The notes beneath the pieces were generated by a model. It was not told the DNA's origin and made no database searches. It saw only the letters and a list, made by a program, of their open reading frames with translations. Positions 1 through 64,000 of a DNA stretch of 64,000 bases are shown in pieces (the first letter of the stretch is position 1; every line of letters starts with the position of its first letter). The position numbers and the translations under genes are program-made. Source of the DNA: Candidatus Omnitrophota bacterium (lineage in GTDB: Bacteria > Omnitrophota > Omnitrophia > Omnitrophales > Aquincolibacteriaceae); NCBI GenBank assembly GCA_043803685.1, contig JAZDJU010000037.1:91746-155745 (forward strand), read 5' to 3'.

Positions 1-1232
1 GCAAGATCGCGCAGGTCCCTGTCGGCGAGGCCCTGAAGGGTCGCGTCATTAATCCGCTCGGAGTACCGCTCGACGGCAAAGGGCCGATCGTCTCGCAAAA
101 GACGCGCCCGATCGAATCCCTGCCTCCCTCAGTCGTCCAGCGTCAACCCGTCAAGGAACCTTTGCAGACCGGCATCAAGTCGATCGACGCGATGATCCCC
201 ATCGGTCGCGGCCAGCGCGAGCTCATCATCGGCGACCGCCAGACCGGGAAGACCGCCATCCTGATCGATACGATCTTGAACCAGAAGACGACCGGCGTGC
301 ATTGCATTTATGTCGAGATCGGACAGAAATTGTCGAGTGTCGTGGCGCTTGCGGATACGCTCGAAAAACAAGGCGCGATGGAATACACCACGATCGTGTC
401 CGCCTCTTCCGACGATCCCGCTCCACTTCAATACCTCGCGCCTTATGCCGGCGCCGCGATCGGCGAGGAATCCCTTTTTAATGGAAAGCATGCCCTGGTG
501 GTCTACGACGACCTTTCGAAACACGCCGTCGCTTATCGTCAGCTGTCGCTCCTCCTTCAAAGACCTCCGGGACGCGAAGCCTATCCGGGCGACGTTTTTT
601 ATCTTCATTCACGCCTGCTCGAGCGCGCGGCCAAACTGCGCGAAGACCTGGGCGGCGGCTCGCTCACCGCGCTTCCCGTGATCGAAACACAACTCGGCGA
701 TATCTCGGCTTATATTCCGACGAATGTCATTTCCATCACCGACGGACAGATCTATCTGGAAAGCGATCTTTTTTACGCGGGCGTGCGGCCGGCCATTAAC
801 GTCGGTCTTTCGGTTTCGCGCGTCGGCGGAAATGCCCAGACCAAAGCCATGAAACAGGTCGCTGGCATGTTGCGCCTTTCACTCGCGCAGTACCGGGAAC
901 TCCAGGCGTTCGCCCAACTCGCGACCGACCTCGACAAAGCCACCAAAGATCAGCTCACCCGTGGCGAGCGCATGGTCGAGATCCTGAAACAGACCGACCT
1001 TCATCCGCTCCCCCTTGAAAAACAGGTCGTGAGCATTTTCGCCGGGAACGAAGGCTTTCTGGATGATGTTCCCGTCACCAAGGTGCGGGACTTCGAGACG
1101 AAGCTCTTGGACTTCATCGACAAGAACTATCATGAGGTCCTGCTCGAGATCGCGGAGAAAAAGGTCCTTTCGGACGCGCTGAAAGAAACCATGAAGCAAG
1201 CGGTCGTTAAATTTAAACAAACCTTTAAATGA
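1..1232 (+). CDS. atpA: F1 ATP synthase subunit alpha (5' end outside window)
   Basis: Frame is open from the window edge. Translation contains [29 protein letters not shown] (Walker A). Gamma, beta and epsilon genes follow. Confidence 0.97.
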
Positions 1233-1237
1233 CGGAT

Positions 1238-1308
1238 AACGGATGGAGGATGGAGGATGACGACAGGCAAGGTTTTTCGCCTTCCGCCATCCGCCTTCCG
1301 CCATCCAT
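1238..1308. repeat. Intergenic array of complementary short words (GGATGGA x3 facing CCATCC/CCTTCC x4)
   Basis: Read directly: ggatggaggatggaggatg ... ccttccgccatccgccttccgccatcc between atpA and atpG. No T-run. Confidence 0.7.
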
Positions 1309-1317
1309 AGCGAAGCT

Positions 1318-2186
1318 ATGAGTGGACAGCTGAGAGCTTTAAAAAACAGGATCCGCGGCGTCGAGAGCACGAAGAAGATCACCAAAGCCATGGAAATGGT
1401 GGCCGCGGCGAAGCTCAAGCGCTTTCAAAGATTGCGGGAGCAGTCGACCCCCTACGTCCTGGCCGTGGAAGGGGTCCTGGACCGGCTTCTCGCGACCGAT
1501 GTTCCGCTCGAGCATCCTTTGCTCGAGATCCGTGAAGAGAAAAACGCCGCGCTTCTCGTGGTCACTTCCGACACGGGGCTCTGCGGGTCCTTTAACCAAC
1601 TCCTCATCGAGGAAGCCAGGAAATTTCTCCGGAATAGTTCCAAGGCGCCCCTTTTGATCGGCGTCGGCAAGCAGGGCGTAAACGCCCTTTCGCGCGCGGG
1701 TCACACGTGGCACCAGACTTTCACGGACACCAAGACCTCGCAGGTCGAGTCGGTTATTTCGCAAGCGAGCGCCCTGATCGAAACGCTTTTCACGGAAAAA
1801 AAGGTCGATGCCGTTTACGCGGTCTATACTCATTTCATGGGAAAATCCATCTACCGCGTCACGACCGAAAAACTTCTTCCGTTCACCCTAGCCTCTTCTC
1901 AAAAAGAAGAGGATGCGGGGGACGACACCCATTACATCCTGGAACCCAGCCGCGAAGCGCTTTTTACAAGGCTCATTCCGCTCGTTTTTGCGGCCAAGGC
2001 ACGCATGATGTTCATGGAATCCTTGATCTCGGAGCAAATGGCGCGAATGAACGCCATGTACCAGGCCACCGAGAACGCGAAAGAACTGATCGACACGCTG
2101 GTCCTTTTACGGAACAAGGTCCGGCAGGCCGCCATTACCAAAGAACTTATTGAGATCGTTTCGGGCTCGAAGGCTTTAAAACAATA

Positions 2187-2187
<1 letters not shown>
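1318..2187 (+). CDS. atpG: F1 ATP synthase subunit gamma
   Basis: 289 aa. N-terminus LRALKNRIRGVESTKKITKAMEMVAAAKL and C-terminal helix ITKELIEIVSG are typical of gamma. Lies between the alpha and beta genes. Confidence 0.95.
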
Positions 2188-3681
<1,494 letters not shown>

Positions 3682-3685
3682 ACAC

Positions 3686-3758
3686 AACGAGCCACGTTCC
3701 ACGAGCCACGAGCCACGGATTTTAGAGTCCGTGGTCCTTGGCCCGTGGCCCCTGGCAC
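3686..3758. repeat. Intergenic array of complementary short words (GAGCCACG x3 facing CCGTGG/GGCCC)
   Basis: cgagccacgttccacgagccacgagccacgg / ccgtggtccttggcccgtggcccctggc. About 20 of 28 positions are complementary by hand alignment. Confidence 0.7.
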
Positions 3759-3765
3759 AGGTTTA

Positions 3766-4041
3766 ATGATGGCCGCGACTTACTCTCTGAAGATCATCAC
3801 ACCGCAAGGGATCGCCTACGAAGGAACCGTGTTCCATACGTTCCTTCCCACGGAGAACGGCTTTGTCGGCGTGCTCGCGCATCACGCGCCGTATCTGGTG
3901 TCGTCTAAAGGCGGGAAAATCACGGCCAAGGAAAGCATCGGCCTTGAAAAAACCTTTCAGGTCGGCCCGGGCTTCTTCGAGGTCCACCACGACCAGGCCG
4001 TGTTCCTCACCACAACATTCCAAGAAGAAGGACTATCATAA
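3766..4041 (+). CDS. atpC: F1 ATP synthase subunit epsilon, short form (about 91 aa, beta-sandwich domain only)
   Basis: MMAATYSLKIITPQGIAYEGTVFHTFLPTENGFVGVLAHHAP matches the epsilon N-terminal domain. The ORF stops where the C-terminal helical hairpin would begin. Start chosen at ATG 3766; the ORF track begins at GTG 3745. Confidence 0.85.
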   Translation: MMAATYSLKIITPQGIAYEGTVFHTFLPTENGFVGVLAHHAPYLVSSKGGKITAKESIGLEKTFQVGPGFFEVHHDQAVFLTTTFQEEGLS

Positions 4042-4045
4042 AAGT

Positions 4046-4098
4046 TGTGGTTGTCCTGATTTCTTTTGATAAGAAATAAAAAGATCAGGGCACCACGA
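4046..4098. repeat. Imperfect inverted repeat downstream of atpC
   Basis: gtggttgtcctgatttctttt ... aaaaagatcagggcaccac. Confidence 0.6.
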
Positions 4099-4120
4099 CC
4101 TTCTCCGAACAAAGCTAAAA

Positions 4121-4165
4121 GGGACAGTCCCCCTAAAATTTAAGGGGACTGTCCCTCTTTTTTTT
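4121..4165 (+). terminator. Rho-independent terminator of the atp operon (possibly bidirectional)
   Basis: Perfect 12 bp stem gggacagtcccc / ggggactgtccc with an 11 nt loop, followed by tctttttttt. Confidence 0.85.
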
Positions 4166-4174
4166 CGCGAATCT

Positions 4175-4567
4175 TTAAAAGAAGATCCCCATCACGAGGA
4201 GCGCCACGCCCACAGACGCGGAACTGAGCGCCACCACACGAAGCGCGAGCGGCTCGGCCACAAGCGCCATCAGGAATTCCCGGGATTTTTTGTAGAAGAA
4301 GACCATCGGCGCGACCTTCATGAGCGCGAGACTCATCACGAGCGTCACCACAAAGTTCTCCATACTCGCCGCTCTTGCGAATTCAATCCAGGTCCACAAC
4401 ACAAGCACTAGCACAACCATCCCCACGACCGGCATCCAACGGGGCCGGGTTTCGGGATAAACCTTCATCGTAAGACGCCTCAGACTTTCCACCGAAAGGG
4501 CCGCCCACGCTCCCCCGAGCACCATCCACGCACCGAGTGCAACGCTCAGGATCTCAAAATAGATCAT
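4175..4567 (-). CDS. Hypothetical integral membrane protein (about 4 TM)
   Basis: Hydrophobic ORF. Start moved to MIYFEIL (GGAGG 5 nt upstream) to avoid overlap with the upstream gene. Confidence 0.6.
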   Translation of the reverse strand: MIYFEILSVALGAWMVLGGAWAALSVESLRRLTMKVYPETRPRWMPVVGMVVLVLVLWTWIEFARAASMENFVVTLVMSLALMKVAPMVFFYKKSREFLMALVAEPLALRVVALSSASVGVALLVMGIFF

Positions 4568-4592
4568 AAAACCTCCGTCTACGACGTGCGCT

Positions 4593-5270
4593 CTATGCGC
4601 TGAAATATTTCCGAAGGATGACTTTCGGATCCATCGCGAGAAACTCAATAAAAGTCTGGGTTTTCAGGTAGGCGTTCCTGAATGCGTCGCTACGGCACAT
4701 CACCGTAAGCCGTTTGATACAACTCTTGGACGTTTCGGTGACGTGTTCGCGAAGTTCGGCGATCACACGATCCGCCTCGGCCGGATGATCCCGGTGGATC
4801 CAGAAAACGTTCATCGCCAGCCGTACGATCGCTTCTTCCAGGCTCATAAGCGGCACGATCCCTTTGAAATAAGGCTGGTATCGCTGGACGTCTTCGCAAT
4901 ACTCAAAAAGAGCCATGTTCGTGACATACTGGAGGGCATGTTGGAGATCGGTCTCCGAGATCGTGATCTTGCCGTCGCCTTGAACATAGATGGCCGTCAC
5001 ATAATCGCACGAAAGATACTTTTCCATTTGTTCGAGGAACGGCAGAAGTGGTTTCATCGCCGAGCAGAGCACGTCCTGTCCCCGGTGAGGACAGACCTTG
5101 CAGGTCTTGAAATCGTCATGTTGCCGCATTGCAAGAGGCAGGCGATGAGGATCCTTCCAGAACTCTTCGCTCAATTTTTGGATGTTCTCGACGGAAAGAT
5201 CCAGGGTCTCCCCATTCTGGAAGGAAAGGTACATCCCTTCTTTTTTGTATTGCTCCGTCTTCAGTTGCAT
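4593..5270 (-). CDS. Hypothetical protein (Cys-containing, no family recognised)
   Basis: Long ORF with an AAGGAG-like RBS before MQLKTEQ. No recognisable motif. Confidence 0.6.
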   Translation of the reverse strand: MQLKTEQYKKEGMYLSFQNGETLDLSVENIQKLSEEFWKDPHRLPLAMRQHDDFKTCKVCPHRGQDVLCSAMKPLLPFLEQMEKYLSCDYVTAIYVQGDGKITISETDLQHALQYVTNMALFEYCEDVQRYQPYFKGIVPLMSLEEAIVRLAMNVFWIHRDHPAEADRVIAELREHVTETSKSCIKRLTVMCRSDAFRNAYLKTQTFIEFLAMDPKVILRKYFSA

Positions 5271-5318
5271 ATCCGAACTCCTTGTGAAAAACATTCGCTA
5301 CAGGCTTTGAGCTCTTGA

Positions 5319-5516
5319 CTAGAGTCTTCGGTCTTCTGTCTTAGGTCTTCCATCCTTAGCCTTCTTCCATCCTTCAATGATCAGCGTGACACCCACGAGA
5401 AAGAACGAAAGGAACCCCAGAAATGAAAAGACCATGCTAGGAAGCGTTCCCACCCAGAACGCGCAAAGAATAAGAACGGCCCCGGGAAGGAAATATTGCC
5501 AAAGATAGCTTCTCAT
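5319..5516 (-). CDS. Small hypothetical 2-TM membrane protein
   Basis: 65 aa ORF with two hydrophobic segments and a charged tail. Confidence 0.4.
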   Translation of the reverse strand: MRSYLWQYFLPGAVLILCAFWVGTLPSMVFSFLGFLSFFLVGVTLIIEGWKKAKDGRPKTEDRRL

Positions 5517-5652
5517 AGAAGCTCATTCTCGCAGAACTGATCCCCCACCGCAAGCGGGACGACTAACCGTCCTGCGTGAGACGTACGCTCACTCAGCCTC
5601 CTTGATTTTGAAGGCGATCCCAAGTAACATTCCCCATCAAAGGAGATGAGAA

Positions 5653-6531
5653 ATGATCGAGGTCTTGCTGGACGCTTTCAAAGATACGTTGGCCATGGCG
5701 CCGTGGCTTCTGGGGATCTATATCGCGCTCGAGTTCCTGGAAAACCGGTCGGAGTCCTTCATCGGCGAGAAGATCAGCCACCGGATGGGCGCGGCGCCTC
5801 TCCTGGGCGCGCTCTTCGGCTGTATCCCCCAATGCGGCTTCTCGGTCATCGCCGCCACGCTTTTTGCCCGCCGGTGCATTTCACTCGGAACTCTCATTGC
5901 CGTTTTTATTTCGACCTCGGATGAAGCAGTCCCGGTTATCCTCGCCCAACACGACAAGGCGCCGCTCGTCCTCTGGCTCCTGTTTGTAAAAGTGATCCTC
6001 GCAACGGTCGCGGGCTACGCAGTCGACTTTTTTTGTAGAAAAGATAATCCCCGGGAACCGCATTCGTCCCACGCCCCCGTCGTCCCTCAGGGAGGATACC
6101 GCCACTGCAGCTGTCACGCCCACGGCCGGGAAATTCCCCGGTGGAAAACATTCTTTCTCTTCCCGCTCAAACACACGCTCAAAGTCCTTTTCTTCATTTT
6201 CGCGGTGTCGCTGTCGATCGGTCTTCTTGTCGCGAGATCCGGAGAAGCGGGCCTGGAGCACCTTTTTTTTTCAGGCACGCTCCTGCAACCATTCTTTTCC
6301 GTCCTTGTCGGCCTGATCCCGAACTGCGCGGCTTCGGTCGCGATCACCGAGATCTATCTGAAAGGCGGCATCACTTTCGGCTCCGCCGTCGCGGGCCTTT
6401 CGGCAAGCGGCGGTCTGGGCTTCCTGGTCCTTCTCAAAGAGAACAAGGACCGGAAAGAGAACGCACTCGTCATCGGACTTCTCGTGCTGATCAGTCTTAC
6501 CGCCGGAATTCTTCTGAATATATTGACCTGA
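5653..6531 (+). CDS. ArsP_2-like (PF11449-type) putative 10-TM metal/metalloid exporter
   Basis: IPQCGFSVIAATLFARRCISLGTLIAVFISTSDEAVPV matches the conserved core of that family as I recall it. GGAG RBS before the ATG. Confidence 0.65.
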   Translation: MIEVLLDAFKDTLAMAPWLLGIYIALEFLENRSESFIGEKISHRMGAAPLLGALFGCIPQCGFSVIAATLFARRCISLGTLIAVFISTSDEAVPVILAQHDKAPLVLWLLFVKVILATVAGYAVDFFCRKDNPREPHSSHAPVVPQGGYRHCSCHAHGREIPRWKTFFLFPLKHTLKVLFFIFAVSLSIGLLVARSGEAGLEHLFFSGTLLQPFFSVLVGLIPNCAASVAITEIYLKGGITFGSAVAGLSASGGLGFLVLLKENKDRKENALVIGLLVLISLTAGILLNILT

Positions 6532-6702
6532 CGTACGGCGCAAGGCGTACATCCTATCGCGAAGAACATTTTCTTTTTCTCCGCACGCCGTGCTCCGTAT
6601 GCGTAACGCTTTGTGATATAATCCGCCGACCGATACGAAGCTGTAATGGGTCAGGCACCAAGGTGCCCGACCCCCTCCTTCAGTCATTAAAAGGAAAATT
6701 CT

Positions 6703-6975
6703 ATGGATTGGAAGATCTTCTTAGCAACTTTAAGCGCTATTTTTTTCGCGGAACTGGCCGACAAAACCCAGCTCGTGAGTATCACGATGGCCTCCAAGAC
6801 CGGGAAGCCTCTTTCCGTGTTCCTGGGATCGATCGCGGGCTACGCGCTCGTAACCCTCATTTCGGTCATACTCGGAACTCTTCTGGCGAAATACGTAAAA
6901 CCCGAGTTCATACGCTACTGCGGCGCGACGGCGTTCGTGGTCATCGGGACGTTGATGTTTTTTAACAAACTGTAG
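6703..6975 (+). CDS. UPF0016/GDT1-TMEM165 family half-size membrane protein (putative Mn/Ca transporter subunit)
   Basis: 90 aa with the single signature E-x-G-D-K-T-like motif AELADKTQL. Confidence 0.8.
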   Translation: MDWKIFLATLSAIFFAELADKTQLVSITMASKTGKPLSVFLGSIAGYALVTLISVILGTLLAKYVKPEFIRYCGATAFVVIGTLMFFNKL

Positions 6976-6987
6976 ATAACTGCATAA

Positions 6988-7050
6988 CGCGCAACGGGCA
7001 ACGCACAACGGAAATGGTTTCGTTGCGCTTTGAACGTTGTACGTTGAGCG
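6988..7050. repeat. Intergenic array of complementary short words (CAACG x3 facing CGTTG x3)
   Basis: gcgcaacgggcaacgcacaacgg aaatggttt cgttgcgctttgaacgttgtacgttgagcg. Confidence 0.7.
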
Positions 7051-7066
7051 TAAAAAGGAGTGTTCC

Positions 7067-7147
7067 ATGGCCAAGAAAGCGAAAAAAGTTGCAAAAAAGA
7101 AAGTAACCAAGAAGAAAGCCGCAAAGAAATCCTGCTGCTGCCGTTAA
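7067..7147 (+). CDS. Mini-ORF, 26 aa Lys-rich peptide ending SCCCR
   Basis: AAAGGAG RBS 6 nt upstream of the ATG. Translation MAKKAKKVAKKKVTKKKAAKKSCCCR. Below the ORF-track size cutoff. Confidence 0.45.
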   Translation: MAKKAKKVAKKKVTKKKAAKKSCCCR

Positions 7148-7210
7148 TCATTCCGACGCCTCCGCGGAAGCTGGATCTTCTCCTCTTCCGCGGGGGAAGA
7201 GGTTCCCCCT

Positions 7211-7372
7211 ATGGAAAATACGAATTCTAAAAAAGAAAAGAAAAAAGGGTTTTTCGCGAAACTCTTCGAAAAGATCGACAAGAAGCTGGAAGACAAGGCG
7301 AAAAAATCCGGTTGCTGTTGCGCCCCTTCCAAGGATAAAAAAGACTCGGACGGAGATTCATGCTGCGGGTAG
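7211..7372 (+). CDS. Mini-ORF, 53 aa Lys-rich peptide with GCCC and C-terminal SCCG
   Basis: MENTNSKKEKKKGFFAKLFEKIDKKLEDKAKKSGCCCAPSKDKKDSDGDSCCG. Shares the AKKS-CCC motif with the preceding mini-ORF. Its last codons overlap the permease ATG. Confidence 0.45.
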   Translation: MENTNSKKEKKKGFFAKLFEKIDKKLEDKAKKSGCCCAPSKDKKDSDGDSCCG

Positions 7373-8319
7373 CCGCAGACTGGTGGGTCTACTCCGTTCT
7401 GAGGCTTCCGCACGACACGCTCAGGGCCGAGGCCCTTTCCTTTTTCATCTACGATTCCCTCAAAATTCTCATTCTGCTCTTCGTCATGATCGCGGGGATC
7501 GGCTTCCTCCGAACATTTCTTCCTCACGAAAGGATCAAGGGATGGCTGGAAAAAAAGACGGGGTGGGGGAATTTCCTGGCCGCTCTTTTCGGGGCCGTCA
7601 CTCCGTTCTGTTCATGTTCCTCGATCCCGATCTTCCTGGGATTCATCAAGGCCGGGATCCCTCTGGGGATCACGTTCTCGTTCTTGATCACTTCCCCGCT
7701 GATCAATGAATACCTGGTGGTGGTCATGCTCGGTTTTTTCGGATGGAAGATCACGGCGGTTTATATCCTGAGCGGCATGTTCCTCGGGACCGTGTGCGGC
7801 ATACTGCTCGGAAAAATGAAGCTCGAGGCCCATCTGGTGAATGATATACGGCCCGCCGACGGCCCGGTCGAGGCCTATCCGAATTCCACCGGTTTCGGAT
7901 CGAGGATCGCCTTCGGGATCGGCGAGGCCGTCTCGGTCATCAAAAAACTCTGGCTTTGGATATTGATCGGGGTCGGGATCGGCGCCGTCATCCATAACTA
8001 TGTCCCGGAAACCACGATCCAGAACTTGATCAGCAAGACCGGCGTTTTTTCCGTTCCCCTCGCGACCTTGCTCGGCGTCCCGATGTACGGAAGCTGCGCG
8101 GCGATCGTTCCGATCGCGGTCGTTCTCTTTCAAAAAGGTGTTCCGCTCGGCACCGCGCTCGCGTTCATGATGGCGGTTTCAGCCCTGAGCCTTCCCGAGG
8201 CCGTGATGCTCCGCCGGGCCATGAAACTGCCGCTCATCATGATCTTTTTCGGTATCACGACGGCGGGGATCATTCTCACGGGTTATCTTATTAATGCCCT
8301 GCAACCGTTCCTGACCTGA
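7360..8319 (+). CDS. ArsP_1/DUF318-type permease (YraQ-like)
   Basis: 319 aa polytopic protein with the vicinal-cysteine motif VTPFCSCSSIP and a second half containing PMYGSCAAIVP. Confidence 0.8.
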   Translation: MLRVAADWWVYSVLRLPHDTLRAEALSFFIYDSLKILILLFVMIAGIGFLRTFLPHERIKGWLEKKTGWGNFLAALFGAVTPFCSCSSIPIFLGFIKAGIPLGITFSFLITSPLINEYLVVVMLGFFGWKITAVYILSGMFLGTVCGILLGKMKLEAHLVNDIRPADGPVEAYPNSTGFGSRIAFGIGEAVSVIKKLWLWILIGVGIGAVIHNYVPETTIQNLISKTGVFSVPLATLLGVPMYGSCAAIVPIAVVLFQKGVPLGTALAFMMAVSALSLPEAVMLRRAMKLPLIMIFFGITTAGIILTGYLINALQPFLT

Positions 8320-8323
8320 ACCC

Positions 8324-9058
8324 ATGACGCATTCTCCTTACACCCAATGCCCGGTGCTCTTTGAAGACGCGGACCTTCTCGTCATCAACAAACCCGAAGG
8401 GGTTCTATCGCACCCGAATCCGGGAGGCAAAGGTCCCGGCGCGGCTTTCGAAGGTCCTTATGATCTCGGAGACAGGCGTTTTCAGACCCCCGGAGGTCCC
8501 CTCTGGTTGATCCACCGCTTGGATCAGGATACGTCCGGAACCCTTCTCGCCGCGAAAAACAAGAAAAGCGCCGCGGCCTGCCGTAACGCTTTTGACAAAA
8601 GAGAGGTCAAAAAAAATTACGTCGCCCTGGTCTCCAGGAAACCGATGCCACCCCACGGGATTTGGCGCGATACCCTCATGGAACAGCGATCCTCCGGCGG
8701 CGTCCGTTCGGCGATCAATTACGCGGGAAAGCCCAACGCTTTTTTGAATTACAAAATGAAGGAACATTTTCCGAAATATAATCTCTCGCTCCTCGAGATC
8801 GAACTGTTGACCGGAAAAACGCACCAGATCCGTGTGCAGTCGACCTACCGCGGTCATCCCGTAGCCGGCGACCGGATCTACGGAAATTTCACTCTGAACA
8901 AGGAATTGCGACAGGCGCTGGATCTTCACCGGATGTTCCTTCATGCCTGGCGGCTAGCCCTTCCTCATCCGGCAAGCGGCAAACTTCTCACAATCGAATC
9001 CCCGCTTCCCGAGGACCTTGAAGACTGCCTTCTCAGGGTCTCTTCCTCGAAACGATGA
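8324..9058 (+). CDS. RluA-family pseudouridine synthase
   Basis: Catalytic motif HRLDQDTSGTLL and KNYVALV. 244 aa. Confidence 0.88.
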   Translation: MTHSPYTQCPVLFEDADLLVINKPEGVLSHPNPGGKGPGAAFEGPYDLGDRRFQTPGGPLWLIHRLDQDTSGTLLAAKNKKSAAACRNAFDKREVKKNYVALVSRKPMPPHGIWRDTLMEQRSSGGVRSAINYAGKPNAFLNYKMKEHFPKYNLSLLEIELLTGKTHQIRVQSTYRGHPVAGDRIYGNFTLNKELRQALDLHRMFLHAWRLALPHPASGKLLTIESPLPEDLEDCLLRVSSSKR

Positions 9059-10695
9059 AGGTCCTGCTTTTACAGCCTCCGGTTCAGGACTTCTATAATA
9101 CGGACATCCGTCTGCAACCAATCGGTCTGGCGTATCTCAAGGCCGCCGCCAAAAAACATCTTCCGGACGTTCACGTCACGATCAAGGACTATCACCACGG
9201 GTGGGGCCGAAGAACGATCGCGCTTCCCCGGGAACTCGCCTACTTAAAAGATTTTTACGCCAAGGACGACAAAAGCCCGTTCTCGACCTTCCATCATTAT
9301 TATCATTTCGGCGTGGACTTTGAGACGGTCGCCCGAGAGGTCGCGAAAGCGAAGCCCGATCTCGTAGGTATCGCTGCCCTTTTCGCCCCTTATCACCGCG
9401 AGGTTCTCCGCTGCGCGGAAGCTATTAAAAAACTCTGCCAGGTCCCCATTCTGCTCGGAGGCAGCCAGGTCTCCGCCATGCCTGAACACATGCTTGAGCA
9501 TCCTGCGGTCGATTTCGTGATCCAGGGCGAGGGCGAAAAACCGTTCGTGGAACTTTTGAAGGCGCTAAAAAAGGGCGGGAATCCCAAGAAAGTGCAAAAT
9601 CTTGGATACAAAAAACGCGAGCAACTGTTCTTAAATCCCCGGGAGGAGAACTATCCGGTCGAGAGCCTACCTTTTCCCGATCTCACCGACCTGCCTCAAA
9701 GTCATTATCTCTTCGAAAAAAAACCTCTTTGCTTCATCATCACTTCCCGCGGCTGTCCCTACCGCTGCGCCTTCTGTTCCGTCCATAAAACATTCGGGCA
9801 CAAATGCCGCCGCCGTTCCGCGAAGAACATTCTGGCCGAGATCAAACAACGTTACGCCGAGGGCTACCGTGTCTTTGACTTTGAGGATGATAATCTCACG
9901 TTCGACCGGAATGAAATGACGGCTCTTTGCCAAGAACTCATCCGGTTATTCCCCCAAAAGGATATCCAGCTGCTTGCGATGAATGGCGTCTGCTACTGGA
10001 CGCTCGACCGCACGATCCTCAAGCTCATGCGACAGGCGGGATTCACGCACCTGAACCTTTCGCTCGTAAGCACGAACACCCAACTGCTCAAAACAGTCCA
10101 GAGGCCCGCCCCGCTCAAAAAATACCGCGAGGTGATCGGTCACGCGACCGCGCTTGGTTTCAAAACCGTTGCTTACCAGATCCTCGGTCTTCCGGGAGAC
10201 ACGCTCGCTTCGATGATCCGGACACTTATCTTTAATGCGGGACTTCCCGTGCTCTTGGGAGCCTCTCCCTTCTATCTCATTCCCCGTTCTCCCATCGCGC
10301 GGCACTTCGACGAGCCGTCGGAGGCGGATATCTACAAAGCTCGCCTGACAGCGATGGCCGTTGAAACAAAGGATTTCAAACGCGAGGACCTTTACACGCT
10401 CCTTATCACGACCCGCATTTTGAATTTCTTCAAAGGTCTGCCCCTTGCCGGAAGATCCGTGCCTCTCTCCAAGGCCCTCGCGATCGCCGAAATGCAGGAC
10501 AAGCGGTCAGCGACAGGCGCTGAGATTCTGAAGAGACTTCTAAAAGAAAAGGTTCTCTATGCGGCGACCTCCAAAGGCCTGGAGCCTCTTCCGCGTTTCC
10601 GGCCGGAACTTTTCTTCCGGCTGTGGCATAAGCTTGATATTATAAAAACTCAGTCCATGATCTCGATCCAAATTAAGGGAGGCCTGCGATGCTGA
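9055..10695 (+). CDS. B12-binding-domain radical SAM protein (function unknown)
   Basis: N-terminal MKVLLLQPP...IGLAYL Rossmann-like domain, then TSRGCPYRCAFCS (CxxxCxxC). ATGA overlap with rluA. Confidence 0.85.
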   Translation: MKVLLLQPPVQDFYNTDIRLQPIGLAYLKAAAKKHLPDVHVTIKDYHHGWGRRTIALPRELAYLKDFYAKDDKSPFSTFHHYYHFGVDFETVAREVAKAKPDLVGIAALFAPYHREVLRCAEAIKKLCQVPILLGGSQVSAMPEHMLEHPAVDFVIQGEGEKPFVELLKALKKGGNPKKVQNLGYKKREQLFLNPREENYPVESLPFPDLTDLPQSHYLFEKKPLCFIITSRGCPYRCAFCSVHKTFGHKCRRRSAKNILAEIKQRYAEGYRVFDFEDDNLTFDRNEMTALCQELIRLFPQKDIQLLAMNGVCYWTLDRTILKLMRQAGFTHLNLSLVSTNTQLLKTVQRPAPLKKYREVIGHATALGFKTVAYQILGLPGDTLASMIRTLIFNAGLPVLLGASPFYLIPRSPIARHFDEPSEADIYKARLTAMAVETKDFKREDLYTLLITTRILNFFKGLPLAGRSVPLSKALAIAEMQDKRSATGAEILKRLLKEKVLYAATSKGLEPLPRFRPELFFRLWHKLDIIKTQSMISIQIKGGLRC

Positions 10696-11153
10696 TCAAG
10701 CTCATGTTTTGTGTCCTTTTATGTCTTTCGGCCGGCGGCATCGGATCCGCCTTTACCGCGTCCGCGATCCCCGGGTGGTACGCCACGCTCCAGAAGCCAT
10801 TTTTCTCACCGCCCAATTGGATATTCGCTCCCGTTTGGACGCTCCTTTATATCCTGATGGGCATTGCGGCCGCGCTTGTCTGGAAAAAAGGGCTCCGGGC
10901 CCCCCAGGTCCGCACAGCACTCGTGATTTTTCTCGTTCAGCTCACGCTGAACACGGTCTGGTCGGTCCTTTTCTTCGGTCTCCGGTCGCCCCTGCTCGGG
11001 CTCATCGATATTCTGTTCCTTTGGGTCGCGATCTTGGTTACAATAGCGCGTTTTTCCAGGGTCTCGGTCCCGGCCGCCTTGCTCCTCATTCCCTATATAC
11101 TTTGGGTAACTTTTGCGAGTGGGCTTAACTTTGGGATCTTTCTTTTAAACTGA
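10689..11153 (+). CDS. tspO: TspO/MBR family tryptophan-rich sensory protein
   Basis: GWYATLQKPFFSPPNWIFAPVWTLLYILMGIAA and five TM segments. Confidence 0.9.
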   Translation: MLIKLMFCVLLCLSAGGIGSAFTASAIPGWYATLQKPFFSPPNWIFAPVWTLLYILMGIAAALVWKKGLRAPQVRTALVIFLVQLTLNTVWSVLFFGLRSPLLGLIDILFLWVAILVTIARFSRVSVPAALLLIPYILWVTFASGLNFGIFLLN

Positions 11154-11163
11154 CAAGAACATC

Positions 11164-11221
11164 GGGAAACGTTGAACGTGGAACGCAGAGAAATTCCGTT
11201 ACCCGTCCCCCGAGGAAACGG
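11164..11221. repeat. Intergenic array of complementary short words (GGAACG/GAAACG facing CGTT..)
   Basis: gggaaacgttgaacgtggaacg ... cgttacccgtcccccgaggaaacgg. Confidence 0.55.
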
Positions 11222-11230
11222 TATTTAAAC

Positions 11231-11860
11231 ATGGAATGGTTGCAGGAATTTTTTTCGCGGCTTTATAACTTCCAGGAACTTATCCGCTGGGGCGGCTATC
11301 TTGGCCTCGTGATCATCATCTACGCCGAAACAGGACTGCTGGCCGGCTTCTTTCTTCCCGGCGATTCCCTGCTCGTCACCGCCGGCCTCTTCGCGGCGGT
11401 GGACGGAGCCTTGAACATCTGGATCCTCATCCCGCTTTTGTCGGCGGCCGCCATTGTCGGCGACAGCACCGGTTACTGGGTCGGATATCACTTCGGCCCG
11501 AGGCTTTTCAGCCGCACCGATTCTTTTTTCTTTCACAAAGACCATTTGGCCCGGACGCAGAAATTTTATGATAAATACGGGCCTAAAACGATCGTGCTCG
11601 CCCGTTTCGTCCCGATCGTCAGGACCTTTGCCCCTACGGTCACGGGCGTCGGGAAAATGGCCTACGGAAAATTCCTTTTTTATAATGTCGCGGGCGGCAT
11701 CCTCTGGATCGCCAGCATGACGCTCCTGGGGTTCTTTCTCGGGAAACAGATCCCCCACATCGAAAAGAACGTTCACTACGTCATTGCCGTCGTGATCATC
11801 CTGTCGGTCCTGCCGATCCTCAGGGAATGGCTCCATTCGAGGAAAAAGCCTCAGCCATGA
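11231..11860 (+). CDS. DedA/VTT-domain family membrane protein
   Basis: ETGLLAGFFLPGDSLLVTAG and ARFVPIVRTFAPTVTGV are typical of DedA proteins. Confidence 0.88.
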   Translation: MEWLQEFFSRLYNFQELIRWGGYLGLVIIIYAETGLLAGFFLPGDSLLVTAGLFAAVDGALNIWILIPLLSAAAIVGDSTGYWVGYHFGPRLFSRTDSFFFHKDHLARTQKFYDKYGPKTIVLARFVPIVRTFAPTVTGVGKMAYGKFLFYNVAGGILWIASMTLLGFFLGKQIPHIEKNVHYVIAVVIILSVLPILREWLHSRKKPQP

Positions 11861-12192
11861 AAGTTTGGACCGTCGCGCTTCTGATCGTTTCCAATATTTT
11901 CATGACGGCAGCGTGGTACGGGCATCTGCGTTTTAAAAATACAGCTCTTTGGACCGTCATTCTCGTTAGCTGGCTGATCGCCTTCGTGGAATACTGCTTC
12001 CAGGTGCCCGCCAACAGGATCGGGTCCTACCATTTCTCGACGGCGGAACTCAAAACGATCCAGGAAGTGATCACGCTCGTGGTATTCTGCGGTTTTTCTG
12101 TTCTTTATCTCAAAGAAGAATTAAAATGGAACTATCTCGTGGGCTTCGGTTTCATGATCGTCGCTGTCTTCTTTGTCTTTAAAAAGTGGTAA
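11857..12192 (+). CDS. DUF486 (DMT superfamily) small membrane protein
   Basis: TAAWYGHLRFKN ... FVEYCFQVPANRIG ... LKTIQEVITL. ATGA overlap with dedA. Confidence 0.75.
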   Translation: MKVWTVALLIVSNIFMTAAWYGHLRFKNTALWTVILVSWLIAFVEYCFQVPANRIGSYHFSTAELKTIQEVITLVVFCGFSVLYLKEELKWNYLVGFGFMIVAVFFVFKKW

Positions 12193-12215
12193 TCCGGATA
12201 ACTTGAAAGGTCTTT

Positions 12216-12962
12216 ATGGCTCTCAAAGAAACTTATGAAAAACAGGGCGCGTTCCTTTTCCGCCACCGAAGCTATCTCCCGCTCCTCGTCGCGCCTCTTG
12301 TCGTAGTCGCCTTCTTAAGCCCGTCCTATACTCATCCGCTCTTTAGCGGGTTCGCCGGCGGCCTCTGGAAAACCATCTGCATCCTGGTTTCCTTCGCGGG
12401 ACTCCTCGTCCGCTGCCTTGTGGCCGGCTACGTGCCGCGCGGCACCTCCGGGCGCAACACGCAGACCCAGGTCGCGGAAAGCCTGAACACCCTGGGCCTT
12501 TATTCGATGGTCCGGAACCCGCTCTATCTCGGCAACTTCCTCATCATCCTGGGACTTCTGCTCTTGATCCAGGTTTGGTGGTTCACACTCGCCGGAGTCC
12601 TCATTTTCTGGATCTTTTACGAGCGCATCATCTTTACGGAAGAAGAATTCCTCCGCCAAAAGTTTGGCGCCACGTTCGTGGAATGGTCCATGAAGACGCC
12701 TGTCTTCATCCCCAAATTCTCGAACTGGCAGAAACCGGCGCTCCCTTACGCGTGGAAGACCGTCCTGCGACGTGAACACTCCACGCAGTTCGGAATGATC
12801 TCTTCTCTCACGCTTCTCGGGATCGCCTCCGACCTGTTCACGAAGCCTGATCACAAGATCGCAACTTTCTGGTGGATCTTTTGGGGAACTTCCCTTTTGG
12901 TTTATGTCGTCTTCCGTTTTCTGAAGAAGAAGACCCACGTTCTTGATCTGGAAGGAAGATAA
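12216..12962 (+). CDS. ICMT/PEMT-like membrane methyltransferase family protein
   Basis: Polytopic protein. VRNPLYLGNFLIILG resembles the isoprenylcysteine carboxyl methyltransferase-type motif. Confidence 0.6.
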   Translation: MALKETYEKQGAFLFRHRSYLPLLVAPLVVVAFLSPSYTHPLFSGFAGGLWKTICILVSFAGLLVRCLVAGYVPRGTSGRNTQTQVAESLNTLGLYSMVRNPLYLGNFLIILGLLLLIQVWWFTLAGVLIFWIFYERIIFTEEEFLRQKFGATFVEWSMKTPVFIPKFSNWQKPALPYAWKTVLRREHSTQFGMISSLTLLGIASDLFTKPDHKIATFWWIFWGTSLLVYVVFRFLKKKTHVLDLEGR

Positions 12963-12976
12963 CTTCCTTTAAAGAG

Positions 12977-13030
12977 GAAGCGTGGAACGGTTCTCGGGGA
13001 ACGGATCGTTCTACGCGGCACGTTCCCCGG
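12977..13030. repeat. Intergenic array of complementary short words (GGAACGG facing CGTTC/CGTTCCCC)
   Basis: gaagcgtggaacggttctcggggaacggatcgttctacgcggcacgttccccgg. Confidence 0.5.
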
Positions 13031-13048
13031 CCTTTCAGGAGGTGCTCT

Positions 13049-13615
13049 ATGAAAAAATCGCTCGGTGCAAGAACGCTCCTTTTCCCCACGCCGGTCCTGA
13101 TCGTCGGCTCCTATGACGCGAAGGGCGTCCCTAACGCCATGAATGCGGCCTGGGGCGGCATCGCCAGTTCGGAACCGCCTTCCGTCACGGTCTCAATTCG
13201 CAAGAGCCGGAAAACCTACGAGAACATCCTGCTGACCAAGGCCTTCACCGTGAGCATCCCCTCCGAGAAATATATGAAAGAGGCGGATTATCTCGGGATC
13301 GTTTCCGGCAAGACCGAGGACAAGTTCAAAGCCACGGGCCTTACGCCCGTTAAAAGCGACCTTGTGAACGCCCCGTACGTCGCGGAATTCCCGCTTGTGC
13401 TCGAATGCGTCCTTAAAGAGACCCATGATCTCGGCGCCCACATACAATTTATCGGGGAGATCAAGGACGTGAAAGGGGACGAGACGGTCCTGAACGCTAA
13501 AGGATTCCCAGACCCTGAAAAGATGAAAGCGTTCATGTTCGACCCTTGCACGGGCGCTTATTACGCGACCGGAAGATTTCTCGGACAAGCGTTCACCGCA
13601 ACAAAGAAATCCTAG
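13049..13615 (+). CDS. Flavin reductase-like (flavoredoxin) FMN-binding split-barrel protein
   Basis: PTPVLIVGSYDAKGVPNAMNAAWGGIASSEPPSVTVSIRKSRKTYENI. Confidence 0.8.
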   Translation: MKKSLGARTLLFPTPVLIVGSYDAKGVPNAMNAAWGGIASSEPPSVTVSIRKSRKTYENILLTKAFTVSIPSEKYMKEADYLGIVSGKTEDKFKATGLTPVKSDLVNAPYVAEFPLVLECVLKETHDLGAHIQFIGEIKDVKGDETVLNAKGFPDPEKMKAFMFDPCTGAYYATGRFLGQAFTATKKS

Positions 13616-13628
13616 GACAACCATTCCT

Positions 13629-14003
13629 ATGACGAAATGGATCGGATTGGCGGCAGGTGGTATTCTCGGAACTTTCGCCCGCTATTTTCTTTCGGGGGCC
13701 GTACATCGTGCTTTCGGGCCCTCCTTCCCCCTGGGCACTCTCATCGTGAATCTCGTGGGATGCTTCGCGGTCGGGTTCCTAGCTGTTCTCGCGGAAGAAA
13801 AATTCCTGCTGGGACCGGCGGCCCGCGTCTTCCTGATGATCGGCTTTTGCGGCGCCTTCACGACCTTTTCAAGCCTGATCCTTGAGACGTCCAATCTTGC
13901 CAAAGCGGGTGAGAATCTTTTCGCTTTTATGAATATCGTAGTGAGCGTGATCCTGGGCCTTCTGGTCTTCCGCCTGGGCGTCATGCTTGCACGATCGATC
14001 TGA
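13629..14003 (+). CDS. crcB: Fluoride channel CrcB/FluC
   Basis: 124 aa, 4 TM. GGILGTFARY and GFCGAFTTFSS motifs. Confidence 0.92.
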   Translation: MTKWIGLAAGGILGTFARYFLSGAVHRAFGPSFPLGTLIVNLVGCFAVGFLAVLAEEKFLLGPAARVFLMIGFCGAFTTFSSLILETSNLAKAGENLFAFMNIVVSVILGLLVFRLGVMLARSI

Positions 14004-14021
14004 TCTAAACCGGAGGCATTC

Positions 14022-14354
14022 ATGAAAATACCAGAGGACGGAAAGCTTTTAAGGGTCTTCATCGGCGAAGCGGATAAATGGCAGGGACAGCCACTTTATG
14101 AGGCGATTGTGCTTCTGGCCAAAAAGGAAGGCATGGCGGGAGCCACGGCTATTAAGGGTTTCATGGGCTTCGGCTGTAAGAGCCACATGCACACGACCAA
14201 GATCCTGCGCCTGTCCGAAGACCTTCCCATCGTGATTGAGATCGTCGACAGCGAGGAAAAGATCGCGAAGTTCCTTCCGCTCCTCGACCCGATGGTAAAA
14301 GAAGGCCTCGTGACCCTCGAAAAAGCGAACGTCCTTCTTTACCGCGCGGGGTGA
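14022..14354 (+). CDS. DUF190 (PII-like) protein commonly paired with crcB
   Basis: LLRVFIGEADKWQGQPLYEAIVLLAKKEGMAGATAIKGFMGFG. Confidence 0.85.
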   Translation: MKIPEDGKLLRVFIGEADKWQGQPLYEAIVLLAKKEGMAGATAIKGFMGFGCKSHMHTTKILRLSEDLPIVIEIVDSEEKIAKFLPLLDPMVKEGLVTLEKANVLLYRAG

Positions 14355-14965
14355 TTGTCCCCCGAGCGCTTCGAGAGATTCCGGCGAATGGATTCCCGGA
14401 GAGAATAAAGACAGCCGCAGTAATTCTGGCGATAAAGACCTTCCTCTTTGCTAATCCGTTCCATCCCCTCCTGACCGCCGCCGAGCCGCCAGTTATGCTC
14501 CCAGTAAATTAGCCCGGGAAACAGAGAGGCGGCGCGCCGTCCCGCGCGATTCACCTGCTCGAGATCCTTCCAACGGGAAATGCCGAGACTGGTCGCGAAA
14601 ACCTTAAAACCGTTCGACGTCGCATAGGCCGCGGTCTTCCCGAGACGCATCTCAAAGCAGATCGTGCAGCGTCTTCCCCGTTCCGCTTCCTCCTCATGAC
14701 CTTCCACGGCCTGGAGCCACCCATCAACCTCATAGTCCGCATCAACGAACGGGATCTTCATTTTCTGGGCGTAACGGATCACTTCTCTCTTGCGATGCTC
14801 GTACTCCTCCGGCGGATTGATGTTGGGATTGTAGAAATAGACCGTGGGCGTGATCCTGCTCTCGATCATGCGCTGGAGGATCGAACAGGAGCAGGGCGCG
14901 CAGCACGTGTGAAGCAGGACTTTCTTTTCGTTCTGGGGCGCTTGCAATTTCGGAAAGTCTGTCAT
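14339..14965 (-). CDS. queH: Epoxyqueuosine reductase QueH (DUF208)
   Basis: LLHTCCAPCSCS near the N-terminus and a C-terminal YRQNYCGC motif. Confidence 0.88.
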   Translation of the reverse strand: MTDFPKLQAPQNEKKVLLHTCCAPCSCSILQRMIESRITPTVYFYNPNINPPEEYEHRKREVIRYAQKMKIPFVDADYEVDGWLQAVEGHEEEAERGRRCTICFEMRLGKTAAYATSNGFKVFATSLGISRWKDLEQVNRAGRRAASLFPGLIYWEHNWRLGGGQEGMERISKEEGLYRQNYCGCLYSLRESIRRNLSKRSGDNHPAR

Positions 14966-14990
14966 AAGGAACGCCCCGGAAGGCGCGGGA

Positions 14991-15248
14991 TCACAGGATC
15001 CCGGCGATGGGAATAGCTTCGTCGATCAACATCAGCGGGATGTCCTGCCGGATCGCGTAGAGATACTTTTTATCCGCGCGGACAAGCCCACCTTCGATCT
15101 TCTGAGTAATGGCCGCGCCGCCCCGGTTCTTAAGCTCGCCCCGGGCGATCTTTTGATTGATCTTCTCGACGAGAGACGCGTCGGCCACAGCAAGTTCCTG
15201 CTTCGTTTCGGGACAGCACAGAATGGAGATCAAGTCGCTAGATAACAT
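14991..15248 (-). CDS. Trm112/UPF0434 family small zinc-ribbon-like protein
   Basis: 85 aa. LISILCCPETKQEL ... YLYAIRQDIPLMLIDEAI. Confidence 0.8.
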   Translation of the reverse strand: MLSSDLISILCCPETKQELAVADASLVEKINQKIARGELKNRGGAAITQKIEGGLVRADKKYLYAIRQDIPLMLIDEAIPIAGIL

Positions 15249-15320
15249 AGTCCCTAGACCTTTCGGTTTTTAAAATGTGAAGTTCGCATTAACGGCGGCA
15301 TTATACAGAAAAAATCGACT

Positions 15321-15377
15321 GGGGGAAACGGGTAACGGTGAACGATCTAGCTTTACGTTCAGCGCGACACGTTTCCC
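15321..15377. repeat. Intergenic array of complementary short words (AACGG/GAACG facing CGTTC/CGTTTCCC)
   Basis: gggggaaacgggtaacggtgaacg atctagcttta cgttcagcgcgacacgtttccc. Confidence 0.65.
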
Positions 15378-15382
15378 GAGCT

Positions 15383-17839
15383 TTAAACGTTCTCGTCGTC
15401 GCCGGAGCTGGATTCAGCTTCAACGGGGGTGGCCTCGGTGTAATCGCCGGCGGGATTCGGGAGAAGGATCTCACGGGGTTTCGCGCCATCCTGAGGACCG
15501 ATCACGCCCGCGGCTTCCAGTTGGTCCACCACACGCGCGGCCCGCGAATAGCCGAGTCTCAGGCGTCTTTGTAAATAGGAGGTCGAAGCCTGACGCGTGG
15601 TGAGCACAATGCGCTTGGCTTCTTCAAACATATCATCTTTTTCTCCAGCGCCCCCGGGCATCGAACTATTCTGAGCCGCCTGGATCTCATTGTGATATTC
15701 CGGCTTGCCCTGGCTTGCGACAAAAGCCACGACCCCGTTGATCTCCTCGTCCTCAATGAGCGGCGCTTGTCCACGGATCATGTTGTCGCTTCCGGGCTGC
15801 ACAAAAAGCATGTCCCCGCGTCCCAAAAGTTTGTCGGCGCCCTTATTGTCGAGGATCGTACGGGAATCGACGACCGAAGCCACTTTGAAAGCCACGCGTG
15901 CGGGAAAATTCGCTTTAATGACGCCGGTAATGACGTCCACCGAAGGACGCTGGGTCGCGAGGATCAAATGGATACCGACCGCGCGCGAGAGTTGCGCGAG
16001 CCGTGTGATCGCCGTTTCCACCTTGTCCTGCGCCACGAGCATGAGATCCGCGAGTTCGTCGATAATGACCACAATGTAAGGGATCGTCGCCGGAACCACA
16101 TTCTCGGAATCTCCTGCCGCAGCCACCTGCTTTTTGCTTTCTTCGGAGAGCTCGCGGGTGTTAAAACCGACAATATTCCTCACGCCGATCGTGGCGAAAA
16201 GACGGTACCGTTTTTCCATTTCCATCACGACCCAATTAAGCGTATTGGCCGCCTTGCGCACGTCCGTCACCACGGGGGAAAGCATGTGGGGGATCTTGTT
16301 ATAGACGGCAAGCTCCACCATCTTGGGGTCCACCATGACCAGCTTCAGTTGGGAAGGCGTGCAGTGATAAAGGAATCCGGTGATAATGGAATTGATGCAA
16401 ACCGTCTTGCCACTGCCGGTGGTCCCGGCGATCAGGATATGAGGCATGGACGCCAGGTCCGCGATCATCGGCTTCCCGCCCGTATCTTTCCCGAGGATCA
16501 GGGGCAGCATACATTTCTGGGAACGAAAATCGGAATTCTCGATCATCTCGCGCACCAGGATCGGCCGCGACACGGTGTTCGGCACTTCGATCCCGATCGT
16601 CTGCTTCCCCGGGATCGGAATGATCATGCGGATGCTCGTCGCGCGGAGCGCCATGGAAATATCGTCCTCGTAAGCCGCGATCGAATTGGCGCGAACGCCG
16701 GGCGCGGGAAGGATCTCGTAGAGCGTGATCTTCGGGCCCTGCTCCACCTCGACCACCTTCACCTCGATCTCAAACTCGGCTAGTGTCGCCTCGATGGCCT
16801 TGGAGTTGGCCTCGAGATCATCGCCTGCCCCGGGCAGATCACCCTTCGGTCTCTTCAAAAGATCCACGGAAGGAAACTGGTACTGAGCGTCCGCCTTGAT
16901 CTGCGAACCGATCACTCCTTTGAACGACGGCTCGTCCTCGCCACCAGACGATGCTTCTTTTCCTTTAGCGGGATTGTCCGTCTTGATCGTTAGGGGCGGC
17001 ACTATTGGCTTTTTGACAGGTTCCTTGATTTCTTCTTTCAATTTCTTTTCGACCTTGGTCTTATCGTCAGCCATCCCCGCCGTGGGTTGATAGGTCTTGA
17101 TCTTGAGTGGGATGTCCGGCATCCGGGGCGCTGTCTTCTCTTTTTCTCTGCCTGCCAGAAGGACCGCTTTGCCATTTTCCTTTTCCTTGGCCTTCTCTTT
17201 TTCCTTCTCCCTCTGTTTGAGCTCCTTGAGTTGTTTCTCCTGTTCCTTTTTCAGAAAGGCGGCATTCCCGTTCTTTTGAGGTTCCCGGGCAAACCGCTCG
17301 GAAACGCTTTCAAAGAACGCACGCAATTTTTCAAGAAGTCCGCGGAACAGAGGATAAAGGAGAAAATCCGTTGCCAGAAGAAGCGACAAGAGAAGCGCGG
17401 AACCGGCAAGGATGTAGCTTCCGAGACGCCCGAAATACCGCAGAAGATGATTGCCGACCACGTATCCGAACGCGCCACCGTAGATAAAACGCTGCTGAGG
17501 TCCGGCGGAGATCGAAACGAGGGTCGCGATGGAAAGAAGCGCGATCGCAAGCCCGGCGAACTTGAAGATCTTGCGCTCAGGAACCTTCTGGAGAAAGAAG
17601 CACTCCGCCCAGAGCAGGAAAACGAAAGGGATCACAAAGGCGCTAACGCCAAAGACAAGGAAAAGGCCGAACGCGACATACGCCCCAAAAACGCCCGCGT
17701 AATTCGCGACAGGGACTGCCGGTTGGGACGTGTAGAAAGCGATGTCCTCCGCGTGGTAAAAAAAGAGGCTCGCGAAGGTGAAAAGCCCCAGCAAAAGGAA
17801 AAAAACTCCCCAGATCTCGTTGACTCGTTCTTTTTTCAT
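15383..17839 (-). CDS. ftsK: DNA translocase FtsK/SpoIIIE
   Basis: 818 aa. N-terminal TM helices, Lys/Glu-rich linker, Walker A GTTGSGKTV, and a C-terminal gamma winged helix YLQRRLRLGYSRAARVVDQLE. Confidence 0.95.
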   Translation of the reverse strand: MKKERVNEIWGVFFLLLGLFTFASLFFYHAEDIAFYTSQPAVPVANYAGVFGAYVAFGLFLVFGVSAFVIPFVFLLWAECFFLQKVPERKIFKFAGLAIALLSIATLVSISAGPQQRFIYGGAFGYVVGNHLLRYFGRLGSYILAGSALLLSLLLATDFLLYPLFRGLLEKLRAFFESVSERFAREPQKNGNAAFLKKEQEKQLKELKQREKEKEKAKEKENGKAVLLAGREKEKTAPRMPDIPLKIKTYQPTAGMADDKTKVEKKLKEEIKEPVKKPIVPPLTIKTDNPAKGKEASSGGEDEPSFKGVIGSQIKADAQYQFPSVDLLKRPKGDLPGAGDDLEANSKAIEATLAEFEIEVKVVEVEQGPKITLYEILPAPGVRANSIAAYEDDISMALRATSIRMIIPIPGKQTIGIEVPNTVSRPILVREMIENSDFRSQKCMLPLILGKDTGGKPMIADLASMPHILIAGTTGSGKTVCINSIITGFLYHCTPSQLKLVMVDPKMVELAVYNKIPHMLSPVVTDVRKAANTLNWVVMEMEKRYRLFATIGVRNIVGFNTRELSEESKKQVAAAGDSENVVPATIPYIVVIIDELADLMLVAQDKVETAITRLAQLSRAVGIHLILATQRPSVDVITGVIKANFPARVAFKVASVVDSRTILDNKGADKLLGRGDMLFVQPGSDNMIRGQAPLIEDEEINGVVAFVASQGKPEYHNEIQAAQNSSMPGGAGEKDDMFEEAKRIVLTTRQASTSYLQRRLRLGYSRAARVVDQLEAAGVIGPQDGAKPREILLPNPAGDYTEATPVEAESSSGDDENV

Positions 17840-17847
17840 AATTTAAA

Positions 17848-17954
17848 GCGGTCGGCGTTAAGCGGACAGCGTAAAGAATATTAAGTGAATGATAGGTGAA
17901 CGATTATATTTTCAGCCGTTCTGAACGCTTAGCGCTTGACGCTGTACGCTACGG
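17848..17954. repeat. Intergenic array of complementary short words (GCGTTAAGCG/ACAGCGTAAAG facing CGCTTAGCGC/ACGCTGT)
   Basis: Read directly between ftsK and dut. Confidence 0.55.
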
Positions 17955-17955
17955 T

Positions 17956-18405
17956 TCAATGGCCCGTATGACCGAAACCGCCGGCACCCCGGCGTGTTCC
18001 GTCGAGATTATCGACTACTTCGAGGTTCGCCTTAACCACCTCGGCAAGGACCATTTGAGCGATCCGCATTCCTCGCGTCACGGTAAAAGCTTCTTTCGCG
18101 TGATTGATCAAAATGACTTGGATCTCGCCGCGATAATCGGAGTCGATCGTTCCCGGCGTGTTGAGGAGTGTGATCCCGTGCTTGATCGCGAGACCGCTCC
18201 GGGGACGAACCTGGGCCTCCATCTGCTTGGGAAGAGCGATCTGGATCCCCGTGGGCACCAGGACACGATCCCCCGGTTGAAGCGTGATGGGGTCCGAGCA
18301 GGCGGCCAGAAGATCGATGCCGCTCGCGCCTTCGGTCTGGTATTGCGGAAGTGGAAGGCCTTCGAAATGAGGCAGTGTTTTGATCTGAATGTTCAGTTCG
18401 TACAT
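17956..18405 (-). CDS. dut: dUTP diphosphatase
   Basis: 149 aa. [29 protein letters not shown] and a C-terminal [10 protein letters not shown]. Confidence 0.95.
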
Positions 18406-18413
18406 ATTTTTGA

Positions 18414-18499
18414 GTAAAAAAAGTCGTAAGTTATAAGCGATAAGTTGTAAGAAATGCGTCAGAGCAAAAACTTACAACTTACCGCTTACCCCTTACAGC
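18414..18499 (-). terminator. Long imperfect hairpin plus T-run downstream of pnp
   Basis: The arms gtcgtaagttataagcgataagttgtaag / cttacaacttaccgcttaccccttacagc are complementary at 23 of 29 positions, 11 bp perfect next to the loop. TTTTTTT follows on the minus strand. Confidence 0.6.
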
Positions 18500-18503
18500 T
18501 ATC

Positions 18504-20687
18504 TTAGCGGCGGGGCCGTCCGCGTCCGCCACGATCATCGCGGTCGCGTCTCGGAGGCGCTGCCTCAACGACCGTCCTCTGATCTTCGGGAAGGATCGGG
18601 AGAGGTTCGGTCATCGCTTGCTTGATGCTCAGGCTGATCTTGCCCCGCTCATCAACGCTCAGGACCTTCACCTTCACTTTGTCGCCCACGCGGAGATAAT
18701 CCCCGGCGCTCTTCACGAACCCTTCGGTGATCTCGGACACGTGACAAAGACCATCCTTGCCCGGCAACACTTCACAGAACGCGCCGAACGGCATCAGCTT
18801 CTGGACCGTGCTGTCATAGATCTTGCCGATCTCGGCATCTTCGGTGACCGCTTGAACGCGCGCGATAGCCGCTTGCGAGGATTCATTGCTCATCGCCGCG
18901 ATGAAGACACGCCCGTCATCTTCGATATCGATCTTGGCGCCGGTTTCTTCCACGATCTTGCGGATGTTCTTGCCTCCGGGACCGATCAACATGCCGATCT
19001 TTTCAGGATCGATCTTAAGCGTCGTAATGCGCGGCGCGAATTCCGACAGTTCCTTCGGCGTCTTGATGCAACCCGCGATCAGGTCCAGGATCTTGAAACG
19101 CGCCTGTTTCGCCTGATCGAACGCTTCCTTGAGCTGAGGTTCCGTAATGCCGTCGATCTTCATATCCATTTGAAGCGCTGTGAGTCCTTCGCGCGTTCCC
19201 GCAGCTTTGAGATCCATATCGCCCAAATGATCTTCGATCCCAGCGATATCCGTCAGGACCTTCCAGCGATTCTTATCCGTCACAAGTCCGATCGCGATAC
19301 CCGCCACCGGCGCCTTGATCGGAACCCCGGCGTCCATCAGCGCGAGCGTTCCACCGCAAACCGTCGCCATGGAACTCGAACCGTTGGATTCCATGATCTC
19401 GGAAACGAGACGAATGGTGTAAGGAAAATCTTCCTGCGACGGGAGAATGGCTTCCAGCGCACGTGACGCGAGCGCCCCGTGACCGATCTCACGACGTCCG
19501 GTCCCGCGATTAGGCCCGACCTCGCCCACGCTGTAGTGAGGAAAATTGTAATGGAGCATGAAACGCCTGGAATAGTTCTTTTCCAGGGCGTCAATGGTCT
19601 GTTCGTCATCGCCCGTGCCGAGCGTGGTCACGCTCAAACTCTGGGTCTGTCCGCGCGTAAAAAGCGAAGACCCGTGGGTCCTCGGCAAAATGCCGATCTC
19701 ACAGGTGATCTGTCGAATGTCGCGCTCCCCTCGTCCGTCCGGGCGTTTCCCGGTGGAAAGAACGAAATCACGGATCTTTTCGTGTTCGAGTCGCGCAAAC
19801 GCAATCTTCACGAGCGCCTCATCAAAACCTTCGGCTTTGGTATCGCACACCGCGAGGGCCTTTTCATAAAGACCTTTCAGGAACGCTTCCTGCGCTTCCT
19901 TGCCTGACTGCGAAAACATTTTCTCGAATTCATTTCCGATCGCGGCCTTGATCTTCTCTTCCATGCCCGCCGCAAAAGCGAGGGGCTTCACGGCCTTTTT
20001 GGTCTTGCCTGCTTTTTTCACAAGATCGAGTTGGAGTTGCACGGCCTTCTTGACCGCTTCATGCCCCACCTTAAGAGCCTCAAGCATCTGTTCTTCGGAG
20101 ATCTCCTTCGCGCCCGCTTCGATCATCACGATCTTTTCGAGTGTGCCGGCGACCACGAGATCCAAGGCACTTGCCTCGAGTTCCTGATGCGTGGGATTCA
20201 CAATGAACTGCCCGTCCACGAGCCCGACGCGCGCGGCGCCGAGAGCGGTCGTGTAAGGAATATCGGAGATCATAAGCGCCGCCGAAGCCGCGTTCATAGC
20301 AAAGACCTCAGTCATGTTCTCGCCATCGATCGAGAGCACCGTGACTGAGACTTGCACTTCGTTCAGATAATCTTCAGGGAAAAGGGGGCGGATGGGCCGA
20401 TCGATCAGACGTGAGGTCAGGATCTCCTTTTCGGAAGGGCGTCCTTCCCGCTTGAAAAAACCGCCCGGGATCTTCCCGGCGGCGTAAGTGCGTTCGCGGT
20501 AATCCACGGTAAGCGGAAAGAAATCGCGGATCTCTTTTTTGTCCGCCGCGGCAACCACGGCAGCCAGGACCACTGTCCCGCCACTTTGAATGAGTACGGC
20601 GCCATGGGCCTGTTTGGCCATGCGTCCGGTTTCCAGGGACACTTCGCGTCCCCCGATCTGAGTTGAGACTTTTTCGAGCTTTGTCAT
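18504..20687 (-). CDS. pnp: Polyribonucleotide nucleotidyltransferase (PNPase)
   Basis: 727 aa. Two RNase PH domains, KH and S1 domains, and an Arg/Gly-rich tail. Downstream of rpsO, the classic arrangement. Confidence 0.97.
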   Translation of the reverse strand: MTKLEKVSTQIGGREVSLETGRMAKQAHGAVLIQSGGTVVLAAVVAAADKKEIRDFFPLTVDYRERTYAAGKIPGGFFKREGRPSEKEILTSRLIDRPIRPLFPEDYLNEVQVSVTVLSIDGENMTEVFAMNAASAALMISDIPYTTALGAARVGLVDGQFIVNPTHQELEASALDLVVAGTLEKIVMIEAGAKEISEEQMLEALKVGHEAVKKAVQLQLDLVKKAGKTKKAVKPLAFAAGMEEKIKAAIGNEFEKMFSQSGKEAQEAFLKGLYEKALAVCDTKAEGFDEALVKIAFARLEHEKIRDFVLSTGKRPDGRGERDIRQITCEIGILPRTHGSSLFTRGQTQSLSVTTLGTGDDEQTIDALEKNYSRRFMLHYNFPHYSVGEVGPNRGTGRREIGHGALASRALEAILPSQEDFPYTIRLVSEIMESNGSSSMATVCGGTLALMDAGVPIKAPVAGIAIGLVTDKNRWKVLTDIAGIEDHLGDMDLKAAGTREGLTALQMDMKIDGITEPQLKEAFDQAKQARFKILDLIAGCIKTPKELSEFAPRITTLKIDPEKIGMLIGPGGKNIRKIVEETGAKIDIEDDGRVFIAAMSNESSQAAIARVQAVTEDAEIGKIYDSTVQKLMPFGAFCEVLPGKDGLCHVSEITEGFVKSAGDYLRVGDKVKVKVLSVDERGKISLSIKQAMTEPLPILPEDQRTVVEAAPPRRDRDDRGGRGRPRR

Positions 20688-20758
20688 GTGAGGTTACACC
20701 TTTCGCTTGTGAGATTGGGACTTCTTCAAGATAAGAGCAAAAAACTGAAACGAGGAAA

Positions 20759-21028
20759 TTACTTCCTCAGATCGAGGCGCACGAGGATCTGCTTGTATTT
20801 CTCAGGAGCCTCGCTCTCAAGGTGCTTCAGTAGCTTTTTGCGGCGGCTGACCATCTTGATAAGCCCGTAGCGCGAATGGTGATCTTTGACATTCTTTGCA
20901 AAATGTCCGGAAAGACCGTTGATGCGCTCTGTGAGAAGGGCGATCTGTACTTCATCGGACCCTGAATCATTCTTGGTGGTCTTGTATTTCGTGATGATCT
21001 CTTTTTTCTTCGTCTTTGCTAATGCCAT
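20759..21028 (-). CDS. rpsO: 30S ribosomal protein S15
   Basis: 89 aa. GSDEVQIALLTERINGLSGHF...HHSRYGLIKMVSRRKKLLKHL. Confidence 0.96.
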   Translation of the reverse strand: MALAKTKKKEIITKYKTTKNDSGSDEVQIALLTERINGLSGHFAKNVKDHHSRYGLIKMVSRRKKLLKHLESEAPEKYKQILVRLDLRK

Positions 21029-21175
21029 TTTCTTCCTAACTCCTTGTGCTTTCGTCGGTTATGTCGTTTATCTCATCTCTGAGGTTGCGGGAGTATACTC
21101 TACCCCCCCTCCTTTTGTCCAGATTTTTCGACCGGCCCCCTATTTTCAAAATCCCGCCGCGCCTCACCCGATCCG

Positions 21176-22222
21176 TTAAGGATTGGGATGGGAGACCCGC
21201 CATAACTTCCCATGACACCGCCTTGCGGCTAAAACATCGTTCCGGATCTTGGCCTTGAGCGCCTCTTCCGACTGGAATTTCTTCTCAGGGCGAAGAAAGC
21301 GATGGAGGGCCACTTCCATCATCTCGCCATAGACCTGCCCTTTAAAATCAAGAAGGTGCAGCTCCAGGACGGGACGCGGCGTCTCTCCCTTGGGATAGGT
21401 CGGCCGCTTTCCAAAATTCATGACGCCGGGAAGCCAATCCCCTGTGCCACGGGACACGGGACACGGGACACGTAAAGCCCAAGGACTTTTTCGTGGCTCG
21501 TGGTGCGTGGCACGTGTCCCGGAAGCTAAGAACCTCGCCGAAGCGACATACACCCCTAGCGGCAGCAGAACTTCCGAATGGACCTCGAGATTCGCCGTCG
21601 GGAACCCGAGGTGAGCTCCGTGGCCTTTTCCGTGAATGACTTTGCCGTACATGCTGAAAGGCCGGCCGAGGCATGCCTGGGCTTTCTCGACCTCTCCCTT
21701 CATAAGAAGCTCACGAACCCTGGAGCTGGAAATCGGTTTACCTCCTAGCATCACGGGTTTCATTTTTTTAAAAAGGAATCCGTTCGAGCGCGCGAGCCGT
21801 GCCATGAGACCCGTGTCCCCCTTCCGCCCGCGGCCGAAGTGAGCATCGTAGCCCATGCATATCTCGCGAATGTGAAGCCGCTTCACGAGGATCTTCTTCG
21901 CGAAATCTTCGGGCGTCATTTTCGCAAAGGCCGGCGTAAAAGACTGAAGGAAACAAAGATCGATCCCGGCTTGCGCCAGATAAAAAAGTTTCTGCTCGAC
22001 GCTCATGAGCATCATGGGTTTGCGTGACGGATGGAGCATGCTATGCGGGTGCTCGGGAAACGTCAGAACTGCGGCGAGGGCGCGTTCCTTTTTCGCCTGC
22101 CGGACCACGTAACGCAGGAGTTTTTGATGGCCGAGGTGAAAGCCGTCGAAATTCCCCAACGCAAGAACGATGGGCCGCGACGAACAGGCTTTATACTTTC
22201 GAAGGTCCGGGAGGATCTGCAT
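21176..22222 (-). CDS. ribF: Bifunctional riboflavin kinase / FMN adenylyltransferase, with an in-frame insertion of about 27 aa
   Basis: GNFDGFHLGHQ motif. Kinase domain with GFPTANL and NFGKRPT. 348 aa, compared with about 310 aa in the RibF proteins I know. Confidence 0.9.
   Translation of the reverse strand: MQILPDLRKYKACSSRPIVLALGNFDGFHLGHQKLLRYVVRQAKKERALAAVLTFPEHPHSMLHPSRKPMMLMSVEQKLFYLAQAGIDLCFLQSFTPAFAKMTPEDFAKKILVKRLHIREICMGYDAHFGRGRKGDTGLMARLARSNGFLFKKMKPVMLGGKPISSSRVRELLMKGEVEKAQACLGRPFSMYGKVIHGKGHGAHLGFPTANLEVHSEVLLPLGVYVASARFLASGTRATHHEPRKSPWALRVPCPVSRGTGDWLPGVMNFGKRPTYPKGETPRPVLELHLLDFKGQVYGEMMEVALHRFLRPEKKFQSEEALKAKIRNDVLAARRCHGKLWRVSHPNP
21444..21520. repeat. Complementary-word array (GGGACACG x3 facing CGTGGC/CGTGTCCC) located inside the ribF reading frame
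   Basis: gtgccacgggacacgggacacgggacacg ... gtggctcgtggtgcgtggcacgtgtccc. Same architecture and similar words (CCACGAG) as the atpD-atpC spacer. Confidence 0.7.
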
Positions 22223-22931
22223 GGACTAAGGTGGCGCTCAAAGGGAGCACTTTGGTGCGAAGTTCGACCGGCGTGAAATTCTTCAGGTCGTCGATCGTGA
22301 CGCTTTGTTCCAACCTGAACGGGCCGCTCCGAAGACGGCGCAGACGCGCGAGCGTGGCATAACAACCCAGCGATTCGCCAAGATCGTTCACGAGCGTGCG
22401 AACATAAGTACCTTTGGAAACATGCGCAAGGAACTCCACGAACTTGCCTTCCATTTTTTCAAAACGGAATTCATACACCATGACCGGCCGGCCGTCACGC
22501 TCCACGGTCTTGCCTTGGCGCGCGAGCTTGTAGAGACGGGTCCCCTCATGTTTAAGGGCTGAGACCATGGGCGGCACCTGAACAATATCACCCGTGAACT
22601 CCTTCGCGGCTTTGGCGCGAATGGCTTCAAGCGTGATGTGCTCCCAAGGCGCTTCCGCGGTCACCTTCCCTTGCCGGTCGTGGGAATCGGTTTGCACGCC
22701 AAGCTCCAACGCCCCAAAATATTCCTTGTTGCAGGCGCTGAGTTGCATGGAGCTCTTGGTCGCCTTGCCAAGGAGGAGTACGAGAAGCCCCGTCGCGAGA
22801 GGATCGAGCGTCCCTGCATGCCCGACTTTTTTGATGCCGAAGCGCCGGCGCACGAACGCGCACACATCATGCGACGTCCAGTTCTCGGGTTTATCGACGA
22901 GCAGAACGCCGTCGATGAAATTCACATCCAT
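22191..22931 (-). CDS. truB: tRNA pseudouridine-55 synthase
   Basis: GHAGTLDPLATGLLVLLLGKATK catalytic motif. TAATG junction with rbfA. Confidence 0.95.
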   Translation of the reverse strand: MDVNFIDGVLLVDKPENWTSHDVCAFVRRRFGIKKVGHAGTLDPLATGLLVLLLGKATKSSMQLSACNKEYFGALELGVQTDSHDRQGKVTAEAPWEHITLEAIRAKAAKEFTGDIVQVPPMVSALKHEGTRLYKLARQGKTVERDGRPVMVYEFRFEKMEGKFVEFLAHVSKGTYVRTLVNDLGESLGCYATLARLRRLRSGPFRLEQSVTIDDLKNFTPVELRTKVLPLSATLVHADPPGPSKV

Positions 22932-23287
22932 TAGGAAGTTTTGTCCTTTTCTTCGATCTTGCGAATGACCTGTCCTATCTCGAAATCCTTGTCGAGCGAG
23001 TCGTCCAGTTCAAATTGGAGCTTCGGCGTGTAACGCATCTTGATCGCCAGACCCACCTCGTGCTGAAGGAACCCAGCCGCACGCTCGAGGACCTTGAGCG
23101 TTTCCTCTTTCTTTTTCTTGTCACCCATCACGCTAATGAACACGACGGCGGATTTGAGATCCGGAGTGATCTTCACGTGCATGACGGTCACGAACCCAAG
23201 GCGCGGGTCCTTGATCCGTTCCAGAATAAGACTGCCCAACTCCATCTGAAGGAGCGACGCCACGCGTTCCGTCCGTTTCCCTTGCAT
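22931..23287 (-). CDS. rbfA: Ribosome-binding factor A
   Basis: 118 aa. RVASLLQMELGSLILERIKDPRLGFVTVMHVKITPDLKSAVVF. Confidence 0.93.
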   Translation of the reverse strand: MQGKRTERVASLLQMELGSLILERIKDPRLGFVTVMHVKITPDLKSAVVFISVMGDKKKKEETLKVLERAAGFLQHEVGLAIKMRYTPKLQFELDDSLDKDFEIGQVIRKIEEKDKTS

Positions 23288-23375
23288 ACGCTGCCCTCCA
23301 ATTAAAAAGGCGTCACTGAAAGCGCCAGAACCAGGGCCCGGCTTTCTTTTTCAGTGACGCCTCCGTGATGGATGA

Positions 23376-25616
23376 TTATAATTTTGCGGCGAATTTGTCG
23401 ATGCGATAAGATTCCAACAAGTCCCCTTCGCGAAGATCGTTGAAACCTTCCAGGGCGACCCCGCATTCGTAACCTTCCGCGACTTCCTTGACATCGTCCT
23501 TGAAACGTTTGAGGGACGACAACTTCCCATCGAAGATCACGACGTTATCGCGCACGAGCCTCACGCGATGCTGCCGCGTAATGCGTCCTTTCATCACGAT
23601 CGCCCCGCCGATATTTCCGACCCTTGAAGATTTGAAGATCTGGCGGACCTTGGTCTTGCCTTCGACCACTTCCTTGAGGTCTGGCTCCAGAATGCCTTCC
23701 ATGGCTTTGCGGATCTTCTCGACCGCTTCATAAATGATGCTGTAAAAACGGATGTCCACGCCCTCTTTTTCCGCAAGGACTTGAGCTTTCGGATCGGCTT
23801 TGACATGAAAACCGATGATGATCGCATCAGAGGCCGCCGCGAGCATTACGTCCGATTCGTTGATCCCGCCGACAATACCGTGGATCACGTGGAGCCGGCA
23901 CTTTTCGGAGCTGATCTTTTCAAGCGACTGCGTGAGCGCCTCGATCGAGCCTTGCATGTCCGCCTTGATGATGATCTTGAGCTCTTTGAAATTCCCTTCC
24001 GAAAGTTTCGAATAGAGACTTTCAAGCGACATGTGTTTCGGCGTCCCGCGCATCTGCCGTTCCCGGAGCTCCAGGACCTTTTGCTCCGTGATCGTTCTCG
24101 CGGTCTTCTCATCGGCTACCGCATAGACTGTCTCTCCCGCTTCGGGCACGCCGTTCAGGCCGCTCAATTCCACCGCATAGGCGGGACCGGCCTCGCGCAC
24201 CATTTTCGCGCGGTCATTTTTCATGGCGCGGATCCGCCCCGTATACTGGCCTGCCACCACAATATCGCCAAGCTTTAAGGTCCCCTTCTGGACGACCACG
24301 CTCGCGACAGGTCCACTTCCCTTTGAAATATGACTTTCGATCACAATGCCCACGGCCAGGCGATCGGGATTGGCTTTCAGTTCCAGGACTTCGGCCTCAA
24401 GAAGCAACATGTCCAGAAGATCCTCAATCCCTTTTCCGGTTTTCGCGGAAACTTTTACGACGATCGTCTTGCCGCCCCATTCTTCAGGCACGAGCCCGAT
24501 CTTTTGCAGCTCTCCAAGAACTTTGGCGGGATTCGCGGCCGGAAGATCGATCTTGTTCATCGCCACCACAATCGGGCAACCCGCCTCACGCGCGTGGTCA
24601 ATGGCCTCGATCGTTTGCGGCATCACGCCGTCATCGGCCGCCACCACGAGAACGACCACGTCCGTCACGTTCGCGCCTCGGGCGCGCATGGCGGTAAAGG
24701 CCTCATGGCCCGGCGTGTCGAGAAACGTCACATGTCCTTTGCCCGGGATATCGACGCCGTAAGCGCCGATGTGCTGGGTAATAAAACCTTTTTCTTTGGC
24801 CGCAACGTTCGTACTGCGGATCGCGTCAAGAAGCGATGTCTTGCCGTGGTCAACATGTCCCATCATCGTCACGACCGGAGGCCGCGGCTTCAGCTGCGTG
24901 GGATCTTCGACCTCTCCACTCTTGATGATCTCCCGAGCCTCGTCTTCCATCTTGGTAATTTCGATCCCGAGAGCCCCACCGGCCGCGTAAACGATCTCTT
25001 CGTTCAAAAGCTGGTTCACATTCGCGAAAATGCCGATGCCCATCAGCGCCTTGATCACTTCCGGAAGCCTCCGGTTCATCTTCTGAGCTAAGTCCCCGAC
25101 GGTGATCGGAAACCGGATCGCGATCGTAGGCTTGGCGGGCGGAGGCGGCACCACTGGCTTTGGAGCGGGAACGACCGAGATCTCCGGCTTTGCTTTAGGT
25201 GTTTCCACGACAGGCGCAACCTTAACCTGAGTAACTTCGGGAGCCTTAGGCGCCACCGGTTTCACCTCAGGCTTTTTCTCAACAACGGGAGGTGCGGAAG
25301 GTTTTTCTTCTTTTTTAACAGGGGCAGCCACGGCGACTTTGGGAACGACGCCCGCAACGACCGGTTTCGGAACCTGCGCTTTGACGACCGCAACAGGTTT
25401 CGCCTCTTCAACGGAAGGCTTGTCCACGGACTTAGTCTCTGCGAGAACTTTGGTCTTGGCCGGAGCCTTAGCAGTAACTTTTTTTTCTTTGACGACTTTG
25501 GTTGCAGGAGCTTTTACAGATGTCTTTTTGGGCAACTCGATCTTCTCGGTGGAAGCCTTCACAGTTTTTTTGACCGGCGTTTTTTTCTCTTTGGCTTTTT
25601 CTTTTTTTTCGGGCAT
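23376..25616 (-). CDS. infB: Translation initiation factor IF-2
   Basis: G domain VVTMMGHVDHGKTSLLD, DTPGHEAF, NKIDL. Lys/Pro/Ala/Val-rich N-terminus. Start set at MPEKKEK, 1 nt after the nusA stop. The longer track ORF would overlap nusA. Confidence 0.95.
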   Translation of the reverse strand: MPEKKEKAKEKKTPVKKTVKASTEKIELPKKTSVKAPATKVVKEKKVTAKAPAKTKVLAETKSVDKPSVEEAKPVAVVKAQVPKPVVAGVVPKVAVAAPVKKEEKPSAPPVVEKKPEVKPVAPKAPEVTQVKVAPVVETPKAKPEISVVPAPKPVVPPPPAKPTIAIRFPITVGDLAQKMNRRLPEVIKALMGIGIFANVNQLLNEEIVYAAGGALGIEITKMEDEAREIIKSGEVEDPTQLKPRPPVVTMMGHVDHGKTSLLDAIRSTNVAAKEKGFITQHIGAYGVDIPGKGHVTFLDTPGHEAFTAMRARGANVTDVVVLVVAADDGVMPQTIEAIDHAREAGCPIVVAMNKIDLPAANPAKVLGELQKIGLVPEEWGGKTIVVKVSAKTGKGIEDLLDMLLLEAEVLELKANPDRLAVGIVIESHISKGSGPVASVVVQKGTLKLGDIVVAGQYTGRIRAMKNDRAKMVREAGPAYAVELSGLNGVPEAGETVYAVADEKTARTITEQKVLELRERQMRGTPKHMSLESLYSKLSEGNFKELKIIIKADMQGSIEALTQSLEKISSEKCRLHVIHGIVGGINESDVMLAAASDAIIIGFHVKADPKAQVLAEKEGVDIRFYSIIYEAVEKIRKAMEGILEPDLKEVVEGKTKVRQIFKSSRVGNIGGAIVMKGRITRQHRVRLVRDNVVIFDGKLSSLKRFKDDVKEVAEGYECGVALEGFNDLREGDLLESYRIDKFAAKL

Positions 25617-25617
25617 G

Positions 25618-26841
25618 TTATCCACCTGTCTCTTCCCGCCCTTCTTCAATAACGTCAGGGGCTTTTTCTCTCGCTCCTTCTTCCGCAGAAACTGATTTTT
25701 CGGTCGGGTGACTTGCGCTGCCTTTGGGAGCCATAGCTTCTTTGGCTGACGCGAGGATCTTTTCGGCCGTTTTAGGACCGATCCCCGGGATCTCGGAAAG
25801 CTCTTCCACCGTTTTTTTGAGAAGTTCCCGGAGCCCCTGGATCCCGGCTTCCTTAAGGATCTGCTCCGTCTTTTCTCCAATGCCTTCCAGCGAAGCGAGG
25901 GGGATCTTTTGCGCGGCACTGCGCACATCAAGCTCCCAACCGATCAACTTTGAAGCAAGGCGCACGTTCTGTCCCCTCTTTCCGATCGCAAGCGACAACT
26001 GGTCGTCCTCGACCAGAATCTCCGCGCTTTGCCGTTCGGGATTCAAGGTGATCTTCTTGAGTTCCGCAGGCGCCATGGCGTTCCTGATATAAGTTTCAAT
26101 GTCATCGCTGTGGCGGATAATATCGATCTTCTCGCCCCCGAGTTCGCGAACGATGCTTTTAACGCGCTGCCCCCGAACCCCCACGCACGAACCCACACAA
26201 TCGATTTTTTCGTCCATCGAAGTCACGGCGATCTTGGTGCGGGATCCGGCTTCGCGCGCCACACCCTTGACCTTCACGAGCCCATCGTGGATCTCCGGCA
26301 CTTCCATTTCAAAGAATTGCGTCACAAGGTCCGGATGCGTCCTCGATAAAATGACCTCCGGTCCCTTGGCTGTTTTCTTGACTTCCATCACGTACGCGCG
26401 CACCACATTCCCTTGGCGAAAACTGTCGAGGGGCGATTGCTCCCGCGCGGGCAAAATTCCTTCTGTTTTTCCGAAATCCACGATGATCGCTTTGGACTCG
26501 ATCCGGTGGACGCTTCCGGAAACGATGTCGCCCTGCTTGTGGCTGTATTCGTTAAAAATGGATTCCCGCTCCGCTTCGCGGATCTTTTGAATAATAACCT
26601 GTTTGGCGGTCTGCGCGGCAATGCGTCCAAAACGGGGATCGTTGATCTCTTTGCCGTCCAGGAACATGGTAATGCGAAAGGTCTTCGGATCGATCTGCAC
26701 ATCAAAGACGTCACCCTTTTCGGGTGAACCTTTGCGGCAGGCGGAAATGAGGGCATGACGAAGGGCATCCAGGAGAACTTCCTTGGTGATCCCCTTTTCT
26801 TTTTCGATATATTCCAGCGAAGCTAGCAAATCCTGTGACAT
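25618..26841 (-). CDS. nusA: Transcription termination/antitermination factor NusA
   Basis: 407 aa. N-terminal domain, S1 and two KH domains (LAIGKRGQNVRLASKL), and a C-terminal HhH-like region. Confidence 0.95.
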   Translation of the reverse strand: MSQDLLASLEYIEKEKGITKEVLLDALRHALISACRKGSPEKGDVFDVQIDPKTFRITMFLDGKEINDPRFGRIAAQTAKQVIIQKIREAERESIFNEYSHKQGDIVSGSVHRIESKAIIVDFGKTEGILPAREQSPLDSFRQGNVVRAYVMEVKKTAKGPEVILSRTHPDLVTQFFEMEVPEIHDGLVKVKGVAREAGSRTKIAVTSMDEKIDCVGSCVGVRGQRVKSIVRELGGEKIDIIRHSDDIETYIRNAMAPAELKKITLNPERQSAEILVEDDQLSLAIGKRGQNVRLASKLIGWELDVRSAAQKIPLASLEGIGEKTEQILKEAGIQGLRELLKKTVEELSEIPGIGPKTAEKILASAKEAMAPKGSASHPTEKSVSAEEGAREKAPDVIEEGREETGG

Positions 26842-26868
26842 TTTGTCCCTGATCCCTTCCGTGTCCCG

Positions 26869-26902
26869 AGAAAAAAAAGAAGTGGGTTTGTGCGCCCACT
26901 TC
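26869..26902 (-). terminator. Rho-independent terminator downstream of the acyltransferase gene
   Basis: Stem gaagtggg / cccacttc followed on the minus strand by TTTTTTTT. Confidence 0.65.
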
Positions 26903-27074
26903 TTCGCATTCCTAAAATTGATGACCGTATTATATGGAGAATCTCGTGGAAGTCAACGAGAGTATCTTGAGCCCTCTTCGGCGGCACTCTAATGGAACGA
27001 GGTCTATTGAGGGTCTAACCTATTTCCAAAAAAAGAGTTACACGTGAGACGCTTCGTTGGGGCAGCTTCTCTAT

Positions 27075-27968
27075 TTACTCCGGACGGGTTCGCCAACGCC
27101 GATGGGCCCATAGCCAATCGCCGGGACGCTTGCGGATCTCTTCTTCGATCTTCGCAACGTATTGCTGGGTGTTGGCTAAAAGATCAGCCTGAAGGTCCCC
27201 GGTTTTGATCAGGGGGAACAAAGGGCCATACTGGATCTTCGAGCAACCGCTTTCGTCGCGATAAAAGAACGCTGGCAGTACCGGATAATCATACTTGAGA
27301 GCAAGCATCGCCGGCAACGTACTCGTCGCCGCCTTGCGCCCGAAAAAATCCACCCACACGGACCCGCGGCTTTCATGCTGATCGATCAGGACCGCCAGGA
27401 TCCCGCGTTTTTTGAGAACCTCGATGGAGGATCTCACGGCGCCTGATTTTTCGATATTGGTCAGATTCGCCGCCTCGCGCATTTTCCGGACATAGCGGTA
27501 AAGATAAGGATTCTTCAGGGGGCGCCCAACAGCATGGACATGGAGCCCGTATTTCTGGATGGGGATCGCGAGCCACTCCCAATTTCCGAAATGGGAGACG
27601 ATCGCGATGAAACCGCCCTTTTTTTTCACCGCTTCCATGAGCGGCGCTACCTCAGGCGGCGTGATGTATCGCTCGGGAAACGCGGACGCTTCGGGCGTGC
27701 GCAGAAACTCGAAAGCGAGCTTGAAAATATTCCGGATCGATCGCTCCGCGATCCCGAGAAGTTCCGCCTCAGTCCTTTCGCCGCTAAAGGCTAGGCGAAG
27801 ATTCTTGAGCATGGTCTCCCTCCGAACACCGAAAAAGCGGACCGCGCAGATCCCGAGAGCATCTGCGATCTTGTAGCTAATGCGAAGAGGAATGAGACGA
27901 AGCAGGAATGCCAGGAGTCTGAAGATGGCGTATTCGAGAAGAAAGCAGGCCTTTTTGAGAGGATTCAT
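27075..27968 (-). CDS. LpxL/HtrB-family lipid A (Kdo2-lipid IVA) acyltransferase-like protein
   Basis: HFGNWEW catalytic motif, an N-terminal membrane anchor and the LIDQ motif. Start set at MNPLKK. Confidence 0.8.
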   Translation of the reverse strand: MNPLKKACFLLEYAIFRLLAFLLRLIPLRISYKIADALGICAVRFFGVRRETMLKNLRLAFSGERTEAELLGIAERSIRNIFKLAFEFLRTPEASAFPERYITPPEVAPLMEAVKKKGGFIAIVSHFGNWEWLAIPIQKYGLHVHAVGRPLKNPYLYRYVRKMREAANLTNIEKSGAVRSSIEVLKKRGILAVLIDQHESRGSVWVDFFGRKAATSTLPAMLALKYDYPVLPAFFYRDESGCSKIQYGPLFPLIKTGDLQADLLANTQQYVAKIEEEIRKRPGDWLWAHRRWRTRPE

Positions 27969-28021
27969 AAAAAGAATCTTATTGATTAAGAGTGGGAATG
28001 CCAAAGCCCACGCTTTGGCAC

Positions 28022-28053
28022 TGCAAAAAAATCGAAACTTGTGGTTTCGATTT
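28022..28053 (-). terminator. Rho-independent terminator downstream of tRNA-Gly
   Basis: Perfect 10 bp stem aaatcgaaac / gtttcgattt running into a T-run on the minus strand. Confidence 0.6.
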
Positions 28054-28148
28054 GCTGTCGCCGCCTTTTAAAAGAACCTTAAAAGAGCGCGGTCGCCGTA
28101 CACGGCCTTCCTTAAAAGTGACGGCGCCGTGCTGATTCATTAGGAATC

Positions 28149-28219
28149 AGCGGGCAGCGGGAATCGAACCCGCATGACTAGCTTGGAAGGCTAGGACATT
28201 ACCATTATGCTATGCCCGC
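28149..28219 (-). tRNA. tRNA-Gly (anticodon UCC)
   Basis: Hand-folded cloverleaf: acceptor GCGGGCA/TGCCCGC, anticodon stem CTAGC/GCTAG with loop CTTCCAA, T arm GCGGG-TTCGATT-CCCGC. No encoded CCA. Confidence 0.9.
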
Positions 28220-28342
28220 ATGGTCGGCCTTGAAAACGGGGGCCATTCTAACGGAGGAATAAAGGACGCGCTACTTTTTTTAGCTCCCCAAAAAGCACAA
28301 CGATCAACGCGCGACGTTCGACGAAAAATCCTTCGCTGACCG

Positions 28343-29146
28343 TTATGCGTCGCGCGTTGCGCCACTACGGTACATCAACCCTGTGAAGAACACGGTCAGG
28401 CGTCTTGGACTCAGCCTCTCCGCGTAGATCATGAGCTTGTTCCAGAATCCGTAGATCGCTGAAGGCTGATTGGATCCCAAGAATTTTCTGAGCGCGAACC
28501 GCGCAACATCCGGCGCCGAAGCGCTGAAAAACATCCTCTGCCGGTCGATCCCGGCGCTCTGATGAAAACGGGTGATCGTGTTGCCTGGGCAAAGACAAAA
28601 AACGCGAACGCCGCTTCCTTTGCATTCCGCCCACAACGCTTCCGAAAAATTGAGCACGAACGCCTTCGTCGCGGCATAAACAGAAAGACAAGGAAGAGGC
28701 TGAAATCCCGCGGTCGAGGCTACGTTCAGAACACCGCCCTTTTTCCTTTCAAGCATTCCGGGAAGATAAAGCTTCGTCAGGTGCGTCAGCGCCTGGATAT
28801 TAAGATCCAGCATCGCGCTCACGTCCTCAGCTTTCATCTCATGGAAGGTGCCGTAATGGGCAAGGCCCGCGTTATTGATGAGAACGTCCACCGTGATGCC
28901 GCTCTTTTCCGTCCACGCGAAAAGTTCCAACCGTTCTTCCAGACGCGTCAGGTCCTCGGGAAAAACATAGACCGTCACACCGAAGCGAACCCTAAGATCT
29001 TCCGCTTCCTGTTCCAGCCGCTGGGCATTGCGCGAAACAAGGACGAGATCGGCGCCCTGCGCGGCCAACTCGCGCGCCAAGGCCTTGCCAATCCCAGAGG
29101 AAGCGCCGGTCACGAGCGCGGTGATGTTTTTGAAGGACTGTATCAT
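28343..29146 (-). CDS. Short-chain dehydrogenase/reductase (classical SDR)
   Basis: TGASSGIGKA cofactor motif, NNAG, and YAATK (YxxxK). Start set at MIQSFKN, 4 nt after the recR stop. Confidence 0.88.
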   Translation of the reverse strand: MIQSFKNITALVTGASSGIGKALARELAAQGADLVLVSRNAQRLEQEAEDLRVRFGVTVYVFPEDLTRLEERLELFAWTEKSGITVDVLINNAGLAHYGTFHEMKAEDVSAMLDLNIQALTHLTKLYLPGMLERKKGGVLNVASTAGFQPLPCLSVYAATKAFVLNFSEALWAECKGSGVRVFCLCPGNTITRFHQSAGIDRQRMFFSASAPDVARFALRKFLGSNQPSAIYGFWNKLMIYAERLSPRRLTVFFTGLMYRSGATRDA

Positions 29147-29150
29147 GGGT

Positions 29151-29753
29151 TTAATGAAAATCATGCCGACCGGCGAAGGCGCGGGAAAGAGTGGCCTGGT
29201 CCGTGTATTCGATATGACTGCCGACCGAAATGCCTCGGGCAAGACGCGTCACCTTCACTTTGGAAGGCGCCAGGACCTTCGCAAGATAGAGCGCGGTCGT
29301 ATCGCCTTCGGTGTTGGGATTGGTCGCGAGAATGATCTCCCGGACCTTTTTTTGTTTCACACGTTCAAGCAGGTCCTGAATGCAGATCTGATCCGGACCG
29401 ATCCCGTCGAGCGGCGACAGGGCGCCAAGGAGGACATGATAGACGCCGCGATGGCTCCCTGTTTTTTCGATCGCGACGACATCCTTGGGATCCTCGACCA
29501 CGCAAATGAGCCCCTGCTCACGCCCCGGGTCCGAACAGATGTGGCAAAGTTTCTGGTCCGAAAAGTTATGGCAAACACTGCAGAAAACAACGCTTTCGCG
29601 AAGCTGGCGGATGAGCTCCCCGAGATTCAGGGCCTCTTCCTTCTTTGTTTTGAGGAGATAAAAAACCATGCGCTCGGCCGAGCGTTTCCCTATGCCGGGA
29701 AGTTTGGAAAGCGCCTCGACCAGCTTTGTCATTAATTCCGAGTAGGCTTTCAT
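29151..29753 (-). CDS. recR: Recombination protein RecR
   Basis: HhH LPGIGKRSAERM, Cys4 finger CSVCHNFSDQKLCHIC, Toprim domain. Confidence 0.95.
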   Translation of the reverse strand: MKAYSELMTKLVEALSKLPGIGKRSAERMVFYLLKTKKEEALNLGELIRQLRESVVFCSVCHNFSDQKLCHICSDPGREQGLICVVEDPKDVVAIEKTGSHRGVYHVLLGALSPLDGIGPDQICIQDLLERVKQKKVREIILATNPNTEGDTTALYLAKVLAPSKVKVTRLARGISVGSHIEYTDQATLSRAFAGRHDFH

Positions 29754-29772
29754 GGCGGGGTCTCCGGACGCG

Positions 29773-31449
29773 TCAGTCCTTGCGGATCACTTTGGAGCCG
29801 TCAAAAATCTCCAGGGCTTTCGCGACGATGTCCGGGACACTCCCATCCTGGGCTGGCGCCACTTCGGCGTCAGCATCCTGGGTCGTTCCTTCACGTTCCG
29901 TCACGACACATTGGACCCGGACTTTTTTGCCAAGCGCCTGCGCGAACGCGTCCTCGATCACCTGCTTGTTCGATTCTTTCTCGAGCGTTTCTTTATGAAA
30001 GCGGAACTCCGAAGGAAGTCCAAGCACAATCACGGAACCCTCCACCTCCGCGGGCTCGGCTTCGGAAAGATAAAGGCTGAGGGACATGCGCTTGGCTTTC
30101 ACAAACTCAATCACCTGGGGCCAAACTTTTTCTACGCTGTTGAGCGTGAGACCTTCTCCGGAAGGAGATGCGGCGCTTTCTTCGTGCGTATTCTGCTGCG
30201 GAACTTTCACGGAAAGGCTTGGAGAAGACGGGTTATCGGCCTTTTTAAAGTTCTCGACTGGTTTTACCGTTTTTTTTTCAACGACCGGAACTGGGGCTGC
30301 AGAACTTTCTTTTCTCACCGAAGACGCGCTCTGAATGAGACCTTCCACAGGTCTTAGTTCATCCACATAGACAAGCTTAAGAAGCGCCGCTTCCACAAGA
30401 AGTTTGGCCCGGGCCACGGGCCTGCGCAGCTGGACCTGCAGGTTCTGCAAGATCGAAAGAGCTAAAAGCAGTTCCCCTTGAGAAAAATCAGCTGAGAGTT
30501 TCCGCAACTTCGCGACCGTTTCAGAGCTCGCTTCAATAAGTGACTCAGCCTTCGGTGCGGTCTTGAGGACCAGAAGATGCCGGAAGGTCTCAAACAAACC
30601 CTTGGCGAATTGAGCAAGATCGGCGCCTTCCTCATAAAGTTTTTTTACCAACCCGAAGATCTCGTCCCCTTTTTTCCCGCGAATAGCAGCAAGCACCGAG
30701 ACATACATCTCTTCCGGCGCAAGCCCGAGAAGCGTCAGGACGTCCTCCTCCTTGATCTTTCCCTCGGAAAAACTGGCCAGCTGGTCCAAAAGACTTTCCG
30801 CGTCACGGAGCGCGCCTTCCGCCGCCTTCGCGATCATGAAAAGCGCGTTCTTCTCGCATTTCAATTTTTCTTTCTGCGCGATCGCATCAAGTTTTTCGAC
30901 CGTTTCAGGGACCGAGATCCTTTTGAACTGAAGCCTTTGGCAACGCGAGAGGATCGTGAGCGGCACCTTGTGAGACTCGGTGGTGGCAAAAATGAATTTT
31001 ACGTGAGACGGCGGTTCTTCGAGTGTTTTCAGGAGCGCGTTGAAAGCATCCCCGGTCAGAGAGTGGACTTCGTCGATAATGTAAACCTTGTAGCGGCCCG
31101 CCGACGGCTTGAACTTCACGTTCTCGCGAAGCGTCCGGATCTCCTCAATGCCACGATTCGACGCCCCGTCGACCTCCAACACATCCATGGAATTCCCCTG
31201 CTCGATCTCTTTGCAGGAGATGCATTTGCCACAAGGTTTTTCCGTGGGGCCTTCCTTGCAGTTCAAGGCTTTGGCGAGAATACGCGCTGTCGAGGTCTTT
31301 CCAACGCCGCGGGGGCCCGAGAAAAGAAAGCTTTGTGGAACGCGTTCCTGACGGATCGCGTTCTTGAGTGTCGTAGTGATCGTTTCCTGCCCCACGATCT
31401 CTTCGAACGTTTGCGGTCTGAATTTCCTTGCGAAGATCAGATATTCCAT
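29773..31449 (-). CDS. dnaX: DNA polymerase III subunits tau/gamma
   Basis: GPRGVGKTSTARILAKALNC Walker A, Zn module CGKCISC, DEVHSL, SRCQRL. 558 aa. Confidence 0.95.
   Translation of the reverse strand: MEYLIFARKFRPQTFEEIVGQETITTTLKNAIRQERVPQSFLFSGPRGVGKTSTARILAKALNCKEGPTEKPCGKCISCKEIEQGNSMDVLEVDGASNRGIEEIRTLRENVKFKPSAGRYKVYIIDEVHSLTGDAFNALLKTLEEPPSHVKFIFATTESHKVPLTILSRCQRLQFKRISVPETVEKLDAIAQKEKLKCEKNALFMIAKAAEGALRDAESLLDQLASFSEGKIKEEDVLTLLGLAPEEMYVSVLAAIRGKKGDEIFGLVKKLYEEGADLAQFAKGLFETFRHLLVLKTAPKAESLIEASSETVAKLRKLSADFSQGELLLALSILQNLQVQLRRPVARAKLLVEAALLKLVYVDELRPVEGLIQSASSVRKESSAAPVPVVEKKTVKPVENFKKADNPSSPSLSVKVPQQNTHEESAASPSGEGLTLNSVEKVWPQVIEFVKAKRMSLSLYLSEAEPAEVEGSVIVLGLPSEFRFHKETLEKESNKQVIEDAFAQALGKKVRVQCVVTEREGTTQDADAEVAPAQDGSVPDIVAKALEIFDGSKVIRKD
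30270..30278 (-). promoter_or_regulatory. A9 slippery run in dnaX (candidate gamma-producing frameshift or transcriptional slippage site)
   Basis: mRNA reads GTT GAA AAA AAA ACG GTA AAA at about codon 391. The +1 frame reads CGG TAA immediately. The -1 frame stops after 8 codons. Confidence 0.5.
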
Positions 31450-31571
31450 GATGGCTCTATAGGAGAAAAAAATCCGGTTTTTGGGGGTTGCGAGGCCCCA
31501 TGATGGGGGAAAAGGGGCGGGATTTCAAGTAGTACTTACCCCGGCCCGGGATCGGAGATCTTCCAGAGGAT

Positions 31572-32201
31572 CTAATCCTTGAATTTGAACGTCCTAAGGA
31601 CCATCTCGAAAGCGGCGGCATGGTCCTTCCATGGCTCAGCAAGCGAATGGAGGGAGAACCGGTAGAGCTTGTCTTTCCTTGCGAGGAAGAGCGTCTGCTG
31701 TTTGATCATGACCGGCTTTGCTTTCAGGTCTTCCATCGGAAGCCGCGCCTCAGATTCATGGATCGCGGAAAAAGCCTTTTCTCCCCCAAGGTCGACTTCT
31801 CTTTGATTTAAAACCTTGAATTTAGGCCGATTGCCAGCTCTTTTCAAAAAAGCTCCGAGCAGCTCCGCAGGCCCTCCCGTGGCGGGGAGTGGCTTCACCA
31901 CGATCTCGATCAGGGTTCTGAACCGTGTGGACTCATCCACGGATCCTCTCAAATAGAGAGCGTCATATTTTTCCGTCCTTCCCTGGGATTCGTCGAGAGA
32001 CCAACCTGCAATGGGATATTCGAATGTAAAATTGAACGCTGGATTTCCACCGGAGAAAACCGTGCTTTTTCGCATATCCCCGCCTTCCGCTAAAGGATGG
32101 TTACAAAATAAATACCCGGCAACCCCTGCCATTATAAAAAGACTGACGACCCAAAAAATGCTTTTTTCTCTAGAGGCCATGATCTTTTTCCATTCCAGCA
32201 C
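31572..32201 (-). CDS. Hypothetical exported/membrane-anchored protein
   Basis: 209 aa ORF with one N-terminal hydrophobic helix. No family recognised. Confidence 0.55.
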   Translation of the reverse strand: MLEWKKIMASREKSIFWVVSLFIMAGVAGYLFCNHPLAEGGDMRKSTVFSGGNPAFNFTFEYPIAGWSLDESQGRTEKYDALYLRGSVDESTRFRTLIEIVVKPLPATGGPAELLGAFLKRAGNRPKFKVLNQREVDLGGEKAFSAIHESEARLPMEDLKAKPVMIKQQTLFLARKDKLYRFSLHSLAEPWKDHAAAFEMVLRTFKFKD

Positions 32202-32271
32202 TGTTCTCCATTAAGTTTTAGGGGTTAACAGTACCGTACCGCATACCCCTAATTTCAAATTTCATGCGGTA

Positions 32272-33453
32272 CTAGTATTCGTTGTCGAAACTGTAACCAT
32301 ATTCAGAGGTAAGATACCCCTTCGCTTCATCTTCCGGAACCCCGACAAAATACTGCTCATCGGCCTCCAACTGCAGATAAAGGTCATCATCGTCCTGGAC
32401 GAGATCCCCAAATTCCGCTTTCAGATCGACCCAGATCTCACCACCCGCCAGCTTGGTATTATACTCCTGGTCCTCGGAATAAGAGTTCCTTATCCCTCCT
32501 CCCGGGATCGGCATGCCAATGACCGGTTCATCTTGCGTGTGCAGATAGAAATAATCCGCGTAATCCTTCCACCAAACCGCGTGCAGGGCCTCGTGACCCA
32601 GGATCGCCGCGGCCGCGTACTTGTTCCCTTTGTAAGTGTCCAGAAGATAGATCGCGCTGGTTCCATCGTCGTAAGACTCGTGACAACCAAGCGCCGTTTC
32701 GCATCCGACGGGCATGCCTCCCGCGGCAACGAAGGTGACCGGGATTTCATTGTCCTCAATAAACTGCGCCAGAGCTTTTCCAGTGGTCGCCCCGTCCGAA
32801 GTCAACGCCGCCTCTGATAATTGCAACATATCAATGACCGCTTGTTCATCCTCTGCATATCCCGTAAAGGCCGCTTTGCTGGCACTATCCTGAACGGCCG
32901 TAACGTCCGATGCCACCACCCTACCCCCGCCACCGCCACCGCTACTTCCGCTACTCCCCCCAGAACCACTGCCGGAGCCACCGCCAGAACCGCCGCCTCC
33001 CGAACCACCTCCTCCTCCGCCGCCACCACCGCCGGAACCACTGCCTCCTGAACCATCACTATAACCGGATCCCACAAAACCGTCTTTATTGATCGCGAGA
33101 TTCTCGAGCCAATTTTCCAGAAACCCAAGCGGGGTCGCGACCGCGAGAAAATTATCCTCGCCCTCTTCAAGGATCTTGTAGCTATAAAATAATCCCTTGA
33201 TCGAAAGACCGAGTACGGATTCGATCTCTGCCACATCTTCCGCCGCAACAAATTTTCCGGTCAAATTATGGCGAAGCACTTCGGCGGAACGAATGGCTCC
33301 GAGATTGGTGACCGCTTCAGCTTCTTTGGATTTTTCGAACTTTGTGAGAATGCGTGGAGTCACGATGGCGGCAAGCGACGCGATGATCGTGATCGCAATC
33401 AAGGCTTCAAGGAGCGTAAATCCTCGGGATTTATTGAGGGGCCGTTTTGTCAT
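32272..33453 (-). CDS. Prepilin-type N-terminal cleavage/methylation domain protein with Gly/Ser linker and HEXXH C-terminal domain
   Basis: KSRGFTLLEALIAITIIASLAAIV (G|FTLLE prepilin signature), about 45 aa of G/S, then ILGHEALHAV. Start set at MTKRP; alternatives lie upstream to 33528. Confidence 0.8.
   Translation of the reverse strand: MTKRPLNKSRGFTLLEALIAITIIASLAAIVTPRILTKFEKSKEAEAVTNLGAIRSAEVLRHNLTGKFVAAEDVAEIESVLGLSIKGLFYSYKILEEGEDNFLAVATPLGFLENWLENLAINKDGFVGSGYSDGSGGSGSGGGGGGGGGGSGGGGSGGGSGSGSGGSSGSSGGGGGGRVVASDVTAVQDSASKAAFTGYAEDEQAVIDMLQLSEAALTSDGATTGKALAQFIEDNEIPVTFVAAGGMPVGCETALGCHESYDDGTSAIYLLDTYKGNKYAAAAILGHEALHAVWWKDYADYFYLHTQDEPVIGMPIPGGGIRNSYSEDQEYNTKLAGGEIWVDLKAEFGDLVQDDDDLYLQLEADEQYFVGVPEDEAKGYLTSEYGYSFDNEY
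32915..33065. repeat. Low-complexity GGN/AGC codon tract encoding the Gly/Ser linker
   Basis: Runs of ccgcc/ccacc on the + strand. Confidence 0.85.
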
Positions 33454-34798
33454 TCTGGTTCCCTTGCATTTCATTCTCCAACAACTTTTTATTGCGGAGC
33501 GCCGGCTCAAGTTTGGGATCCAACTCAAGTGCGCGGTTCCATTCCATTAAGGCGTTATCGGCATCGTTCATCAAAGCATAAGCCAACCCGGCATTCGTGT
33601 GCGTTTTCGCGTCCAGGTCGTTGCGGGCAAGGATCTTCCGGAACACCTCCAGAGCGGTCTTCGGTTGGTCCATCTTCAGGTAAACCATTCCAAGACTGCT
33701 GAGAACAGCCGGATCGTCGGGTTTTTTTTCCGCCAATCGTCCGTACTGGGTGATCGCTTTCTGGAATTCCCCTCGCTCGGTAAAGACCTTTGCCAGGCCC
33801 TGCATCGCCCCTACAGACGCGGGATCCTTCGCTAGGGCTTCATTAAAAACCGCCTCGGCCTTGTCAAGCTCCTTCACATCAAGGTAGAGTCTCCCAAGAC
33901 CGATCTTCACATTCGCAACATCAGGATCGCTCCTCAAAGCTTTCTCGTATAAATTTTCGGCACCGCTAAAGTCCTTTCTTAAGCGCGAGATCTCCGCCAT
34001 GAGAAGATAGGCCCGCGGGACCGGGAAAGGCTTTTCGAGCAGGCCTGCGAGAAGCGCGGAAGCCCGATCGATCTCGCCGGCCTGGACATAAGCGGCAGCC
34101 GCATTGGAAACAGCGACGTCATCGTTCCTCTTGCCAAGCTCCTCAAAAATTTCCCCGGCACCGGAATAATCCCCTAGCATATAAAGACAATACGCCAAAC
34201 TTCTTTTCGCTTTAAAATCATCCGGTTTCAGGGTCATTACTTTTTGATAATAGACCGATGCTTCCCTGTAGTTCTTCAAACCCTCATAAAAATGCGCGAG
34301 ATTCAAAAGAATATCGGGCTTGTTGGGATTTCCCTCGAGCGCTCTGAGAAAATTCTCCTCAGCCTTCTTGGCATCCCCCAGAGAAGCGTAAACACTCCCC
34401 AGATTGGCATAGATGATGGGATTGATGGCGCTAGGCCCCAGAGCGCTCTCAAAAGCACCCGCGGCGTCCTCGAACTGGCCGTTCCCGTAAAGCTTGACCC
34501 CCTTGGAAAAAGAGGCCTGCTTCCCCTGGGCTACAGCAAGCTCCTCGGGCGACCCGCGCCAGATCATCCGGATATCGCTCTTGGGGATCTTCACCTTGCC
34601 GCCCGGTGCCTGGACGGTTACGAACCGCTCATCTTCTTTAAGGATCGTCGTCTCAATCGCGTTGCCATTCTTGAGCTGAATGATCTCGGCGCGCAGGAAA
34701 ATCGGAAGAAAAAATAAAGCGGGGAAAAGAAATAAAACGAGGAGAAAAATCAACTTTGCCGTCTTCCGTTCCAAATTCAAAGCCTCCATCAGGGGCAT
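33431..34798 (-). CDS. TPR-repeat protein with N-terminal signal/anchor
   Basis: 455 aa. Hydrophobic N-terminus, then about 10 TPR-like 34-mers (A..YY..A..L.P motifs). Confidence 0.8.
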   Translation of the reverse strand: MPLMEALNLERKTAKLIFLLVLFLFPALFFLPIFLRAEIIQLKNGNAIETTILKEDERFVTVQAPGGKVKIPKSDIRMIWRGSPEELAVAQGKQASFSKGVKLYGNGQFEDAAGAFESALGPSAINPIIYANLGSVYASLGDAKKAEENFLRALEGNPNKPDILLNLAHFYEGLKNYREASVYYQKVMTLKPDDFKAKRSLAYCLYMLGDYSGAGEIFEELGKRNDDVAVSNAAAAYVQAGEIDRASALLAGLLEKPFPVPRAYLLMAEISRLRKDFSGAENLYEKALRSDPDVANVKIGLGRLYLDVKELDKAEAVFNEALAKDPASVGAMQGLAKVFTERGEFQKAITQYGRLAEKKPDDPAVLSSLGMVYLKMDQPKTALEVFRKILARNDLDAKTHTNAGLAYALMNDADNALMEWNRALELDPKLEPALRNKKLLENEMQGNQNDKTAPQ

Positions 34799-34906
34799 TT
34801 CATTTCGAAAGAATCGCCGCGCTTACTCAGATCGAAAATATGGCGGCGATCATCGTACGAGACCTTCCTTGGGTCTCGACGATGTCGTCGTTTTTCACAA
34901 GAAAAA

Positions 34907-34993
34907 CGGAGAGGATAGGATTCGAACCTATGAGGCCCTTGCGAGCCTAACGGTTTTCGAGACCGCCGCATTCGACCACTCTGCCACCTCTCC
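34907..34993 (-). tRNA. tRNA-Ser (anticodon CGA)
   Basis: Acceptor GGAGAGG/CCTCTCC, anticodon loop CTCGAAA, long variable arm, T arm ATAGG-TTCGAAT-CCTAT. Confidence 0.9.
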
Positions 34994-35154
34994 ATCAAAA
35001 AATGCATCGGAAAGGTGTGCTGCCCCAATTTCTGCTCGGCAGAAATTATTATGCATTGGGACTGCCACCTCTCCCCATAGAGTCATCCGACGCCCAGGAA
35101 ATCGGAGTCTATTGTTTTCCGCGTCTCAGGTCAAGGCGAGAGAGGGTTCGAACT

Positions 35155-36660
35155 TTATAGATGCTTGAGACCCTTGAGAGCAGACATGTTCTTTGGATTG
35201 ACCCTCAGGGATTGATCAAAAAATGATCGCGCTCTTGCCCTGTTCTTTCTATATAATTCCAACCAGCCCATTTGGGCAAGAGCTTCATCATTTTTCGGAT
35301 TGAACCGTATCGCATGCGACAATAACCCCTCAGCATCAACAAATCTCCCCTGTCTGGAATAAATAGCCGCAAGGCTAACAACGGCCTTCTGATCGCGGGG
35401 ATTTAACAGCAATTCTTTTTTATATTGATCAACCTTCAAAGCGCTCAAGAATGCCCTGACCTTCGGATTGTCAGGTTTCAAATCTAGCGTCTTTTGAAAA
35501 TATTCCTGGGCCTTGGACGAATTCCCCTGCTTGAAATGGAGCTCCCCAAGCGCGGCGCAAGCGTGGTCGTTTTTAGGATCCAATTCGAACGTCTTCTGGA
35601 AATACGCCTGAGCCTTCGACAAATTCCCCTGCTTCAAATAGAGATCCCCAAGCGCGGTGCTAGCATGATCGTTTTTAGGATTCAATTCGAGAGACTTCTG
35701 GAAATACTCCTCGGCCTTCGACGAATCCCCCTGCTTCAAATAGAGATCCCCAAGCACGGCGCTAGCATGATCGTTTTTAGGATTCAATTTGAACGTCTTC
35801 TGATAATATTCCTGAGCCTTCGACAGATCCCCCTGCTTCAAATAGAGATTCGCAAGCGCAACGCAAGCATTATAGTTTTCCGGATTCAACTCGAACGCCT
35901 TCTGAAAATATTCCTGAGCCTTGGGCGAATCCCCCTGCCGCGAATAGAGATCCCCAAGCACGCTGCAAGCCCTATCATTCTGAGGATTCACATCTAAGGC
36001 CTTCGTTAAATATTCCCGAGCCCTGGACAAATCTCCTTGCTGAAAAAAGAAAGCCCCGAGCACAAGGCAAACGTAGTCATCGTTAGGATTCAAATCAACA
36101 GCCTTCTGAAAATATTCCTGGGCCTTGGACGAATCTCCTCGCCGCGAATAGAGATTCGCAAGCGCAACGCAAGCATTAGCGTTTTTGGGATTCAACTCGA
36201 ACGCCTTCTGAAAATATTCCTGAGCCTTGGACGAATCCCTCCCGAAATAGAGATCCCCAAGCACAACGCAAACCTTATCGTTTTTAGGATTCAACTCGAG
36301 AGCCTTCTGGAAATACGCCTGAGCCTTGGACGAATCCCCCCGCCCCAAATAGAGTTCCCCAAGTACAAAAAAAGCAGCATCATTTCGGGGGGACAATTCG
36401 ACTGCTTTCAAAAAAGCTTCTTCGGCCTGTTGGAATTTATTCGCCTCCTTATAAAATATCCCGAGATCGACGTAGCCTTTCCCGTTAGCGGGATCCTTGT
36501 CTATGCTCTTTTTAATTTCGCTCTCCATCAGATCATAGTCCGCTTGGGCATAGAGGGGCACGAAAGCAACCGCAAAAAAAACAACCATCATTGCCAGAAA
36601 CGCAACTCTCCCGCAGGACAATACCTCGCTAACCTTTAAACGTAATAGGATGTTCTTCAT
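35155..36660 (-). CDS. TPR-repeat protein made of near-identical tandem 34-aa units
   Basis: N-terminal anchor, then about 11 copies of GDSSKAQEYFQKAFELNPKND.AC..LGDLY... Confidence 0.85.
   Translation of the reverse strand: MKNILLRLKVSEVLSCGRVAFLAMMVVFFAVAFVPLYAQADYDLMESEIKKSIDKDPANGKGYVDLGIFYKEANKFQQAEEAFLKAVELSPRNDAAFFVLGELYLGRGDSSKAQAYFQKALELNPKNDKVCVVLGDLYFGRDSSKAQEYFQKAFELNPKNANACVALANLYSRRGDSSKAQEYFQKAVDLNPNDDYVCLVLGAFFFQQGDLSRAREYLTKALDVNPQNDRACSVLGDLYSRQGDSPKAQEYFQKAFELNPENYNACVALANLYLKQGDLSKAQEYYQKTFKLNPKNDHASAVLGDLYLKQGDSSKAEEYFQKSLELNPKNDHASTALGDLYLKQGNLSKAQAYFQKTFELDPKNDHACAALGELHFKQGNSSKAQEYFQKTLDLKPDNPKVRAFLSALKVDQYKKELLLNPRDQKAVVSLAAIYSRQGRFVDAEGLLSHAIRFNPKNDEALAQMGWLELYRKNRARARSFFDQSLRVNPKNMSALKGLKHL
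35460..36480. repeat. About 102 bp in-frame tandem repeats (TPR units)
   Basis: Recurring gaaaatattcctgagccttggacgaatc... blocks. Antisense ORFs show the same periodic peptide. Confidence 0.8.
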
Positions 36661-36839
36661 AGCCTCGGGTCTTCCTTAATTAGGTGAGCCCCCACTCCAG
36701 CACATCATGAACTCGCTCATCGCACGGACTTTTCTACGACTCCTTAATGGATTCCATGGTTTTTTCCTCTACGAGGAAACCCGTTAGCTCGTAAAAATGC
36801 ACCCTAAGTCCTCAAGAGAGGCCTTCGGGCTCAGAACGA

Positions 36840-37886
36840 TCATTGACGGAAAATTTCGGCAAGGATATCTTCCGTATTCCGGGTAATGGCCCATCCGGGA
36901 TAGTGACGGGAGAACTTGGACACATCGCTAACCCACCAAATATGATCTCCGACCCTGTTTTTTTCAATATAGGTCGTCTTCATTTTCCGTCCCGAGATCT
37001 TCTCACACAGCTGGATGGATTCCATCATGGAACAGTGGCTAAAACGGCTTCCGCCCATATTGTAAACCTCGCCACATCGTGGGTTCTGGTAGAAATGATA
37101 AAAGCCGTTCACGAGATCATGGCTATGGATGTTGTCCCTGACCTGTTTGCCTTTGTAACCGAAGATCTGGTACTCCCGGCCCAGCACCGCGCATTTCATG
37201 AGATACGCAAGGTATCCGTGCAATTCCGCCGCGGCATGGCGAGGACCGGTCAGGCACCCGCACCGGAAACAACCGGTTTTGATCCCGAAATAGCGTCCGT
37301 ATTCCTGGACCATAATATCCGCGGCAACCTTCGAAGCGCCGAAGACCGAATGCGTGCATTGATCGAGAGACAGGCTTTCATCGATCCCGTTCTTGAAGTA
37401 AGGGTGCCCGGGATCGAGCTCCCACCGTGTTTCCAGTTCTCGGAGAGGAAGACGGTTGGGATGATCTCCGTAGACTTTGTTGGTCGAGACAAAAATAAAA
37501 ACGGCCTGGGGGCAGTGCTCACGCGTCGCTTCCAGAAGATTCATCGTGCCCACGGCATTAATCGCAAAATCCGTCTGCGGCTCCCGGGCGGCCCAGTCGT
37601 GGCTCGGCTGCGCCGCGCTATGGATCACCAGATCAACGTCCCGGCCATACTCCGCAAAAAGGCGGGAAACGGCTCCGACATCACGAATATCGATCTCATA
37701 GTTCCTGAAATGAGCGCATTCGTCCTCAAGTTCCCTGAGGCTCCCTCGAGTAGAACCTTCTTCTCCGAAAAAATATTTCCGCATGTCATTGTCGATCCCG
37801 ATAACACGGAACCCTTTCGCGTGAAAGAACCGCACCGATTCGGAACCGATAAGACCGGCCGCTCCTGTGATCAATACGCTTTTCAT
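36840..37886 (-). CDS. Extended-SDR NAD-dependent sugar epimerase/dehydratase (CDP-paratose/tyvelose 2-epimerase-like)
   Basis: [19 protein letters not shown], and [10 protein letters not shown]...HG typical of that subfamily. The YxxxK position reads FGASK. Start set at MKSVLITG. Confidence 0.8.
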
Positions 37887-38010
37887 TGATATTTCCTTTC
37901 GAACATATAATTTCGAAAATGTTTTCTTACTATCCACCGTCGCAATTATAACAAAGAAAGCATCTCTGCGTGCTTTGGAAATAAAGGAACAAGGGCCCAA
38001 AGCTCTTGGG

Positions 38011-38847
38011 TCAGGGTCGCGTCCAAAAATATTTATTGGAGACCGCAAGATAAAAGCATCGCACAAGCTCGTAAGGGAGGAACAGAGCGTAGACCCGGAT
38101 CTTCCCCAAGAGATCTTCGTTCTTTTGGATCATCCAATGACGGTTGCGAAAACACAAATATTGCCGGAATTTCCCTCCTGTATCGGAGCTGTTGCCGGCA
38201 TGACAACACGTCATGTCCGGACAGAATTGGGCTTGCCATCCCGCCCGACTCGCCCTCCAGGCAAGGTCCACATCCTCAACAAGAAAGAAAAAACGTTCGT
38301 CAAAATAGCCTGTTTTTTCCCGGATCGCGTTGAGCATGGCCCTTCGATAAAAAGCAGCCGCGGAACAAGGACCGATGATCTTTTTTCCCGCAAGCCCGGG
38401 TCCATCCTTGGGTTTTCCTTGATTCAGATCATGGAACCTGCGACAGGCCGACAAATGGATCCCTTGGGAATAGACCGTTTTGCCATCCGCGCTCAGAACA
38501 TTCGGCTGGATCATCCCGACATCCTCGGAAAATCCTTTCCGTATTCGCTCGAACTCCGCAAGAAAACCGTCTCCAAGCACCACGTCATTGTCCAGGGCCA
38601 GAACCCAATCCCCTGAAGAACCTTCAATCCCCTGATTCCTGGCCTTGCTAGCGCCGAAATTCTTCGGGTTTTCGATCAAGTTCACGCCGGGAAAGTGCGT
38701 CTTGATGATCTCGCGCGTTTGATCCCGGGAATCGTTGTCGACCACCACGATCTCGATGTCCCGAGCGTCTTGGCGCATTATAGAATCCAGGCATGCCCGG
38801 ATAGAAGCTTGGCTGTTGAAGGTGATCACTACGATGGAGAGTCGCAT
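38011..38847 (-). CDS. GT2-family glycosyltransferase
   Basis: [40 protein letters not shown] (DxD). Confidence 0.88.
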
Positions 38848-40202
38848 TGGCCGGCGAAAACTCTATGAAGGTTCACTTTGATGTTTTCCAGATCCTCGGC
38901 GCTGAGGTCCTGGGTCCTCACAATACATTTTCTGTTGCCGTCATAGTCCTCCCAGTTGTCGGAAACCAACCATCCCTTTTCCACGGCATCGTTAAAATAG
39001 ACCGTTCCGGGAAATGGCACGGCAAATGAAAACTGAACCGAGTCAGGCTCCACCGATCGCGCAAAATCAATCGTACTCTGGATCGTCTGTCTTGTTTCTC
39101 CTGGAAGACCAACGCAGAACGTCAAATGAACTTTAATCCCCAGGCGTTTGGAGATCCCGATCATGGAACGGGCTTTCTCTAGATCCAGATTCTTCCCGCA
39201 CGACCGTCGGACCTCTTCATCCGCTGATTCGATGCCATACTTGACGGCGTAGACACCCGCGCGGGACATAAGCTCCAACAGCGCTTCATCCATCCTATCC
39301 GCGCGGGTCATCGCTCCCCAAGGAACATTCAATTTTCGTCTGAGGATCTCCTCGCAAATATTGACAACGTGCTCGCGGTCCCCATTGAAAGTTTCGTCAT
39401 CAAAATAGACCGATTTAAAATTAAAATGCCGGATCAGGTGCTCCATTTCATCAACGACGTCCAAAAAATTCCGTTTCCTGTACCCGCTCCCTTTATAGAG
39501 CGTCTGAGGAAGAAGGCAAAAGGAACATCGAAACAAACAGCCGCGACTGGCCAGCATCTGAACGCTCGGGCCTGGCAGTCCTGCGAAACCATCGTTGTAC
39601 TTATAGATGAGAGGCGCCGTTCTCTTGGGCCATGGCAAAACATCCAGATCATTAATGCACCCCCGGCGATCGCTCACAAAGATCTGCTCCCCTGCGCGAT
39701 AAGCCAATCCGGCTACATCGTCCAGTCCATGGCCTCGCTCAAGAGCCTCCACCAACTCGACCGCCGAACGTTCATACTCTCCGATGATCACATAATCGAT
39801 GGTAGGGTGTTCCGTTAAGATCTTTGCCGCAAACTCACCGGCATGCGCCCCGCACAACCCGATATGGACATTCTTCATCGCTTGCCGAAGTGCCGCAATG
39901 ATCCTTATATCATTTTTGAATGACGGCGCAGAGGTCTCGATCAGAACAAGCCCCGGATCGAACTCCCGGATCCTTTCAAGACAAAGAGGCTCGCTGATCT
40001 GCTCAGCGATCGCATCGATCAGTTTTACGGATTTCCCTTCTTTTTCTAATAAGGCGGCGGTATAAGCGAGAAAAAACGGAAAGGGGATATAGAGAAGACG
40101 CCCGTCTACCGCAGGCTTCGAAGTGAACGGCCAACGGGATCCAGCCCTGACCCCCAAACGTCCATCCTTAAACCATGGAAGATTTACGAGGGCCGTCTTC
40201 AT
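38829..40202 (-). CDS. B12-binding-domain radical SAM protein
   Basis: MKTALVNLPW..., cobalamin-domain-like N-terminus, ASRGCLFRCSFC. Start set at MKTAL, 1 nt after the upstream stop. The track's N-terminal extension is an out-of-frame read of the neighbouring repeats. Confidence 0.88.
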   Translation of the reverse strand: MKTALVNLPWFKDGRLGVRAGSRWPFTSKPAVDGRLLYIPFPFFLAYTAALLEKEGKSVKLIDAIAEQISEPLCLERIREFDPGLVLIETSAPSFKNDIRIIAALRQAMKNVHIGLCGAHAGEFAAKILTEHPTIDYVIIGEYERSAVELVEALERGHGLDDVAGLAYRAGEQIFVSDRRGCINDLDVLPWPKRTAPLIYKYNDGFAGLPGPSVQMLASRGCLFRCSFCLLPQTLYKGSGYRKRNFLDVVDEMEHLIRHFNFKSVYFDDETFNGDREHVVNICEEILRRKLNVPWGAMTRADRMDEALLELMSRAGVYAVKYGIESADEEVRRSCGKNLDLEKARSMIGISKRLGIKVHLTFCVGLPGETRQTIQSTIDFARSVEPDSVQFSFAVPFPGTVYFNDAVEKGWLVSDNWEDYDGNRKCIVRTQDLSAEDLENIKVNLHRVFAGQCDSPS

Positions 40203-40203
40203 C

Positions 40204-40866
40204 TTACTTGTTGAGATCGAGATGATTCTGAATTCGCTCGAAGAACTCCTTGATCTGATGAATACCCTGACTGATGTCCTTGGAATCACAGCTGATCTGT
40301 TCCGACGCTTGATAGATACTCTCGAACTGGTCCGGCGGAACCAGCTTAAGTTTGATCTCTTCCAACTGATCAAGCAGAACAAGTCTTTGCCTGATCTCTC
40401 CCAGCTGATCGAGCGGAACAAGCTTTTGTTTGATCTCTTCCAACCGATCAAGCGGAACAAGCTTTTGTTTGATCTCTTCCAACCGATCAAGCGCTACGAG
40501 CTTTTGCTTGATCTCTTCCAACCGATCGAGCGCCACGAGCCTTTGCTTGATCTCTTCCAACCGATCGAGCGCTACGAGCTTTTGCTTGATCTCTGCTAAC
40601 CGATCGAGCTGAACAAGTTTTTGATTGACCTCCTCCATTTTTTGACCCTGATCAAACATCATTTGCGCGAGATTGCCAAAAACCCTGATAACAACCGCGC
40701 AAAGAGAGCTTCCCACCATGATGAGGAAGCCGCTCACGAGCGACTCATGCCCGTTCGCCTTAAAAAAGATCCAATACGCGCCGACGAGAACGCCCAGTGC
40801 GGCAATCGCCCATGCATAAAGGCCCAAAACAAATACCGTAGGAATTTTTTTAGTTTTCATCGACAT
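40204..40866 (-). CDS. Membrane-anchored protein with about 7-8 tandem 13-residue repeats (LVALDRLEEIKQK)
   Basis: Two N-terminal TM helices, then a periodic, predicted-helical repeat array. Overlaps both flanking genes' boundaries. Confidence 0.75.
   Translation of the reverse strand: MSMKTKKIPTVFVLGLYAWAIAALGVLVGAYWIFFKANGHESLVSGFLIMVGSSLCAVVIRVFGNLAQMMFDQGQKMEEVNQKLVQLDRLAEIKQKLVALDRLEEIKQRLVALDRLEEIKQKLVALDRLEEIKQKLVPLDRLEEIKQKLVPLDQLGEIRQRLVLLDQLEEIKLKLVPPDQFESIYQASEQISCDSKDISQGIHQIKEFFERIQNHLDLNK
40338..40622. repeat. 39 bp in-frame tandem repeat, about 7 copies
   Basis: Unit cttttgtttgatctcttccaaccgatcaagcggaacaag with point variants. Confidence 0.85.
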
Positions 40867-43800
40867 TGTCCTTTTTGTTGATGTTCCGTTCGACTATAGC
40901 TTGAGAACTCTTGATCCGATCGATCAGATCGGACGATCGCATCAGATCCAACGATCGAAACTTTCCATCATCTAACCATGCTTTGATCGTTTGAGTAAGT
41001 TTCAAAAAAAACGGGTTAAGATGCGGATGCTCCCTTTCCAGCAACCCGATCCAGTCAGGACGTTCCCTGACAAGACCCATCAGCTTTTCCAGCAAAACAT
41101 CGTCGTGCGTGTTATAAACGGAGATCAGGAGATGTTTATAGAGCAATCGTTGAAACTCCGTCTCCCCAAACCTGTCGATGATCCAGCGGTTAAGCGCAAG
41201 GATCAAAGCAAATAAATTCAGGGAAAAGCTTTCCTTCGGAGAAAGCAGGCTGGATAGGGCGTTTCTCTTCCCGGCATAACGATAAAAGAACGTCAGATCG
41301 ATCAAGGCCAGCCAGGGTGACAACCTGGGCTCCTTCTTCGCGCCACTCACATCCGTATCGCGAAACATAAAATGTTCCAGATCCATTAAAGAGTGATGTA
41401 TCGCCAAAAAGAAGTCCAGATAAAGGAGTGCTTCCCGATGGTTCTCCAGATCCTCATCAAGATAGCGGTTGGCTAAGCCCACATTGTCCTTCATTTTCAG
41501 GGAAAAATTTTCCGGATCTAAAAAGAACTTTTGTTCATCATAATATTCGCGACGCCAGTTCCAGAAGGTTTTAAAAAGCGAGAAAATATCATCTCGCTTT
41601 AAGTGATGCGCGATCGCCCCGGCTTCATATCCCAGCACTTGTCCCGTTCCCATAAGACGCCGGCTCAGATTCACGTCCTCATAATTGTTCTTGAGCGTCT
41701 CATCATAAAAGCCTACATCCAGAACTACCTGACGACGCAATACGGTGTTGGCGCCAAACAAGAACTCAGGGACTTTGTTTTCTGGTTCCCAATACTGTTT
41801 CATGTGAACTGCGCGCCACTCGTCGAATACGGAAGAAGTCTTGCTCTCCAGCAACTTGCCTCCCATACCGCAAATGTTCGGGTCGTCAAACCTGCTCATC
41901 AAACGCGAAAGCCAGTCATGATCCGCAACGCAATCCGCATCCAGAGACGCGACAAACTCTGTGTTCATATTCTTAAGAGCCGTATTTCTGGCAGCAGCGA
42001 GACCCTTGTTAGTCTCATGGCGGAACAATCGCACGCCATAAGAGGACGCAATGTCACAAGTTCTGTCCGTCGACCCGTCATCCACCACGGCCACCTCTAC
42101 CACAGGATACGTTTGCCTGAAAACAGCCTCCAGACAGGCCGAGAGTGTTTTTTCTGCATTGTAGCAGGGGATATACAACCCCACTCGTTTTAGCGGCAGA
42201 GCCATGCCCGAGAAAACCCATTTGCCGTCTCGATTGATCGCCACGCCGTTGCAACCCTCGAGGGATCCGCCGGACTGAAGACGGAAAAGCACATTCAATA
42301 ATATTTGCTCGCCTTCTCCGGTGATAATAAAGTCCGCGAATTTCTGCAACCCATGCGGCAATAGAAGGTCACGATCATCCTGGGTTAAATTGTAACAACA
42401 GGTTCCTCCCAGAAGAATCTTCACCTCAGGATATCTGCTCTTTACTCTCTTGATGATCTCCAGAGTAAATAATGCGGAGGTTTTTTGGACTGAAAAACAG
42501 ATCACATCGGGAGTTACCGCAAGGATCCGATCCACACATTGCTCATAGACCTGTTCCGTGATGAACGGTAATTGATAAAAGCTGTCCTCTGAACACCACC
42601 GGTCTCTGTTATGGCTATCCCAATAAGTCTTATGATCGCCAGCCACCTCATGATAGACCATGATGTTTAAGTCAAGAACGCTCGCCTCACACCCATTGGC
42701 GTTGAGATAGGCCAGCCCCAAGGAAGGCCTTTCAACGCCGAAAGGACAAGGGCATTGGACGAGAGCTATTTTCATTATGCCGGGCCTCGCATTCTCGAGC
42801 CCTGCGTCAACAATGGAACTGCTGAAAAGTTTTCTCTTTTGCGAATAGTTGCTCTCAAGGTCGAAGTCGTCCCGATAAGAACACCACTGCAGACAAGGTT
42901 TGCTGCATTGGCGTATCAACTTTCGAAGATCCCTCGCGTTCGCCGAATACCAGAGATCTTTCAGGCTGTCTTTTTTCACATCCCCGAACGTCGCCTCATG
43001 GCTATTCTGGTTCACGCAAAAATAAAGCTTCCCCTCCTGAACCACTTGAATGCGATTGTATCCGGCATAACAAGGCCTCCCGGTGATCTTTGTCCGCCCC
43101 TGAAAATACTTTTTGATCGATTCCAGATTTTCGATCGCATTGGCAACAAGATCAAAATTGCACTCGTTCATTTTCTTAAATTGAATGATAGCATCGATGG
43201 AATCCTCCAGGAGCTTCAGCCTTGCTGGCGGTATACAGACCCCCGAATTCATTTCCGCCTTTTCCTGGTCCGTATTATCTCCCACCACGGGTTGAAAGAT
43301 CACGCTGGATATCTTTAAGCTTCGGCATAATTCGATGACATCCATAAGTTCGCCAGCATTTTGATCCATGATCGTACAGACGCAACAGATCGAGGGCGAA
43401 TACCTCCCTCTTTTCTCTTTCATTGCATTGATCAACTTCACATTGGCGATGATCTTTTCCAGATAATTCTGGCCCCGGATCTTCGAAAAAGATTCCTCCG
43501 TCGCCGCATCGATCGACACGCTCAAGTTGCTCAGATTCGCTTCGAACATTTTTTCAACGATCTTTTCGGACATGATCGTGCCGTTCGTTACCACCGTAAT
43601 GGAGGAGAATCCGCAATCCGCCGCAAAAGAGACCATCTCGAATAACCGCGGTTCCAGAAAAGGCTCCCCCCCGATCAAGATCAGCGCAGGGACCTTCATT
43701 TCCGCGCCTTCTTTAATAAGTTTCTTGATCGTCGAAATATCCAGATCCACCGGGCGATTCTGGGCCTTGAAAGACTCCTCCCTTTCGTGCATGCTGCACA

Positions 43801-43936
43801 TCGTGCACCTTAAATTACAACGGAAGGTGAAATTGATCTGAAGGGCATCTGCGGGAACAAGGGGATAATCGATCTTCCGGGAAAGCCGGAAAAATGAATT
43901 CCTTTCAAGCAATCGTTCAAACCTCTCCTTATCCAT
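40850..43936 (-). CDS. Multidomain fusion: radical SAM/SPASM + cobalamin-binding-like domain (no SAM core) + GT2 glycosyltransferase + helical C-terminal domain
   Basis: FRCNLRCTMCSMHE and CYAGYN...CSKPCLQWCSYR (aa 1-375). MKIALVQCPCPFG...ITGEGE (about aa 388-575). YIPCYNAEKTL, VVDDGSTDRT, LDADCV (about aa 582-800). 1028 aa in total. Confidence 0.85.
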   Translation of the reverse strand: MDKERFERLLERNSFFRLSRKIDYPLVPADALQINFTFRCNLRCTMCSMHEREESFKAQNRPVDLDISTIKKLIKEGAEMKVPALILIGGEPFLEPRLFEMVSFAADCGFSSITVVTNGTIMSEKIVEKMFEANLSNLSVSIDAATEESFSKIRGQNYLEKIIANVKLINAMKEKRGRYSPSICCVCTIMDQNAGELMDVIELCRSLKISSVIFQPVVGDNTDQEKAEMNSGVCIPPARLKLLEDSIDAIIQFKKMNECNFDLVANAIENLESIKKYFQGRTKITGRPCYAGYNRIQVVQEGKLYFCVNQNSHEATFGDVKKDSLKDLWYSANARDLRKLIRQCSKPCLQWCSYRDDFDLESNYSQKRKLFSSSIVDAGLENARPGIMKIALVQCPCPFGVERPSLGLAYLNANGCEASVLDLNIMVYHEVAGDHKTYWDSHNRDRWCSEDSFYQLPFITEQVYEQCVDRILAVTPDVICFSVQKTSALFTLEIIKRVKSRYPEVKILLGGTCCYNLTQDDRDLLLPHGLQKFADFIITGEGEQILLNVLFRLQSGGSLEGCNGVAINRDGKWVFSGMALPLKRVGLYIPCYNAEKTLSACLEAVFRQTYPVVEVAVVDDGSTDRTCDIASSYGVRLFRHETNKGLAAARNTALKNMNTEFVASLDADCVADHDWLSRLMSRFDDPNICGMGGKLLESKTSSVFDEWRAVHMKQYWEPENKVPEFLFGANTVLRRQVVLDVGFYDETLKNNYEDVNLSRRLMGTGQVLGYEAGAIAHHLKRDDIFSLFKTFWNWRREYYDEQKFFLDPENFSLKMKDNVGLANRYLDEDLENHREALLYLDFFLAIHHSLMDLEHFMFRDTDVSGAKKEPRLSPWLALIDLTFFYRYAGKRNALSSLLSPKESFSLNLFALILALNRWIIDRFGETEFQRLLYKHLLISVYNTHDDVLLEKLMGLVRERPDWIGLLEREHPHLNPFFLKLTQTIKAWLDDGKFRSLDLMRSSDLIDRIKSSQAIVERNINKKDNVDEN

Positions 43937-43990
43937 TTTTCCTTTTTGAGCCTGTTGTATCGCCGCTGGATTCCCGGATGACGATCCTCA
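42822..43990. repeat. Segmental duplication, copy A (about 90 percent identical by eye to 46744..47912)
   Basis: Constant offset of 3922 nt in the stretches compared. Includes a remnant of the wzt-like 3' end. Confidence 0.8.
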
Positions 43991-44142
43991 GCTGCAGTAG
44001 ACGACGAATTATTCGTCCTCCCTATCGTAAAACCTTTGCACACAAGACCCGGGGCCTTGCGCTCTTGAGCCCTAGGCTCATCCCCACCCGTGCGGTGAGA
44101 AATTCCCGCCAAGTACAATTCTTTGGCTGATCCGCAACACAC

Positions 44143-45480
44143 TCATTTTTCTCTAAAAACGGGTCCGGCAACTCCGTTCTTTGAGCTTCGCCCAACACGG
44201 CCCCTTGAGATCATTTGTTCGAATCCTCTAAGACTCTCTGAGATCCTCGCGATCTCAAGGTCCAGGCTCTCATCTGCAGGATCATGAACCAGGCCCAGCA
44301 TCCGCCCGAAGCGGGCCTTACACTTCTTCCAAAGGATCAAGGCCCTGTAGCTTTTGAACATTCCGCACAATCTTCGCAAATACTCTTTTTTCTCTCGCTC
44401 ATCAGCAATGCCCGCAACAAATCTGTCACATGCGGGATAAATATCGGAAAGTTCTTCCATGTGGACACAACTCTGAAGACAAGGGGTCCGGCACTGGACA
44501 ACTTTTTTTCGTATCGCTCCGGCCCGCTTTGAGAACCAATATTGCTTCAGGGTGCCCGTTTTAAGCTCTCCATACATTCCCTGACACGTCCAAAGTCCCC
44601 CGGTAAAAGAAATGACGATCCTCGCGAAACCTTCGTAGCACTTGAGGTCCTTGTTCAAAAGGGTTCCGGAAAAATAATCCGGGATCAACTTCAAAACCTT
44701 TTCGTTCACATGGACGCTCAAATCCGAAGATGTTCTTTTTAATTCCAGAACCTGGCCAATCACTGCTCGCAGTTTTTCAAGATTTCTCTCCGAAACCCAC
44801 AGCTCATTTTTTACCCGATCCTGCATTTCTGTATTATCAGAAAGCATCGGTTGTATCACGATAATGTTACATTTCTTACTGCGCGCCACCTCAATCATGG
44901 GCACAATGTCGTCAATATTACAATCCATAATGGTGAAATTGATCCCGACCGTAGGAAGCGTGCGGTCCCCACGGATTCGATTGATCATATCGATGGCACC
45001 CACCGCCCGCTTGAATGCTCCCTCCCCACGCACAAAGTCATGCGCCTCCTCCCGACCATCGATCGAAATAGTGATATGAGTCAATCCCGCATTAACAAGT
45101 GTCCTCCCGATAGCTTCGGTGAGCATAAGTCCGTTACTGATGAGATCAACCATTTTAATCTTTTTCAAAACGGCATAGTGAACCAGCTCCTCAATATCAC
45201 GCCGCAAAAGAGGTTCTCCTCCGGAAAATATCAGATGATCCACGCCTAGATCCGCGATCTGATCAATGATCCTCTTGCATTGTTCAAGGGATAGTTCCTC
45301 TTCGCTCCGCGCCCCTTCCCCGGGGATACTGCACATTTTGCACTTCAAATTGCACCGATTCGTTAGCGAAAAATAAACATGCTCGGGGGGACACAAAGGA
45401 CGCCCGACCACTCTGGAGAAATAGAACCCCAGATTCCTCTTGAGCTTATTCCAGCTATAATCCGATGGATTATTTTCCAT
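44143..45480 (-). CDS. Radical SAM/SPASM-domain protein
   Basis: LTNRCNLKCKMCS, GGEPLL. C-terminal CYEGF...WTCQG...CRTPCLQSC. Confidence 0.88.
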   Translation of the reverse strand: MENNPSDYSWNKLKRNLGFYFSRVVGRPLCPPEHVYFSLTNRCNLKCKMCSIPGEGARSEEELSLEQCKRIIDQIADLGVDHLIFSGGEPLLRRDIEELVHYAVLKKIKMVDLISNGLMLTEAIGRTLVNAGLTHITISIDGREEAHDFVRGEGAFKRAVGAIDMINRIRGDRTLPTVGINFTIMDCNIDDIVPMIEVARSKKCNIIVIQPMLSDNTEMQDRVKNELWVSERNLEKLRAVIGQVLELKRTSSDLSVHVNEKVLKLIPDYFSGTLLNKDLKCYEGFARIVISFTGGLWTCQGMYGELKTGTLKQYWFSKRAGAIRKKVVQCRTPCLQSCVHMEELSDIYPACDRFVAGIADEREKKEYLRRLCGMFKSYRALILWKKCKARFGRMLGLVHDPADESLDLEIARISESLRGFEQMISRGRVGRSSKNGVAGPVFREK

Positions 45481-46516
45481 AACTATTGCGTCCTATGGCC
45501 CATAGGGATCTTGATCTCTCCCGAGAATAGCAAGACTGCAAACAGAGATCCCTACATCGCTTAACAGACTTTCTAAGCTTCGCGGCTTCTCGGGACGCCC
45601 AACATTCGCGAAGCGACTTCTCTGAAAGATCCCCGCAGATGCCATGGCACGTATAAACCAAAGGAGTTCCCGTATCTCCGATACAAACAAACAGGGTCTT
45701 ATAGCCTCCAAAGCATTTCCAGTCTGAACGGGACAAACTCCGCCGGTAATATTTCTTTAACAATCTCAGATCCGGTTCCTCATACAGCTGGAGGTGCCGT
45801 GCTTTGAAATGTTTGATCTGTTCTATCGTCTCGTCTAAGACATGCCACCTCTCGTCAGGGATCCAAAACTTACTGACGCGACGATCCGGTGTGTTCGCAT
45901 TGTCCTTAAGAAGAGGCTGAAAGTTGATAGCATCCACGTTCAGGGCATCCGCATACGCCATTAACTGAGGCAGATCTTCCAGGTTGTGGTCCATGACCGT
46001 ACAAGCGATCCCGACCGAAAGAGGATTTTTCGAGATCTTGCGGAGGGCGTCCACCTTTTTAATGCCTTCGATAGTTTTCTTAAAGCTGCCTTTTCCACGA
46101 ACGAGATCATTAGCCTCTTCAAGCCCGTCCAACGAGAAATGGATGTGACTCAACCCCGATGAGACAATCGCTTGCGCCAACCCTTCATCCACGAGAGTTC
46201 CGTTCGTGGTCAGGATCGATCTAAGCCCCCTGTCCTTGCAATGACCACAAATTTCAAAAAAATCCTTCCTCAATAAAGGCTCTCCGCCGGTCAGCACGGC
46301 CTCTTGAATCCCCATGTTGGCGGCTTGATCGAGAATATCGAAAATCGTCGCCAGGGACAGTCGATTACTGCCATCCCCCCGGATGGAACACATCGCACAC
46401 TTCAAATTACAGGCATCCGTCATCGGGATCTGGATCACTTCCGGAGAGACTAAAGAGTGATCGAAAAACCTAGAAGCCCAGAACAGAAAATCCTTACCCC
46501 TCTCCTTCAGAGACAT
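45470..46516 (-). CDS. Radical SAM/SPASM-domain protein
   Basis: MTDACNLKCAMCS, TGGEPLL. C-terminal WKCFGGY...YTCHG...CRDLCLQSC. Confidence 0.88.
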   Translation of the reverse strand: MSLKERGKDFLFWASRFFDHSLVSPEVIQIPMTDACNLKCAMCSIRGDGSNRLSLATIFDILDQAANMGIQEAVLTGGEPLLRKDFFEICGHCKDRGLRSILTTNGTLVDEGLAQAIVSSGLSHIHFSLDGLEEANDLVRGKGSFKKTIEGIKKVDALRKISKNPLSVGIACTVMDHNLEDLPQLMAYADALNVDAINFQPLLKDNANTPDRRVSKFWIPDERWHVLDETIEQIKHFKARHLQLYEEPDLRLLKKYYRRSLSRSDWKCFGGYKTLFVCIGDTGTPLVYTCHGICGDLSEKSLRECWASREAAKLRKSVKRCRDLCLQSCYSRERSRSLWAIGRNSYGK

Positions 46517-46739
46517 GACGAATCCTCCTGCTTAAGCACGCGAGCCGCCCTCTCATTACATTCCTTCAGGATCGTACAACAGGCCTGAAAGCAAGGGACG
46601 TGTTCGTTGAGCGTTTGCCGCAATTTCAAATACTCACTAGCCCGAAAATCCTTGAGACGCACCCCTTTTTATATTCATCCAAGACATAGTCTTCTGGAGC
46701 TGCGGACATTGCAGAGCATCACCGTTCGCATCAACGAAC
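46517..46739 (-). pseudogene. Degraded 3' fragment of a SPASM-domain gene
   Basis: Three frames together read FVDANGDALQCPQLQKT / YVLDEYKKG / VRLKDFRASEYLKLRQTLNEHVPCFQACCTILKEC. Two frameshifts are needed, and no radical-SAM core lies upstream. Confidence 0.6.
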
Positions 46740-47858
46740 TTATTTAAAAAGCCTCGTTTTCTGCCAATGGCTGGTCACAAGGTCGAAGTCGTCCCGCCAA
46801 GAACACCTCTGCATACAGGGTTTCCGGCATTGGCGTATCAACTTGCGCAGTTCCCTCGCCTTCTCCGAATACCAGAGATCTTTCAAACTGTCATTTTTCA
46901 CATCCCCGAACGTTGCCTCATGGCTATTCTGGTCCACGCAAAAATAAAGCTTTCCCTCCTGAACCACTTGAATGCGATTGTACCCGGAATAACAAGGCTT
47001 TCTGTTGATCTTTGTCCGTCCCTGAAAATACTTTTTGATCGTCTCCAGATTTTCGATCGTATTGATGATAAAATCGAAATTGTGCTCGTTCATTTTTTTA
47101 AATTGAATGATCGCGTCAATGGAATCCTCCAACAGCTTCAGCCTTGCTGGCGGTATGCGAACCCCCGAATTTATTTCCGCCTTTTCCTGATCCGTGTTAT
47201 CTCCCACCACCGGCTGAAAAGCCACATGAGCTATCTTCAAACTGCGGCATAATTCGATCACATCCATCAGCTCCTCGATATTCTGGTCCATGATCGTACA
47301 GGAGCAACAGATCAAGGGGGAATGGCTCCCGATTCTTTCTTTCACTTTGTTGATCAGCTTCACATTGGCGATGATCTTGTTCAGATAGGCCTGTCCTCTG
47401 ATCCTGGAAAATGTTTCTTCACTGGCCCCATCGATCGACAAGGTTAAATTGCTCCCTGTCGCTTCGGACATTTTCTCCACGATCTTTTCGGACATGATCG
47501 TGCCGTTCGTTACCACGATAATAGAGGAGAATCCGCAATCCACCGCAAAAGAGACCATCTCGAACAACCGCGGATCCAGAAAAGGCTCCCCCCCGATCAA
47601 GAGAAGCGAAGGGATCTTCATCTCCGCGCCCTCTTTGATAAGTTTCTTGATCGTCGAAATATCCAGATCGACCGGGCGATTCTGGGCCTTGAAAGACTCC
47701 TCCCTTTCGTGCATGTTACACATCGTGCACCTTAAATTACAACGGAAGGTGAAATTGATCTGAAGAGTATCCGGGGGAACCAGGGGATAATCTTTCTTAC
47801 GCGAAAGCCGGAACAATACATTCCTGTCAAGCAATCGCTGAAGCTTCTTGTTATCCAT
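46740..47858 (-). CDS. Radical SAM/SPASM-domain protein (paralogue of the N-terminal third of 40850..43936)
   Basis: FRCNLRCTMCNMHE, CYSGYN...CRKPCMQRCSWR. Start set at MDNKKLQ, overlapping the wzt-like stop by 8 nt. Confidence 0.88.
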   Translation of the reverse strand: MDNKKLQRLLDRNVLFRLSRKKDYPLVPPDTLQINFTFRCNLRCTMCNMHEREESFKAQNRPVDLDISTIKKLIKEGAEMKIPSLLLIGGEPFLDPRLFEMVSFAVDCGFSSIIVVTNGTIMSEKIVEKMSEATGSNLTLSIDGASEETFSRIRGQAYLNKIIANVKLINKVKERIGSHSPLICCSCTIMDQNIEELMDVIELCRSLKIAHVAFQPVVGDNTDQEKAEINSGVRIPPARLKLLEDSIDAIIQFKKMNEHNFDFIINTIENLETIKKYFQGRTKINRKPCYSGYNRIQVVQEGKLYFCVDQNSHEATFGDVKNDSLKDLWYSEKARELRKLIRQCRKPCMQRCSWRDDFDLVTSHWQKTRLFK

Positions 47859-47912
47859 TTTTCCTTTCTGAGCCTTTTGTATCGCCGCTGGATTCCTGGA
47901 TAACGATTCTCG
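46744..47912. repeat. Segmental duplication, copy B
   Basis: See copy A. Spans the whole SPASM gene plus the last ~55 nt of the ABC ATPase gene. Confidence 0.8.
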
Positions 47913-50607
47913 CCATAAGATCGATCTTTTCCTCCGGGCGAAGCTTTCCCGGATTCCTTTCAAGATACTGCAAAACTCTGCCGCGATGATAAAGATCCGA
48001 GTTCACAATATTCAGGGTCTTGGTAATGCTAGGCCCGCATGGCCCTATGCGGACTTCCGGCAATCCCGCTGCCGATACAGCCACCCATCCGTCAGGAACC
48101 CCTTCTTTATTGTCTGTAGAGTAAACAACCTCCCAATCATCGTCAATATTCGCTTTGAACGGGGGGAGGATGCCGCTCACGCCATGCGCCCGCCACGCAT
48201 CATACCTTTCTGAAAGCATGATATTGGTCTGTATACGATCCATTTCTATATCCTCGTTGACGATCATTGAGGCGCGAAGTTCGACCGTATGGCTGTCGGT
48301 GATCTTGATCTCCCAGGATTGAATCAAGGGTAACTGAAGCCAGTTTCCGTGAGCCATGAGCGTGTGATCATCGACATTTTCGACCCTCCAGAACGCCGAA
48401 GAAACCGAGGAATGCCAACGCCCCTGACAACGCAAGGCGGTATAGAAACCGAGTTCTTTGGTTAACTCTTTCCCTTTCCAATACAAACGCCCTTGCCCTC
48501 GGTCGAAACAAAAACTCAATTCACCGCGATCGATCTTGCTCACGACTTTACTTTCAACCGTGGCCCTTTTCTTTCCAAATGAGATCTCGGCATCAAAGCA
48601 AGATCGCTCTCCCGGGAGAAGCAGCTCCTGGCCTTCGCCTCCGATCCTGTAAATACGTATTTCACGCGATCGGGAAAAAATGTCGGCGTTGAATATTTTC
48701 ACAAAGCTATCATCAGCCTGGGCGACCTTCATGACCGCGGCCGGGACGCCCTCGGCCCTGCTCGCCACTCCGAGCTCAGGCTGCCGGATACACTTCTGAA
48801 GAACATCCACTTCATGCTCCAGAAACTCTTCCGGGAAATCATGCTCCACGGCCCCATAAAACCAGGACGTATATTCCTTGCTGAGCGTCCAATTCAGCAT
48901 CTGTTGTTCCACGCAAACTTCTTCACTGACCCGCAAGAAAACGTTGAGGCGAAAAGCGTCTTCTCCGACCGCCTCGATCTCCCAGATCTGGATGAACGGC
49001 GCATCCGGCCAGATCACCTGAGCGATCATTTTATGGGGCCCGGCCTTTTCGGGCTTCCATTTTGCCAAAGTCGAAAAGTATCTTCGCCCGCCCGCATGGA
49101 CCGATGACGCGATGGACTGGATCGCGGACGGACCAAACTTTTTACAGGTGATATCGCATCGCCCATGTTCAAAAACCAGCTTTGTGGTGTTGAGCTCTAT
49201 CGCATAACCCGCCTGCAGATCATTCAAATATTGTTCCGGGTCGGAAACGTCCAGGAGGATCCTGCCTGAAAACCAATACGCTTGGTCTGCACGCGAAACA
49301 TTACTATGCTGCCTACGGAGGATCGTGTATTGAAGGACTCTGCAATCGGCCAGAGAGTCCGAATTAAAGACCTGCCCCTGGGCTCCCAACGAAGAGTCCC
49401 GGGATTCAAAGATCAGCCCGGGCAATCCCGCGTCCGCCGCCTCTTGGGGCATCACACCCATACATTCATGAGCGGCTCTCTTTTCAGTGAGCGGTTGCCA
49501 GTCATGACTGTTTTCATCAATGACCGGAAAATGACCTTTCTCAGAAGGAGTGAACCAGTCGGCATATTCTTTTTGAAGTAAAAGATTAAGATAGCCCTCC
49601 TGAATGTCCAAGGGCTCGTCCGCCTGGATCTCCACATCCCATTTCACTTCAGAGTTCTCATGGATCTCCATCTTCCAGATCTGGGTCAGTCCCAGTTGGA
49701 AGAGCCTCCCCCGGGCCACGAACCGTGTCTCGCTCTCTTTTTGAACTTCCCAATCCGCCTGAAAAGAATGATAGCTCTTCCCGTCGACAAAAAAACGGGT
49801 GTATCCTCCGGCATTCGAAGTCACCGGCTTATCTTTCCAGTTAAGGAACAGCCTTCCGTTATTAAAAATAACGGAAAAAGGTCCTTGCGTCAGGATCGCG
49901 ATCGTATCTTTGGCTCCGATCATCTGCGCATAAAAAGGAATGACCTTCTCTGCCAGGTCATCTTTGATGACCCTTCCTTCCCTGATGAAAAGAACCCGCT
50001 TGCAAAGCTTTCGGAGCATATGCATATCATGCGTCACGCAAACGATCGTCGCGCCGGAATCCCTGAGTTCAAAGATCCTTTTAATGCATTTCCTTTGAAA
50101 ATACTCATCCCCCACGGCCAGAATATCATCAATGACCAATATCTCAGGCTCCACATGGATCGCGGCGGAAAAGGCCAGGCGGACAAACATGCCCTGGGAA
50201 TAACACTTCACCGGCGCATCAATAAATTTCCCGATATCGGCAAAGCTGATGATCTTTTCGCAGGCGACCTCGAGCTTCGCGGGGTCCATTCCCGATAGAC
50301 TCAGATTCAAGTGGATGTTATCTCTCCCGGTCAGCTCCGGCTGAAAGCCAGCTCCCATCTCCAAAAGCCCGGCCACTCTGCCGTCCACCTTGACTTCGCC
50401 CCGATCCGGTTTTAAGAGCCCCGCAATGATCTTCAGGATCGTCGTTTTTCCGGACCCATTTTCCCCGATGATCCCTATCGTTTCGGAAGGCTCGATCTTG
50501 AAGCTGATCCCCTTTAAAGCCCAGTAATTCTCCCAGGAAACTTTGCCGGCGAGCACGAACTTGATCCGGTACATTTCCCAAACATCATGAAAATTTATGA
50601 TAGCCAT
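47851..50607 (-). CDS. Wzt/TagH-type polysaccharide-export ABC ATPase with a C-terminal extension of about 670 aa made of three repeated modules
   Basis: GENGSGKTT, YSQGMFVRLAFS, LVIDDILAVGDEYFQRKC. The C-terminus carries three copies of a module with Q(I/S)W(K/E)(M/I)E ... (K/E)(E/R)Y..W ... (F/L)P. Confidence 0.85.
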   Translation of the reverse strand: MAIINFHDVWEMYRIKFVLAGKVSWENYWALKGISFKIEPSETIGIIGENGSGKTTILKIIAGLLKPDRGEVKVDGRVAGLLEMGAGFQPELTGRDNIHLNLSLSGMDPAKLEVACEKIISFADIGKFIDAPVKCYSQGMFVRLAFSAAIHVEPEILVIDDILAVGDEYFQRKCIKRIFELRDSGATIVCVTHDMHMLRKLCKRVLFIREGRVIKDDLAEKVIPFYAQMIGAKDTIAILTQGPFSVIFNNGRLFLNWKDKPVTSNAGGYTRFFVDGKSYHSFQADWEVQKESETRFVARGRLFQLGLTQIWKMEIHENSEVKWDVEIQADEPLDIQEGYLNLLLQKEYADWFTPSEKGHFPVIDENSHDWQPLTEKRAAHECMGVMPQEAADAGLPGLIFESRDSSLGAQGQVFNSDSLADCRVLQYTILRRQHSNVSRADQAYWFSGRILLDVSDPEQYLNDLQAGYAIELNTTKLVFEHGRCDITCKKFGPSAIQSIASSVHAGGRRYFSTLAKWKPEKAGPHKMIAQVIWPDAPFIQIWEIEAVGEDAFRLNVFLRVSEEVCVEQQMLNWTLSKEYTSWFYGAVEHDFPEEFLEHEVDVLQKCIRQPELGVASRAEGVPAAVMKVAQADDSFVKIFNADIFSRSREIRIYRIGGEGQELLLPGERSCFDAEISFGKKRATVESKVVSKIDRGELSFCFDRGQGRLYWKGKELTKELGFYTALRCQGRWHSSVSSAFWRVENVDDHTLMAHGNWLQLPLIQSWEIKITDSHTVELRASMIVNEDIEMDRIQTNIMLSERYDAWRAHGVSGILPPFKANIDDDWEVVYSTDNKEGVPDGWVAVSAAGLPEVRIGPCGPSITKTLNIVNSDLYHRGRVLQYLERNPGKLRPEEKIDLMARIVIQESSGDTKGSERKNG

Positions 50608-50655
50608 TCATCACCTTATGCCCGTTCAGATTCTCATTAAATCCATAACATTATT

Positions 50656-52086
50656 TTAACGGCTAAAAGCCTCTTCAGATACGGGAATCCCTAAAATATC
50701 CCGAAGGATCACCTTGGCGATATTCCCGGCCAGGATCGTATTGCCCAAATCGGTGCAGTGACCAAAGTCCGCAGCAAACCTGTCCCTGAAGATCTCTTCG
50801 AATCGGTATTTCTTGAGCGCATCCTTAAATAGCTTTTCATTATCGACAAAACTGACGTTTTGACCGTGGTCCGCAGAAAAAATCCTCCTTAAGGGTTCTA
50901 TGTCCCGCATAGGATACTGCACGCAAACAAGACGTATCCCGTGTTCATCGAGCAGTTTCTTTATCTTACGATAATTTTCCACTGTCATCGATTCGTAACC
51001 TTGAGGAGCCAGGGCATGGCCCTGAGCAAGATAATCATCGCTCAGCTTGGATTTCCCCAAAGCGCGGTAAACATAAGCCAGGCCAAAATAGGGTCTATAA
51101 TCCGACTGATGGCTAAGCTCAATGGATTCTTTATAATTCGCTATAGCTTCCTCGTACCGGCCCTGTGCCGCAGCTATTTCTCCAGAATAGTAACTGATCC
51201 ATCCGGCGTGGCAGTGGCTTCTGAGAACCTTCAGCAAGGATTCCGCTTCGACATTTTTATGTACAGTGTTCAACTGACCCAGCAAATATCCCGCATACGG
51301 ATTCTCTTCCGGACATGCCGTGAATATTTTCTTGAACTTCTCGACCATTGCTTGGAGCATTGCTTCCTGCTCCTTGGGCTTGCATTGAAACATCCACCTG
51401 AAAAATGCGTCCGTATTCAAGGGATTGAGCGTGACAGCCTGACAGAATGTGGATCTGGCCTCATGCTCCTTCCCCTGAGCCTGCAACCGCATGCCAAGCT
51501 TTAGATAATAAACATCATCTCTGGACGCAGCGACAGGCGCTTCAGATCGAGGCTTACCCATAACCATGCGTTTTATTTCCTCAAACTTGGCCTGAATGTG
51601 CGCGCAAAGTAACTGCATGAGCCTATGCGTTTTAAAAGACTGGGCAAAACTTCGGTTGCAGGTGGCAAATCCGGCGGGCATATGCTTGGCACCCGCATCA
51701 TTAATGCCGATCATGGCCACCACCATATCGGGCTTGTATTTCCTGATATTGCTTTCCATTTTCTCGAAAATAACATCGGTATTGGTCGCGATCAGACCTT
51801 CATCGGTCACACTAAATCGCGTTTGGGTCTGACGGGCATTCAGTATCTTTTCAAGGAACCGTGGGTATTGCGCCTGAGTCGTCGACTCTCCAACGCACAG
51901 GATCCGATAGGAACCCCCGGTTTTCAGGGTGGCCCAATTTTTATATTGCTGCACAGCCCTGATGAAAAAACCCGATGCCTGGAGGCCCATCTCAAGCATA
52001 GCGAGAGCAAGCAACACTCCGAACAATACCAGCGCCACTCTTTGCCCGAAAGAGCTCGCTTTAGAAATTTTTTGCTTCTTTTTCAC
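50656..52086 (-). CDS. Membrane-anchored SGNH/GDSL-like hydrolase with inserted TPR region
   Basis: ILCVGESTT (block I), MIGINDAG (block III), DFGHCT (block V DxxH). TPR-like helices lie between blocks III and V. Confidence 0.7.
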   Translation of the reverse strand: MKKKQKISKASSFGQRVALVLFGVLLALAMLEMGLQASGFFIRAVQQYKNWATLKTGGSYRILCVGESTTQAQYPRFLEKILNARQTQTRFSVTDEGLIATNTDVIFEKMESNIRKYKPDMVVAMIGINDAGAKHMPAGFATCNRSFAQSFKTHRLMQLLCAHIQAKFEEIKRMVMGKPRSEAPVAASRDDVYYLKLGMRLQAQGKEHEARSTFCQAVTLNPLNTDAFFRWMFQCKPKEQEAMLQAMVEKFKKIFTACPEENPYAGYLLGQLNTVHKNVEAESLLKVLRSHCHAGWISYYSGEIAAAQGRYEEAIANYKESIELSHQSDYRPYFGLAYVYRALGKSKLSDDYLAQGHALAPQGYESMTVENYRKIKKLLDEHGIRLVCVQYPMRDIEPLRRIFSADHGQNVSFVDNEKLFKDALKKYRFEEIFRDRFAADFGHCTDLGNTILAGNIAKVILRDILGIPVSEEAFSR

Positions 52087-52120
52087 AAAATCGTCCCTTA
52101 GAATAAAGAGCGTCCGGGAC

Positions 52121-53656
52121 TTATTTCATCCCCAAAACTTCCTTTAAAACCACATCCGCTATTTGTTCCGCTAAGAGCTTATTCCCTAGCTTGGTGCAAT
52201 GTCCGAAATCACCGCCGAACATATCGAAGAAATATTCATGAAGACGCCCCCCCGCCACTGCGGTCTTGAACGGCTTCTCATTATCCACAAAAAAAACTCC
52301 GTCCCGGTCCGCAAAAATCTCCTTAAGCACAGAGATGTTCCTCATGGGGTATTGCGCGCAGACCAGTTTGATCTTTCTGGAGTCAAGGATGGCCTTCAGA
52401 CGGCGATAGTTCGTCACAGTAACGACATTGTAAAAATCCTTGTCCAGGGACCTTTCTTTATTTTCGCAGGCCGCGGCCTCTTCGTGCCTTCCCGTTTCAT
52501 GATAGAACAATATCAATCTTCGATGGCAAAGGTCATTCGTTGGGTTTGCCGCGAGAAACTTTTTCAAGGCCTGCTCGGCATCAGCGTACCGCTTCTGGGC
52601 CATATAAATATGCACCAGAGCCATGGTCACAATCCCCATATCTCCGGAACTTTCTTTATTTTTATTACCGAGAAGCTCAGCTTTTTTATAAGCGGCTTCT
52701 GCCTGTTCATATTTTTTTTCGGACAAATACTGATCTCCTAGAGAACGATACCCCGCAACATCATAGGGCATTAATTCTATCACTTTCAATAACAAGCCCT
52801 CTATCTGATCCTCATGGGTGCCATTTCTATGAACCCAAGACAACCCGTAATAGGCCTGGGCATTCTTTGGATTTTTCGCTAAAACCTTATTGAACGCCTT
52901 TTCTGATCCGCCCAGATCCCCATCCGAAAGAGCCTTCCATCCATCAGACAAACACTTTAGTTCATCGACGGAATAAGGCCCCCCTGAAACGCCAAGGAGC
53001 TCCTGAGTGCCTCTAAGACCGAAATCCTTTAATTTTTCCCGCGGCACCTCCACGGCCGGTTCTTGAGAGGCTGGAGTTTGCACAACTGGAGGCTTTACCT
53101 CATTCGTCTTTTTTATTTTTTCCGTTAGATGAAGCCCCAGGGATCGTACTAATTTAACAACGCGCAACGAGAACAGCCACCGCACAAACCTTGATGAGCT
53201 CTTGACCTCCGGGGGCATATGTTTACCCTGATCATTGATCCCCATCATCGTCACGACGAGATCCGGCTTATACTTATCCAGATTGGCTTCCAGTTGTGCC
53301 AGGATCACATCGGTGTTGGTGGAGGGTATTCCTTTATCAATAACACTGAATGGGATGCCCTGCCCGCGCCGATTGAGCTCCTCCTCAAGAAAGGAAGGAT
53401 ATGTGCCTGCCGTGGTGGACTCCCCCAAACACAGAATGCGATAACCATGCGCTCTCAAAGAACGCAGATTTTGGGATTCCTGGAAAAACAAAAATGCAGA
53501 TCCCCCTATGCGCAGTCCTGCCTCCAAAAGAACTAACCCTAGGAGTATTCCGAAAAGAACCAGTCCCGCTTTTTGCAATAAAGTCGTGGGGGTACGAACG
53601 AGCGGTCCCTTCCTAGCGAAAGCAGCCGTTCGTTGTTCGATCTCTTTTTTATTCAA
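52121..53656 (-). CDS. Membrane-anchored SGNH/GDSL-like hydrolase with inserted TPR region (paralogue of 50656..52086)
   Basis: ILCLGESTT, MMGINDQG, DFGHCT. Collinear with its neighbour. Confidence 0.7.
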   Translation of the reverse strand: MNKKEIEQRTAAFARKGPLVRTPTTLLQKAGLVLFGILLGLVLLEAGLRIGGSAFLFFQESQNLRSLRAHGYRILCLGESTTAGTYPSFLEEELNRRGQGIPFSVIDKGIPSTNTDVILAQLEANLDKYKPDLVVTMMGINDQGKHMPPEVKSSSRFVRWLFSLRVVKLVRSLGLHLTEKIKKTNEVKPPVVQTPASQEPAVEVPREKLKDFGLRGTQELLGVSGGPYSVDELKCLSDGWKALSDGDLGGSEKAFNKVLAKNPKNAQAYYGLSWVHRNGTHEDQIEGLLLKVIELMPYDVAGYRSLGDQYLSEKKYEQAEAAYKKAELLGNKNKESSGDMGIVTMALVHIYMAQKRYADAEQALKKFLAANPTNDLCHRRLILFYHETGRHEEAAACENKERSLDKDFYNVVTVTNYRRLKAILDSRKIKLVCAQYPMRNISVLKEIFADRDGVFFVDNEKPFKTAVAGGRLHEYFFDMFGGDFGHCTKLGNKLLAEQIADVVLKEVLGMK

Positions 53657-54836
53657 AGCTTTTCAACTTCTTCTTCAGAATCTCTTTGGATGCCTTTATT
53701 TCTTTCAACAACTCGCCGGTCTTCGACTTGTCTGCACTTTGCCGCACCAGGAACCAGATCCTGATCTTATTGGCTACTTTCCCCAGGAGATATTTGGTGT
53801 TCTGGTAGACCCGGTTATACATTCTCCTGTAAAAACCGGGCTTCGTGAGCTTCTGCACCTTTAAGGAGATCAGCTCCTCGGTCTTCTGCTTTCCAAAGTT
53901 TTGATCATAACAACTCATCATGCATCCGCCGCAACCCTTGGTTTCAATCTCCCGGCGCAACCGGTCATGTTTCCGGGAACCCCAGATCTCGGATAGCTTT
54001 TTTTTCTTAACATTGCCGATAACCTTGTCGTCCAGGACCCAGCAAGGGTAAACATTCCCTTCCGAGGATACGGGACAGGAGCTCCAGAGGGCCGAACAAC
54101 CTTTTTGCTCCGCGTTGATCACGGTCTCGCCGCACAAATAGGCAGGGATCCTGTGAAGATACTCTTGCGGGTTGGTCATAATCTTGTATTCCTGCGCAAG
54201 CCGGATCACTTCCACAAGGCTTTTTTCGATATCCGGCTGTGATCCCCTCGGCGCAAAAAAATCTCCCCGGAGCCCCTTATCTTTCAGAAAGATATCGCTG
54301 AACGGTTGAAATTTGACGGTCGTCACTCCGAATTGATACGCTAGCTCCATCACCTTGGGCAAGGCCTCGTAATTCTGCCTGCTAACGATCGTGGCAATGG
54401 TGGTTTCGATGTTGTGCTTTGAAAGATTTTTTAGCGCTTCAACCGCTTTGACATAGTTCCCTTTCCCCCGCAAGGCGTCATGAGTGGCTTCATCCCCCTC
54501 AACGGAGATGTTCACGACCCCGATCCCCGCTGCGACAAGCTTGCGCGCGACCTCCTCGGTCAGAAGCGTGCCGTTCGAAGCCAGGCAGGTATTGATCCTG
54601 TGTCGATTGACAAAAGCGATCAGATCAAAGATATCTTCGCGCAATAAGGGTTCGCCCCCGCTAAAAACAATACTGCGCGGACAAAAATGAACCGCATCAG
54701 CGACCAGCCTCTGCATCTCCTCACCGCTCAGCTCGGTCTGGCGGCCCCCTGCGGGGATCTGACACATCGAACAGCGCAGGTTGCACCTGTTCGTCACAGA
54801 AATGATCACTTCATTGAGCCGGTGTTCCATGGTCAA
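53649..54836 (-). CDS. Radical SAM/SPASM-domain protein
   Basis: VTNRCNLRCSMCQ, SGGEPLL. C-terminal CSALW..CPVSSEGNVYPC...CGGCMMSC. Confidence 0.88.
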   Translation of the reverse strand: MTMEHRLNEVIISVTNRCNLRCSMCQIPAGGRQTELSGEEMQRLVADAVHFCPRSIVFSGGEPLLREDIFDLIAFVNRHRINTCLASNGTLLTEEVARKLVAAGIGVVNISVEGDEATHDALRGKGNYVKAVEALKNLSKHNIETTIATIVSRQNYEALPKVMELAYQFGVTTVKFQPFSDIFLKDKGLRGDFFAPRGSQPDIEKSLVEVIRLAQEYKIMTNPQEYLHRIPAYLCGETVINAEQKGCSALWSSCPVSSEGNVYPCWVLDDKVIGNVKKKKLSEIWGSRKHDRLRREIETKGCGGCMMSCYDQNFGKQKTEELISLKVQKLTKPGFYRRMYNRVYQNTKYLLGKVANKIRIWFLVRQSADKSKTGELLKEIKASKEILKKKLKSFE

Positions 54837-56011
54837 TCGTCACCCAAAACAAGGTCTTCGTAGGCATCCACCCACTGGAGCCCTGTTTCCAAAGCCTTTT
54901 TTTTTCCCGCCTTCGTCATCGCGGACCCCTCCAGAGCTGCCGTAAAATCATTCACGACCCTTTTCAAGGACTCCGTTCCCGGACGCGCCCAGCAGGTCTG
55001 GAGACACGGCTTATCGCAGACCCCCATTTTCGTTCTGGCCATCCGGGCGGCCTCCGTATTCAAACAATCGCTCAAAGACATATCCTTGATATTCCCGAAA
55101 GAAGGCCCGCAACTGCGCACGGAGCCGTCCGGGCCTACATCCACAAAAACAAAGGGATTGCACTTCCAATCGCGTCGCGTCAGCGAACCCTGAAAATAGC
55201 CCAGCCATTGATAAGGGTCATGCAGGAAAGCGATGAGACCCGACTTGTCCTTATAAGCCACAAGCTTGTCGATCTGCTCCTTAAGGACGCCCTGCCATTC
55301 CGGCGTGATCCAAAGATGCCCCTCCTTGACCGTATTCTGCATATCCGCCTGCGCCACGATGACCGGATGATAGACAAGACATTCCACTCCTATTTCTTTG
55401 ACCAAAGCAATCATGTCATACAGTTCATGGACATTTTCTTTCATGATGGTGACCCAGGCCGAGATCTGCGGACCATGACCTTTCCGTTTTTTTTCTTCGG
55501 CCAAAAGGCGCAGAGCTCTGATCGCTTTCGCGTAAGCCCCGTCCACGCCACGAATGGAGTCATGCGTCTTGGCGCTTGCGCCGTCCAGAGAAATCGCGAT
55601 ATTGCTAAGTCCTGAATCCATGATCCTGGCCGCAAATTGAGCGTTATCGATCAGGCTACCATTCGTGACCGCTTCGGTCTTCAGCCCCAAGGAAACGGAA
55701 TGGCGGATGATCTCGAAAACGTCCTTCCTTAAAAAAACCTCGCCCCCGGTGAACAAAACCGTGCAGTCCGCTCCCCAGCCCGCCACTTCGTCGAGGCTCT
55801 TCTTCAGCAGATCGATATCCAGTTCCTGGTCCTGTAGTACATGTCTTACGCCGCACATTTGACAATTAAAATTGCAGCGATGCAGCAAGCTGAAAAAGAC
55901 CCAATAGGGCTTGGCAAAAGGCTGATTTAAAGCCTCGGAAAAATAAAAATCGAGATTGGTTTTAAACTCAGAAAGAATTTTCTGCATGGTTTTTTGAGTG
56001 ACTCCCTTCAA
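54833..56011 (-). CDS. Radical SAM/SPASM-domain protein
   Basis: LLHRCNFNCQMCG, TGGEVFL. C-terminal WKCNPF...VRSCGP...CDKPCLQTC. Confidence 0.88.
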   Translation of the reverse strand: MKGVTQKTMQKILSEFKTNLDFYFSEALNQPFAKPYWVFFSLLHRCNFNCQMCGVRHVLQDQELDIDLLKKSLDEVAGWGADCTVLFTGGEVFLRKDVFEIIRHSVSLGLKTEAVTNGSLIDNAQFAARIMDSGLSNIAISLDGASAKTHDSIRGVDGAYAKAIRALRLLAEEKKRKGHGPQISAWVTIMKENVHELYDMIALVKEIGVECLVYHPVIVAQADMQNTVKEGHLWITPEWQGVLKEQIDKLVAYKDKSGLIAFLHDPYQWLGYFQGSLTRRDWKCNPFVFVDVGPDGSVRSCGPSFGNIKDMSLSDCLNTEAARMARTKMGVCDKPCLQTCWARPGTESLKRVVNDFTAALEGSAMTKAGKKKALETGLQWVDAYEDLVLGDD

Positions 56012-56852
56012 AGCGACTTCGAAAATCCGGTCGCATCATTTCATGGTATTCCTGTTCCCAGTGATAACGCCAGTGCGGGTATCGTTTTGACAATTCATGC
56101 TCCGAAATGGCCGGATGAAAACTGAACTCCCAACTGCCGCTCTTTCTTGTCTTTTGGAACCTTTGGAGGACCTCTCCCAGAGGGCCCCCCGCGTTCGACG
56201 CGTTGCAATAATGGTCAGGATGTATCATCCGATATTTCTTCAACAATCGTCCCTGGTATAAACACAGACCATTGAGCAACATATTACCTAAAAACTTGTC
56301 CGGATGCGCTGAAAATTGCAGGGCATTGAACCTCAGCGGCGTATAGGGATATCGGATCCTCGCAACATGATATTTCAAAGCATGCTTAATAACGATGTCC
56401 AGAATGCCCGGCACCATATGCAACTGCTGGTGGCTGTCGATGCGAGTGATCCGGACCCCCTGTCGCTGGACTTTTTCGAACTGAGCTCCGATCTCCTGAT
56501 CGATCTCCCTCAGACGGATCTTTCCCAAAATGTAAGCTCTCAGAAACTGAGAATAATCAGCGTAAAAAAAACCGTTTTTATCCACCAAGGAAGGAACTTC
56601 CCTCCCGGAAAGAAGGGGCGTGAGCTCCACAAGGGTTAGATGCAACCCCACATCCAGATCAGGATGTTGTTTGATAAGGCTGACCGCATCATCAAAGGCT
56701 TCCCCGTTCGCCATAAGAGAAACGCCGTCCAGATTCCCCTTTTGATGGATCCCGATCATGCCGGCATTGATCTCCCGGGATAGTCCGAAATCATCTCCGG
56801 TGATGAAAAAACTCTTCGCTCTATTATTTCCGGAGGATATGATCAAGAACAC
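55968..56852 (-). CDS. YdjC/ChbG/HpnK-family carbohydrate deacetylase
   Basis: ITGDDFGLSREINAGMIGIHQKGNLDGVSLMANG and RIDSHQQLHM. Confidence 0.82.
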   Translation of the reverse strand: MFLIISSGNNRAKSFFITGDDFGLSREINAGMIGIHQKGNLDGVSLMANGEAFDDAVSLIKQHPDLDVGLHLTLVELTPLLSGREVPSLVDKNGFFYADYSQFLRAYILGKIRLREIDQEIGAQFEKVQRQGVRITRIDSHQQLHMVPGILDIVIKHALKYHVARIRYPYTPLRFNALQFSAHPDKFLGNMLLNGLCLYQGRLLKKYRMIHPDHYCNASNAGGPLGEVLQRFQKTRKSGSWEFSFHPAISEHELSKRYPHWRYHWEQEYHEMMRPDFRSRFEGSHSKNHAENSF

Positions 56853-58239
56853 TCCAGGCGCTTTTTATCATTATTTTGAGTTGCTGGAATGAACGGATCC
56901 TGCGCACATACGAGGCCATAATGGCCGGTCGAAGGTAGAATTCGCGTAATAGCTTTTTCCGGTATGCGATCAAAGATTCCTTCGTCATCCCATGGGGCAC
57001 AAACACAATATCAAAGCAGGTCATTTTATCATAATCGTTCTCAAACCGGCCGAACCCCTTGATCGCATGAAACAGCGCGGCGCCAGGGTACGGAGTAAAG
57101 AACGTTACGCTGACATCATCCAGCGGTTGGCTTTTAATAAAATCGATCGTTTCCTGAACCGTTTCCGGAGTTTCCAGCGGATTCCCCAATAGAAGAAAAC
57201 CTTTTGTCAGGATCCCTGCCTCCCGGGTTTCCCTGAGAGCTCTTTTGATGACCTCAAGGCTGATCCCCTTCTGGTAAACATCCAGGATCTGCTGATTGGC
57301 GCTTTCGATCCCGTAAGATAACTGCCAGCATCCGCTGTCTTTCGCCATCCGCAGACTTTCCTGATCAACGCTATCAACACGAACAGAAGCCGCCCAAGTC
57401 ATATTCAGCCGGGCCTCTTTGAGAAGACGGCAAAAGTCAATCAGTCGTCGCTTGAGTGAAAAAAACTCGTCGTCCTGGAACATGACATGCCGGATCCCGT
57501 AATCTCTTTTTAATGTTTTCAGCATAGCAACCATATATTCAGCGCTGTGAAAACTCATGCGATTGCCGAATACAGAGCGATCGCAGAAAGTGCACTGTCC
57601 CGGGCAACCGCGAGAGGTCATGAGCGATACAGCAGGCAGACGGTAAACATGCTGGATCGGCAAGGAATAATGCTTGTCCAGCGCCGGCAAGAGATCAAAT
57701 GCGGGTTGAGGAAGCGCGTCAAGGTCTTTGATCCTGGAACGCGTGCCGGACAACAAAACCTTGGGAGGATCTCTGAAAACAAGCCCTTTAACCTGAGCGA
57801 TATCTGTCTTTTCCTCTAACGCCTGGATCACCTCGCGTAGCGTTTCTTCCCCTTCTCCAACAACCCCTATATCAAAGGGCGCATGCTCTTGAAGCGTTTC
57901 GATGGGCAGCGCGCTGACATGAGCTCCTCCGATAAAAATGATCACGGACGGTTCCAGGGATTTAATTTTACCGGCAAGAGTCGCCACTCCTCGTATCTGG
58001 GACGTGGTGGCGCTCAGCGCGACATATCCGGGCTTTTCGAGTTTGACCTGGGCCAGGATCTCTGGATCGTCATAATGGAGGGCCTGGGCATCGATAATAC
58101 CCACAGGTATTCCTTCATTTCGTAAAAAAGCAGCCAGGGAGCACAACCCCGTCGGGATCTCCACTCCCCCGGCAGGAGAAAGAAACCCGTAACGCTGATC
58201 CAGGGTGGAAGGGGAATTGATCAAAAGGACTTTTTTCAT
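56824..58239 (-). CDS. B12-binding-domain radical SAM protein
   Basis: MKKVLLINSP..., VVGEGEETL, TSRGCPGQCTFCD. Start set at MKKVLL. Confidence 0.88.
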   Translation of the reverse strand: MKKVLLINSPSTLDQRYGFLSPAGGVEIPTGLCSLAAFLRNEGIPVGIIDAQALHYDDPEILAQVKLEKPGYVALSATTSQIRGVATLAGKIKSLEPSVIIFIGGAHVSALPIETLQEHAPFDIGVVGEGEETLREVIQALEEKTDIAQVKGLVFRDPPKVLLSGTRSRIKDLDALPQPAFDLLPALDKHYSLPIQHVYRLPAVSLMTSRGCPGQCTFCDRSVFGNRMSFHSAEYMVAMLKTLKRDYGIRHVMFQDDEFFSLKRRLIDFCRLLKEARLNMTWAASVRVDSVDQESLRMAKDSGCWQLSYGIESANQQILDVYQKGISLEVIKRALRETREAGILTKGFLLLGNPLETPETVQETIDFIKSQPLDDVSVTFFTPYPGAALFHAIKGFGRFENDYDKMTCFDIVFVPHGMTKESLIAYRKKLLREFYLRPAIMASYVRRIRSFQQLKIMIKSAWSVLDHILRK

Positions 58240-58428
58240 AGTTTTACGCATCAGCACATGATGAGCGGATACAAATAACCCCTATCAAATAAATTGGTTC
58301 GATTAAGAGGCTCGTGTCCCGACGCCGAGATCCTATCCACACCCCGGGTCTAGGAGCTTCTCATTTTTTGAATATGCGTCTTCTCTGGCCTTAGCGCATT
58401 CGGCAAGGCAACCCTTCAAAGACGCCCT

Positions 58429-59193
58429 CTACGTTCTCATTTCCTGTTTCTCCCGCCGCCAGAAAAAGAAACGCGTAAGCTCGTCTAATATCTTAACGAT
58501 CACTTTAAAACTCGAAAGCGTCGAGCGCCCTCTCGTCCTGGGATGATAGTCGCAGGGAAATTGCACGATCTTACGCCCCGACATTCTCACCCGGGCCAAC
58601 ATCTCCACATTGATAAAAGACCCTTCAGAAGACAACCGGATCTCATTCAGAAAACTTCTCTTGAAAAGCTTAAATGAAAAATTTACGTCTTTTACACCCA
58701 AACGAAAAAGAAGTTCGATGAGACCATTGTAAATATAAGAATAAAAAAAACGCCGAACCCCCTCACCGCCCCGACTGGTCCTGTAGGCAGAAAAATAATC
58801 CGCGTCTTCGGCGTCGAGCATCGCGATCGCCTTAGCGATCTCTTTCAAGTCAAACGGCAAATCCGCGTCAAAATACAAGATCAGGTCTTTCGTCGCGGCA
58901 TTGAACCCTGTCCTCAAAGAACCCCCTAAGGTTCTATTCCTTTCATGATGAAGAACCTTGACCCTCCGGTCCGTTCCAGCTACCGCATCAAGCATTTCGC
59001 CCGAGCTGTCCGTGCTCGCATCATCCACCAAAATGATCTCATAGTCAGCACAGATCGACGGCACTGTTCTATTAATCGCCTTCAGAAGTGGCGCTATATT
59101 CTCCTCTTCGTTGAAGACGGGGATCACGATGGAAAGGCTATAGGGGTATAACAAAGCTTTGTCTCTCCCGACGGGATCCCTCAAAGGGATCAT
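58429..59193 (-). CDS. GT2 glycosyltransferase of the polyprenyl-phosphate sugar synthase type (DPM1/GtrB/ArnC-like)
   Basis: LSIVIPVFNEEENI, ILVDDASTDSS, YFDADLP. 254 aa. Confidence 0.82.
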   Translation of the reverse strand: MIPLRDPVGRDKALLYPYSLSIVIPVFNEEENIAPLLKAINRTVPSICADYEIILVDDASTDSSGEMLDAVAGTDRRVKVLHHERNRTLGGSLRTGFNAATKDLILYFDADLPFDLKEIAKAIAMLDAEDADYFSAYRTSRGGEGVRRFFYSYIYNGLIELLFRLGVKDVNFSFKLFKRSFLNEIRLSSEGSFINVEMLARVRMSGRKIVQFPCDYHPRTRGRSTLSSFKVIVKILDELTRFFFWRREKQEMRT

Positions 59194-59209
59194 CCGCCTG
59201 TTTTGCCTG

Positions 59210-59467
59210 CTATTTCTGAGCCATTGACCATTTAAACAAATGCGGGGTTTTCTTCGATCGCCCTTTAAGTTTTTTTGCTAGTAAGGTCACGGCCGGCCCA
59301 TTCTCAGTGTTTTCTTTGATGAGGACCTCCACGTCTGAAAATCCCGCATTATGGAATATTCGAGGGACGGCGTCCTCTAAAGCGCGGAACGCTTGACCTT
59401 CCATCCCATCTAAACAATAGCGGACATTTTCCAAAAACGTGTTCCCCCCGGTTTTTTCCCGCGACAT
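59210..59467 (-). CDS. Hypothetical 85 aa protein
   Basis: ORF tightly packed between two cluster genes. The tail HNAGFSDVEVLIKEN vaguely resembles the C-terminus of class I methyltransferases. Confidence 0.4.
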   Translation of the reverse strand: MSREKTGGNTFLENVRYCLDGMEGQAFRALEDAVPRIFHNAGFSDVEVLIKENTENGPAVTLLAKKLKGRSKKTPHLFKWSMAQK

Positions 59468-59501
59468 TCGACGTCACCCAAGCTAAGGATACAGCTCCTT
59501 T

Positions 59502-60995
59502 CTAAAGCAAAACGTCTTTCCCCTTTTTTTCACCCAAAGACAACGCGGACTCCACATCCAATGTCCCGCCAACTCGATCTCGGGCAAATTTATCGGGTAG
59601 CTGCTCCTGGAGCAACTTCAATCGCTGGACTCTGTGTCCGTAGGTATCACTATTATCTTTCGCACTCCAATCATGGAGATTATTTAACTGGATCCCATAG
59701 CGATCCTTCATCTCATAAAGCGGCGTATGAGGCTTTACCGTGCAAATGGCGGCATCGATCCCTGCCATGCACTCAGAATTCTTTTTAATAAAATCCAGAG
59801 TCTCCTGGAAATCACGTGATGATTCCATGGGATGCCCCACAACCCAGTTTGTGAGCGCGGAAATTCCCGCCGCGTGAGCATCCATAATATTCTTTTCCGC
59901 GTCTTGGATGTGGAACCCCTTATTCATAGCCTGCAGAACCTTGGGAGACGCGCTTTCTATCCCGAAACTCAGATACTCGCATCCCGCCTGCTTCATCCTT
60001 TCAAAGATATCCCTGGTCAATACGGAATTGACGGACGCGCTCCCCCCCCACCGCACACGGAGCTTCTTTTCAATAAGAAGCTGGCATAATTTTGTCAAGA
60101 AAGAGACGTTCAAAGTGATACTCGAATCATTGAAATGAAAAAAATCCGTCTTGTAACGCGCGATTTGGCGCTCCATCTCCTCCACAACACACGAGGCTTT
60201 TCTAGCTCTAAAGGTATACCGATCCATATAGGGATAATCACAAAAAGAACACCGAGAGGGGCAACCTCGGCTTGCCAGTATCGGTAAAAAATTCTTTTCC
60301 GTGTAGGCGAACTCTTTTAAAACTGAAAAATCCGGAAAAGGTAACGCGTCCAGATCGCAAATCAAAGGTCTTAGTTCATTGATTGTTAAATTCCCGTTCT
60401 CCTTGGCGATAACTCCCCGGCATCCCTCCAGGGAAGATCCCGAGGAAACCCGATTCACAACATCCAACATAATGTCCTCGCCTTCCCCGACGGCGACCAT
60501 GTCGATGACATCTAAAACGCGATGAATGGGGCTGTGGATATTGGCCACAGCATCATCACAGACATCGATATAAGACAGGACAAAGGGTCCTCCAAAAATG
60601 ATCTTTCTCGTCGCATCCAATTGCTTTATTTTTTTCGCCAAAATAACGCTTACGTCGACTGAGGTGTGATAGACCGTAAATCCAATAACCTGAGCGTTGC
60701 TTTTTAAAATTTCTTGGGCCCAGTCATTCAGAAGAGACTCACTCAAGAATTCAAGGTGGCTCAATAACCCGGCATCTTGCCATCCACTATTAATACCTCT
60801 GCTTGACCATAGCAAAGAAAAAGCATAGTCCCAATATTTCCTCATATCGAGAGGGACCTGATGAAAAAGACGTATGTTGAGGTCAAACGAATCAACGCTA
60901 TGGCCGTTTTTTTCAAGCACCGCCCTCAGGTAAGCAGGCCCCAGCATGGGCATACGCACATTAAACATGGGGCATTCAACAAGAGCTATTTTCAT
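59502..60995 (-). CDS. B12-binding-domain radical SAM protein
   Basis: MKIALVECPMFN...GPAYL, VGEGEDIML, ASRGCPSRCSFCD. Confidence 0.88.
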   Translation of the reverse strand: MKIALVECPMFNVRMPMLGPAYLRAVLEKNGHSVDSFDLNIRLFHQVPLDMRKYWDYAFSLLWSSRGINSGWQDAGLLSHLEFLSESLLNDWAQEILKSNAQVIGFTVYHTSVDVSVILAKKIKQLDATRKIIFGGPFVLSYIDVCDDAVANIHSPIHRVLDVIDMVAVGEGEDIMLDVVNRVSSGSSLEGCRGVIAKENGNLTINELRPLICDLDALPFPDFSVLKEFAYTEKNFLPILASRGCPSRCSFCDYPYMDRYTFRARKASCVVEEMERQIARYKTDFFHFNDSSITLNVSFLTKLCQLLIEKKLRVRWGGSASVNSVLTRDIFERMKQAGCEYLSFGIESASPKVLQAMNKGFHIQDAEKNIMDAHAAGISALTNWVVGHPMESSRDFQETLDFIKKNSECMAGIDAAICTVKPHTPLYEMKDRYGIQLNNLHDWSAKDNSDTYGHRVQRLKLLQEQLPDKFARDRVGGTLDVESALSLGEKKGKDVLL

Positions 60996-61142
60996 GGTTG
61001 CTCACAATTTTTCATCAATTAAAGGAACGAACTATGGCGCTTCACACCTTCACGTCTATAGCCTCATAACTGCAAGGCCCTCACATTCGTAACGCGCTTG
61101 ATGAGGGCATTACACCCTTCTTCCCCGCATTGTTTCTGCTCT

Positions 61143-62555
61143 TCATTGCTGCCCTTGAAAAGTTTTGTGCTTGGGCTTATCTCCTAAACGCTCGATCGTC
61201 GCAAGGAACTCATCGTAACGGCGTTTCCTCACCTCGACGGTATTAGCTCCATCCTGAGACACCCAATTCCACCCATCCCCGGCAACAACACCGAATTTCT
61301 CCTTATGCCGGGCAAGAAGGCTTGCGTCTTTCAAGATAAAAGAATTCACCATGAGATTTTTTCTAAGGAGTTTGAAAAACCTGGTAATAAACTGCAGCGT
61401 CTGCTGAAAATCCTCTTCTCTTTCCGTCGGGAATCCCACGATCCAATTGGTGCAGACATCCATCCCCGCCCTATGGGCTTCCGTGATGACCCGCTGAACC
61501 TCAGAGATCGTAAAAGATTTATTCATGTCTTTTAAAATTTTAGGCGAGGCGCTCTCAATGCCAAAGTTCAAATAACAACATCCTGCCTGTTTGAGTTTTT
61601 TTAACATTTCCCGGTCAAGATTCCTGCCGACGCAGGCGCTCCCCCCCCACGTCAATCCGAGCTTCCCGCCGATCAGAAGATTGCAAAGCTTTAAAAGTTC
61701 CGATGAATTACCGTTGATCAACAGGTCATTGAATTCAAGAAATTCGGCCCCTTGTTCTTTGCGTAATTTCATCTCCTGAAAGATATTTGCGGCAGACCGG
61801 TAGCGGTAACGCCGCCACATCAGCGCATCATCACAGAAAACGCACCTGTTAACGCAGCCCCTGCTGCCCAAGATGGGCCATCGCCTATCATATTTATAGA
61901 CGGACGGAAAATCATGAAAATCCGGAAACGGCAAAATGTCCAGATTTTCTATTAAAGACCTCGGGCCGTTGCGAAGGATCTTGCCGTCTTCTGCCCTGAT
62001 CACGGTGCCGGGACAGCCCCTGAGGGACTCTTTGGCCTCCAGCCGTCTGGCAATGTCCAGTAATGTCTCCTCGCCTTCTCCCAACACGACGACATCGACC
62101 AACTGTCTCCCGACGTCATCTTTCATCTGTAATAAATGATCCGCATGCTCAATGCTATAACTCAAATGCAACGGCCCCCCGAAAACAATGGCCGGAGCAG
62201 TAGCTCTCTTTCTTATTTCACGGGCCAACTTAAGGCTGCATATCAAAGACGAACTCTGCACCGAAAATCCAAGAATATCCGGATCGTCTCGAAGAAGCAT
62301 CTCAGCCCATTGGGCATAATGGCTTTCCGAAAGCACCTTCTGCTGGGAAAAATAATCTTGATTCATCCATTGAAAAACATAGCTGAACTCCCAAAATCGC
62401 TTGTGGGCTTCTTCGGCATGGGCATAAAGATCGGCGTTAAAGTCAAAAACACGGACAGCCTGACCCTGCTCCCTAAGAAATGCGGCCAAATATCCTAACG
62501 CCAAAGGAGGCCTATCAATCCCAAAAGCAGGGCACTGGACAAGAGTAATTTTCAT
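61143..62555 (-). CDS. B12-binding-domain radical SAM protein
   Basis: MKITLVQCPAFG...LGYL, LGEGEETLL, GSRGCVNRCVFCD. Confidence 0.88.
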   Translation of the reverse strand: MKITLVQCPAFGIDRPPLALGYLAAFLREQGQAVRVFDFNADLYAHAEEAHKRFWEFSYVFQWMNQDYFSQQKVLSESHYAQWAEMLLRDDPDILGFSVQSSSLICSLKLAREIRKRATAPAIVFGGPLHLSYSIEHADHLLQMKDDVGRQLVDVVVLGEGEETLLDIARRLEAKESLRGCPGTVIRAEDGKILRNGPRSLIENLDILPFPDFHDFPSVYKYDRRWPILGSRGCVNRCVFCDDALMWRRYRYRSAANIFQEMKLRKEQGAEFLEFNDLLINGNSSELLKLCNLLIGGKLGLTWGGSACVGRNLDREMLKKLKQAGCCYLNFGIESASPKILKDMNKSFTISEVQRVITEAHRAGMDVCTNWIVGFPTEREEDFQQTLQFITRFFKLLRKNLMVNSFILKDASLLARHKEKFGVVAGDGWNWVSQDGANTVEVRKRRYDEFLATIERLGDKPKHKTFQGQQ

Positions 62556-62660
62556 AGGACCTTCCCCAGTTTAGTGGACGGTTTGTTCAGATAATATCGT
62601 CTGTCTTTCGTACTCAAAAGGACTCGGATTCCCGATTGTTGAATGAGCCCCTTCAGAAAA

Positions 62661-64000
62661 TCATTCGCCTATCTTACTCGCGTTGGGATCCGGAGAACAT
62701 AGCTCCAGACCCGCAAGCGCGCCTTTAAGTGTTTCATAATCAGCATCCGAAAACGCAGTGATTGCCTTGGTGAAGTATTCCTTGGCCTTGGCCGGGTCCT
62801 TCATCCCCAGATAACAATAACCGATGTTCGTAAGAAGATCCCCGTACTCTTTCAAACGATCTTCCTTCGAGTAATCCGCGAGCCCCTGATTTAAATATGA
62901 AAGGGCCCGGCCATAAGAACGTTTGCTCAGATAAAGATACCCCAACCCCGAATAGGCCGCAGACGCTAGTGGGTCTGAAGCATCCATCGCTTTCAATGCT
63001 TCATTAAAATAATGCTCCGCCTTAGAAAAACAATCTTTGGAAACTGTTGCGTCACGAACCATAAGCTCAACATAACTACTGGCTAAACCAACGCATGCCG
63101 TAGCATAGGTATGGCCCCTGGCCTCTTTGCCCGCCAAGAACTCCTCCAATAATTTCGTTGAAACGCCATAGCGTCCCTCCCTAAAGGCAGCCTGAGCTCT
63201 CTGCATCCGCACATCACCAGACGCTTCTTTTATCCATTGGCTCTCAACGGCTGCCGCTGAACCGGGCTTTTTGTTCTTGGCGTAAATATAAATTTTGCTC
63301 CCATCCGACGGAACGACAAGAGTCGCCATCCGATCGTAAAAACGGCTTACTTGAGGATAAAACTCGCTCAGAGGAAGCGCCATCACAAGGAAGTCGCAAT
63401 CCGAAATCCCTTCCGAGGCATAATAATCGGGCTTATTTCCCAATGTACGGACAGTCAATGGAAGTTGACGCCGCGAGATGAAGCTTTTCATCCCCGGCTC
63501 ATTGACAATAACAAAATTATCCGCGCGCTCAAACTCGCTCGGATTCATCTGCTCCTTTGGAAATGCGAAAAACCCGGTATTGCCAATATGGTAGATCCTG
63601 TTCGGAATGATATGGGCTTGCAATGCTCTAAAGATTTCTTCATAGACCTTATCAAAACGCGGTCTCTTTTTCGAATAAACATATATTCTGCTTTTATCCG
63701 AGGGAACGACAAGAGTGGCCGCCAGATCATAGAAAAGACACGCTTCCGGATAAAACTCTTCCAGAGGAAGCACCGTCACAAGAAGGTCGCACTGCAAAAC
63801 TCCATCCGAAGCGTCGTAATCAGGGATTTTCTTCAATGTACGGACCATCAATGGAAGCTGATGTTGCAAAATGTAGCTTTTCATCCCCCACTCATTGACT
63901 ACAATGAAATTATCCGTGAATCGAAACGTGGCCGGAGTGATCAATCCGTTCGGATACAAATCATGGCCGGTAATGCCCACATGATGAATACCCCCCGAAG
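62661..64000 (-). CDS. Protein with a duplicated unknown N-terminal domain plus C-terminal TPR region (frame open to the window edge; 5' end possibly outside)
   Basis: Two collinear ~140 aa copies (DNFIVVNEWGMKSYILQHQLPLMVRTL / DNFVIVNEPGMKSFISRRQLPLTVRTL ... ATLVVPSD.S.IY.Y). The track starts it at GTG 63980, but no stop occurs before position 64000. Confidence 0.65.
   Translation of the reverse strand, partial: SGGIHHVGITGHDLYPNGLITPATFRFTDNFIVVNEWGMKSYILQHQLPLMVRTLKKIPDYDASDGVLQCDLLVTVLPLEEFYPEACLFYDLAATLVVPSDKSRIYVYSKKRPRFDKVYEEIFRALQAHIIPNRIYHIGNTGFFAFPKEQMNPSEFERADNFVIVNEPGMKSFISRRQLPLTVRTLGNKPDYYASEGISDCDFLVMALPLSEFYPQVSRFYDRMATLVVPSDGSKIYIYAKNKKPGSAAAVESQWIKEASGDVRMQRAQAAFREGRYGVSTKLLEEFLAGKEARGHTYATACVGLASSYVELMVRDATVSKDCFSKAEHYFNEALKAMDASDPLASAAYSGLGYLYLSKRSYGRALSYLNQGLADYSKEDRLKEYGDLLTNIGYCYLGMKDPAKAKEYFTKAITAFSDADYETLKGALAGLELCSPDPNASKIGE

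Follow-up and report, generated by a model that had tools for sequence, protein, structure and literature searches.

The 27-kb cluster at positions 36840-64000 of the window (the whole 64-kb stretch of DNA analysed) is probably a chromosomal, hypervariable Omnitrophota surface-glycan locus, ABC-transporter-dependent (Wzm/Wzt, O-antigen-like), in which sugars would be tailored mainly by radical-SAM enzymes. It points to undescribed radical chemistry whose targets would be sugars, not a peptide. The evidence is genomic, and from it we infer the substrates and products of these enzymes.

Gene content of the cluster

The cluster is a single unbroken block of minus-strand ORFs that extends to the edge of the window and shows the overlapping stop/start junctions named in a preliminary description of this DNA (Table 1; ORFs are named by their lower coordinate). 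The ten radical-SAM domains, three GT2 domains, extended SDR, YdjC deacetylase and Wzt/TagH-type NBD listed there were all recovered by HMM scan. PF04055 was found in ORFs 38829, 40850, 44143, 45470, 46740, 53649, 54833, 56824, 59502 and 61143, each with exactly one CX3CX2C motif (10/10, motif scan). The block further encodes a Wzt-type ATPase of 918 aa and a pair of SGNH+TPR proteins. If radical-SAM genes are 2-4 % of genes, the chance of 10 in 21 neighbouring genes is, as a rough binomial estimate, about 1e-9 to 1e-12.

Table 1. Features of the radical-SAM cluster, in window coordinates
Feature	Coordinates	Strand	Evidence
Extended-SDR NAD-dependent sugar epimerase/dehydratase	36840..38066	-	PF01370 1.5e-40; PF16363 7e-28
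GT2 glycosyltransferase	38011..38847	-	PF00535 1.2e-28
B12-binding radical SAM	38829..40202	-	PF02310 + PF04055; CX3CX2C at residue 318
Membrane-anchored coiled-coil protein	40204..40866	-	13-aa repeats (about nine) after two predicted TM helices
Chimeric 1028-aa protein	40850..43936	-	radical SAM/SPASM 1-371, B12-binding half 388-577, GT2 584-1028 (Pfam)
Non-coding relic, copy of Wzt 3' end/SPASM radical-SAM 5' end junction	43937..44142	-	duplicated DNA
Radical SAM, Cys-rich C-terminus	44143..45480	-	PF04055 2e-24; CX3CX2C at residue 43
Radical SAM, Cys-rich C-terminus	45470..46516	-	PF04055 5e-24; CX3CX2C at residue 36
Radical SAM/SPASM	46740..47963	-	PF04055 + PF13186
Wzt-type ABC ATPase, 918 aa	47851..50607	-	PF00005; NBD at about residues 14-241, followed by three repeats, each all-beta and about 220 aa long
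SGNH/GDSL-like (weak) + TPR protein	50656..52086	-	Lipase_GDSL_2 25 bits, below cut-off; TPR families
SGNH/GDSL + TPR protein	52121..53656	-	Lipase_GDSL_2 41 bits, above cut-off; TPR
Radical SAM/SPASM	53649..54836	-	PF04055 1.4e-28; PF13186 7e-11
Radical SAM/SPASM	54833..56011	-	PF04055 + PF13186
YdjC-family carbohydrate deacetylase, HpnK-like	55968..56852	-	PF04794 5.8e-54
B12-binding radical SAM, YdjC partner	56824..58257	-	PF02310 3e-22; PF04055
Methyltransferase-domain relic	58258..58428	-	tblastn with L082 GT2+methyltransferase fusion
GT2, polyprenyl-phosphate-sugar-synthase type (ArnC/PgfS-like)	58429..59193	-	PF00535 6.5e-31
85-aa ORF, class-I methyltransferase C-terminal relic	59210..59467	-	homologue alignment
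B12-binding radical SAM, class B type	59502..60995	-	PF04055 8e-21; PF02310 31.4 bits
B12-binding radical SAM, class B type	61143..62555	-	PF04055 + PF02310
Two domain copies of about 130 aa, then TPR	62661..64000	-	TPR families; internal repeat, 393-nt spacing

Six of the ten domains are of the SPASM/twitch type and four of the B12 type. PF13186 matched four of the six SPASM-type ORFs (40850, 46740, 53649 and 54833); ORFs 44143 and 45470 gave no Pfam SPASM match. Their C-terminal Cys pattern resembles that of 40850, 46740 and 54833, with two spaced Cys followed by CX3CX3C (residues 281, 299, 330, 334 and 338 in 44143). The solved structures nearest to 53649 are SkfB, BlsE, Tes, MoaA, PqqE and BtrN. 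ORF 46740 likely starts at 47858, overlapping the Wzt stop.

Among the four ORFs described as B12-type, PF02310 lies N-terminal to the core above the Pfam cut-off in 38829, 56824 and 61143, but falls slightly short of it in 59502 (cut-off 32.1 bits). The true start of 38829 is M97 of a 553-aa ORF. This protein is more HpnJ-like than 56824 (260 vs 187 bits against TIGR03471, cut-off 577.6). The solved structure nearest to 56824 is AprD4 (6fd2), and its family is large and uncharacterised (950 homologues at E<=1e-20); the best 120 of these include 16 YdjC fusions (about 760 aa) and five methyltransferase fusions. The YdjC protein scored 159 bits against TIGR03473 HpnK (cut-off 232.6). ORFs 59502 and 61143 encode proteins that are 38 % identical.

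The nearest PDB entry to the Wzt NBD, by sequence (1e-61) and by fold (Foldseek, 1e-21), is A. aeolicus Wzt. Unlike canonical Wzt, whose tail domain is Wzt_C, this protein ends in three repeats that are mutually similar (hhalign probability 99.9). The C-terminal model, built on an 11-sequence alignment (pLDDT 78.8), matches the galactose-mutarotase-like beta-supersandwich, with modest structural matches (E 3e-7 to 1e-3, TM to target <=0.57). The tail is probably three carbohydrate-binding-type beta-supersandwich repeats. It is common to only 11 protein clusters.

The SDR probably starts near 37886, since its Pfam domain begins at residue 64 of the longest ORF; it falls below the RfbB and GalE equivalog cut-offs of the NCBIfam models. 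The top NCBIfam models for the 58429 GT2 are ArnC PRK10714 (76 bits, cut-off 529) and PgfS. ORF 40204 contains a 39-nt tandem repeat (40309-40659) and has no match in Pfam or NCBIfam. The earlier claim of two SGNH-type hydrolases is only weakly borne out, 52121 scoring above the Lipase_GDSL_2 cut-off and 50656 below it. The two are paralogues (34 % identity), each with one N-terminal hydrophobic helix (residues 12-30 in 50656). The reading frame of ORF 62661 stays open as far as the edge of the window, no stop codon being met before 63998. Its product shows homology to the soluble C-terminal region of PMT_2 proteins (residues 439-716 in L014, 455-537 in L087) and probably represents the C-terminal portion of a GT-C (PMT_2)-TPR glycosyltransferase whose gene starts beyond 64000.

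Related clusters in Omnitrophota

Syntenic clusters were found elsewhere in Omnitrophota, in no fewer than eight genomes and metagenome contigs (L001/L082, L003, L004, L005, L010, L014, L030 and L085/L086). Orthologues are 42-92 % identical in L001/L082, L003, L004, L005, L010, L014 and L085. L030 resembles these in architecture and in the types of gene present, but identities are lower (26-49 %) and the match to its 781-aa Wzt-like protein is restricted to the NBD. Several orthologues keep their place: L003, L004 and L010 each have the 38011 GT2 at the equivalent place and an orthologue of 38829 with 53-69 % identity, and the coiled-coil gene is conserved in position and variable in length in L001, L003, L004 and L010. 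L001 encodes orthologues of 54833 (92 % identity), 46740 (372 aa, 80 %) and 52121, the last also present in L004. L002 has an orthologue of 45470 (53 %) and, with L006, of 59502 (47-48 %) and 61143 (57 %).

Wzm, a priming phosphoglycosyltransferase and a complete GT-C are all absent from the 64-kb window. The Wzm and primer sought in the preliminary description are present in relatives. A Pfam scan places Wzm (PF01061) directly upstream of a Wzt of about 910 aa in L003 and L010, as does precomputed Pfam annotation for L085/L086; L005, L014 and L030 have ORFs of 260-296 aa at this place, which are candidate Wzm genes by position. In the subclade of the window, L001/L082 and L004, SGNH+TPR genes stand upstream of Wzt in place of Wzm. 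L010 encodes a PF00953 WecA-type primer and a GT4, L004 a DegT aminotransferase and a carbamoyltransferase, L003 a PMT_2 GT-C, and L083 a Wzt with Wzt_C, Wzy_C and WecG. Relatives further encode carbamoyltransferases, a CysN-like protein and PMT_2.

A sub-module in the order GT2(+methyltransferase), B12 radical SAM, YdjC and GT-C is conserved in relatives. GT2+methyltransferase, B12 radical SAM+YdjC and PMT_2 follow one another in L083, L087/88 and L089/90, and L084 has the order YfhO-GT2-methyltransferase-B12 radical SAM-YdjC. The YdjC domain is joined to the upstream B12 radical SAM in many relatives. The SGNH+TPR type adjoins this module in L089 and shares its locus, non-adjacently, in L087. 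The logic of the sub-module is similar to that of Arn-type systems and of HpnI/J/K, although the window proteins score below the curated HpnJ and HpnK cut-offs.

Sugar or peptide as substrate

Radical-SAM enzymes may also act on ribosomal peptides (RiPPs). For 59502 and 61143 the top-scoring named models, TIGR03975 and ApyD, are RiPP C-methyltransferase families, although the scores reach only about half the cut-off (158 bits for 59502 against TIGR03975, cut-off 282). The nearest paralogue of these two among relatives is part of a GT2 fusion protein (61143 is 42 % identical to the B12 radical-SAM half of this L001 fusion). All ten radical-SAM proteins score below the curated cut-offs of every NCBIfam family, whether for RiPPs or not. 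As described before, the SPASM proteins leave no room for an RRE, since the Cys triad begins at residue 18-46 (40 for 46740 from 47858).

Seven of the gaps between genes had been read and, apart from a rejected 110-aa ORF, were said to hold only peptides of 9 aa or fewer. This does not hold when GTG and TTG starts are allowed, which gives ORFs of 20-51 aa (e.g. 46507..46662 and 58244..58342). None of these is conserved in relatives; the gap peptides match relatives only through flanking-gene ends or the duplicated relic. Small ORFs from the window cluster and from 19 related loci were compared all against all; no shared family included the window, and the sole match between contigs was a weak one (26 %) that paired L003 with L004.

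Since neither a conserved small ORF nor space for an RRE was found, the glycan reading is favoured over the RiPP reading. Three tests had been set for sugars, a glycan or a polyprenyl-linked intermediate as substrates, and none went against them: no conserved short ORF lies beside the homologous clusters, no radical-SAM protein reaches a RiPP cut-off, and the gene set co-occurs in syntenic relatives. Fusions in relatives further tie the radical-SAM enzymes to sugar chemistry, namely GT2+radical SAM (642-644 aa), B12 radical SAM+GT2 (943 aa) and B12 radical SAM+YdjC. A B12 radical SAM+SPASM radical SAM fusion (916 aa) also occurs. We found no description of the system in the curated families and literature searched, in line with the earlier statement that the pathway is not a described one.

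Proposed working of the locus

GT2 enzymes, whose domains are present, would assemble a glycan on a presumed polyprenyl acceptor at the cytoplasmic face. The six SPASM/twitch and four B12 enzymes would act on sugar units or on intermediates linked to nucleotides or lipids. Plausible reactions are C-methylation, deoxygenation/dehydration, oxidation, epimerisation and ring rearrangement, as in AprD4, BtrN, BlsE and GenK/Fom3-type enzymes; each is an analogy, because no radical-SAM protein reaches a curated family cut-off. In a putative side branch, the ArnC/PgfS-like GT2, B12 radical SAM, YdjC and GT-C would make a polyprenyl-phosphate-linked N-acetyl-hexosamine, which would be deacetylated, radically remodelled and handed to the periplasmic GT-C decorating the polymer. 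This would combine Arn/Gtr/Pgf-type decoration with HpnI/K/J-type chemistry. Wzm/Wzt would move the finished chain out, the three Wzt repeats possibly binding the modified glycan in place of the usual cap-reading Wzt_C. The SGNH+TPR proteins may work outside the cytoplasm, either attaching acyl groups or taking them off.

Rearrangement of the copy in the window

The copy in the window is recently rearranged: it shows a duplication, a chimeric fusion and a truncated gene, besides three relics. ORF 40850, listed among the SPASM-type genes in the preliminary description, is a chimera. Its residues 1-371 are 81 % identical to the 46740 product, and residues 388-577 are the B12-binding half only of a B12 radical SAM, lacking the radical-SAM core (residues 198-494 of the 943-aa fusion of a relative). 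The chimera is 100 % identical to the NCBI MAG protein P0001; such fully identical NCBI proteins assign the DNA to a Candidatus Omnitrophota MAG. At the DNA level, 42825-43124 repeats 46747-47046 at 87 % identity.

Three relics were found where a single pseudogene fragment had been reported. By tblastn, 43937-44142 matches the Wzt/radical-SAM junction of L001 (7384-7551) and L004 (7444-7575). The 58429 GT2 is 80 % identical to the L082 GT2+methyltransferase fusion, whose tblastn alignment runs through the stop at 58429 and places KLLDPGCG on motif I ILDLGCG; judged by this alignment, the gene is a truncated remnant of such a fusion. The 85-aa ORF 59210 has only two matches among 1.84 billion representatives and no counterpart in relatives by tblastn. 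It was considered as a precursor-peptide family and rejected, as its residues 8-66 align to 272-330 of the 330-aa P0142, which carries Methyltransf_9/25. The relics and the chimera make it doubtful that all ten radical-SAM domains are active here.

Hypervariable 25-kb polysaccharide cassettes have been described in Omnitrophota (preprint 10.64898/2026.06.07.730766). GC drops across the cluster, with values near 0.55 giving way to values near 0.49, an island-like feature. Loci dense in radical-SAM genes are widespread in uncultured lineages.

Ten rSAM Proteins in a Unidirectional Gene Series

The rSAM-rich cluster (36840-64000; its genes are named by their lower coordinate) is a real and conserved feature, with unusual domain fusions among its relatives and a new tail on its Wzt-type exporter. 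As the preliminary description had it, an unbroken series of minus-strand ORFs runs from 36840 to the window edge with many stop/start overlaps. The ten radical SAM (rSAM) proteins claimed for it are all present: PF04055 matched ten ORFs at 68-101 bits against a Pfam cut-off of 29.5, each with one CX3CX2C motif. Assuming, as we did, that 2-4 % of genes code for an rSAM protein, the probability of finding ten among 21 neighboring genes by chance is about 1e-9 to 1e-12. With one pair excepted, the paralogs are only 25-38 % identical to each other and the density is thus not due to recent tandem amplification.

The subtypes were confirmed in part. Four of the ten had been described with a cobalamin-domain-like N-terminus (B12-rSAM). 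PF02310 (cut-off 32.1 bits) was found in three, 38829 (43 bits), 56824 (79) and 61143 (37), while 59502 is marginally below at 31.4. Six had been called SPASM-type; PF13186 is above its Pfam cut-off in 40850, 46740, 53649 and 54833 and was not detected in 44143 and 45470. The Cys triad of all six begins 18-46 residues from the start and all have a Cys-rich C-terminus. Five of them have five or six C-terminal Cys ending in CX3CX3C and 53649 ends in CX2CX3C, compared with seven Cys in the canonical domain. The three GT2 domains, the extended SDR, the YdjC deacetylase and the Wzt/TagH-type ABC ATPase that accompany the rSAMs were also found. The two proposed SGNH hydrolases match GDSL only weakly; both also carry TPR repeats and begin with a single hydrophobic helix.

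Both domain types, B12 with rSAM and rSAM with an auxiliary cluster, are those of the sugar-acting rSAM enzymes AprD4, BtrN, BlsE, DesII and the GenK/Fom3 type. AprD4 is the solved structure closest to the 56824 product (3e-22), along with TokK and OxsB; those closest to the 53649 product are SkfB, BlsE, Tes, MoaA, PqqE and BtrN. However, the family cut-offs for AprD4 (NF033070, 118 and 97 bits against 500), BlsE (TIGR04466, 68 against 400) and the twitch enzymes (NF033640, N_Twi_rSAM, 88 against 170) were not reached. The known enzymes also work singly on small-molecule antibiotic or nucleoside precursors, whereas here up to ten are found in a polymer-export locus, some fused to glycosyltransferases.

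An eleventh B12-binding rSAM protein (546 aa, 9055-10695, plus strand) is encoded among housekeeping genes 26 kb from the cluster.

Gene Boundaries, Relics and a Chimeric Gene

Several genes of the cluster are truncated, duplicated or recombined.

Revised features of the rSAM cluster and its relics
Coordinates	Strand	Feature	Description
40204..40866	-	220-aa ORF upstream of 38829	Two TM helices, followed by some nine coiled-coil repeats of 13 aa each (LVALDRLEEIKQK)
40850..43936	-	1028-aa ORF (40850)	Chimera: residues 1-371 81 % identical to the 46740 rSAM; 388-577 B12-binding half only; then GT2
43937-44142	-	Relic	Duplicated Wzt-3'/rSAM-5' junction
58258-58428		Relic	Motif-I methyltransferase remnant after the premature stop of a GT2+methyltransferase gene
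58429	-	GT2	Truncated GT2+methyltransferase
59210-59467		85-aa ORF	C-terminal relic of another class-I methyltransferase, separate from 58258-58428
62661-64000	-	Terminal ORF	Runs off the window edge; no stop codon as far as 63998

At the position of the 1028-aa chimera the closest relative codes for a 943-aa B12-rSAM-GT2 fusion, the rSAM core of which is absent from the window copy. Beyond the stop codon of the 58429 GT2 the frame still reads KLLDPGCG, aligned to motif I of the relative's methyltransferase (MT). The 85-aa ORF has two matches among 1.84 billion representatives and in one of them the alignment falls on the C-terminus of a Methyltransf_9/25 protein of 330 aa. As a methyltransferase relic, this ORF was ruled out as a precursor peptide. 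A 110-aa ORF was likewise rejected as a gene because it sits on the duplicated junction DNA.

The true start of 38829 is M97 (40202). The coiled-coil repeats of the 220-aa protein upstream are encoded by about nine copies of a 39-nt tandem repeat (40309-40659). Orthologs of different length occupy the same site, between the GT2 fusion and the B12-rSAM, in the related loci L001, L003, L004 and L010. By analogy with the coiled coil of WbdD, a role as spacer or 'ruler' is conceivable. The terminal ORF has two N-terminal repeats homologous to the C-terminal soluble region of PMT_2-type glycosyltransferases (GT-C) from the related loci L014 and L087. The ORF probably represents the last part of a GT-C-TPR protein whose start lies past 64000. 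The relics and the chimera leave it in doubt whether all ten rSAM domains are active in this genome.

Related Loci and Their Variation

The gene set co-occurs in related genomes. Syntenic clusters are present in L003, L004, L010 and L014, which are Omnitrophota MAGs, in L005 and L030, in the Logan contig L001/L082 and in the JGI contigs L085/L086. Proteins of L001/L082 are 72-92 % and those of L004 63-74 % identical to the window. L030 has the same architecture at 26-49 % identity, and its 781-aa Wzt-like protein matches the nucleotide-binding domain (NBD) alone. The relatives encode 5-7 rSAMs per locus within fetched spans of at most 21 kb, the closest one at least seven on a 16 kb contig. 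Among 80 genome loci fetched with a B12-rSAM profile, at least five rSAMs are encoded in 11 and at least three in 25.

Relative to L082, the stretch from the TPR gene to the GT2 has gained 61143, 59502 and the methyltransferase relic in the window, and elsewhere in the cluster two SPASM-type rSAMs have taken the place of one B12-rSAM. The locus thus evolves by cassette exchange, which fits the strain-variable 25-kb polysaccharide cassettes described in Omnitrophota (10.64898/2026.06.07.730766). Three proteins of the cluster match NCBI proteins of a Candidatus Omnitrophota MAG, on a 233,517-bp contig, at 100 % identity; in the species-representative genomes scanned the best match was 57 %. The remainder of the window is housekeeping in character, with genes for ATP synthase, FtsK, PNPase, RibF, IF2, NusA, DnaX and a lipid A acyltransferase. 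From about 32 kb onwards the GC content falls from about 0.55 to 0.46-0.52, with about 0.49 over the cluster. There are tRNA genes at 34907-34993 and 28149-28219 (-), one of them just downstream of the cluster between two TPR genes. A drop in GC with a flanking tRNA gene is a pattern typical of an exchangeable island.

Such variation raises the question of how far the count of ten reflects decay or assembly. The cluster could be a partly pseudogenized island undergoing rearrangement, or the MAG assembly a chimera of co-occurring strains, with several rSAMs redundant or inactive and the functional pathway corresponding to the smaller set of the relatives. The duplicated N-terminus and deleted B12-rSAM core of the 1028-aa protein are consistent with this, as are the three relics, the lack of 59502 and 61143 at the corresponding position in the closest relative, the lower rSAM counts of the relatives and the reported strain variability of the cassettes. 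However, none of the ten rSAM ORFs is interrupted or shortened and CX3CX2C is kept in each, and the divergence of the paralogs, one pair excepted, marks them as old and distinct rather than recent junk. The rearrangements are also in frame and the NCBI record carries an identical 1028-aa protein. We consider it unlikely that the count arose in this way, and the explanation alters the count but not the nature of the system.

High rSAM density is not peculiar to this cluster. Loci with at least five rSAM genes within at most 21 kb were also seen in other, unrelated phyla, in L017 (Archaeon GW2011_AR15, DPANN), L046 (Myxococcota), L020, L011 and L009, and the dense loci include some from Elusimicrobia. 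An Rfam scan of the window found no cobalamin or SAM riboswitch and only the two tRNAs, both outside the cluster. The promoter and terminator scan was uninformative: shuffled sequence contained more promoter-like sites, and terminator-like sites exceeded the shuffled level by about two standard deviations.

A Glycan or a Peptide as Substrate

SPASM and class B rSAMs are typical RiPP maturases. The cluster could accordingly be read as a RiPP locus of the proteusin or sactipeptide kind, possibly glycosylated, with a precursor that lies outside the window or was missed and with the ABC ATPase exporting the peptide. Several SPASM and class B rSAMs in one operon are indeed found in multi-rSAM RiPP clusters such as those for proteusins (polytheonamide PoyB/C/D), sactipeptides and ranthipeptides. 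Among named NCBIfam models, TIGR03975 ('RiPP maturation radical SAM C-methyltransferase') and ApyD rank highest on 59502 and 61143, and several SPASM proteins score on sactipeptide and ranthipeptide maturase models. RiPP gene clusters were also among those expressed from Omnitrophota and other MAGs in metagenome surveys, which treated rSAMs as RiPP tailoring enzymes (PMC9902471).

Every maturase-model match is, however, far under the curated cut-off; for TIGR03975 the scores are 158 bits (59502) and 134 bits (61143) against 281.85. The short stretch before the Cys triad of the SPASM proteins leaves no room for an RRE and Pfam found no PqqD/RRE family in any cluster protein. The preliminary description had reported no gap peptide of more than 9 aa. 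This was too strong, as GTG and TTG starts give ORFs of 20-51 aa in the gaps. These ORFs could be counted in favor of a RiPP but are not conserved, so the conclusion that the cluster has no precursor survives. Nor did the small ORFs yield a family common to the window cluster and 19 related loci. The ATPase is Wzt-type and not a peptide exporter with a C39 peptidase, and no peptidase accompanies the rSAMs in their glycan assembly and export setting.

The gene content of the relatives bears directly on the question. Wzm (PF01061) is encoded immediately upstream of a Wzt of about 900-930 aa in L003 and L010, as scanned with Pfam, and in L085/L086 according to precomputed Pfam annotation. By position and length alone, ORFs of 260-296 aa occupy the Wzm position in L005, L014 and L030. 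A GT4 and a PF00953 (WecA/MraY-type) primer are found in L010, a carbamoyltransferase and a DegT aminotransferase in L004, and a PMT_2 GT-C in L003. L083 encodes a shorter Wzt with Wzt_C, GT2, GT4, Wzy_C and WecG, and other relatives have carbamoyltransferases and a CysN-like protein. In the window itself, tblastn found no Wzm homolog anywhere in the 64 kb and no WecA primer or GT-C membrane domain, apart from the C-terminal GT-C homology at the edge.

The rSAMs of the relatives are moreover fused to other enzymes. GT2+rSAM, B12-rSAM+GT2 and SPASM-rSAM+methyltransferase (P0003, P0004) proteins are encoded, and among the best 120 of about 950 homologs of the 56824 product 16 are fused to YdjC and five to a methyltransferase. 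These fusions link the rSAMs to sugar enzymes, and the gene content of the relatives supports a glycan over a peptide as the likely substrate. Weakened on each of these counts, a RiPP pathway is in our judgment highly improbable.

A single pair of small ORFs was shared across contigs: L003 19329-19589, next to a carbamoyltransferase gene, and L004 12546-12773. The two are about 76-87 aa long and 26 % identical (E 9e-6), and the window has no counterpart.

The Wzt-type Exporter and Its Tail

In sequence and fold, the NBD of the long Wzt (47851..50607) resembles that of the Wzm/Wzt O-antigen pathway (A. aeolicus WzmWzt, PDB 6amx, 7k2t, 8dku; E. coli O9a type). The closest match is A. aeolicus Wzt, with an E-value of 1e-61 by phmmer and 1e-21 by Foldseek and a TM to target of up to 0.84. 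The TagH and Wzt NCBIfam models score highest, yet below their equivalog cut-offs. Other likenesses to this pathway are the Wzm directly upstream in relatives, the WecA-type primer, GT2/GT4, WecG and Wzy_C of various relatives, and an all-beta C-terminal extension as on cap-reading Wzt proteins. Unlike those systems, the window has no adjacent Wzm and the extension consists of three beta-supersandwich repeats in place of Wzt_C. We found no Wzm/Wzt locus with ten rSAM enzymes described in the literature searched.

Neither Pfam nor the PDB gave a sequence match for the tail (residues 235-918), and Wzt_C (PF14524) was not found by Pfam in the long Wzt. The tail is made up of three mutually homologous repeats of about 220 aa (hhalign probability 99.9), missed by blastp self-comparison and recovered by profile comparison. 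AlphaFold modeled three all-beta domains, with a mean pLDDT of 76.8 for the full length and 78.8 for the tail. Because the NBD dominated the Foldseek search of the full model, the tail was modeled and searched alone. It matched galactose-mutarotase-like beta-supersandwiches, namely GH94 phosphorylases, beta-galactosidases, galactosaminidase, galactose mutarotase and YidC-P1, at E-values from 3e-7 to 1e-3 and a TM to target of at most 0.57. On these models the tail is predicted to have a carbohydrate-binding-type fold and not that of a canonical Wzt_C.

In a word-based search the tail was common to 11 protein clusters, a number that the limited sensitivity of the search may understate. Both of the tail clusters with fetched neighborhoods (P0131 on L001/L082 and P0136 on L085/L086) are in rSAM-rich loci, and so are the long-Wzt orthologs in L003, L004, L005, L010 and L014.

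A GT2, B12-rSAM and YdjC Sub-module

Within the cluster a GT2 (58429), a B12-rSAM (56824) and the YdjC deacetylase (55968) are encoded in that order. Their best curated models are ArnC/PgfS, HpnJ and HpnK, respectively, all far below the cut-offs. The 58429 product scores 76 bits and the L082 fusion 66 bits on ArnC (PRK10714), for which the cut-off is 529, so that the resemblance to ArnC is at the level of the subfamily only.

The sub-module is found well beyond the window. In L089/90 it reads [SGNH+TPR]-[GT2+MT]-[B12-rSAM+YdjC]-[PMT_2 GT-C], in L084 YfhO-GT2-MT-B12-rSAM-YdjC, and L083 and L087/88 share the core from GT2+MT to GT-C. GT2+MT and a GT-C of about 540 aa are the neighbors of the B12-rSAM in the five fusion-bearing loci examined, which represent three distinct contexts. 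The family of the 56824 B12-rSAM has about 950 matches at E<=1e-20, from Omnitrophota, Elusimicrobiota, Patescibacteria, Chlamydiota, Brocadia and others. NCBI names its YdjC fusions 'ChbG/HpnK family deacetylase'.

Both the enzyme types and the gene order mirror the HpnIJK hopanoid side-chain pathway, the chemistry of which has been described (PMC13459092). The cluster could therefore encode a membrane-lipid or glycolipid head-group pathway in which the HpnJ/HpnK-like pair and the other rSAMs remodel a lipid-attached sugar, modeled on the conversion of bacteriohopanetetrol glucosamine to its cyclitol ether, with the Wzt-type ATPase flipping or exporting the glycolipid. Of the NCBIfam models, HpnJ ranks first on both 38829 and 56824, and HpnK on the YdjC protein. 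Scores were likewise obtained with a ladderane-type lipid B12-rSAM model. The GT2 belongs to the lipid-phosphate-sugar type, and rSAM enzymes are prominent in lipid modification (PMC13459092).

The scores nonetheless amount to just a third to two-thirds of the equivalog cut-offs: 260 bits for 38829 and 187 for 56824 on HpnJ (TIGR03471, 577.6), and 159 for YdjC on HpnK (TIGR03473, 232.6). The fused relative P0015 reaches 196 bits on HpnK. On 56824, BchE and ApyD nearly equal HpnJ, and neither stand-alone GT2 matches the HpnI model. A survey of genomes recovered HpnG, HpnI and HpnJ domains exclusively where SHC and HpnH are also encoded (10.1101/2025.07.29.667474), and neither SHC nor HpnH is among the scanned window ORFs. 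The relatives hold polymer machinery (Wzm/Wzt, several GTs, Wzy_C, WecG). A dedicated glycolipid pathway is on this evidence rather improbable, though it overlaps with the explanation we favor, a surface polysaccharide, which already includes a lipid-linked sugar intermediate. With no hopanoid genes among the scanned ORFs and with the module traveling with a methyltransferase and a GT-C inside polysaccharide loci, the carrier is probably polyprenyl phosphate or a glycan and not a hopanoid.

Several lipid-linked sugar decoration systems pair a GT2 synthase with a GT-C transferase, as in ArnC/ArnD/ArnT, GtrB/GtrA/GtrC, Pgf of S. mutans and PpgS with Rv3779 of M. tuberculosis. The sub-module resembles these systems in a GT2 that scores best on ArnC-, PgfS- and PpgS-type models, in a putative de-acylase that would act on the lipid-linked sugar as ArnD does, and in the PMT_2 or YfhO GT-C adjacent in relatives, with a GT-C C-terminal homolog at the window edge. 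It differs in that a B12-rSAM and a methyltransferase are inserted, no flippase is recognized and the scores are far under the equivalog cut-offs.

A lipid-phosphate-linked N-acetyl-hexosamine would first be made and then deacetylated. The B12-rSAM would remodel the deacetylated sugar by C-methylation or ring rearrangement, and methylation may occur as well. The GT-C would then transfer the remodeled sugar outside the cytoplasm. That rSAM and YdjC are fused in relatives speaks for successive steps on a single deacetylated amino sugar. We infer this route from Arn/Gtr/Pgf decoration and from HpnI/K/J (PMC13459092); the association of the genes and their fusions are observed directly.

Proposed Role of the rSAM Battery

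As a whole, the system would follow the logic of an ABC-transporter-dependent O-antigen-type pathway to which a side branch of Arn/Hpn-like character is added. No curated family matched this cluster type and no description of it was found in the literature searched. Tentatively, and as a possibility rather than an expectation, we propose that the rSAM battery rebuilds surface-polysaccharide sugars in Omnitrophota and, through the B12-rSAM+YdjC pair, in Elusimicrobiota, Patescibacteria and others. This may include HpnK/HpnJ-type deacetylation and radical rearrangement or C-methylation of a polyprenyl-phosphate amino sugar, GT-C transfer outside the cytoplasm, and a chain read by the triple beta-supersandwich Wzt tail. 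The chemistry is deduced throughout and this copy of the cluster is partly degenerate. The observation nevertheless offers testable candidates, namely the B12-rSAM+YdjC fusions, the GT2+rSAM fusions and the three-repeat tail.

To our knowledge, nearly all rSAM chemistry described for carbohydrates comes from enzymes acting singly in the synthesis of antibiotics and cofactors. With more rSAMs than glycosyltransferases, and with some of the two fused to each other, a conserved locus for polysaccharide export would carry radical chemistry to the surface polymers of anaerobic, mostly uncultured bacteria. If the proposal is correct, glycans are tailored here in a way not described before, with C-methyl, deoxy or carbocyclic units installed by radical chemistry in a polymer that Wzm/Wzt exports, and a B12-rSAM family of at least about 1000 detected members gains a first function. 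The cluster also suggests that HpnJ/HpnK-type chemistry is not confined to hopanoids, which bears on how curated Hpn models are used and on the 'RiPP' and 'ladderane' gene clusters called from metagenomes. Interest in the surface structures of Omnitrophota comes from the view in the literature that members of the phylum depend on hosts or live as episymbionts.

A protein of 418 aa, encoded on the minus strand (32272-33528) beside two large TPR proteins and a short way downstream of the cluster, has a type IV pilin-like methylation motif (PF07963) at its N-terminus. Genes for T2SS/T4P form a set upstream of Wzm-Wzt in L086.

Follow-up and report, generated by a model that had tools for sequence, protein, structure and literature searches.

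The window (the whole 64,000-nt stretch of Candidatus Omnitrophota DNA that was analysed, from whose first letter all positions are counted) contains a glycan island of low GC content, in which eleven radical-SAM genes and a Wzt-type ATPase are found. In this island, a single unbroken open reading frame (ORF) with an ATG start joins radical-SAM, cobalamin-binding-like and GT2 glycosyltransferase sequences in one protein. The glycan context also includes three GT2s, an epimerase/dehydratase, a YdjC protein and GDSL/TPR proteins. The features discussed below are as follows.

40204..40866, minus strand: downstream 220-aa protein with two predicted TM helices and tandem 13-aa repeats
40850..43936, minus strand: complete fusion ORF, 1028 aa, identical to NCBI MFH0984770.1 (Candidatus Omnitrophota MAG)
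40850..41536, minus strand: C-terminal helical domain of the GT2C family, aa 801-1028 (GT2C family alignment)
41537..42199, minus strand: GT2 (GT-A) catalytic domain, aa 580-800 (DDGSTD 619, DAD 666, YED 752)
42197..42202, minus strand: in-frame deletion scar between aa 579 and 580 (alignment with P0002)
42200..42775, minus strand: orphan cobalamin-binding-like domain, aa 388-579 (ortholog: N-terminal domain of B2, a class-B enzyme)
42776..42823, minus strand: 16-aa linker, SSSIVDAGLENARPGI, former intergenic DNA (matches to the flanks of S and P0002)
42824..43936, minus strand: module S', aa 1-371, radical-SAM core and SPASM/twitch-like auxiliary domain (Pfam, motifs, paralog S)
42837..43989, minus strand: copy 2 of a segmental duplication, 1153 nt, 86% identical to 46759-47911
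44143-45480, minus strand: SPASM-type radical-SAM gene Y, at the place of B (a 470-aa B12 radical-SAM gene) in relatives
45470-46516, minus strand: SPASM-type radical-SAM gene X, likewise at the place of B in relatives
46740..47858, minus strand: stand-alone paralog S, 372 aa from an internal ATG, syntenic with S of L001, L003 and L006
47851..50607, minus strand: 918-aa ABC ATPase with a Wzt/TagH-like nucleotide-binding domain (PDB matches)

The start of the 220-aa protein overlaps the stop codon of the fusion, and its place beside GT2C is conserved in relatives. Over its N-terminal 230 aa, the 918-aa ATPase matches PDB entries 8DKU, 7K2T and 6AN5/6OIH at E about 1e-62 (deposited as ‘ABC transporter’, which we take to be the Aquifex aeolicus O-antigen exporter subunit Wzt) and TarH/TagH at 1e-50, as expected of the ATPase of a Wzm/Wzt glycan pathway. 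No Wzm (ABC-2 permease) was found with Pfam among the 22 minus-strand island ORFs between 32.3 and 64 kb; the island runs off the end of the window. Shine-Dalgarno use in the island is weak and variable.

Four Pfam families match the fusion protein above their gathering scores: Radical_SAM (PF04055, aa 34-172, 77.1 bits against a cut-off of 29.5), SPASM (PF13186, aa 289-346, 29.8 against 21.5), B12-binding (PF02310, aa 462-548, 34.1 against 32.1, over the C-terminal two thirds of the model only) and Glycos_transf_2 (PF00535, aa 589-737, 116.4 against 23.3). The corresponding motifs begin at residues 40 (CNLRCTMC), 89 (GGEP), 388 (MKIALVQ), 538 (ITGEGE), 619 (DDGSTD) and 666 (DAD). The uninterrupted, four-part ORF of the original prediction, which was made from the sequence alone, is therefore recovered, including its GT2 domain, and the junctions that it had placed at about 42775-42811 and 42190 lie close to those found here, i.e. 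the linker at 42776-42823 and the scar at 42199/42200.

The N-terminal module, S', had been described as a complete radical-SAM/SPASM unit. The radical-SAM core bears this out, with C40-x3-C44-x2-C47 (invariant across 13 aligned family members) and the GGEP motif. A canonical SPASM domain has the seven-cysteine motif CX9-15GX4C ... CX2CX5CX3C ... C and binds two auxiliary [4Fe-4S] clusters, whereas the family alignment of S' gives five conserved cysteines in this part (C289-x17-C307 and C344-x3-C348-x3-C352), and the auxiliary domain is thus probably a reduced, twitch-like version with one cluster. All named radical-SAM/SPASM equivalogs (W-cofactor maturase, NirJ, AhbD, PqqE, MftC, anSME-type and others) score far below their NCBIfam cut-offs, the best being TIGR04317 with 115 bits against 380.

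The origin of this module can be read from its surroundings. S' and the stand-alone paralog S are 81% identical in amino acids and 85.5% in nucleotides, and the duplicated segment also takes in 53 nt of the 3′-terminal part of the ABC ATPase gene that precedes S. Paralog S terminates (...LFK*) exactly where the linker of the fusion begins, with similarity extending beyond its stop codon. More specifically, the 5′ part of the linker resembles the sequence just past this stop, and its 3′ part resembles the sequence that precedes the P0002 start, with a GAGG conserved 9 nt ahead of the ATG of M388. The loss of the stop codon in S', compared with paralog S, took several substitutions and indels rather than the change of one base. 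By these comparisons, the N-terminal unit arose when a recent local duplicate lost its stop codon and became fused. It is also, judging from substitution rates, under purifying selection (omega 0.11 against the S of L001), and with 21 unique changes to the 34 of S it is the slower-evolving copy.

The second part was correctly predicted to be a paralog of the N-termini of the B12-domain enzymes encoded at 59502-60995 (37% identity over aa 388-577, E 3e-29) and 61143-62555 (34%, E 1e-33). Its predicted fold (AF2 mean pLDDT 87.9 for aa 388-579) is closest in Foldseek to the cobalamin domains of TokK, TsrM, CysS and OxsB (TM about 0.6, probability 1.0), and together with PF02310 this points to the N-terminal Rossmann-like cobalamin-binding domain of class-B radical-SAM enzymes. 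Unlike in those enzymes, the class-defining radical-SAM barrel is missing beside it: as the original prediction had noticed, no CxxxCxxC follows (motif scan and P0002 alignment), and the only core of the fusion, at aa 40, lies N-terminal of the B12 domain and belongs to the SPASM/twitch lineage. The alignment also accounts for this absence. The scar between aa 579 and 580 stands for 297 missing residues (198-494 of P0002) that bear the CVMRCVFC core, and it lies outside repeated DNA, the only sequence shared by its edges in L001 being about 5-6 nt. The domain has since changed further, with a 4-aa deletion in helix 1, substitutions at the conserved GGP and GFS positions and a Pfam B12 score of 34 bits (51 in P0002), while keeping the SxL and GG fingerprints. 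It has accumulated 28 unique changes against 8 in L001 (p=0.0012), i.e. it evolves approximately 3.5 times faster than its ortholog; the branch omegas, about 0.44 in the window and 0.09 in L001, are rough owing to saturation of dS against the outgroup L005. By these measures, the evolution of the remnant is relaxed but not neutral. The domain is the remainder of a class-B enzyme rather than a cobalamin-binding module present by design.

The GT2 domain and the helical tail form one unit. The tail, originally set apart as about 200 aa of unassigned helical sequence, is an approximately 230-aa part of a large family of unnamed, stand-alone GT2s of about 435 aa with a conserved helical C-terminal domain, here called GT2C. 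Among the best 120 matches to aa 580-1028, coverage is 69-100% (at least 88% for all but one), identity is 43-68%, and lengths are mostly 425-447 aa (with two outliers of 506 and 321 aa); the fusion belongs to this family over the full length of approximately 440 aa and keeps its near-invariant residues. These comprise DDGSTD 619, DAD 666 and ED 753-754 in the catalytic domain, and many polar positions in the tail (e.g. K814, D817, N818, R824, D829, Y839-L-D841, H847-H848 and D852). Both parts are modelled by AF2 with pLDDT above 90, and Foldseek places the GT2 domain among GT-A enzymes with probability 1.0. The PF00535 match, the DXD motif and the GT-A fold make it a member of GT2, a family of inverting, NDP-sugar-dependent enzymes, with an activity predicted from sequence and model. 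For the tail (aa ~800-1028), Pfam gave no match, no TM segment is predicted, and Foldseek found no PDB fold match for the model beyond its GT-A part. On the substitution evidence, with omega values of 0.11-0.15 for the GT2 domain and 0.18 for the tail, both are under purifying selection.

The order of events was reconstructed from a syntenic relative, L001 (a contig of Logan ERR15087771), and from two more distant loci. In the latter, L005 and L003, B2 and GT2C are separate genes (in L005 they encode 467 and 441 aa and are 12 nt apart). In L001, which is syntenic on both flanks at 76-92% amino acid identity and has the same downstream 2-TM repeat protein, they are fused as P0002, a protein of 943 aa. 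This ortholog is 73% identical to the window protein in the B12 domain and 77% in GT2 plus tail, with the 297-aa core in between having no counterpart in the window protein; it differs by retaining this core and by having no N-terminal SPASM-type module, S being a separate gene two positions upstream. Taken together, these states give three events. First, the class-B (cobalamin) radical-SAM gene B2 fused with the adjacent GT2C gene, a state kept in P0002. Second, the window lineage lost the 297 aa in frame, leaving the cobalamin-binding domain alone. Third, a 1.15-kb duplicate of the nearby SPASM-like gene S was inserted upstream; with its stop codon gone, its reading frame continued across 48 nt that had been intergenic and joined the original start of B2. 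As a net outcome, the radical-SAM partner covalently tied to the GT2 was exchanged, from a class-B type to a SPASM/twitch type. Anatomy, order of events and intact catalytic motifs can all be followed in these alignments.

As to function, the GT2C unit would be a cytoplasmic Leloir-type GT-A enzyme, with an NDP-sugar as sugar donor and a growing glycan or a lipid-linked molecule as acceptor, and the glycan product would later be exported via the Wzt-type ABC system. With the help of a 5′-deoxyadenosyl radical and one auxiliary Fe-S cluster, S' would tailor this sugar, or its nucleotide-activated donor, through an oxidation, epimerisation, dehydration or rearrangement initiated by H-abstraction, and the B12 remnant would at present be mainly a folded spacer. 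The substrate, the sugar and the radical chemistry of the fusion we infer throughout. That the ORF is a genuine single gene of an Omnitrophota surface-glycan island, built by the three events and with these roles, is what we consider probable, and it is the reading preferred here.

An additional product is conceivable. Re-initiation at the ATG of M388 (42775) would yield an extra B12-GT2C protein of 641 aa and make the link to S' only partial, and the GAGG 9 nt before M388 is indeed shared with the P0002 start region, where a real gene starts. The variable nature of ribosome-binding sites in the island reduces the weight of this motif, and ribosomes translating S' must run on into the rest of the protein because there is no stop codon upstream of M388; a dual output is therefore unlikely.

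The B12 remnant, as its faster evolution and 4-aa deletion show, no longer does what it originally did, and the fusion gene may therefore be decaying in part. In the stronger form of this explanation, the gene is being lost, the core deletion and the S' read-through are neutral accidents, and either the fusion is non-functional or its GT2C part alone matters, the radical chemistry being left to the stand-alone S, X and Y. The architecture is a singleton, the GGP and GFS residues are gone, an intact paralog S lies 3.9 kb away, and a GTG codon (V585) stands where stand-alone GT2C proteins begin, all of which would fit such a relic. However, neither junction breaks the frame, no stop has arisen in 3084 coding nt although dS since the events is about 0.4-0.7, S' is the slower-evolving copy and retains GGEP together with all eight conserved cysteines, the GT2 omega is low, and even that of the remnant is below 1. 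We thus regard an in-frame relic as quite improbable.

A RiPP-type system, in which a peptide (e.g. the repeat protein encoded downstream) is modified by SPASM modules and glycosylated by the GT2, would resemble mycofactocin biosynthesis, where the SPASM radical-SAM enzyme MftC and the GT2 MftF act in one pathway as separate proteins on a peptide-derived substrate. SPASM enzymes are frequently peptide maturases, MftF (TIGR03965) is the best NCBIfam match of the GT2 domain, and the 220-aa protein is translationally coupled. But the MftF match reaches 123.1 bits against a cut-off of 280 and the neighbouring radical-SAM genes score 68-100 against 265 for MftC, the 220-aa protein consists of two TM helices and a variable coiled-coil-like repeat with no leader/core layout, general Pfam scans of the S family incidentally gave no RiPP-recognition-element family, and a Wzt/TagH-type ATPase, an epimerase, a YdjC protein and three GT2s are encoded in the island; the chance of a peptide pathway is accordingly small. 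Least probable of all is an assembly or consensus artefact that joined strain pieces or collapsed a repeat from separate S', B2 and GT2C genes: the source is a MAG (short-read MAGs are sometimes chimeric), with a duplicated 1.15-kb segment and the protein on a single contig, but the copies, at 86% identity, are too divergent for collapse, the scar lies outside repeats, the frame is kept across both joins, the stop loss is more than one error, synteny with L001 is unbroken on both flanks and the lineage-specific divergence of the remnant fits real evolutionary time after the event, all of which makes a chimera unlikely.

A genuine fusion gene, as preferred here, has company in sequence databases, if not in the exact arrangement. 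The latter is a singleton, with a 90% cluster of one member on one contig: the independent Logan/ENA/JGI contig index does not contain the protein, and no second instance was found in the 1.84-billion representative library or a JGI metagenome scan. The original prediction knew of no described precedent, and this holds for the characterised literature, where no radical-SAM/GT2 fusion was found. Proteins with PF04055, PF13186 and PF00535 are nevertheless recurrent in databases, and since radical-SAM/GT2 fusions in other domain orders are common in metagenomes, the class of architecture has a precedent in sequence. Examples include a GT2C-rSAM/SPASM fusion (P0011, 880 aa, 5 contigs), GT2-rSAM/SPASM fusions (P0052 and P0106), a SPASM rSAM-4xGT2 fusion (P0082), about nine GT2-...-B12rSAM proteins, and a B12rSAM-GT2-SPASM rSAM protein of 1161 aa (P0112, MDD5019261.1) from three independent Omnitrophota assemblies, which carries all four of the Pfam families (PF02310 included) proposed for an architecture search. 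P0011, P0052, P0082 and P0112 likewise come from radical-SAM-rich islands, several of them from Omnitrophota, but each B12 domain among them is followed by its own radical-SAM core, and none has an orphan one between a SPASM module and a GT2; all are uncharacterised. On sequence grounds, the window protein is an odd member of this recurring, uncharacterised set of radical-enzyme/glycosyltransferase fusions. The proposal that radical enzyme and transferase serve one pathway also gains from the set, as GT2C-rSAM fusions occur in several other domain orders on unrelated contigs and stand-alone GT2C members are situated among radical-SAM genes.

A matching logic is known from HpnI/HpnK/HpnJ, which build the hopanoid side chain, and the archaeal calditol synthase Cds: in the Hpn case, a glycosyltransferase adds GlcNAc, which is deacetylated by a YdjC-family enzyme before a B12-domain radical-SAM enzyme remodels the attached sugar (PMC13459092). 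In the island, GT2, HpnJ-like and HpnK-like genes lie side by side at 55968-59193, with scores far below the cut-offs (187-259 against 578 for HpnJ and 159 against 233 for HpnK); no hopanoid genes were seen in general Pfam scans of the window. The Hpn enzymes differ in being separate polypeptides with a hopanoid substrate, and the module fused here is of the SPASM type rather than the HpnJ type. Members of the S family are also found fused to methyltransferases (P0003 and P0004).

The 1028-aa protein is encoded without interruption and is identical to NCBI MFH0984770.1, which is annotated as 'MAG: glycosyltransferase [Candidatus Omnitrophota bacterium]' on a contig of 233.5 kb. The four-part anatomy read from the sequence is borne out by this single ORF and by the Pfam families detected in it, and the motifs named in the original prediction are found where they had been placed:

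40850-43936, minus strand: fusion ORF, 1028 aa, ATG start
aa 34-172: Radical_SAM (Pfam, above gathering score)
aa 289-346: SPASM (Pfam, above gathering score)
aa 462-548: B12-binding (Pfam, partial, 34.1 bits against a cut-off of 32.1)
aa 589-737: Glycos_transf_2 (Pfam, above gathering score)
motifs: CNLRCTMC at residue 40, MKIALVQ at 388, ITGEGE at 538, DDGSTD at 619, DAD at 666
predicted junction peptides, examples: ...LFSSSIVDAGLENAR and ...WVFSGMALPLK

The Pfam scan returned nothing for aa ~800-1028, and NCBIfam gave no equivalog for any of the modules, all scores being far below cut-offs. The B12-like domain is, as had been proposed, paralogous to the B12 enzymes of the window (aa 388-577 are 34% identical to 61143-62555, E 1e-33, and 37% identical to 59502-60995, E 3e-29), and it is indeed not followed by a core of its own, since the whole protein contains a single CxxxCxxC. 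What does not stand is the notion of a unique, designed four-part enzyme; the related loci indicate instead a lineage-specific remodelling, by core deletion and stop-loss fusion, and the protein is best read as a remodelled case of a recurrent, uncharacterised partnership of radical-SAM enzymes and GT2 glycosyltransferases.

The closest homolog, P0002 (943 aa, from a Logan assembly), aligns in two blocks: its residues 1-197 are 73% identical to aa 387-579 of the window protein and its residues 495-943 are 77% identical to aa 580-1028, while the 297 residues between them form a complete radical-SAM core (SRGCVMRCVFC...) with no counterpart in the window protein. The contig that carries it (L001) is syntenic with the window on either side at 76-92% aa identity, in the order YdjC, two radical-SAM genes, GDSL/TPR, the ~920-aa ABC ATPase, the 372-aa SPASM-type gene S, the 470-aa B12 radical-SAM gene B, P0002 and a small repeat protein. 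At a more distant locus (L005) the class-B radical-SAM gene B2 is a separate gene of 467 aa, which shares 75% identity with P0002 over the N-terminal half of the latter, and a 441-aa GT2 that is 68% identical to aa 580-1028 of the window protein lies 12 nt downstream; B2 and the GT2 with its helical C-terminal domain (GT2C) are likewise separate genes in L003. These three states give the polarity: B2 and GT2C began as separate genes, were then joined as seen in L001, and in the lineage of the window finally lost the B2 core through a deletion that kept the reading frame. The scar of this deletion is located at aa 579/580 (nt 42199/42200), outside repeated DNA. No mechanism can be argued from the microhomology at the deletion edges, since the CCGTC found on either side in L001 is short and much diverged.

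The same boundary is broken elsewhere. In L006, and apparently in L007 too, B2 is split into two ORFs exactly between the B12 domain and the core, the point at which the deletion of the window begins:

L006 3048-4465 and L007 1310-2148, contigs of different samples: B2 ortholog beginning as a B12-domain-only ORF, 169 or 197 aa

In L006 the radical-SAM core follows as the next ORF; in L007 what follows is an ORF of 82 aa, unannotated, at the end of the contig. These two B12-only ORFs were the only proteins returned by a homolog search with the B12 domain alone, and were rejected as orphan B12 domains beside a GT2, each being a B12-only ORF followed by a separate ORF. Together they mark the B12/core boundary as a natural break point.

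The N-terminal module S' (aa 1-371) has a different source. It is 81% identical at the aa level (85.5% nt) to S, the stand-alone paralog at 46740-47858 on the minus strand, which terminates ...LFK* exactly at the point where the linker of the fusion starts. The duplicated DNA (43989-42837 against 47911-46759, 1153 nt, 86% identity) spans 53 nt of the 3′ end of the ABC ATPase gene, so that the copying took in all of the S segment. Beyond F371 the copies can still be aligned for ~25 nt, in which several substitutions and indels abolish the TAA and two further in-frame TGAs, thus ruling out a single-base error as the cause of stop loss. Over its final third the 16-aa linker matches the DNA upstream of the P0002 start codon, and a GAGG lies 9 nt before the ATG (now M388) within this shared part. 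The third step would thus be the fusion of the S duplicate upstream by stop loss. An ortholog of gene B is absent from the window, where two SPASM-type genes (X and Y) occupy its place; the net local change, as reconstructed from these loci, is the loss of two class-B cores and the gain of three SPASM-type units, with an exchange of the radical-SAM partner tied to the GT2.

Could the ORF be an assembly artefact or a dead gene? The protein is the sole member of its own 90% identity cluster, and an exact-sequence look-up in a contig index gave no match, and thus no independent assembly. Nevertheless, both junctions are in frame and a 3 kb ORF has stayed open after such divergence, which argues, although not formally, against both possibilities. 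S' retains C40/C44/C47 and GGEP, and none of the five auxiliary cysteines conserved in the family (C289, C307, C344, C348, C352) has been lost. A canonical SPASM domain has seven, so the auxiliary domain of S' is suggested to be reduced and twitch-like, probably with one auxiliary cluster. Compared with the L001 ortholog, S' has a dN/dS of 0.11, and compared with S one of 0.24; it carries 21 unique substitutions versus 34 in S. Omega is 0.11 for the GT2 domain and 0.18 for the helical tail, neither of which shows rate asymmetry relative to L001, and the near-invariant residues of GT2C (DDGS, DAD, ED and a group of polar tail residues) are present.

The B12 remnant (aa 388-579) evolves differently: 28 changes are specific to the window and 8 to L001 (p=0.0012). 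Its branch omega is ~0.44 against 0.09, values that are rough, the outgroup dS being saturated. Four aa are missing from its first helix, residues at conserved GGP and GFS positions are altered, and its Pfam score is 34 bits versus 51 for the ortholog. An earlier AF2 model of aa 388-1028 gave this part a pLDDT <50 because it was covered by only five sequences; run alone with 11 sequences, it is predicted as a Rossmann-like domain (mean pLDDT 87.9), with the cobalamin domains of TokK, TsrM, CysS and OxsB as best PDB matches. The remnant is therefore read as a folded vestige that would now act mainly as a spacer, with residual cobalamin binding possible. A bolder reading is that the domain still binds cobalamin and serves S' in cis, so that domain replacement would have produced a permuted 'radical-SAM then B12' enzyme hard-wired to a glycosyltransferase, with the sugar C-methylated or rearranged during transfer. 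The TokK/TsrM-like predicted fold, the retained SxL...GG fingerprints and an omega <1 allow for it, but we consider it very improbable.

The C-terminal part described at first as unassigned helical sequence has indeed no Pfam match; it is not a separate part, however, as aa 580-1028 form one unit of a large stand-alone family. A homolog search with these residues gave 552 matches at E<=1e-20, and the best 120 are mostly 425-447 aa long (outliers 506 and 321 aa), with 43-68% identity and a query coverage of 69-100% (at least 88% in all but one); matches with a named organism in the source belong to Omnitrophota or Patescibacteria. The word-indexed search with this query missed P0001 (100% identical to the fusion) and P0002 (77%), both in the collection, and with the full-length query it returned only 9 proteins at E<=1e-10, so that absence there is weak evidence. 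In the AF2 model, aa 580-1028 form a GT-A domain packed on a helical domain (pLDDT >90). Foldseek of the aa 388-1028 model against the PDB found GT-A matches only, including a Leptospira GT, WrtF, TarS, TarP and K4CP, and no analogue for the helical tail. A TM segment is not predicted here. A small membrane protein is encoded after GT2C in three of the loci (window, L001, L005) and close by in two others (L003, L004):

40204-40866, minus strand: 220-aa protein, two predicted N-terminal TM helices, tandem 13-aa repeats LDRLEEIKQKLVA (39-nt repeat in the DNA, 40309-40659); start overlapping the fusion stop codon
L001 12816-13148; L005 3841-4230; L003 12938-13270; L004 18049-18621: homologs

The number of 13-aa repeats varies, and complete homologs range from 78 to 220 aa. 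The protein may be a coiled-coil membrane partner, variable in length, with which the transferase works, perhaps as its ruler or anchor.

The claim that the architecture has no precedent holds in part. Literature searches on radical-SAM/glycosyltransferase fusions, on Omnitrophota and radical SAM, and on Wzt and radical SAM found no characterised precedent, and the exact domain order is a singleton, but the module combinations recur in metagenomes. Among the best 150 representatives out of 1.84 billion proteins, the following fusions were found:

P0011: GT2C-rSAM/SPASM, 880 aa, five contigs
P0052, P0106: GT2-rSAM/SPASM
P0047, P0097: B12-rSAM-GT2
about nine proteins: GT2-...-B12-rSAM
P0082: rSAM/SPASM-4xGT2
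P0112: B12-rSAM-GT2-rSAM/SPASM, 1161 aa, three independent Omnitrophota assemblies

Members of the S family are, in addition, joined to methyltransferases (P0003, P0004). None of these fusions has the orphan B12 domain or the domain order of the window. A scan of genome contigs with aa 388-1028 gave only a distant Lachnospiraceae GT2. In metagenome contigs, aa 300-700, which span the junctions, matched seven loci, with no second case. A candidate S-B12 fusion in L009, matching query residues 1-251, was rejected, because a stop codon closes the S homolog before the region of the B12 match and the two are separate genes. A preprint on Omnitrophota mentions radical SAM among the sugar-metabolism modules of the giant multi-enzyme proteins of the phylum, with no more on it.

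Housekeeping genes (pnp, ribF, truB, infB, nusA, dnaX and an lpxL-like lipid A acyltransferase) occupy the first 32 kb of the window (1-32 kb), at a GC of ~0.55. From ~33 kb to the window end GC is ~0.48, a step that spans the whole glycan island, all sizeable genes of which are on the minus strand and which extends past the window end. Besides the fusion it contains four B12-domain and six SPASM-type radical-SAM genes (eleven in total), as well as two more GT2, a YdjC-family protein, an NAD-dependent epimerase/dehydratase and GDSL/TPR proteins:

32272-33528, minus strand: 418-aa protein with a prepilin-type N-terminal methylation motif, at the housekeeping/island boundary
38829-40172, minus strand: another HpnJ-like gene (259 bits, cut-off 578), forming with the adjoining GT2 a pair that spans 38011-40172
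47851-50607, minus strand: 918-aa ABC ATPase, whose N-terminal 230 aa match Wzt and TarH/TagH structures (E 1e-62 to 1e-50)
50656-53656, minus strand: two adjacent GDSL/SGNH-like hydrolase and TPR paralogs, 511 and 476 aa
55968-59193, minus strand: contiguous GT2/HpnJ-like/HpnK-like trio, with the GT2 at 58429-59193

The ~680 further residues of the ABC ATPase have no Pfam match, yet this extension is 76% conserved in L001 (923 aa), and L003 encodes a comparably large protein (908 aa). A Wzm-type permease is absent from the 64-kb window. From its gene content, the region is best described as an ABC-transporter-type glycan island, unusually rich in radical-SAM genes.

A radical-SAM module with an auxiliary-cluster domain is thus covalently upstream of a DXD GT-A, both intact in sequence, in a Wzt-type island. 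The GT2C unit would move a sugar from an NDP-sugar onto a glycan or lipid-linked acceptor in the cytoplasm, and S' may carry out a change initiated by a 5′-deoxyadenosyl radical on the same sugar or its activated donor. HpnI/HpnK/HpnJ and calditol synthase offer a precedent, with attachment of a sugar followed by its remodelling through a radical-SAM enzyme (PMC13459092). The island would follow this attach-then-remodel logic, and the layout of its trio resembles HpnI/J/K; all three trio members fall below the family cut-offs, with HpnJ as best NCBIfam match of the B12 radical-SAM gene (187 bits versus 578) and HpnK as that of the YdjC protein (159 bits versus 233). With equivalog scores all far below cut-offs, neither the sugar nor the chemistry can be read from the sequence.

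The recurrent covalent coupling between this GT2 family and radical-SAM enzymes is Rosetta-stone evidence for radical-SAM enzymes acting on glycans, and points to a large uncharacterised set of them in Omnitrophota and neighbouring candidate phyla that would work on glycans rather than on peptides or cofactors. To our knowledge, characterised radical-SAM sugar chemistry comprises only a few natural-product and lipid cases. Islands of this kind, in which eleven radical-SAM genes accompany a Wzt-type exporter ATPase, are therefore candidate sources of new sugar modifications at the cell surface. Across L005, L003, L001 and the window, a stepwise record of multi-enzyme protein remodelling can be followed in one syntenic island, from separate genes to a fusion to the loss of one catalytic core and the gain of another. 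The 1028-aa protein itself is a singleton, and the value lies chiefly in this clean evolutionary series and in the flagging of such islands. The GDSL/TPR paralogs, ~36% identical via L001, are present in one copy there and in two in the window, which makes them a second local duplication in the island.

Follow-up and report, generated by a model that had tools for sequence, protein, structure and literature searches.

A repeat-bearing membrane protein encoded between glycosyltransferase and radical-SAM genes belongs to an Omnitrophota family of putative membrane tethers

Glycans that depend on ABC transporters for export are built up on the cytoplasmic side of the membrane, attached to a lipid carrier. 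In one pathway of this type, that of E. coli O9a, chain length is regulated by WbdD, a membrane-associated cytoplasmic kinase/methyltransferase with a coiled-coil ruler, in which a canonical trimeric coiled coil parts a C-terminal membrane-binding region from the protein's own catalytic domains (PMC3482155, PMC5082667). The lower limit of coiled-coil periodicity lies at about 10/3 = 3.33 residues, and insertions of six residues into heptads break the helix into β-layers (Hartmann et al. 2016, PMC4786415). Polyprenyl-phosphate GT2 enzymes such as ArnC, GtrB and DPMS combine a GT2 domain with a C-terminal two-transmembrane (two-TM) hairpin. A small ORF placed before a radical-SAM gene and encoding a conserved Cys-containing C-terminal motif is the classic layout of modified-peptide precursors.

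The locus considered here lies in a 64,000-nucleotide stretch of DNA from a Candidatus Omnitrophota bacterium (the window, numbered from its first letter). A gene on the minus strand at 40204..40866, a 663-nt ORF, encodes P0001, a 220-aa repeat protein to which no Pfam or NCBIfam model could be matched, Pfam having been searched at E up to 0.01. Translation probably begins at the second, conserved ATG (40860-40858), giving 218 aa beginning MKTKKIPT; this is the gene-caller form, P0002, and the orthologues start alike. The start falls inside the 3' end of the upstream gene (ATGTCGATGAAAACTAA), with an overlap of 11 nt counted from the second ATG, and the TAA stop is followed by a single G and then by the ATG of the downstream gene, junctions that bear out the co-expression with neighbouring enzymes proposed in the initial annotation. 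From N- to C-terminus, and all on the minus strand, the protein is composed of a two-TM hairpin (40666..40839, residues ~10-67, from hydropathy, the family alignments A2/A3 and AF2), a 13-residue array (40327..40638, residues 77-180, eight in-frame 39-bp units, from TRF and register) and a non-repetitive 40-residue tail (residues 181-220), which holds a C-terminal motif at the protein end (40207..40305, residues 188-220, SEQISCDSKDISQGIHQIKEFFERIQNHLDLNK, from the A2/A3 alignments). Hydropathy places the two hydrophobic TM segments at residues ~8-37 and 41-67, in agreement with the earlier description of the protein as membrane-anchored.

The repeat array is real and is not a product of chance, being coding and in frame, in a gene that related genomes also have. 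TRF reported a 39-bp period over 40335-40637 with 7.8 copies, 84% matches and zero indels, corresponding to eight units of 13 aa which read, in order, MEEVNQKLVQLDR, LAEIKQKLVALDR, LEEIKQRLVALDR, LEEIKQKLVALDR, LEEIKQKLVPLDR, LEEIKQKLVPLDQ, LGEIRQRLVLLDQ and LEEIKLKLVPPDQ. To call the DNA unit near-perfect, as had been done, was too strong given this level of matching and adjacent units that have 28-37 of 39 nt in common (32-37 of 39 for the five central units); at an offset of 39 nt, exact identity extends over 43 nt at most. Fourier analysis of array hydrophobicity (residues 77-180) gave a power of 182 at 2.6, 167 at 3.25 and 137 at 6.5 residues, that is, only at 13/k (13/4 being 3.25), and of 0.8-5.8 at the 3.5-3.75 residues at which coiled-coil periodicity was sought. 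A canonical coiled coil along the array, of the WbdD kind put forward at the outset, is unlikely, because the period of 3.25 falls below the 10/3 limit (PMC4786415) and there is almost no power at 3.5-3.75. Some likeness to α/β coiled coils, in which inserts of 6 or 9 residues form β-layers (PMC4786415), is seen in the unit length, since 13 = 7 + 6: the unit can be written as a heptad a-g (LEEIKQK) followed by a hexad, L-V-A/P + L-D-R, which is similar to the hexad M-A-T + K-D-D tested in α/β coiled coils (PMC4786415), and a small hydrophobic residue would occupy the centre of the presumptive β-layer. This is a likeness of sequence alone, the AF2 monomer drawing the Ala-containing units as continuous helix, and a heptad-plus-hexad α/β coiled coil in P0001 is speculative.

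The helical character expected of the protein was recovered by structure prediction. With a 50-sequence family alignment, AF2 modelled P0001 at a mean pLDDT of 85.4, with helices at residues 9-35 and 40-134 (pLDDT >90), so that TM2 is drawn as running on through the first four to five units to residue 134, then a break at 135-152, where the units carry Pro, and two further helices, 153-175 and 178-215, of which the second takes in the C-terminal motif. A single-sequence model was similar and weaker (pLDDT 69.6).

A word-indexed search of 5.8 billion proteins returned P0003 as the sole close relative of P0001, and genomes of the same genus encode proteins that have the two-TM hairpin but not the P0001 repeats, each beside radical-SAM genes. 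A family profile built from six members and searched exhaustively against 1.84 billion representatives retrieved 160 proteins (cluster representatives) at E ≤1e-3, including 126 at E ≤1e-10. Their common architecture comprises an N-terminal two-TM hairpin, a linker of 10-227 aa (median 75) and a conserved extreme C-terminus. The hairpin carries the signatures MPTT..FSW..G and ..RMFANIGQ.LFD, with P9, A57, R61, Q68 and F71 near-invariant. P0001 fits this hairpin throughout (the alignments show an invariant R61 and conservation of ≥90% at P9, A57 and F71), and an N-terminal sub-profile matches its gene at E 9e-27. The C-terminal consensus is EQINCDSKD(I/M)NQNIxQIKxFFEQIExHLDLKK, the first x being H in the version CDSKDINQNIHQIKxFFEQIExHLDLKK, with C193, D194, D197, F208, F209 and I212 near-invariant; P0001 ends in this motif as SCDSKDISQGIHQIKEFFERIQNHLDLNK (C-motif sub-profile E 2.8e-18). 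By our own reading, the hydrophobic residues of the motif, spaced 4-3-4-3-4, would form three heptads.

For canonical members of the family, no Pfam model scored above threshold, no sequence relative was found in the PDB and no significant fold match was obtained with Foldseek against the PDB; the sub-threshold matches to helical or TM proteins (DAD1/OST2 at E ~0.005, ESCRT-III at E 0.12, HEF_HK at E 0.0065-0.09) were judged non-significant. In public databases the members are called 'hypothetical', apart from P0040, named 'apolipoprotein A1/A4/E family protein' at NCBI. That assignment (PF01442) was rejected, as P0040 reaches 45.2 bits where 90 are required and P0001 gives no match at E up to 0.01. 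The likeness lies in the tandem 11-residue amphipathic-helix repeats of some family members, and for P0040 it is one of repeat composition only. All organisms named for the members are Candidatus Omnitrophota, and a pattern search across 185,579 species genomes yielded six loci, five in Omnitrophota MAGs and one in a MAG labelled Planctomycetales. Within Omnitrophota the distribution is patchy, with members in 28 of 401 genomes (7%) and 20 of 282 genera. The family thus appears to be undescribed and essentially confined to Omnitrophota.

The linker is where relatives of P0001 differ most visibly from one another. A syntenic metagenome contig (L009:3860-4237) encodes a 125-aa orthologue with a single unit, KLEEIKERLTQLD, and with the same junctions as in the window, namely an 11-nt overlap with the upstream GT2 gene and TAA-G-ATG downstream; its start had been misplaced by the gene caller. 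P0003 contains about five units along with a larger block in duplicate, and its C-terminal tail, C-motif included, is identical to that of P0001. The copy number of the 13-residue unit within this one clade is therefore 1 (L009), ~5 (P0003) or 8 (window), a variation among relatives that fits the initial annotation's idea of a tunable length. In the closest GTDB relative, G304, whose B12-binding radical-SAM enzyme is 72% identical to that of the window, the linker reads KLEELRQGLSRLDN and continues into short LEKLGR/LEKLDR units. Clear tandem repeats were found in the linkers of 27 of the 148 family representatives, about 1 in 5 members, with periods of 7, 10, 11, 13, 14, 15, 18, 22, 25, 26, 29, 40 and 44, and among these representatives period 13 is confined to the clade of the window. 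The 13-residue array is thus a recent, lineage-specific expansion of one ancestral unit in a variable linker, and spacer length changes readily in the evolution of the family. The conserved parts, presumably the functional ones, are the hairpin and the terminal helix, while the 13-residue units are not conserved. These units are unlikely to act as substrate or docking sites, because orthologues do with just one and elsewhere in the family the repeats are unrelated or missing.

The genes on both sides of P0001 encode candidate partner enzymes. The upstream gene (40850..43936, minus strand) specifies a 1028-aa fusion of radical SAM/SPASM, B12-binding-like and GT2 parts (Pfam). According to the neighbour maps, the GT2 part (40853-42211, minus strand, residues ~576-1028) is the counterpart of a free-standing ~440-aa GT2 that precedes family members elsewhere. 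The downstream gene (38829..40202, minus strand) encodes a 457-aa B12-binding radical-SAM enzyme (B12-rSAM; Pfam and NCBIfam) that has no TM segment, is 75% identical to its L009 orthologue and has an HpnJ-like model as its nearest, far below the cut-off of that family. On the neighbour maps, where ORFs were labelled only by similarity to the window's proteins and many were left unlabelled, family members occupy four contexts. The first, SPASM-SPASM-GT2(~440 aa)-family member-B12-rSAM(~452 aa)-GT2(~290 aa), was found at at least 14 loci besides the window from several Omnitrophota families, and is the one present in the window, with the GT2 fused into the 1028-aa protein. In the second, the member stands between a TPR gene and a B12-rSAM of ~500 aa, and in the third a short member (~99 aa, with a different tail) stands between Wzt and a B12-rSAM/SPASM fusion of ~920 aa; the genome of the window itself has a second, short paralogue between Wzt and B12-rSAM on another contig (C100). 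In the fourth, the member lies beside SPASM radical-SAM genes.

Across these loci the pairing with the B12-rSAM is largely preserved. Among 15 stand-alone orthologues of the 457-aa enzyme (≥49% identity), 13 have a family member directly upstream, and the stop/start coupling between the two genes is conserved as ATGA, TAATG or TAAGATG. The two exceptions are an otherwise syntenic cassette without a family member (G366, L065) and a B12-rSAM in another context (G223:C7, L064). The gene is therefore kept in nearly all syntenic clusters, which makes a scaffold or tether role its best reading, and the protein is not obligatory, since both exceptions have the B12-rSAM without it. In this respect the docking-scaffold idea of the initial annotation is supported for the protein as a whole; a substrate or docking function of the repeat units themselves, which are unconserved, is not.

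A further link to the GT2 is provided by P0118, a 506-aa chain at the same cassette position, in which a GT2 leads in frame into the N-terminal end of the hairpin and from which both linker and C-motif are missing; it was found in three assemblies, made from runs whose accession numbers are consecutive. The fusion suggests that hairpin and GT2 are functionally linked, and its order, GT2 and then two-TM hairpin in this one lineage, is that of ArnC, GtrB and DPMS. The P0001 locus has both elements as overlapping genes. The correspondence has its limits, as fold matches to ArnC were non-significant (E about 4-5), the sequence match of the GT2 to DPMS was weak (E 1.5e-4), and enzymes of the ArnC/GtrB/DPMS type lack both the long spacer and the C-terminal heptad motif of the P0001 family.

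The remainder of the 27-kb cluster encodes an epimerase, GT2s, YdjC, SGNH hydrolases and a Wzt with a long C-terminal extension, and a Wzm gene (PF01061) lies 3.3 kb beyond the window, at G000:C37:159053-159670. This make-up points to an ABC-transporter-dependent glycan pathway. P0001 was itself considered as the ABC-2 (Wzm) permease and rejected, having no Pfam match where the true PF01061 gene is the one outside the window. TM segments within the 27-kb cluster were found only in P0001 (two) and in two SGNH-TPR proteins (one anchor each), and none was found in the cluster's glycosyltransferases, radical-SAM enzymes or Wzt ATPase. The N-terminus of P0001 has 2-3 Lys/Arg and no acidic residues, and the loop between its helices is short. 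A cytoplasmic N-terminus would follow from the positive-inside rule together with the single fusion P0118, in which a GT2 that uses nucleotide sugars is attached at this end; with two TM helices the tail would then be cytoplasmic too.

We propose, with a probability of about one half, that P0001 serves a set of glycan-tailoring enzymes as a small tether or adaptor subunit in the inner membrane. The hairpin would serve as a two-helix membrane anchor with both ends in the cytoplasm, from which a largely helical spacer would extend from TM2 out into the cytoplasm and end in the conserved three-heptad amphipathic helix at the extreme C-terminus. Hairpin and terminal helix may together hold the soluble GT2 and B12-rSAM, the products of the two flanking, translationally coupled genes, and so keep these enzymes at the cytoplasmic membrane face, where a lipid-linked glycan is presumably built for the Wzm/Wzt exporter. 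Physical binding of P0001 to the two enzymes, and a lipid-linked glycan as the substrate, are what we infer from this arrangement. The reading is favoured because the gene holds a fixed place before the B12-rSAM, the coupling is conserved, a GT2 fusion exists, and only the anchor and the terminal helix are conserved. Since the spacer tolerates large changes in length across the family, the 13-residue array would make for a longer tether and add no new site. Against the tether speak the two loci at which the B12-rSAM lacks a family member, the absence of the C-terminal motif from the short subfamily and from P0118, and the presence of the family in only 7% of the sampled Omnitrophota genomes.

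What makes the locus interesting is not so much the repeats as the family to which they led, one of small membrane proteins paired with GT2 and B12 radical-SAM enzymes, to which public annotation gives either no name or the misleading apolipoprotein one. Glycan loci of Omnitrophota contain many soluble radical-SAM enzymes, for which a dedicated small membrane partner offers a concrete experimental handle, and P0001 would fit a membrane-tethered form of radical-SAM glycan tailoring to which it adds a separately encoded anchor. The family also constitutes a natural series, with one anchor, one terminal helix and spacers from 10 to >400 residues built from many types of repeats, and is thereby material for testing tether length in a membrane-bound glycan pathway.

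Among the alternatives, P0001 could be a membrane-anchored, ribosomally synthesised substrate whose C-terminal motif (Cys/Ser-Asp-Ser-Lys-Asp...) receives a sugar from the GT2, a modification from the B12 or SPASM radical-SAM enzymes, or both, in the manner of RiPP precursors, which is unlikely. With precursors such as mycofactocin MftA and SCIFF the family shares a small gene that immediately precedes a radical-SAM gene and is translationally coupled with it, as well as a strongly conserved C-terminal motif with a near-invariant Cys, present in two to three copies in P0010, P0011, P0023, P0026, P0027 and P0030. The locus contains many SPASM radical-SAM genes; among the models nearest to these, which all fall far short of their cut-offs, are peptide maturases, and the best NCBIfam model for the GT2 is the mycofactocin glycosyltransferase MftF, again below cut-off. 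In contrast to RiPP precursors, the family members are 100-480 aa long and have a two-TM hairpin as conserved as the motif itself, which would be odd for a leader peptide, and in one lineage this hairpin is fused to a GT2. No acceptor residue is invariant in all members that keep the maturase, as several of them have S, N, G, L or D in place of the motif Cys and the whole motif is missing from the short subfamily and the GT2 fusion, with the B12-rSAM partner retained. The neighbour maps, labelled by similarity to the window's proteins and with many ORFs unlabelled, include no leader peptidase or recognition-element gene; the epimerase, GT2, YdjC, SGNH and Wzm/Wzt genes indicate a glycan pathway, and the downstream enzyme is nearest to HpnJ-type sugar/lipid enzymes, not to peptide methylases. 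A GT2 acting as a glycocin-type S-glycosyltransferase was considered separately and set aside, its PDB matches being generic GT2s (chondroitin and heparosan synthases, GalT1), with no glycocin or peptide S-glycosyltransferase among their annotations.

A special case of the tether is a ruler, in which tether length (spacer residues multiplied by the rise per residue) would set the distance of the B12-rSAM from the membrane and so the length of the glycan; the B12-rSAM would act as a chain-modifying or chain-terminating enzyme, and gain or loss of repeats would tune polymer length as proposed from WbdD of E. coli O9a. Such a ruler is in keeping with the WbdD precedent (PMC5082667, PMC3482155), with a cluster of the ABC-transporter type that has the extended Wzt and, 3.3 kb past the window, Wzm, and with the subfamily whose gene stands between Wzt and B12-rSAM. 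Linker length (10-227 aa) is the most variable feature of the family, and most of its repeat periods are 7-, 11- or 18-based and hence coiled-coil compatible. The array of the window itself is different, with hardly any hydrophobic power at 3.5-3.75 and a period of 3.25 that lies below 10/3 (PMC4786415). Moreover, the spacer may not be a rigid rod, because AF2 interrupts its helix where the units contain Pro. The short subfamily and the GT2 fusion also make do with next to no spacer, and a B12-rSAM that terminates chains or binds the C-motif is an assumption. On balance the ruler is also an unlikely reading of P0001.

The comparison with WbdD can be taken one step further. As in WbdD, a cytoplasmic membrane-associated protein would operate in an ABC-transporter-dependent pathway, where P0001 is placed by its surroundings; a helical spacer parts the membrane contact from the end which carries, or in P0001 would carry, the modifying activity; and spacer length is a natural variable, as it is across the P0001 family. 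P0001 differs from WbdD in having no catalytic domain recognised by Pfam or NCBIfam and an N-terminal two-TM anchor, so that an enzyme would have to dock in trans, and in a 13-residue period outside the coiled-coil range (3.33 to ~3.8 residues per turn); no sequence similarity was found between P0001 and WbdD. By analogy, the family might be a split, modular counterpart of WbdD, consisting of an anchor and a length-tunable spacer that presents a docked B12-rSAM capping or tailoring enzyme at a set distance, with the spacer of the window's clade formed as a natural α/β coiled coil, a combination that we regard as distinctly improbable. If it were true, gain and loss of repeats would rewrite glycan length in Omnitrophota, and the heptad-plus-hexad units would give an α/β coiled coil with a spacing so far unobserved among natural proteins.

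Very improbable, finally, is a contingency locus that varies in phase by slipped-strand mispairing, or a copy number that is an assembly artefact: although in-frame units can be gained or lost without loss of frame, units 5 and 6 share the 43-nt exact run, and such arrays are hard to assemble, rapid slippage and assembler collapse are disfavoured because identity between units is no more than 72-95% and every unit can be told apart, the array contains no N and no indels, and relatives differ at the scale of species (75% identity to L009 in the flanking enzyme), not of strains. An exact 20-mer from the repeat detected no other alleles in JGI metagenome contigs, its three matches being chance ones without a family gene. 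Arrays several hundred residues long occur at some other loci of the family (L057 with ≥483 aa, L061 with 371 aa and L051 with 389 aa), the array of L051 having a run of N, an assembly gap, inside it. One more member carries 1.9 copies of a 36-residue linker unit.

The 2-TM hairpin that characterizes the family is joined to the cassette GT2 in P0118, a 506-aa natural in-frame fusion of the two encoded at L070:6001-7521, L071:2321-3841 and L072:1339-2859 (Logan ERR7850082-84), and the gene for the B12-binding radical SAM enzyme (B12-rSAM) begins 14 nt after the fusion gene. This layout, a GT2 followed by a C-terminal TM-hairpin, is the same as that of ArnC/GtrB-type enzymes. The sole syntenic cassette lacking a family gene, among those found, is L065 (G366:C10:22000-32000), in which a 1048-aa SPASM-GT2 fusion (ORF 2748-5894), closely resembling the 1028-aa protein encoded upstream of the repeat gene in the window, is followed by B12-rSAM (ORF 5957-7303) across a gap of 63 nt.

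Very long linker arrays are found in two other members of the family. The array of L051 (G272:C15, ORF 7983-9149) comprises at least six units of ~40 aa and contains a run of N, and that of L057 (G377:C7, ORF 7962-9410) is Asn/Thr/Gln-rich, spans at least 483 aa and extends off the contig end; the repeat copy numbers of metagenome-assembled genome (MAG) genes with arrays of this kind are probably unreliable. Repeat composition also appears to have affected naming, as the family member P0040 (MBL7197361.1), which carries ten 11-residue units (LQTLNQDLNTH), is designated by NCBI as an ‘apolipoprotein A1/A4/E family protein’ although its Pfam score is 45 bits against a cut-off of 90, and this name is probably an annotation artefact. 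The only non-Omnitrophota label met for the family is that of L080 (CAZNGC010000056.1), a match to the C-terminal motif on a contig whose MAG is labelled ‘uncultured Planctomycetales bacterium’, so that either the contig was binned wrongly or the family may genuinely extend to another phylum.

The window's own genome encodes a second, short paralogue (~99 aa, MRTASLLKH...), which lies with its neighbours on the reverse strand of another contig (C100:49228-53405), between a Wzt-like ATPase of 380 aa and a B12-rSAM/SPASM gene. The latter seems to be divided between two ORFs (50999-51925 and 49228-50949), which points to a frameshift, to pseudogenization or to misassembly.

An ABC-2 permease gene (PF01061, Wzm-type) is located at G000:C37:159053-159670 on the reverse strand, the same strand as the cluster, outside the window and 3.3 kb past its position 64000. 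The glycan cluster is therefore not confined to the window, and a permease gene does lie close to that of the Wzt ATPase (47851-50607). The TPR gene at 35155-36660, on the margin of this cluster, constitutes a second repeat-expanded gene, with 8.8 copies of a 102-bp tandem unit (78% matches) at 35473-36368. A short 18-bp tandem repeat, CGATCGATCAGATCCAA, is present in 2.4 copies at 40917-40958, within the 3'-terminal part of the 1028-aa gene that precedes the repeat gene and shortly before the two overlap.
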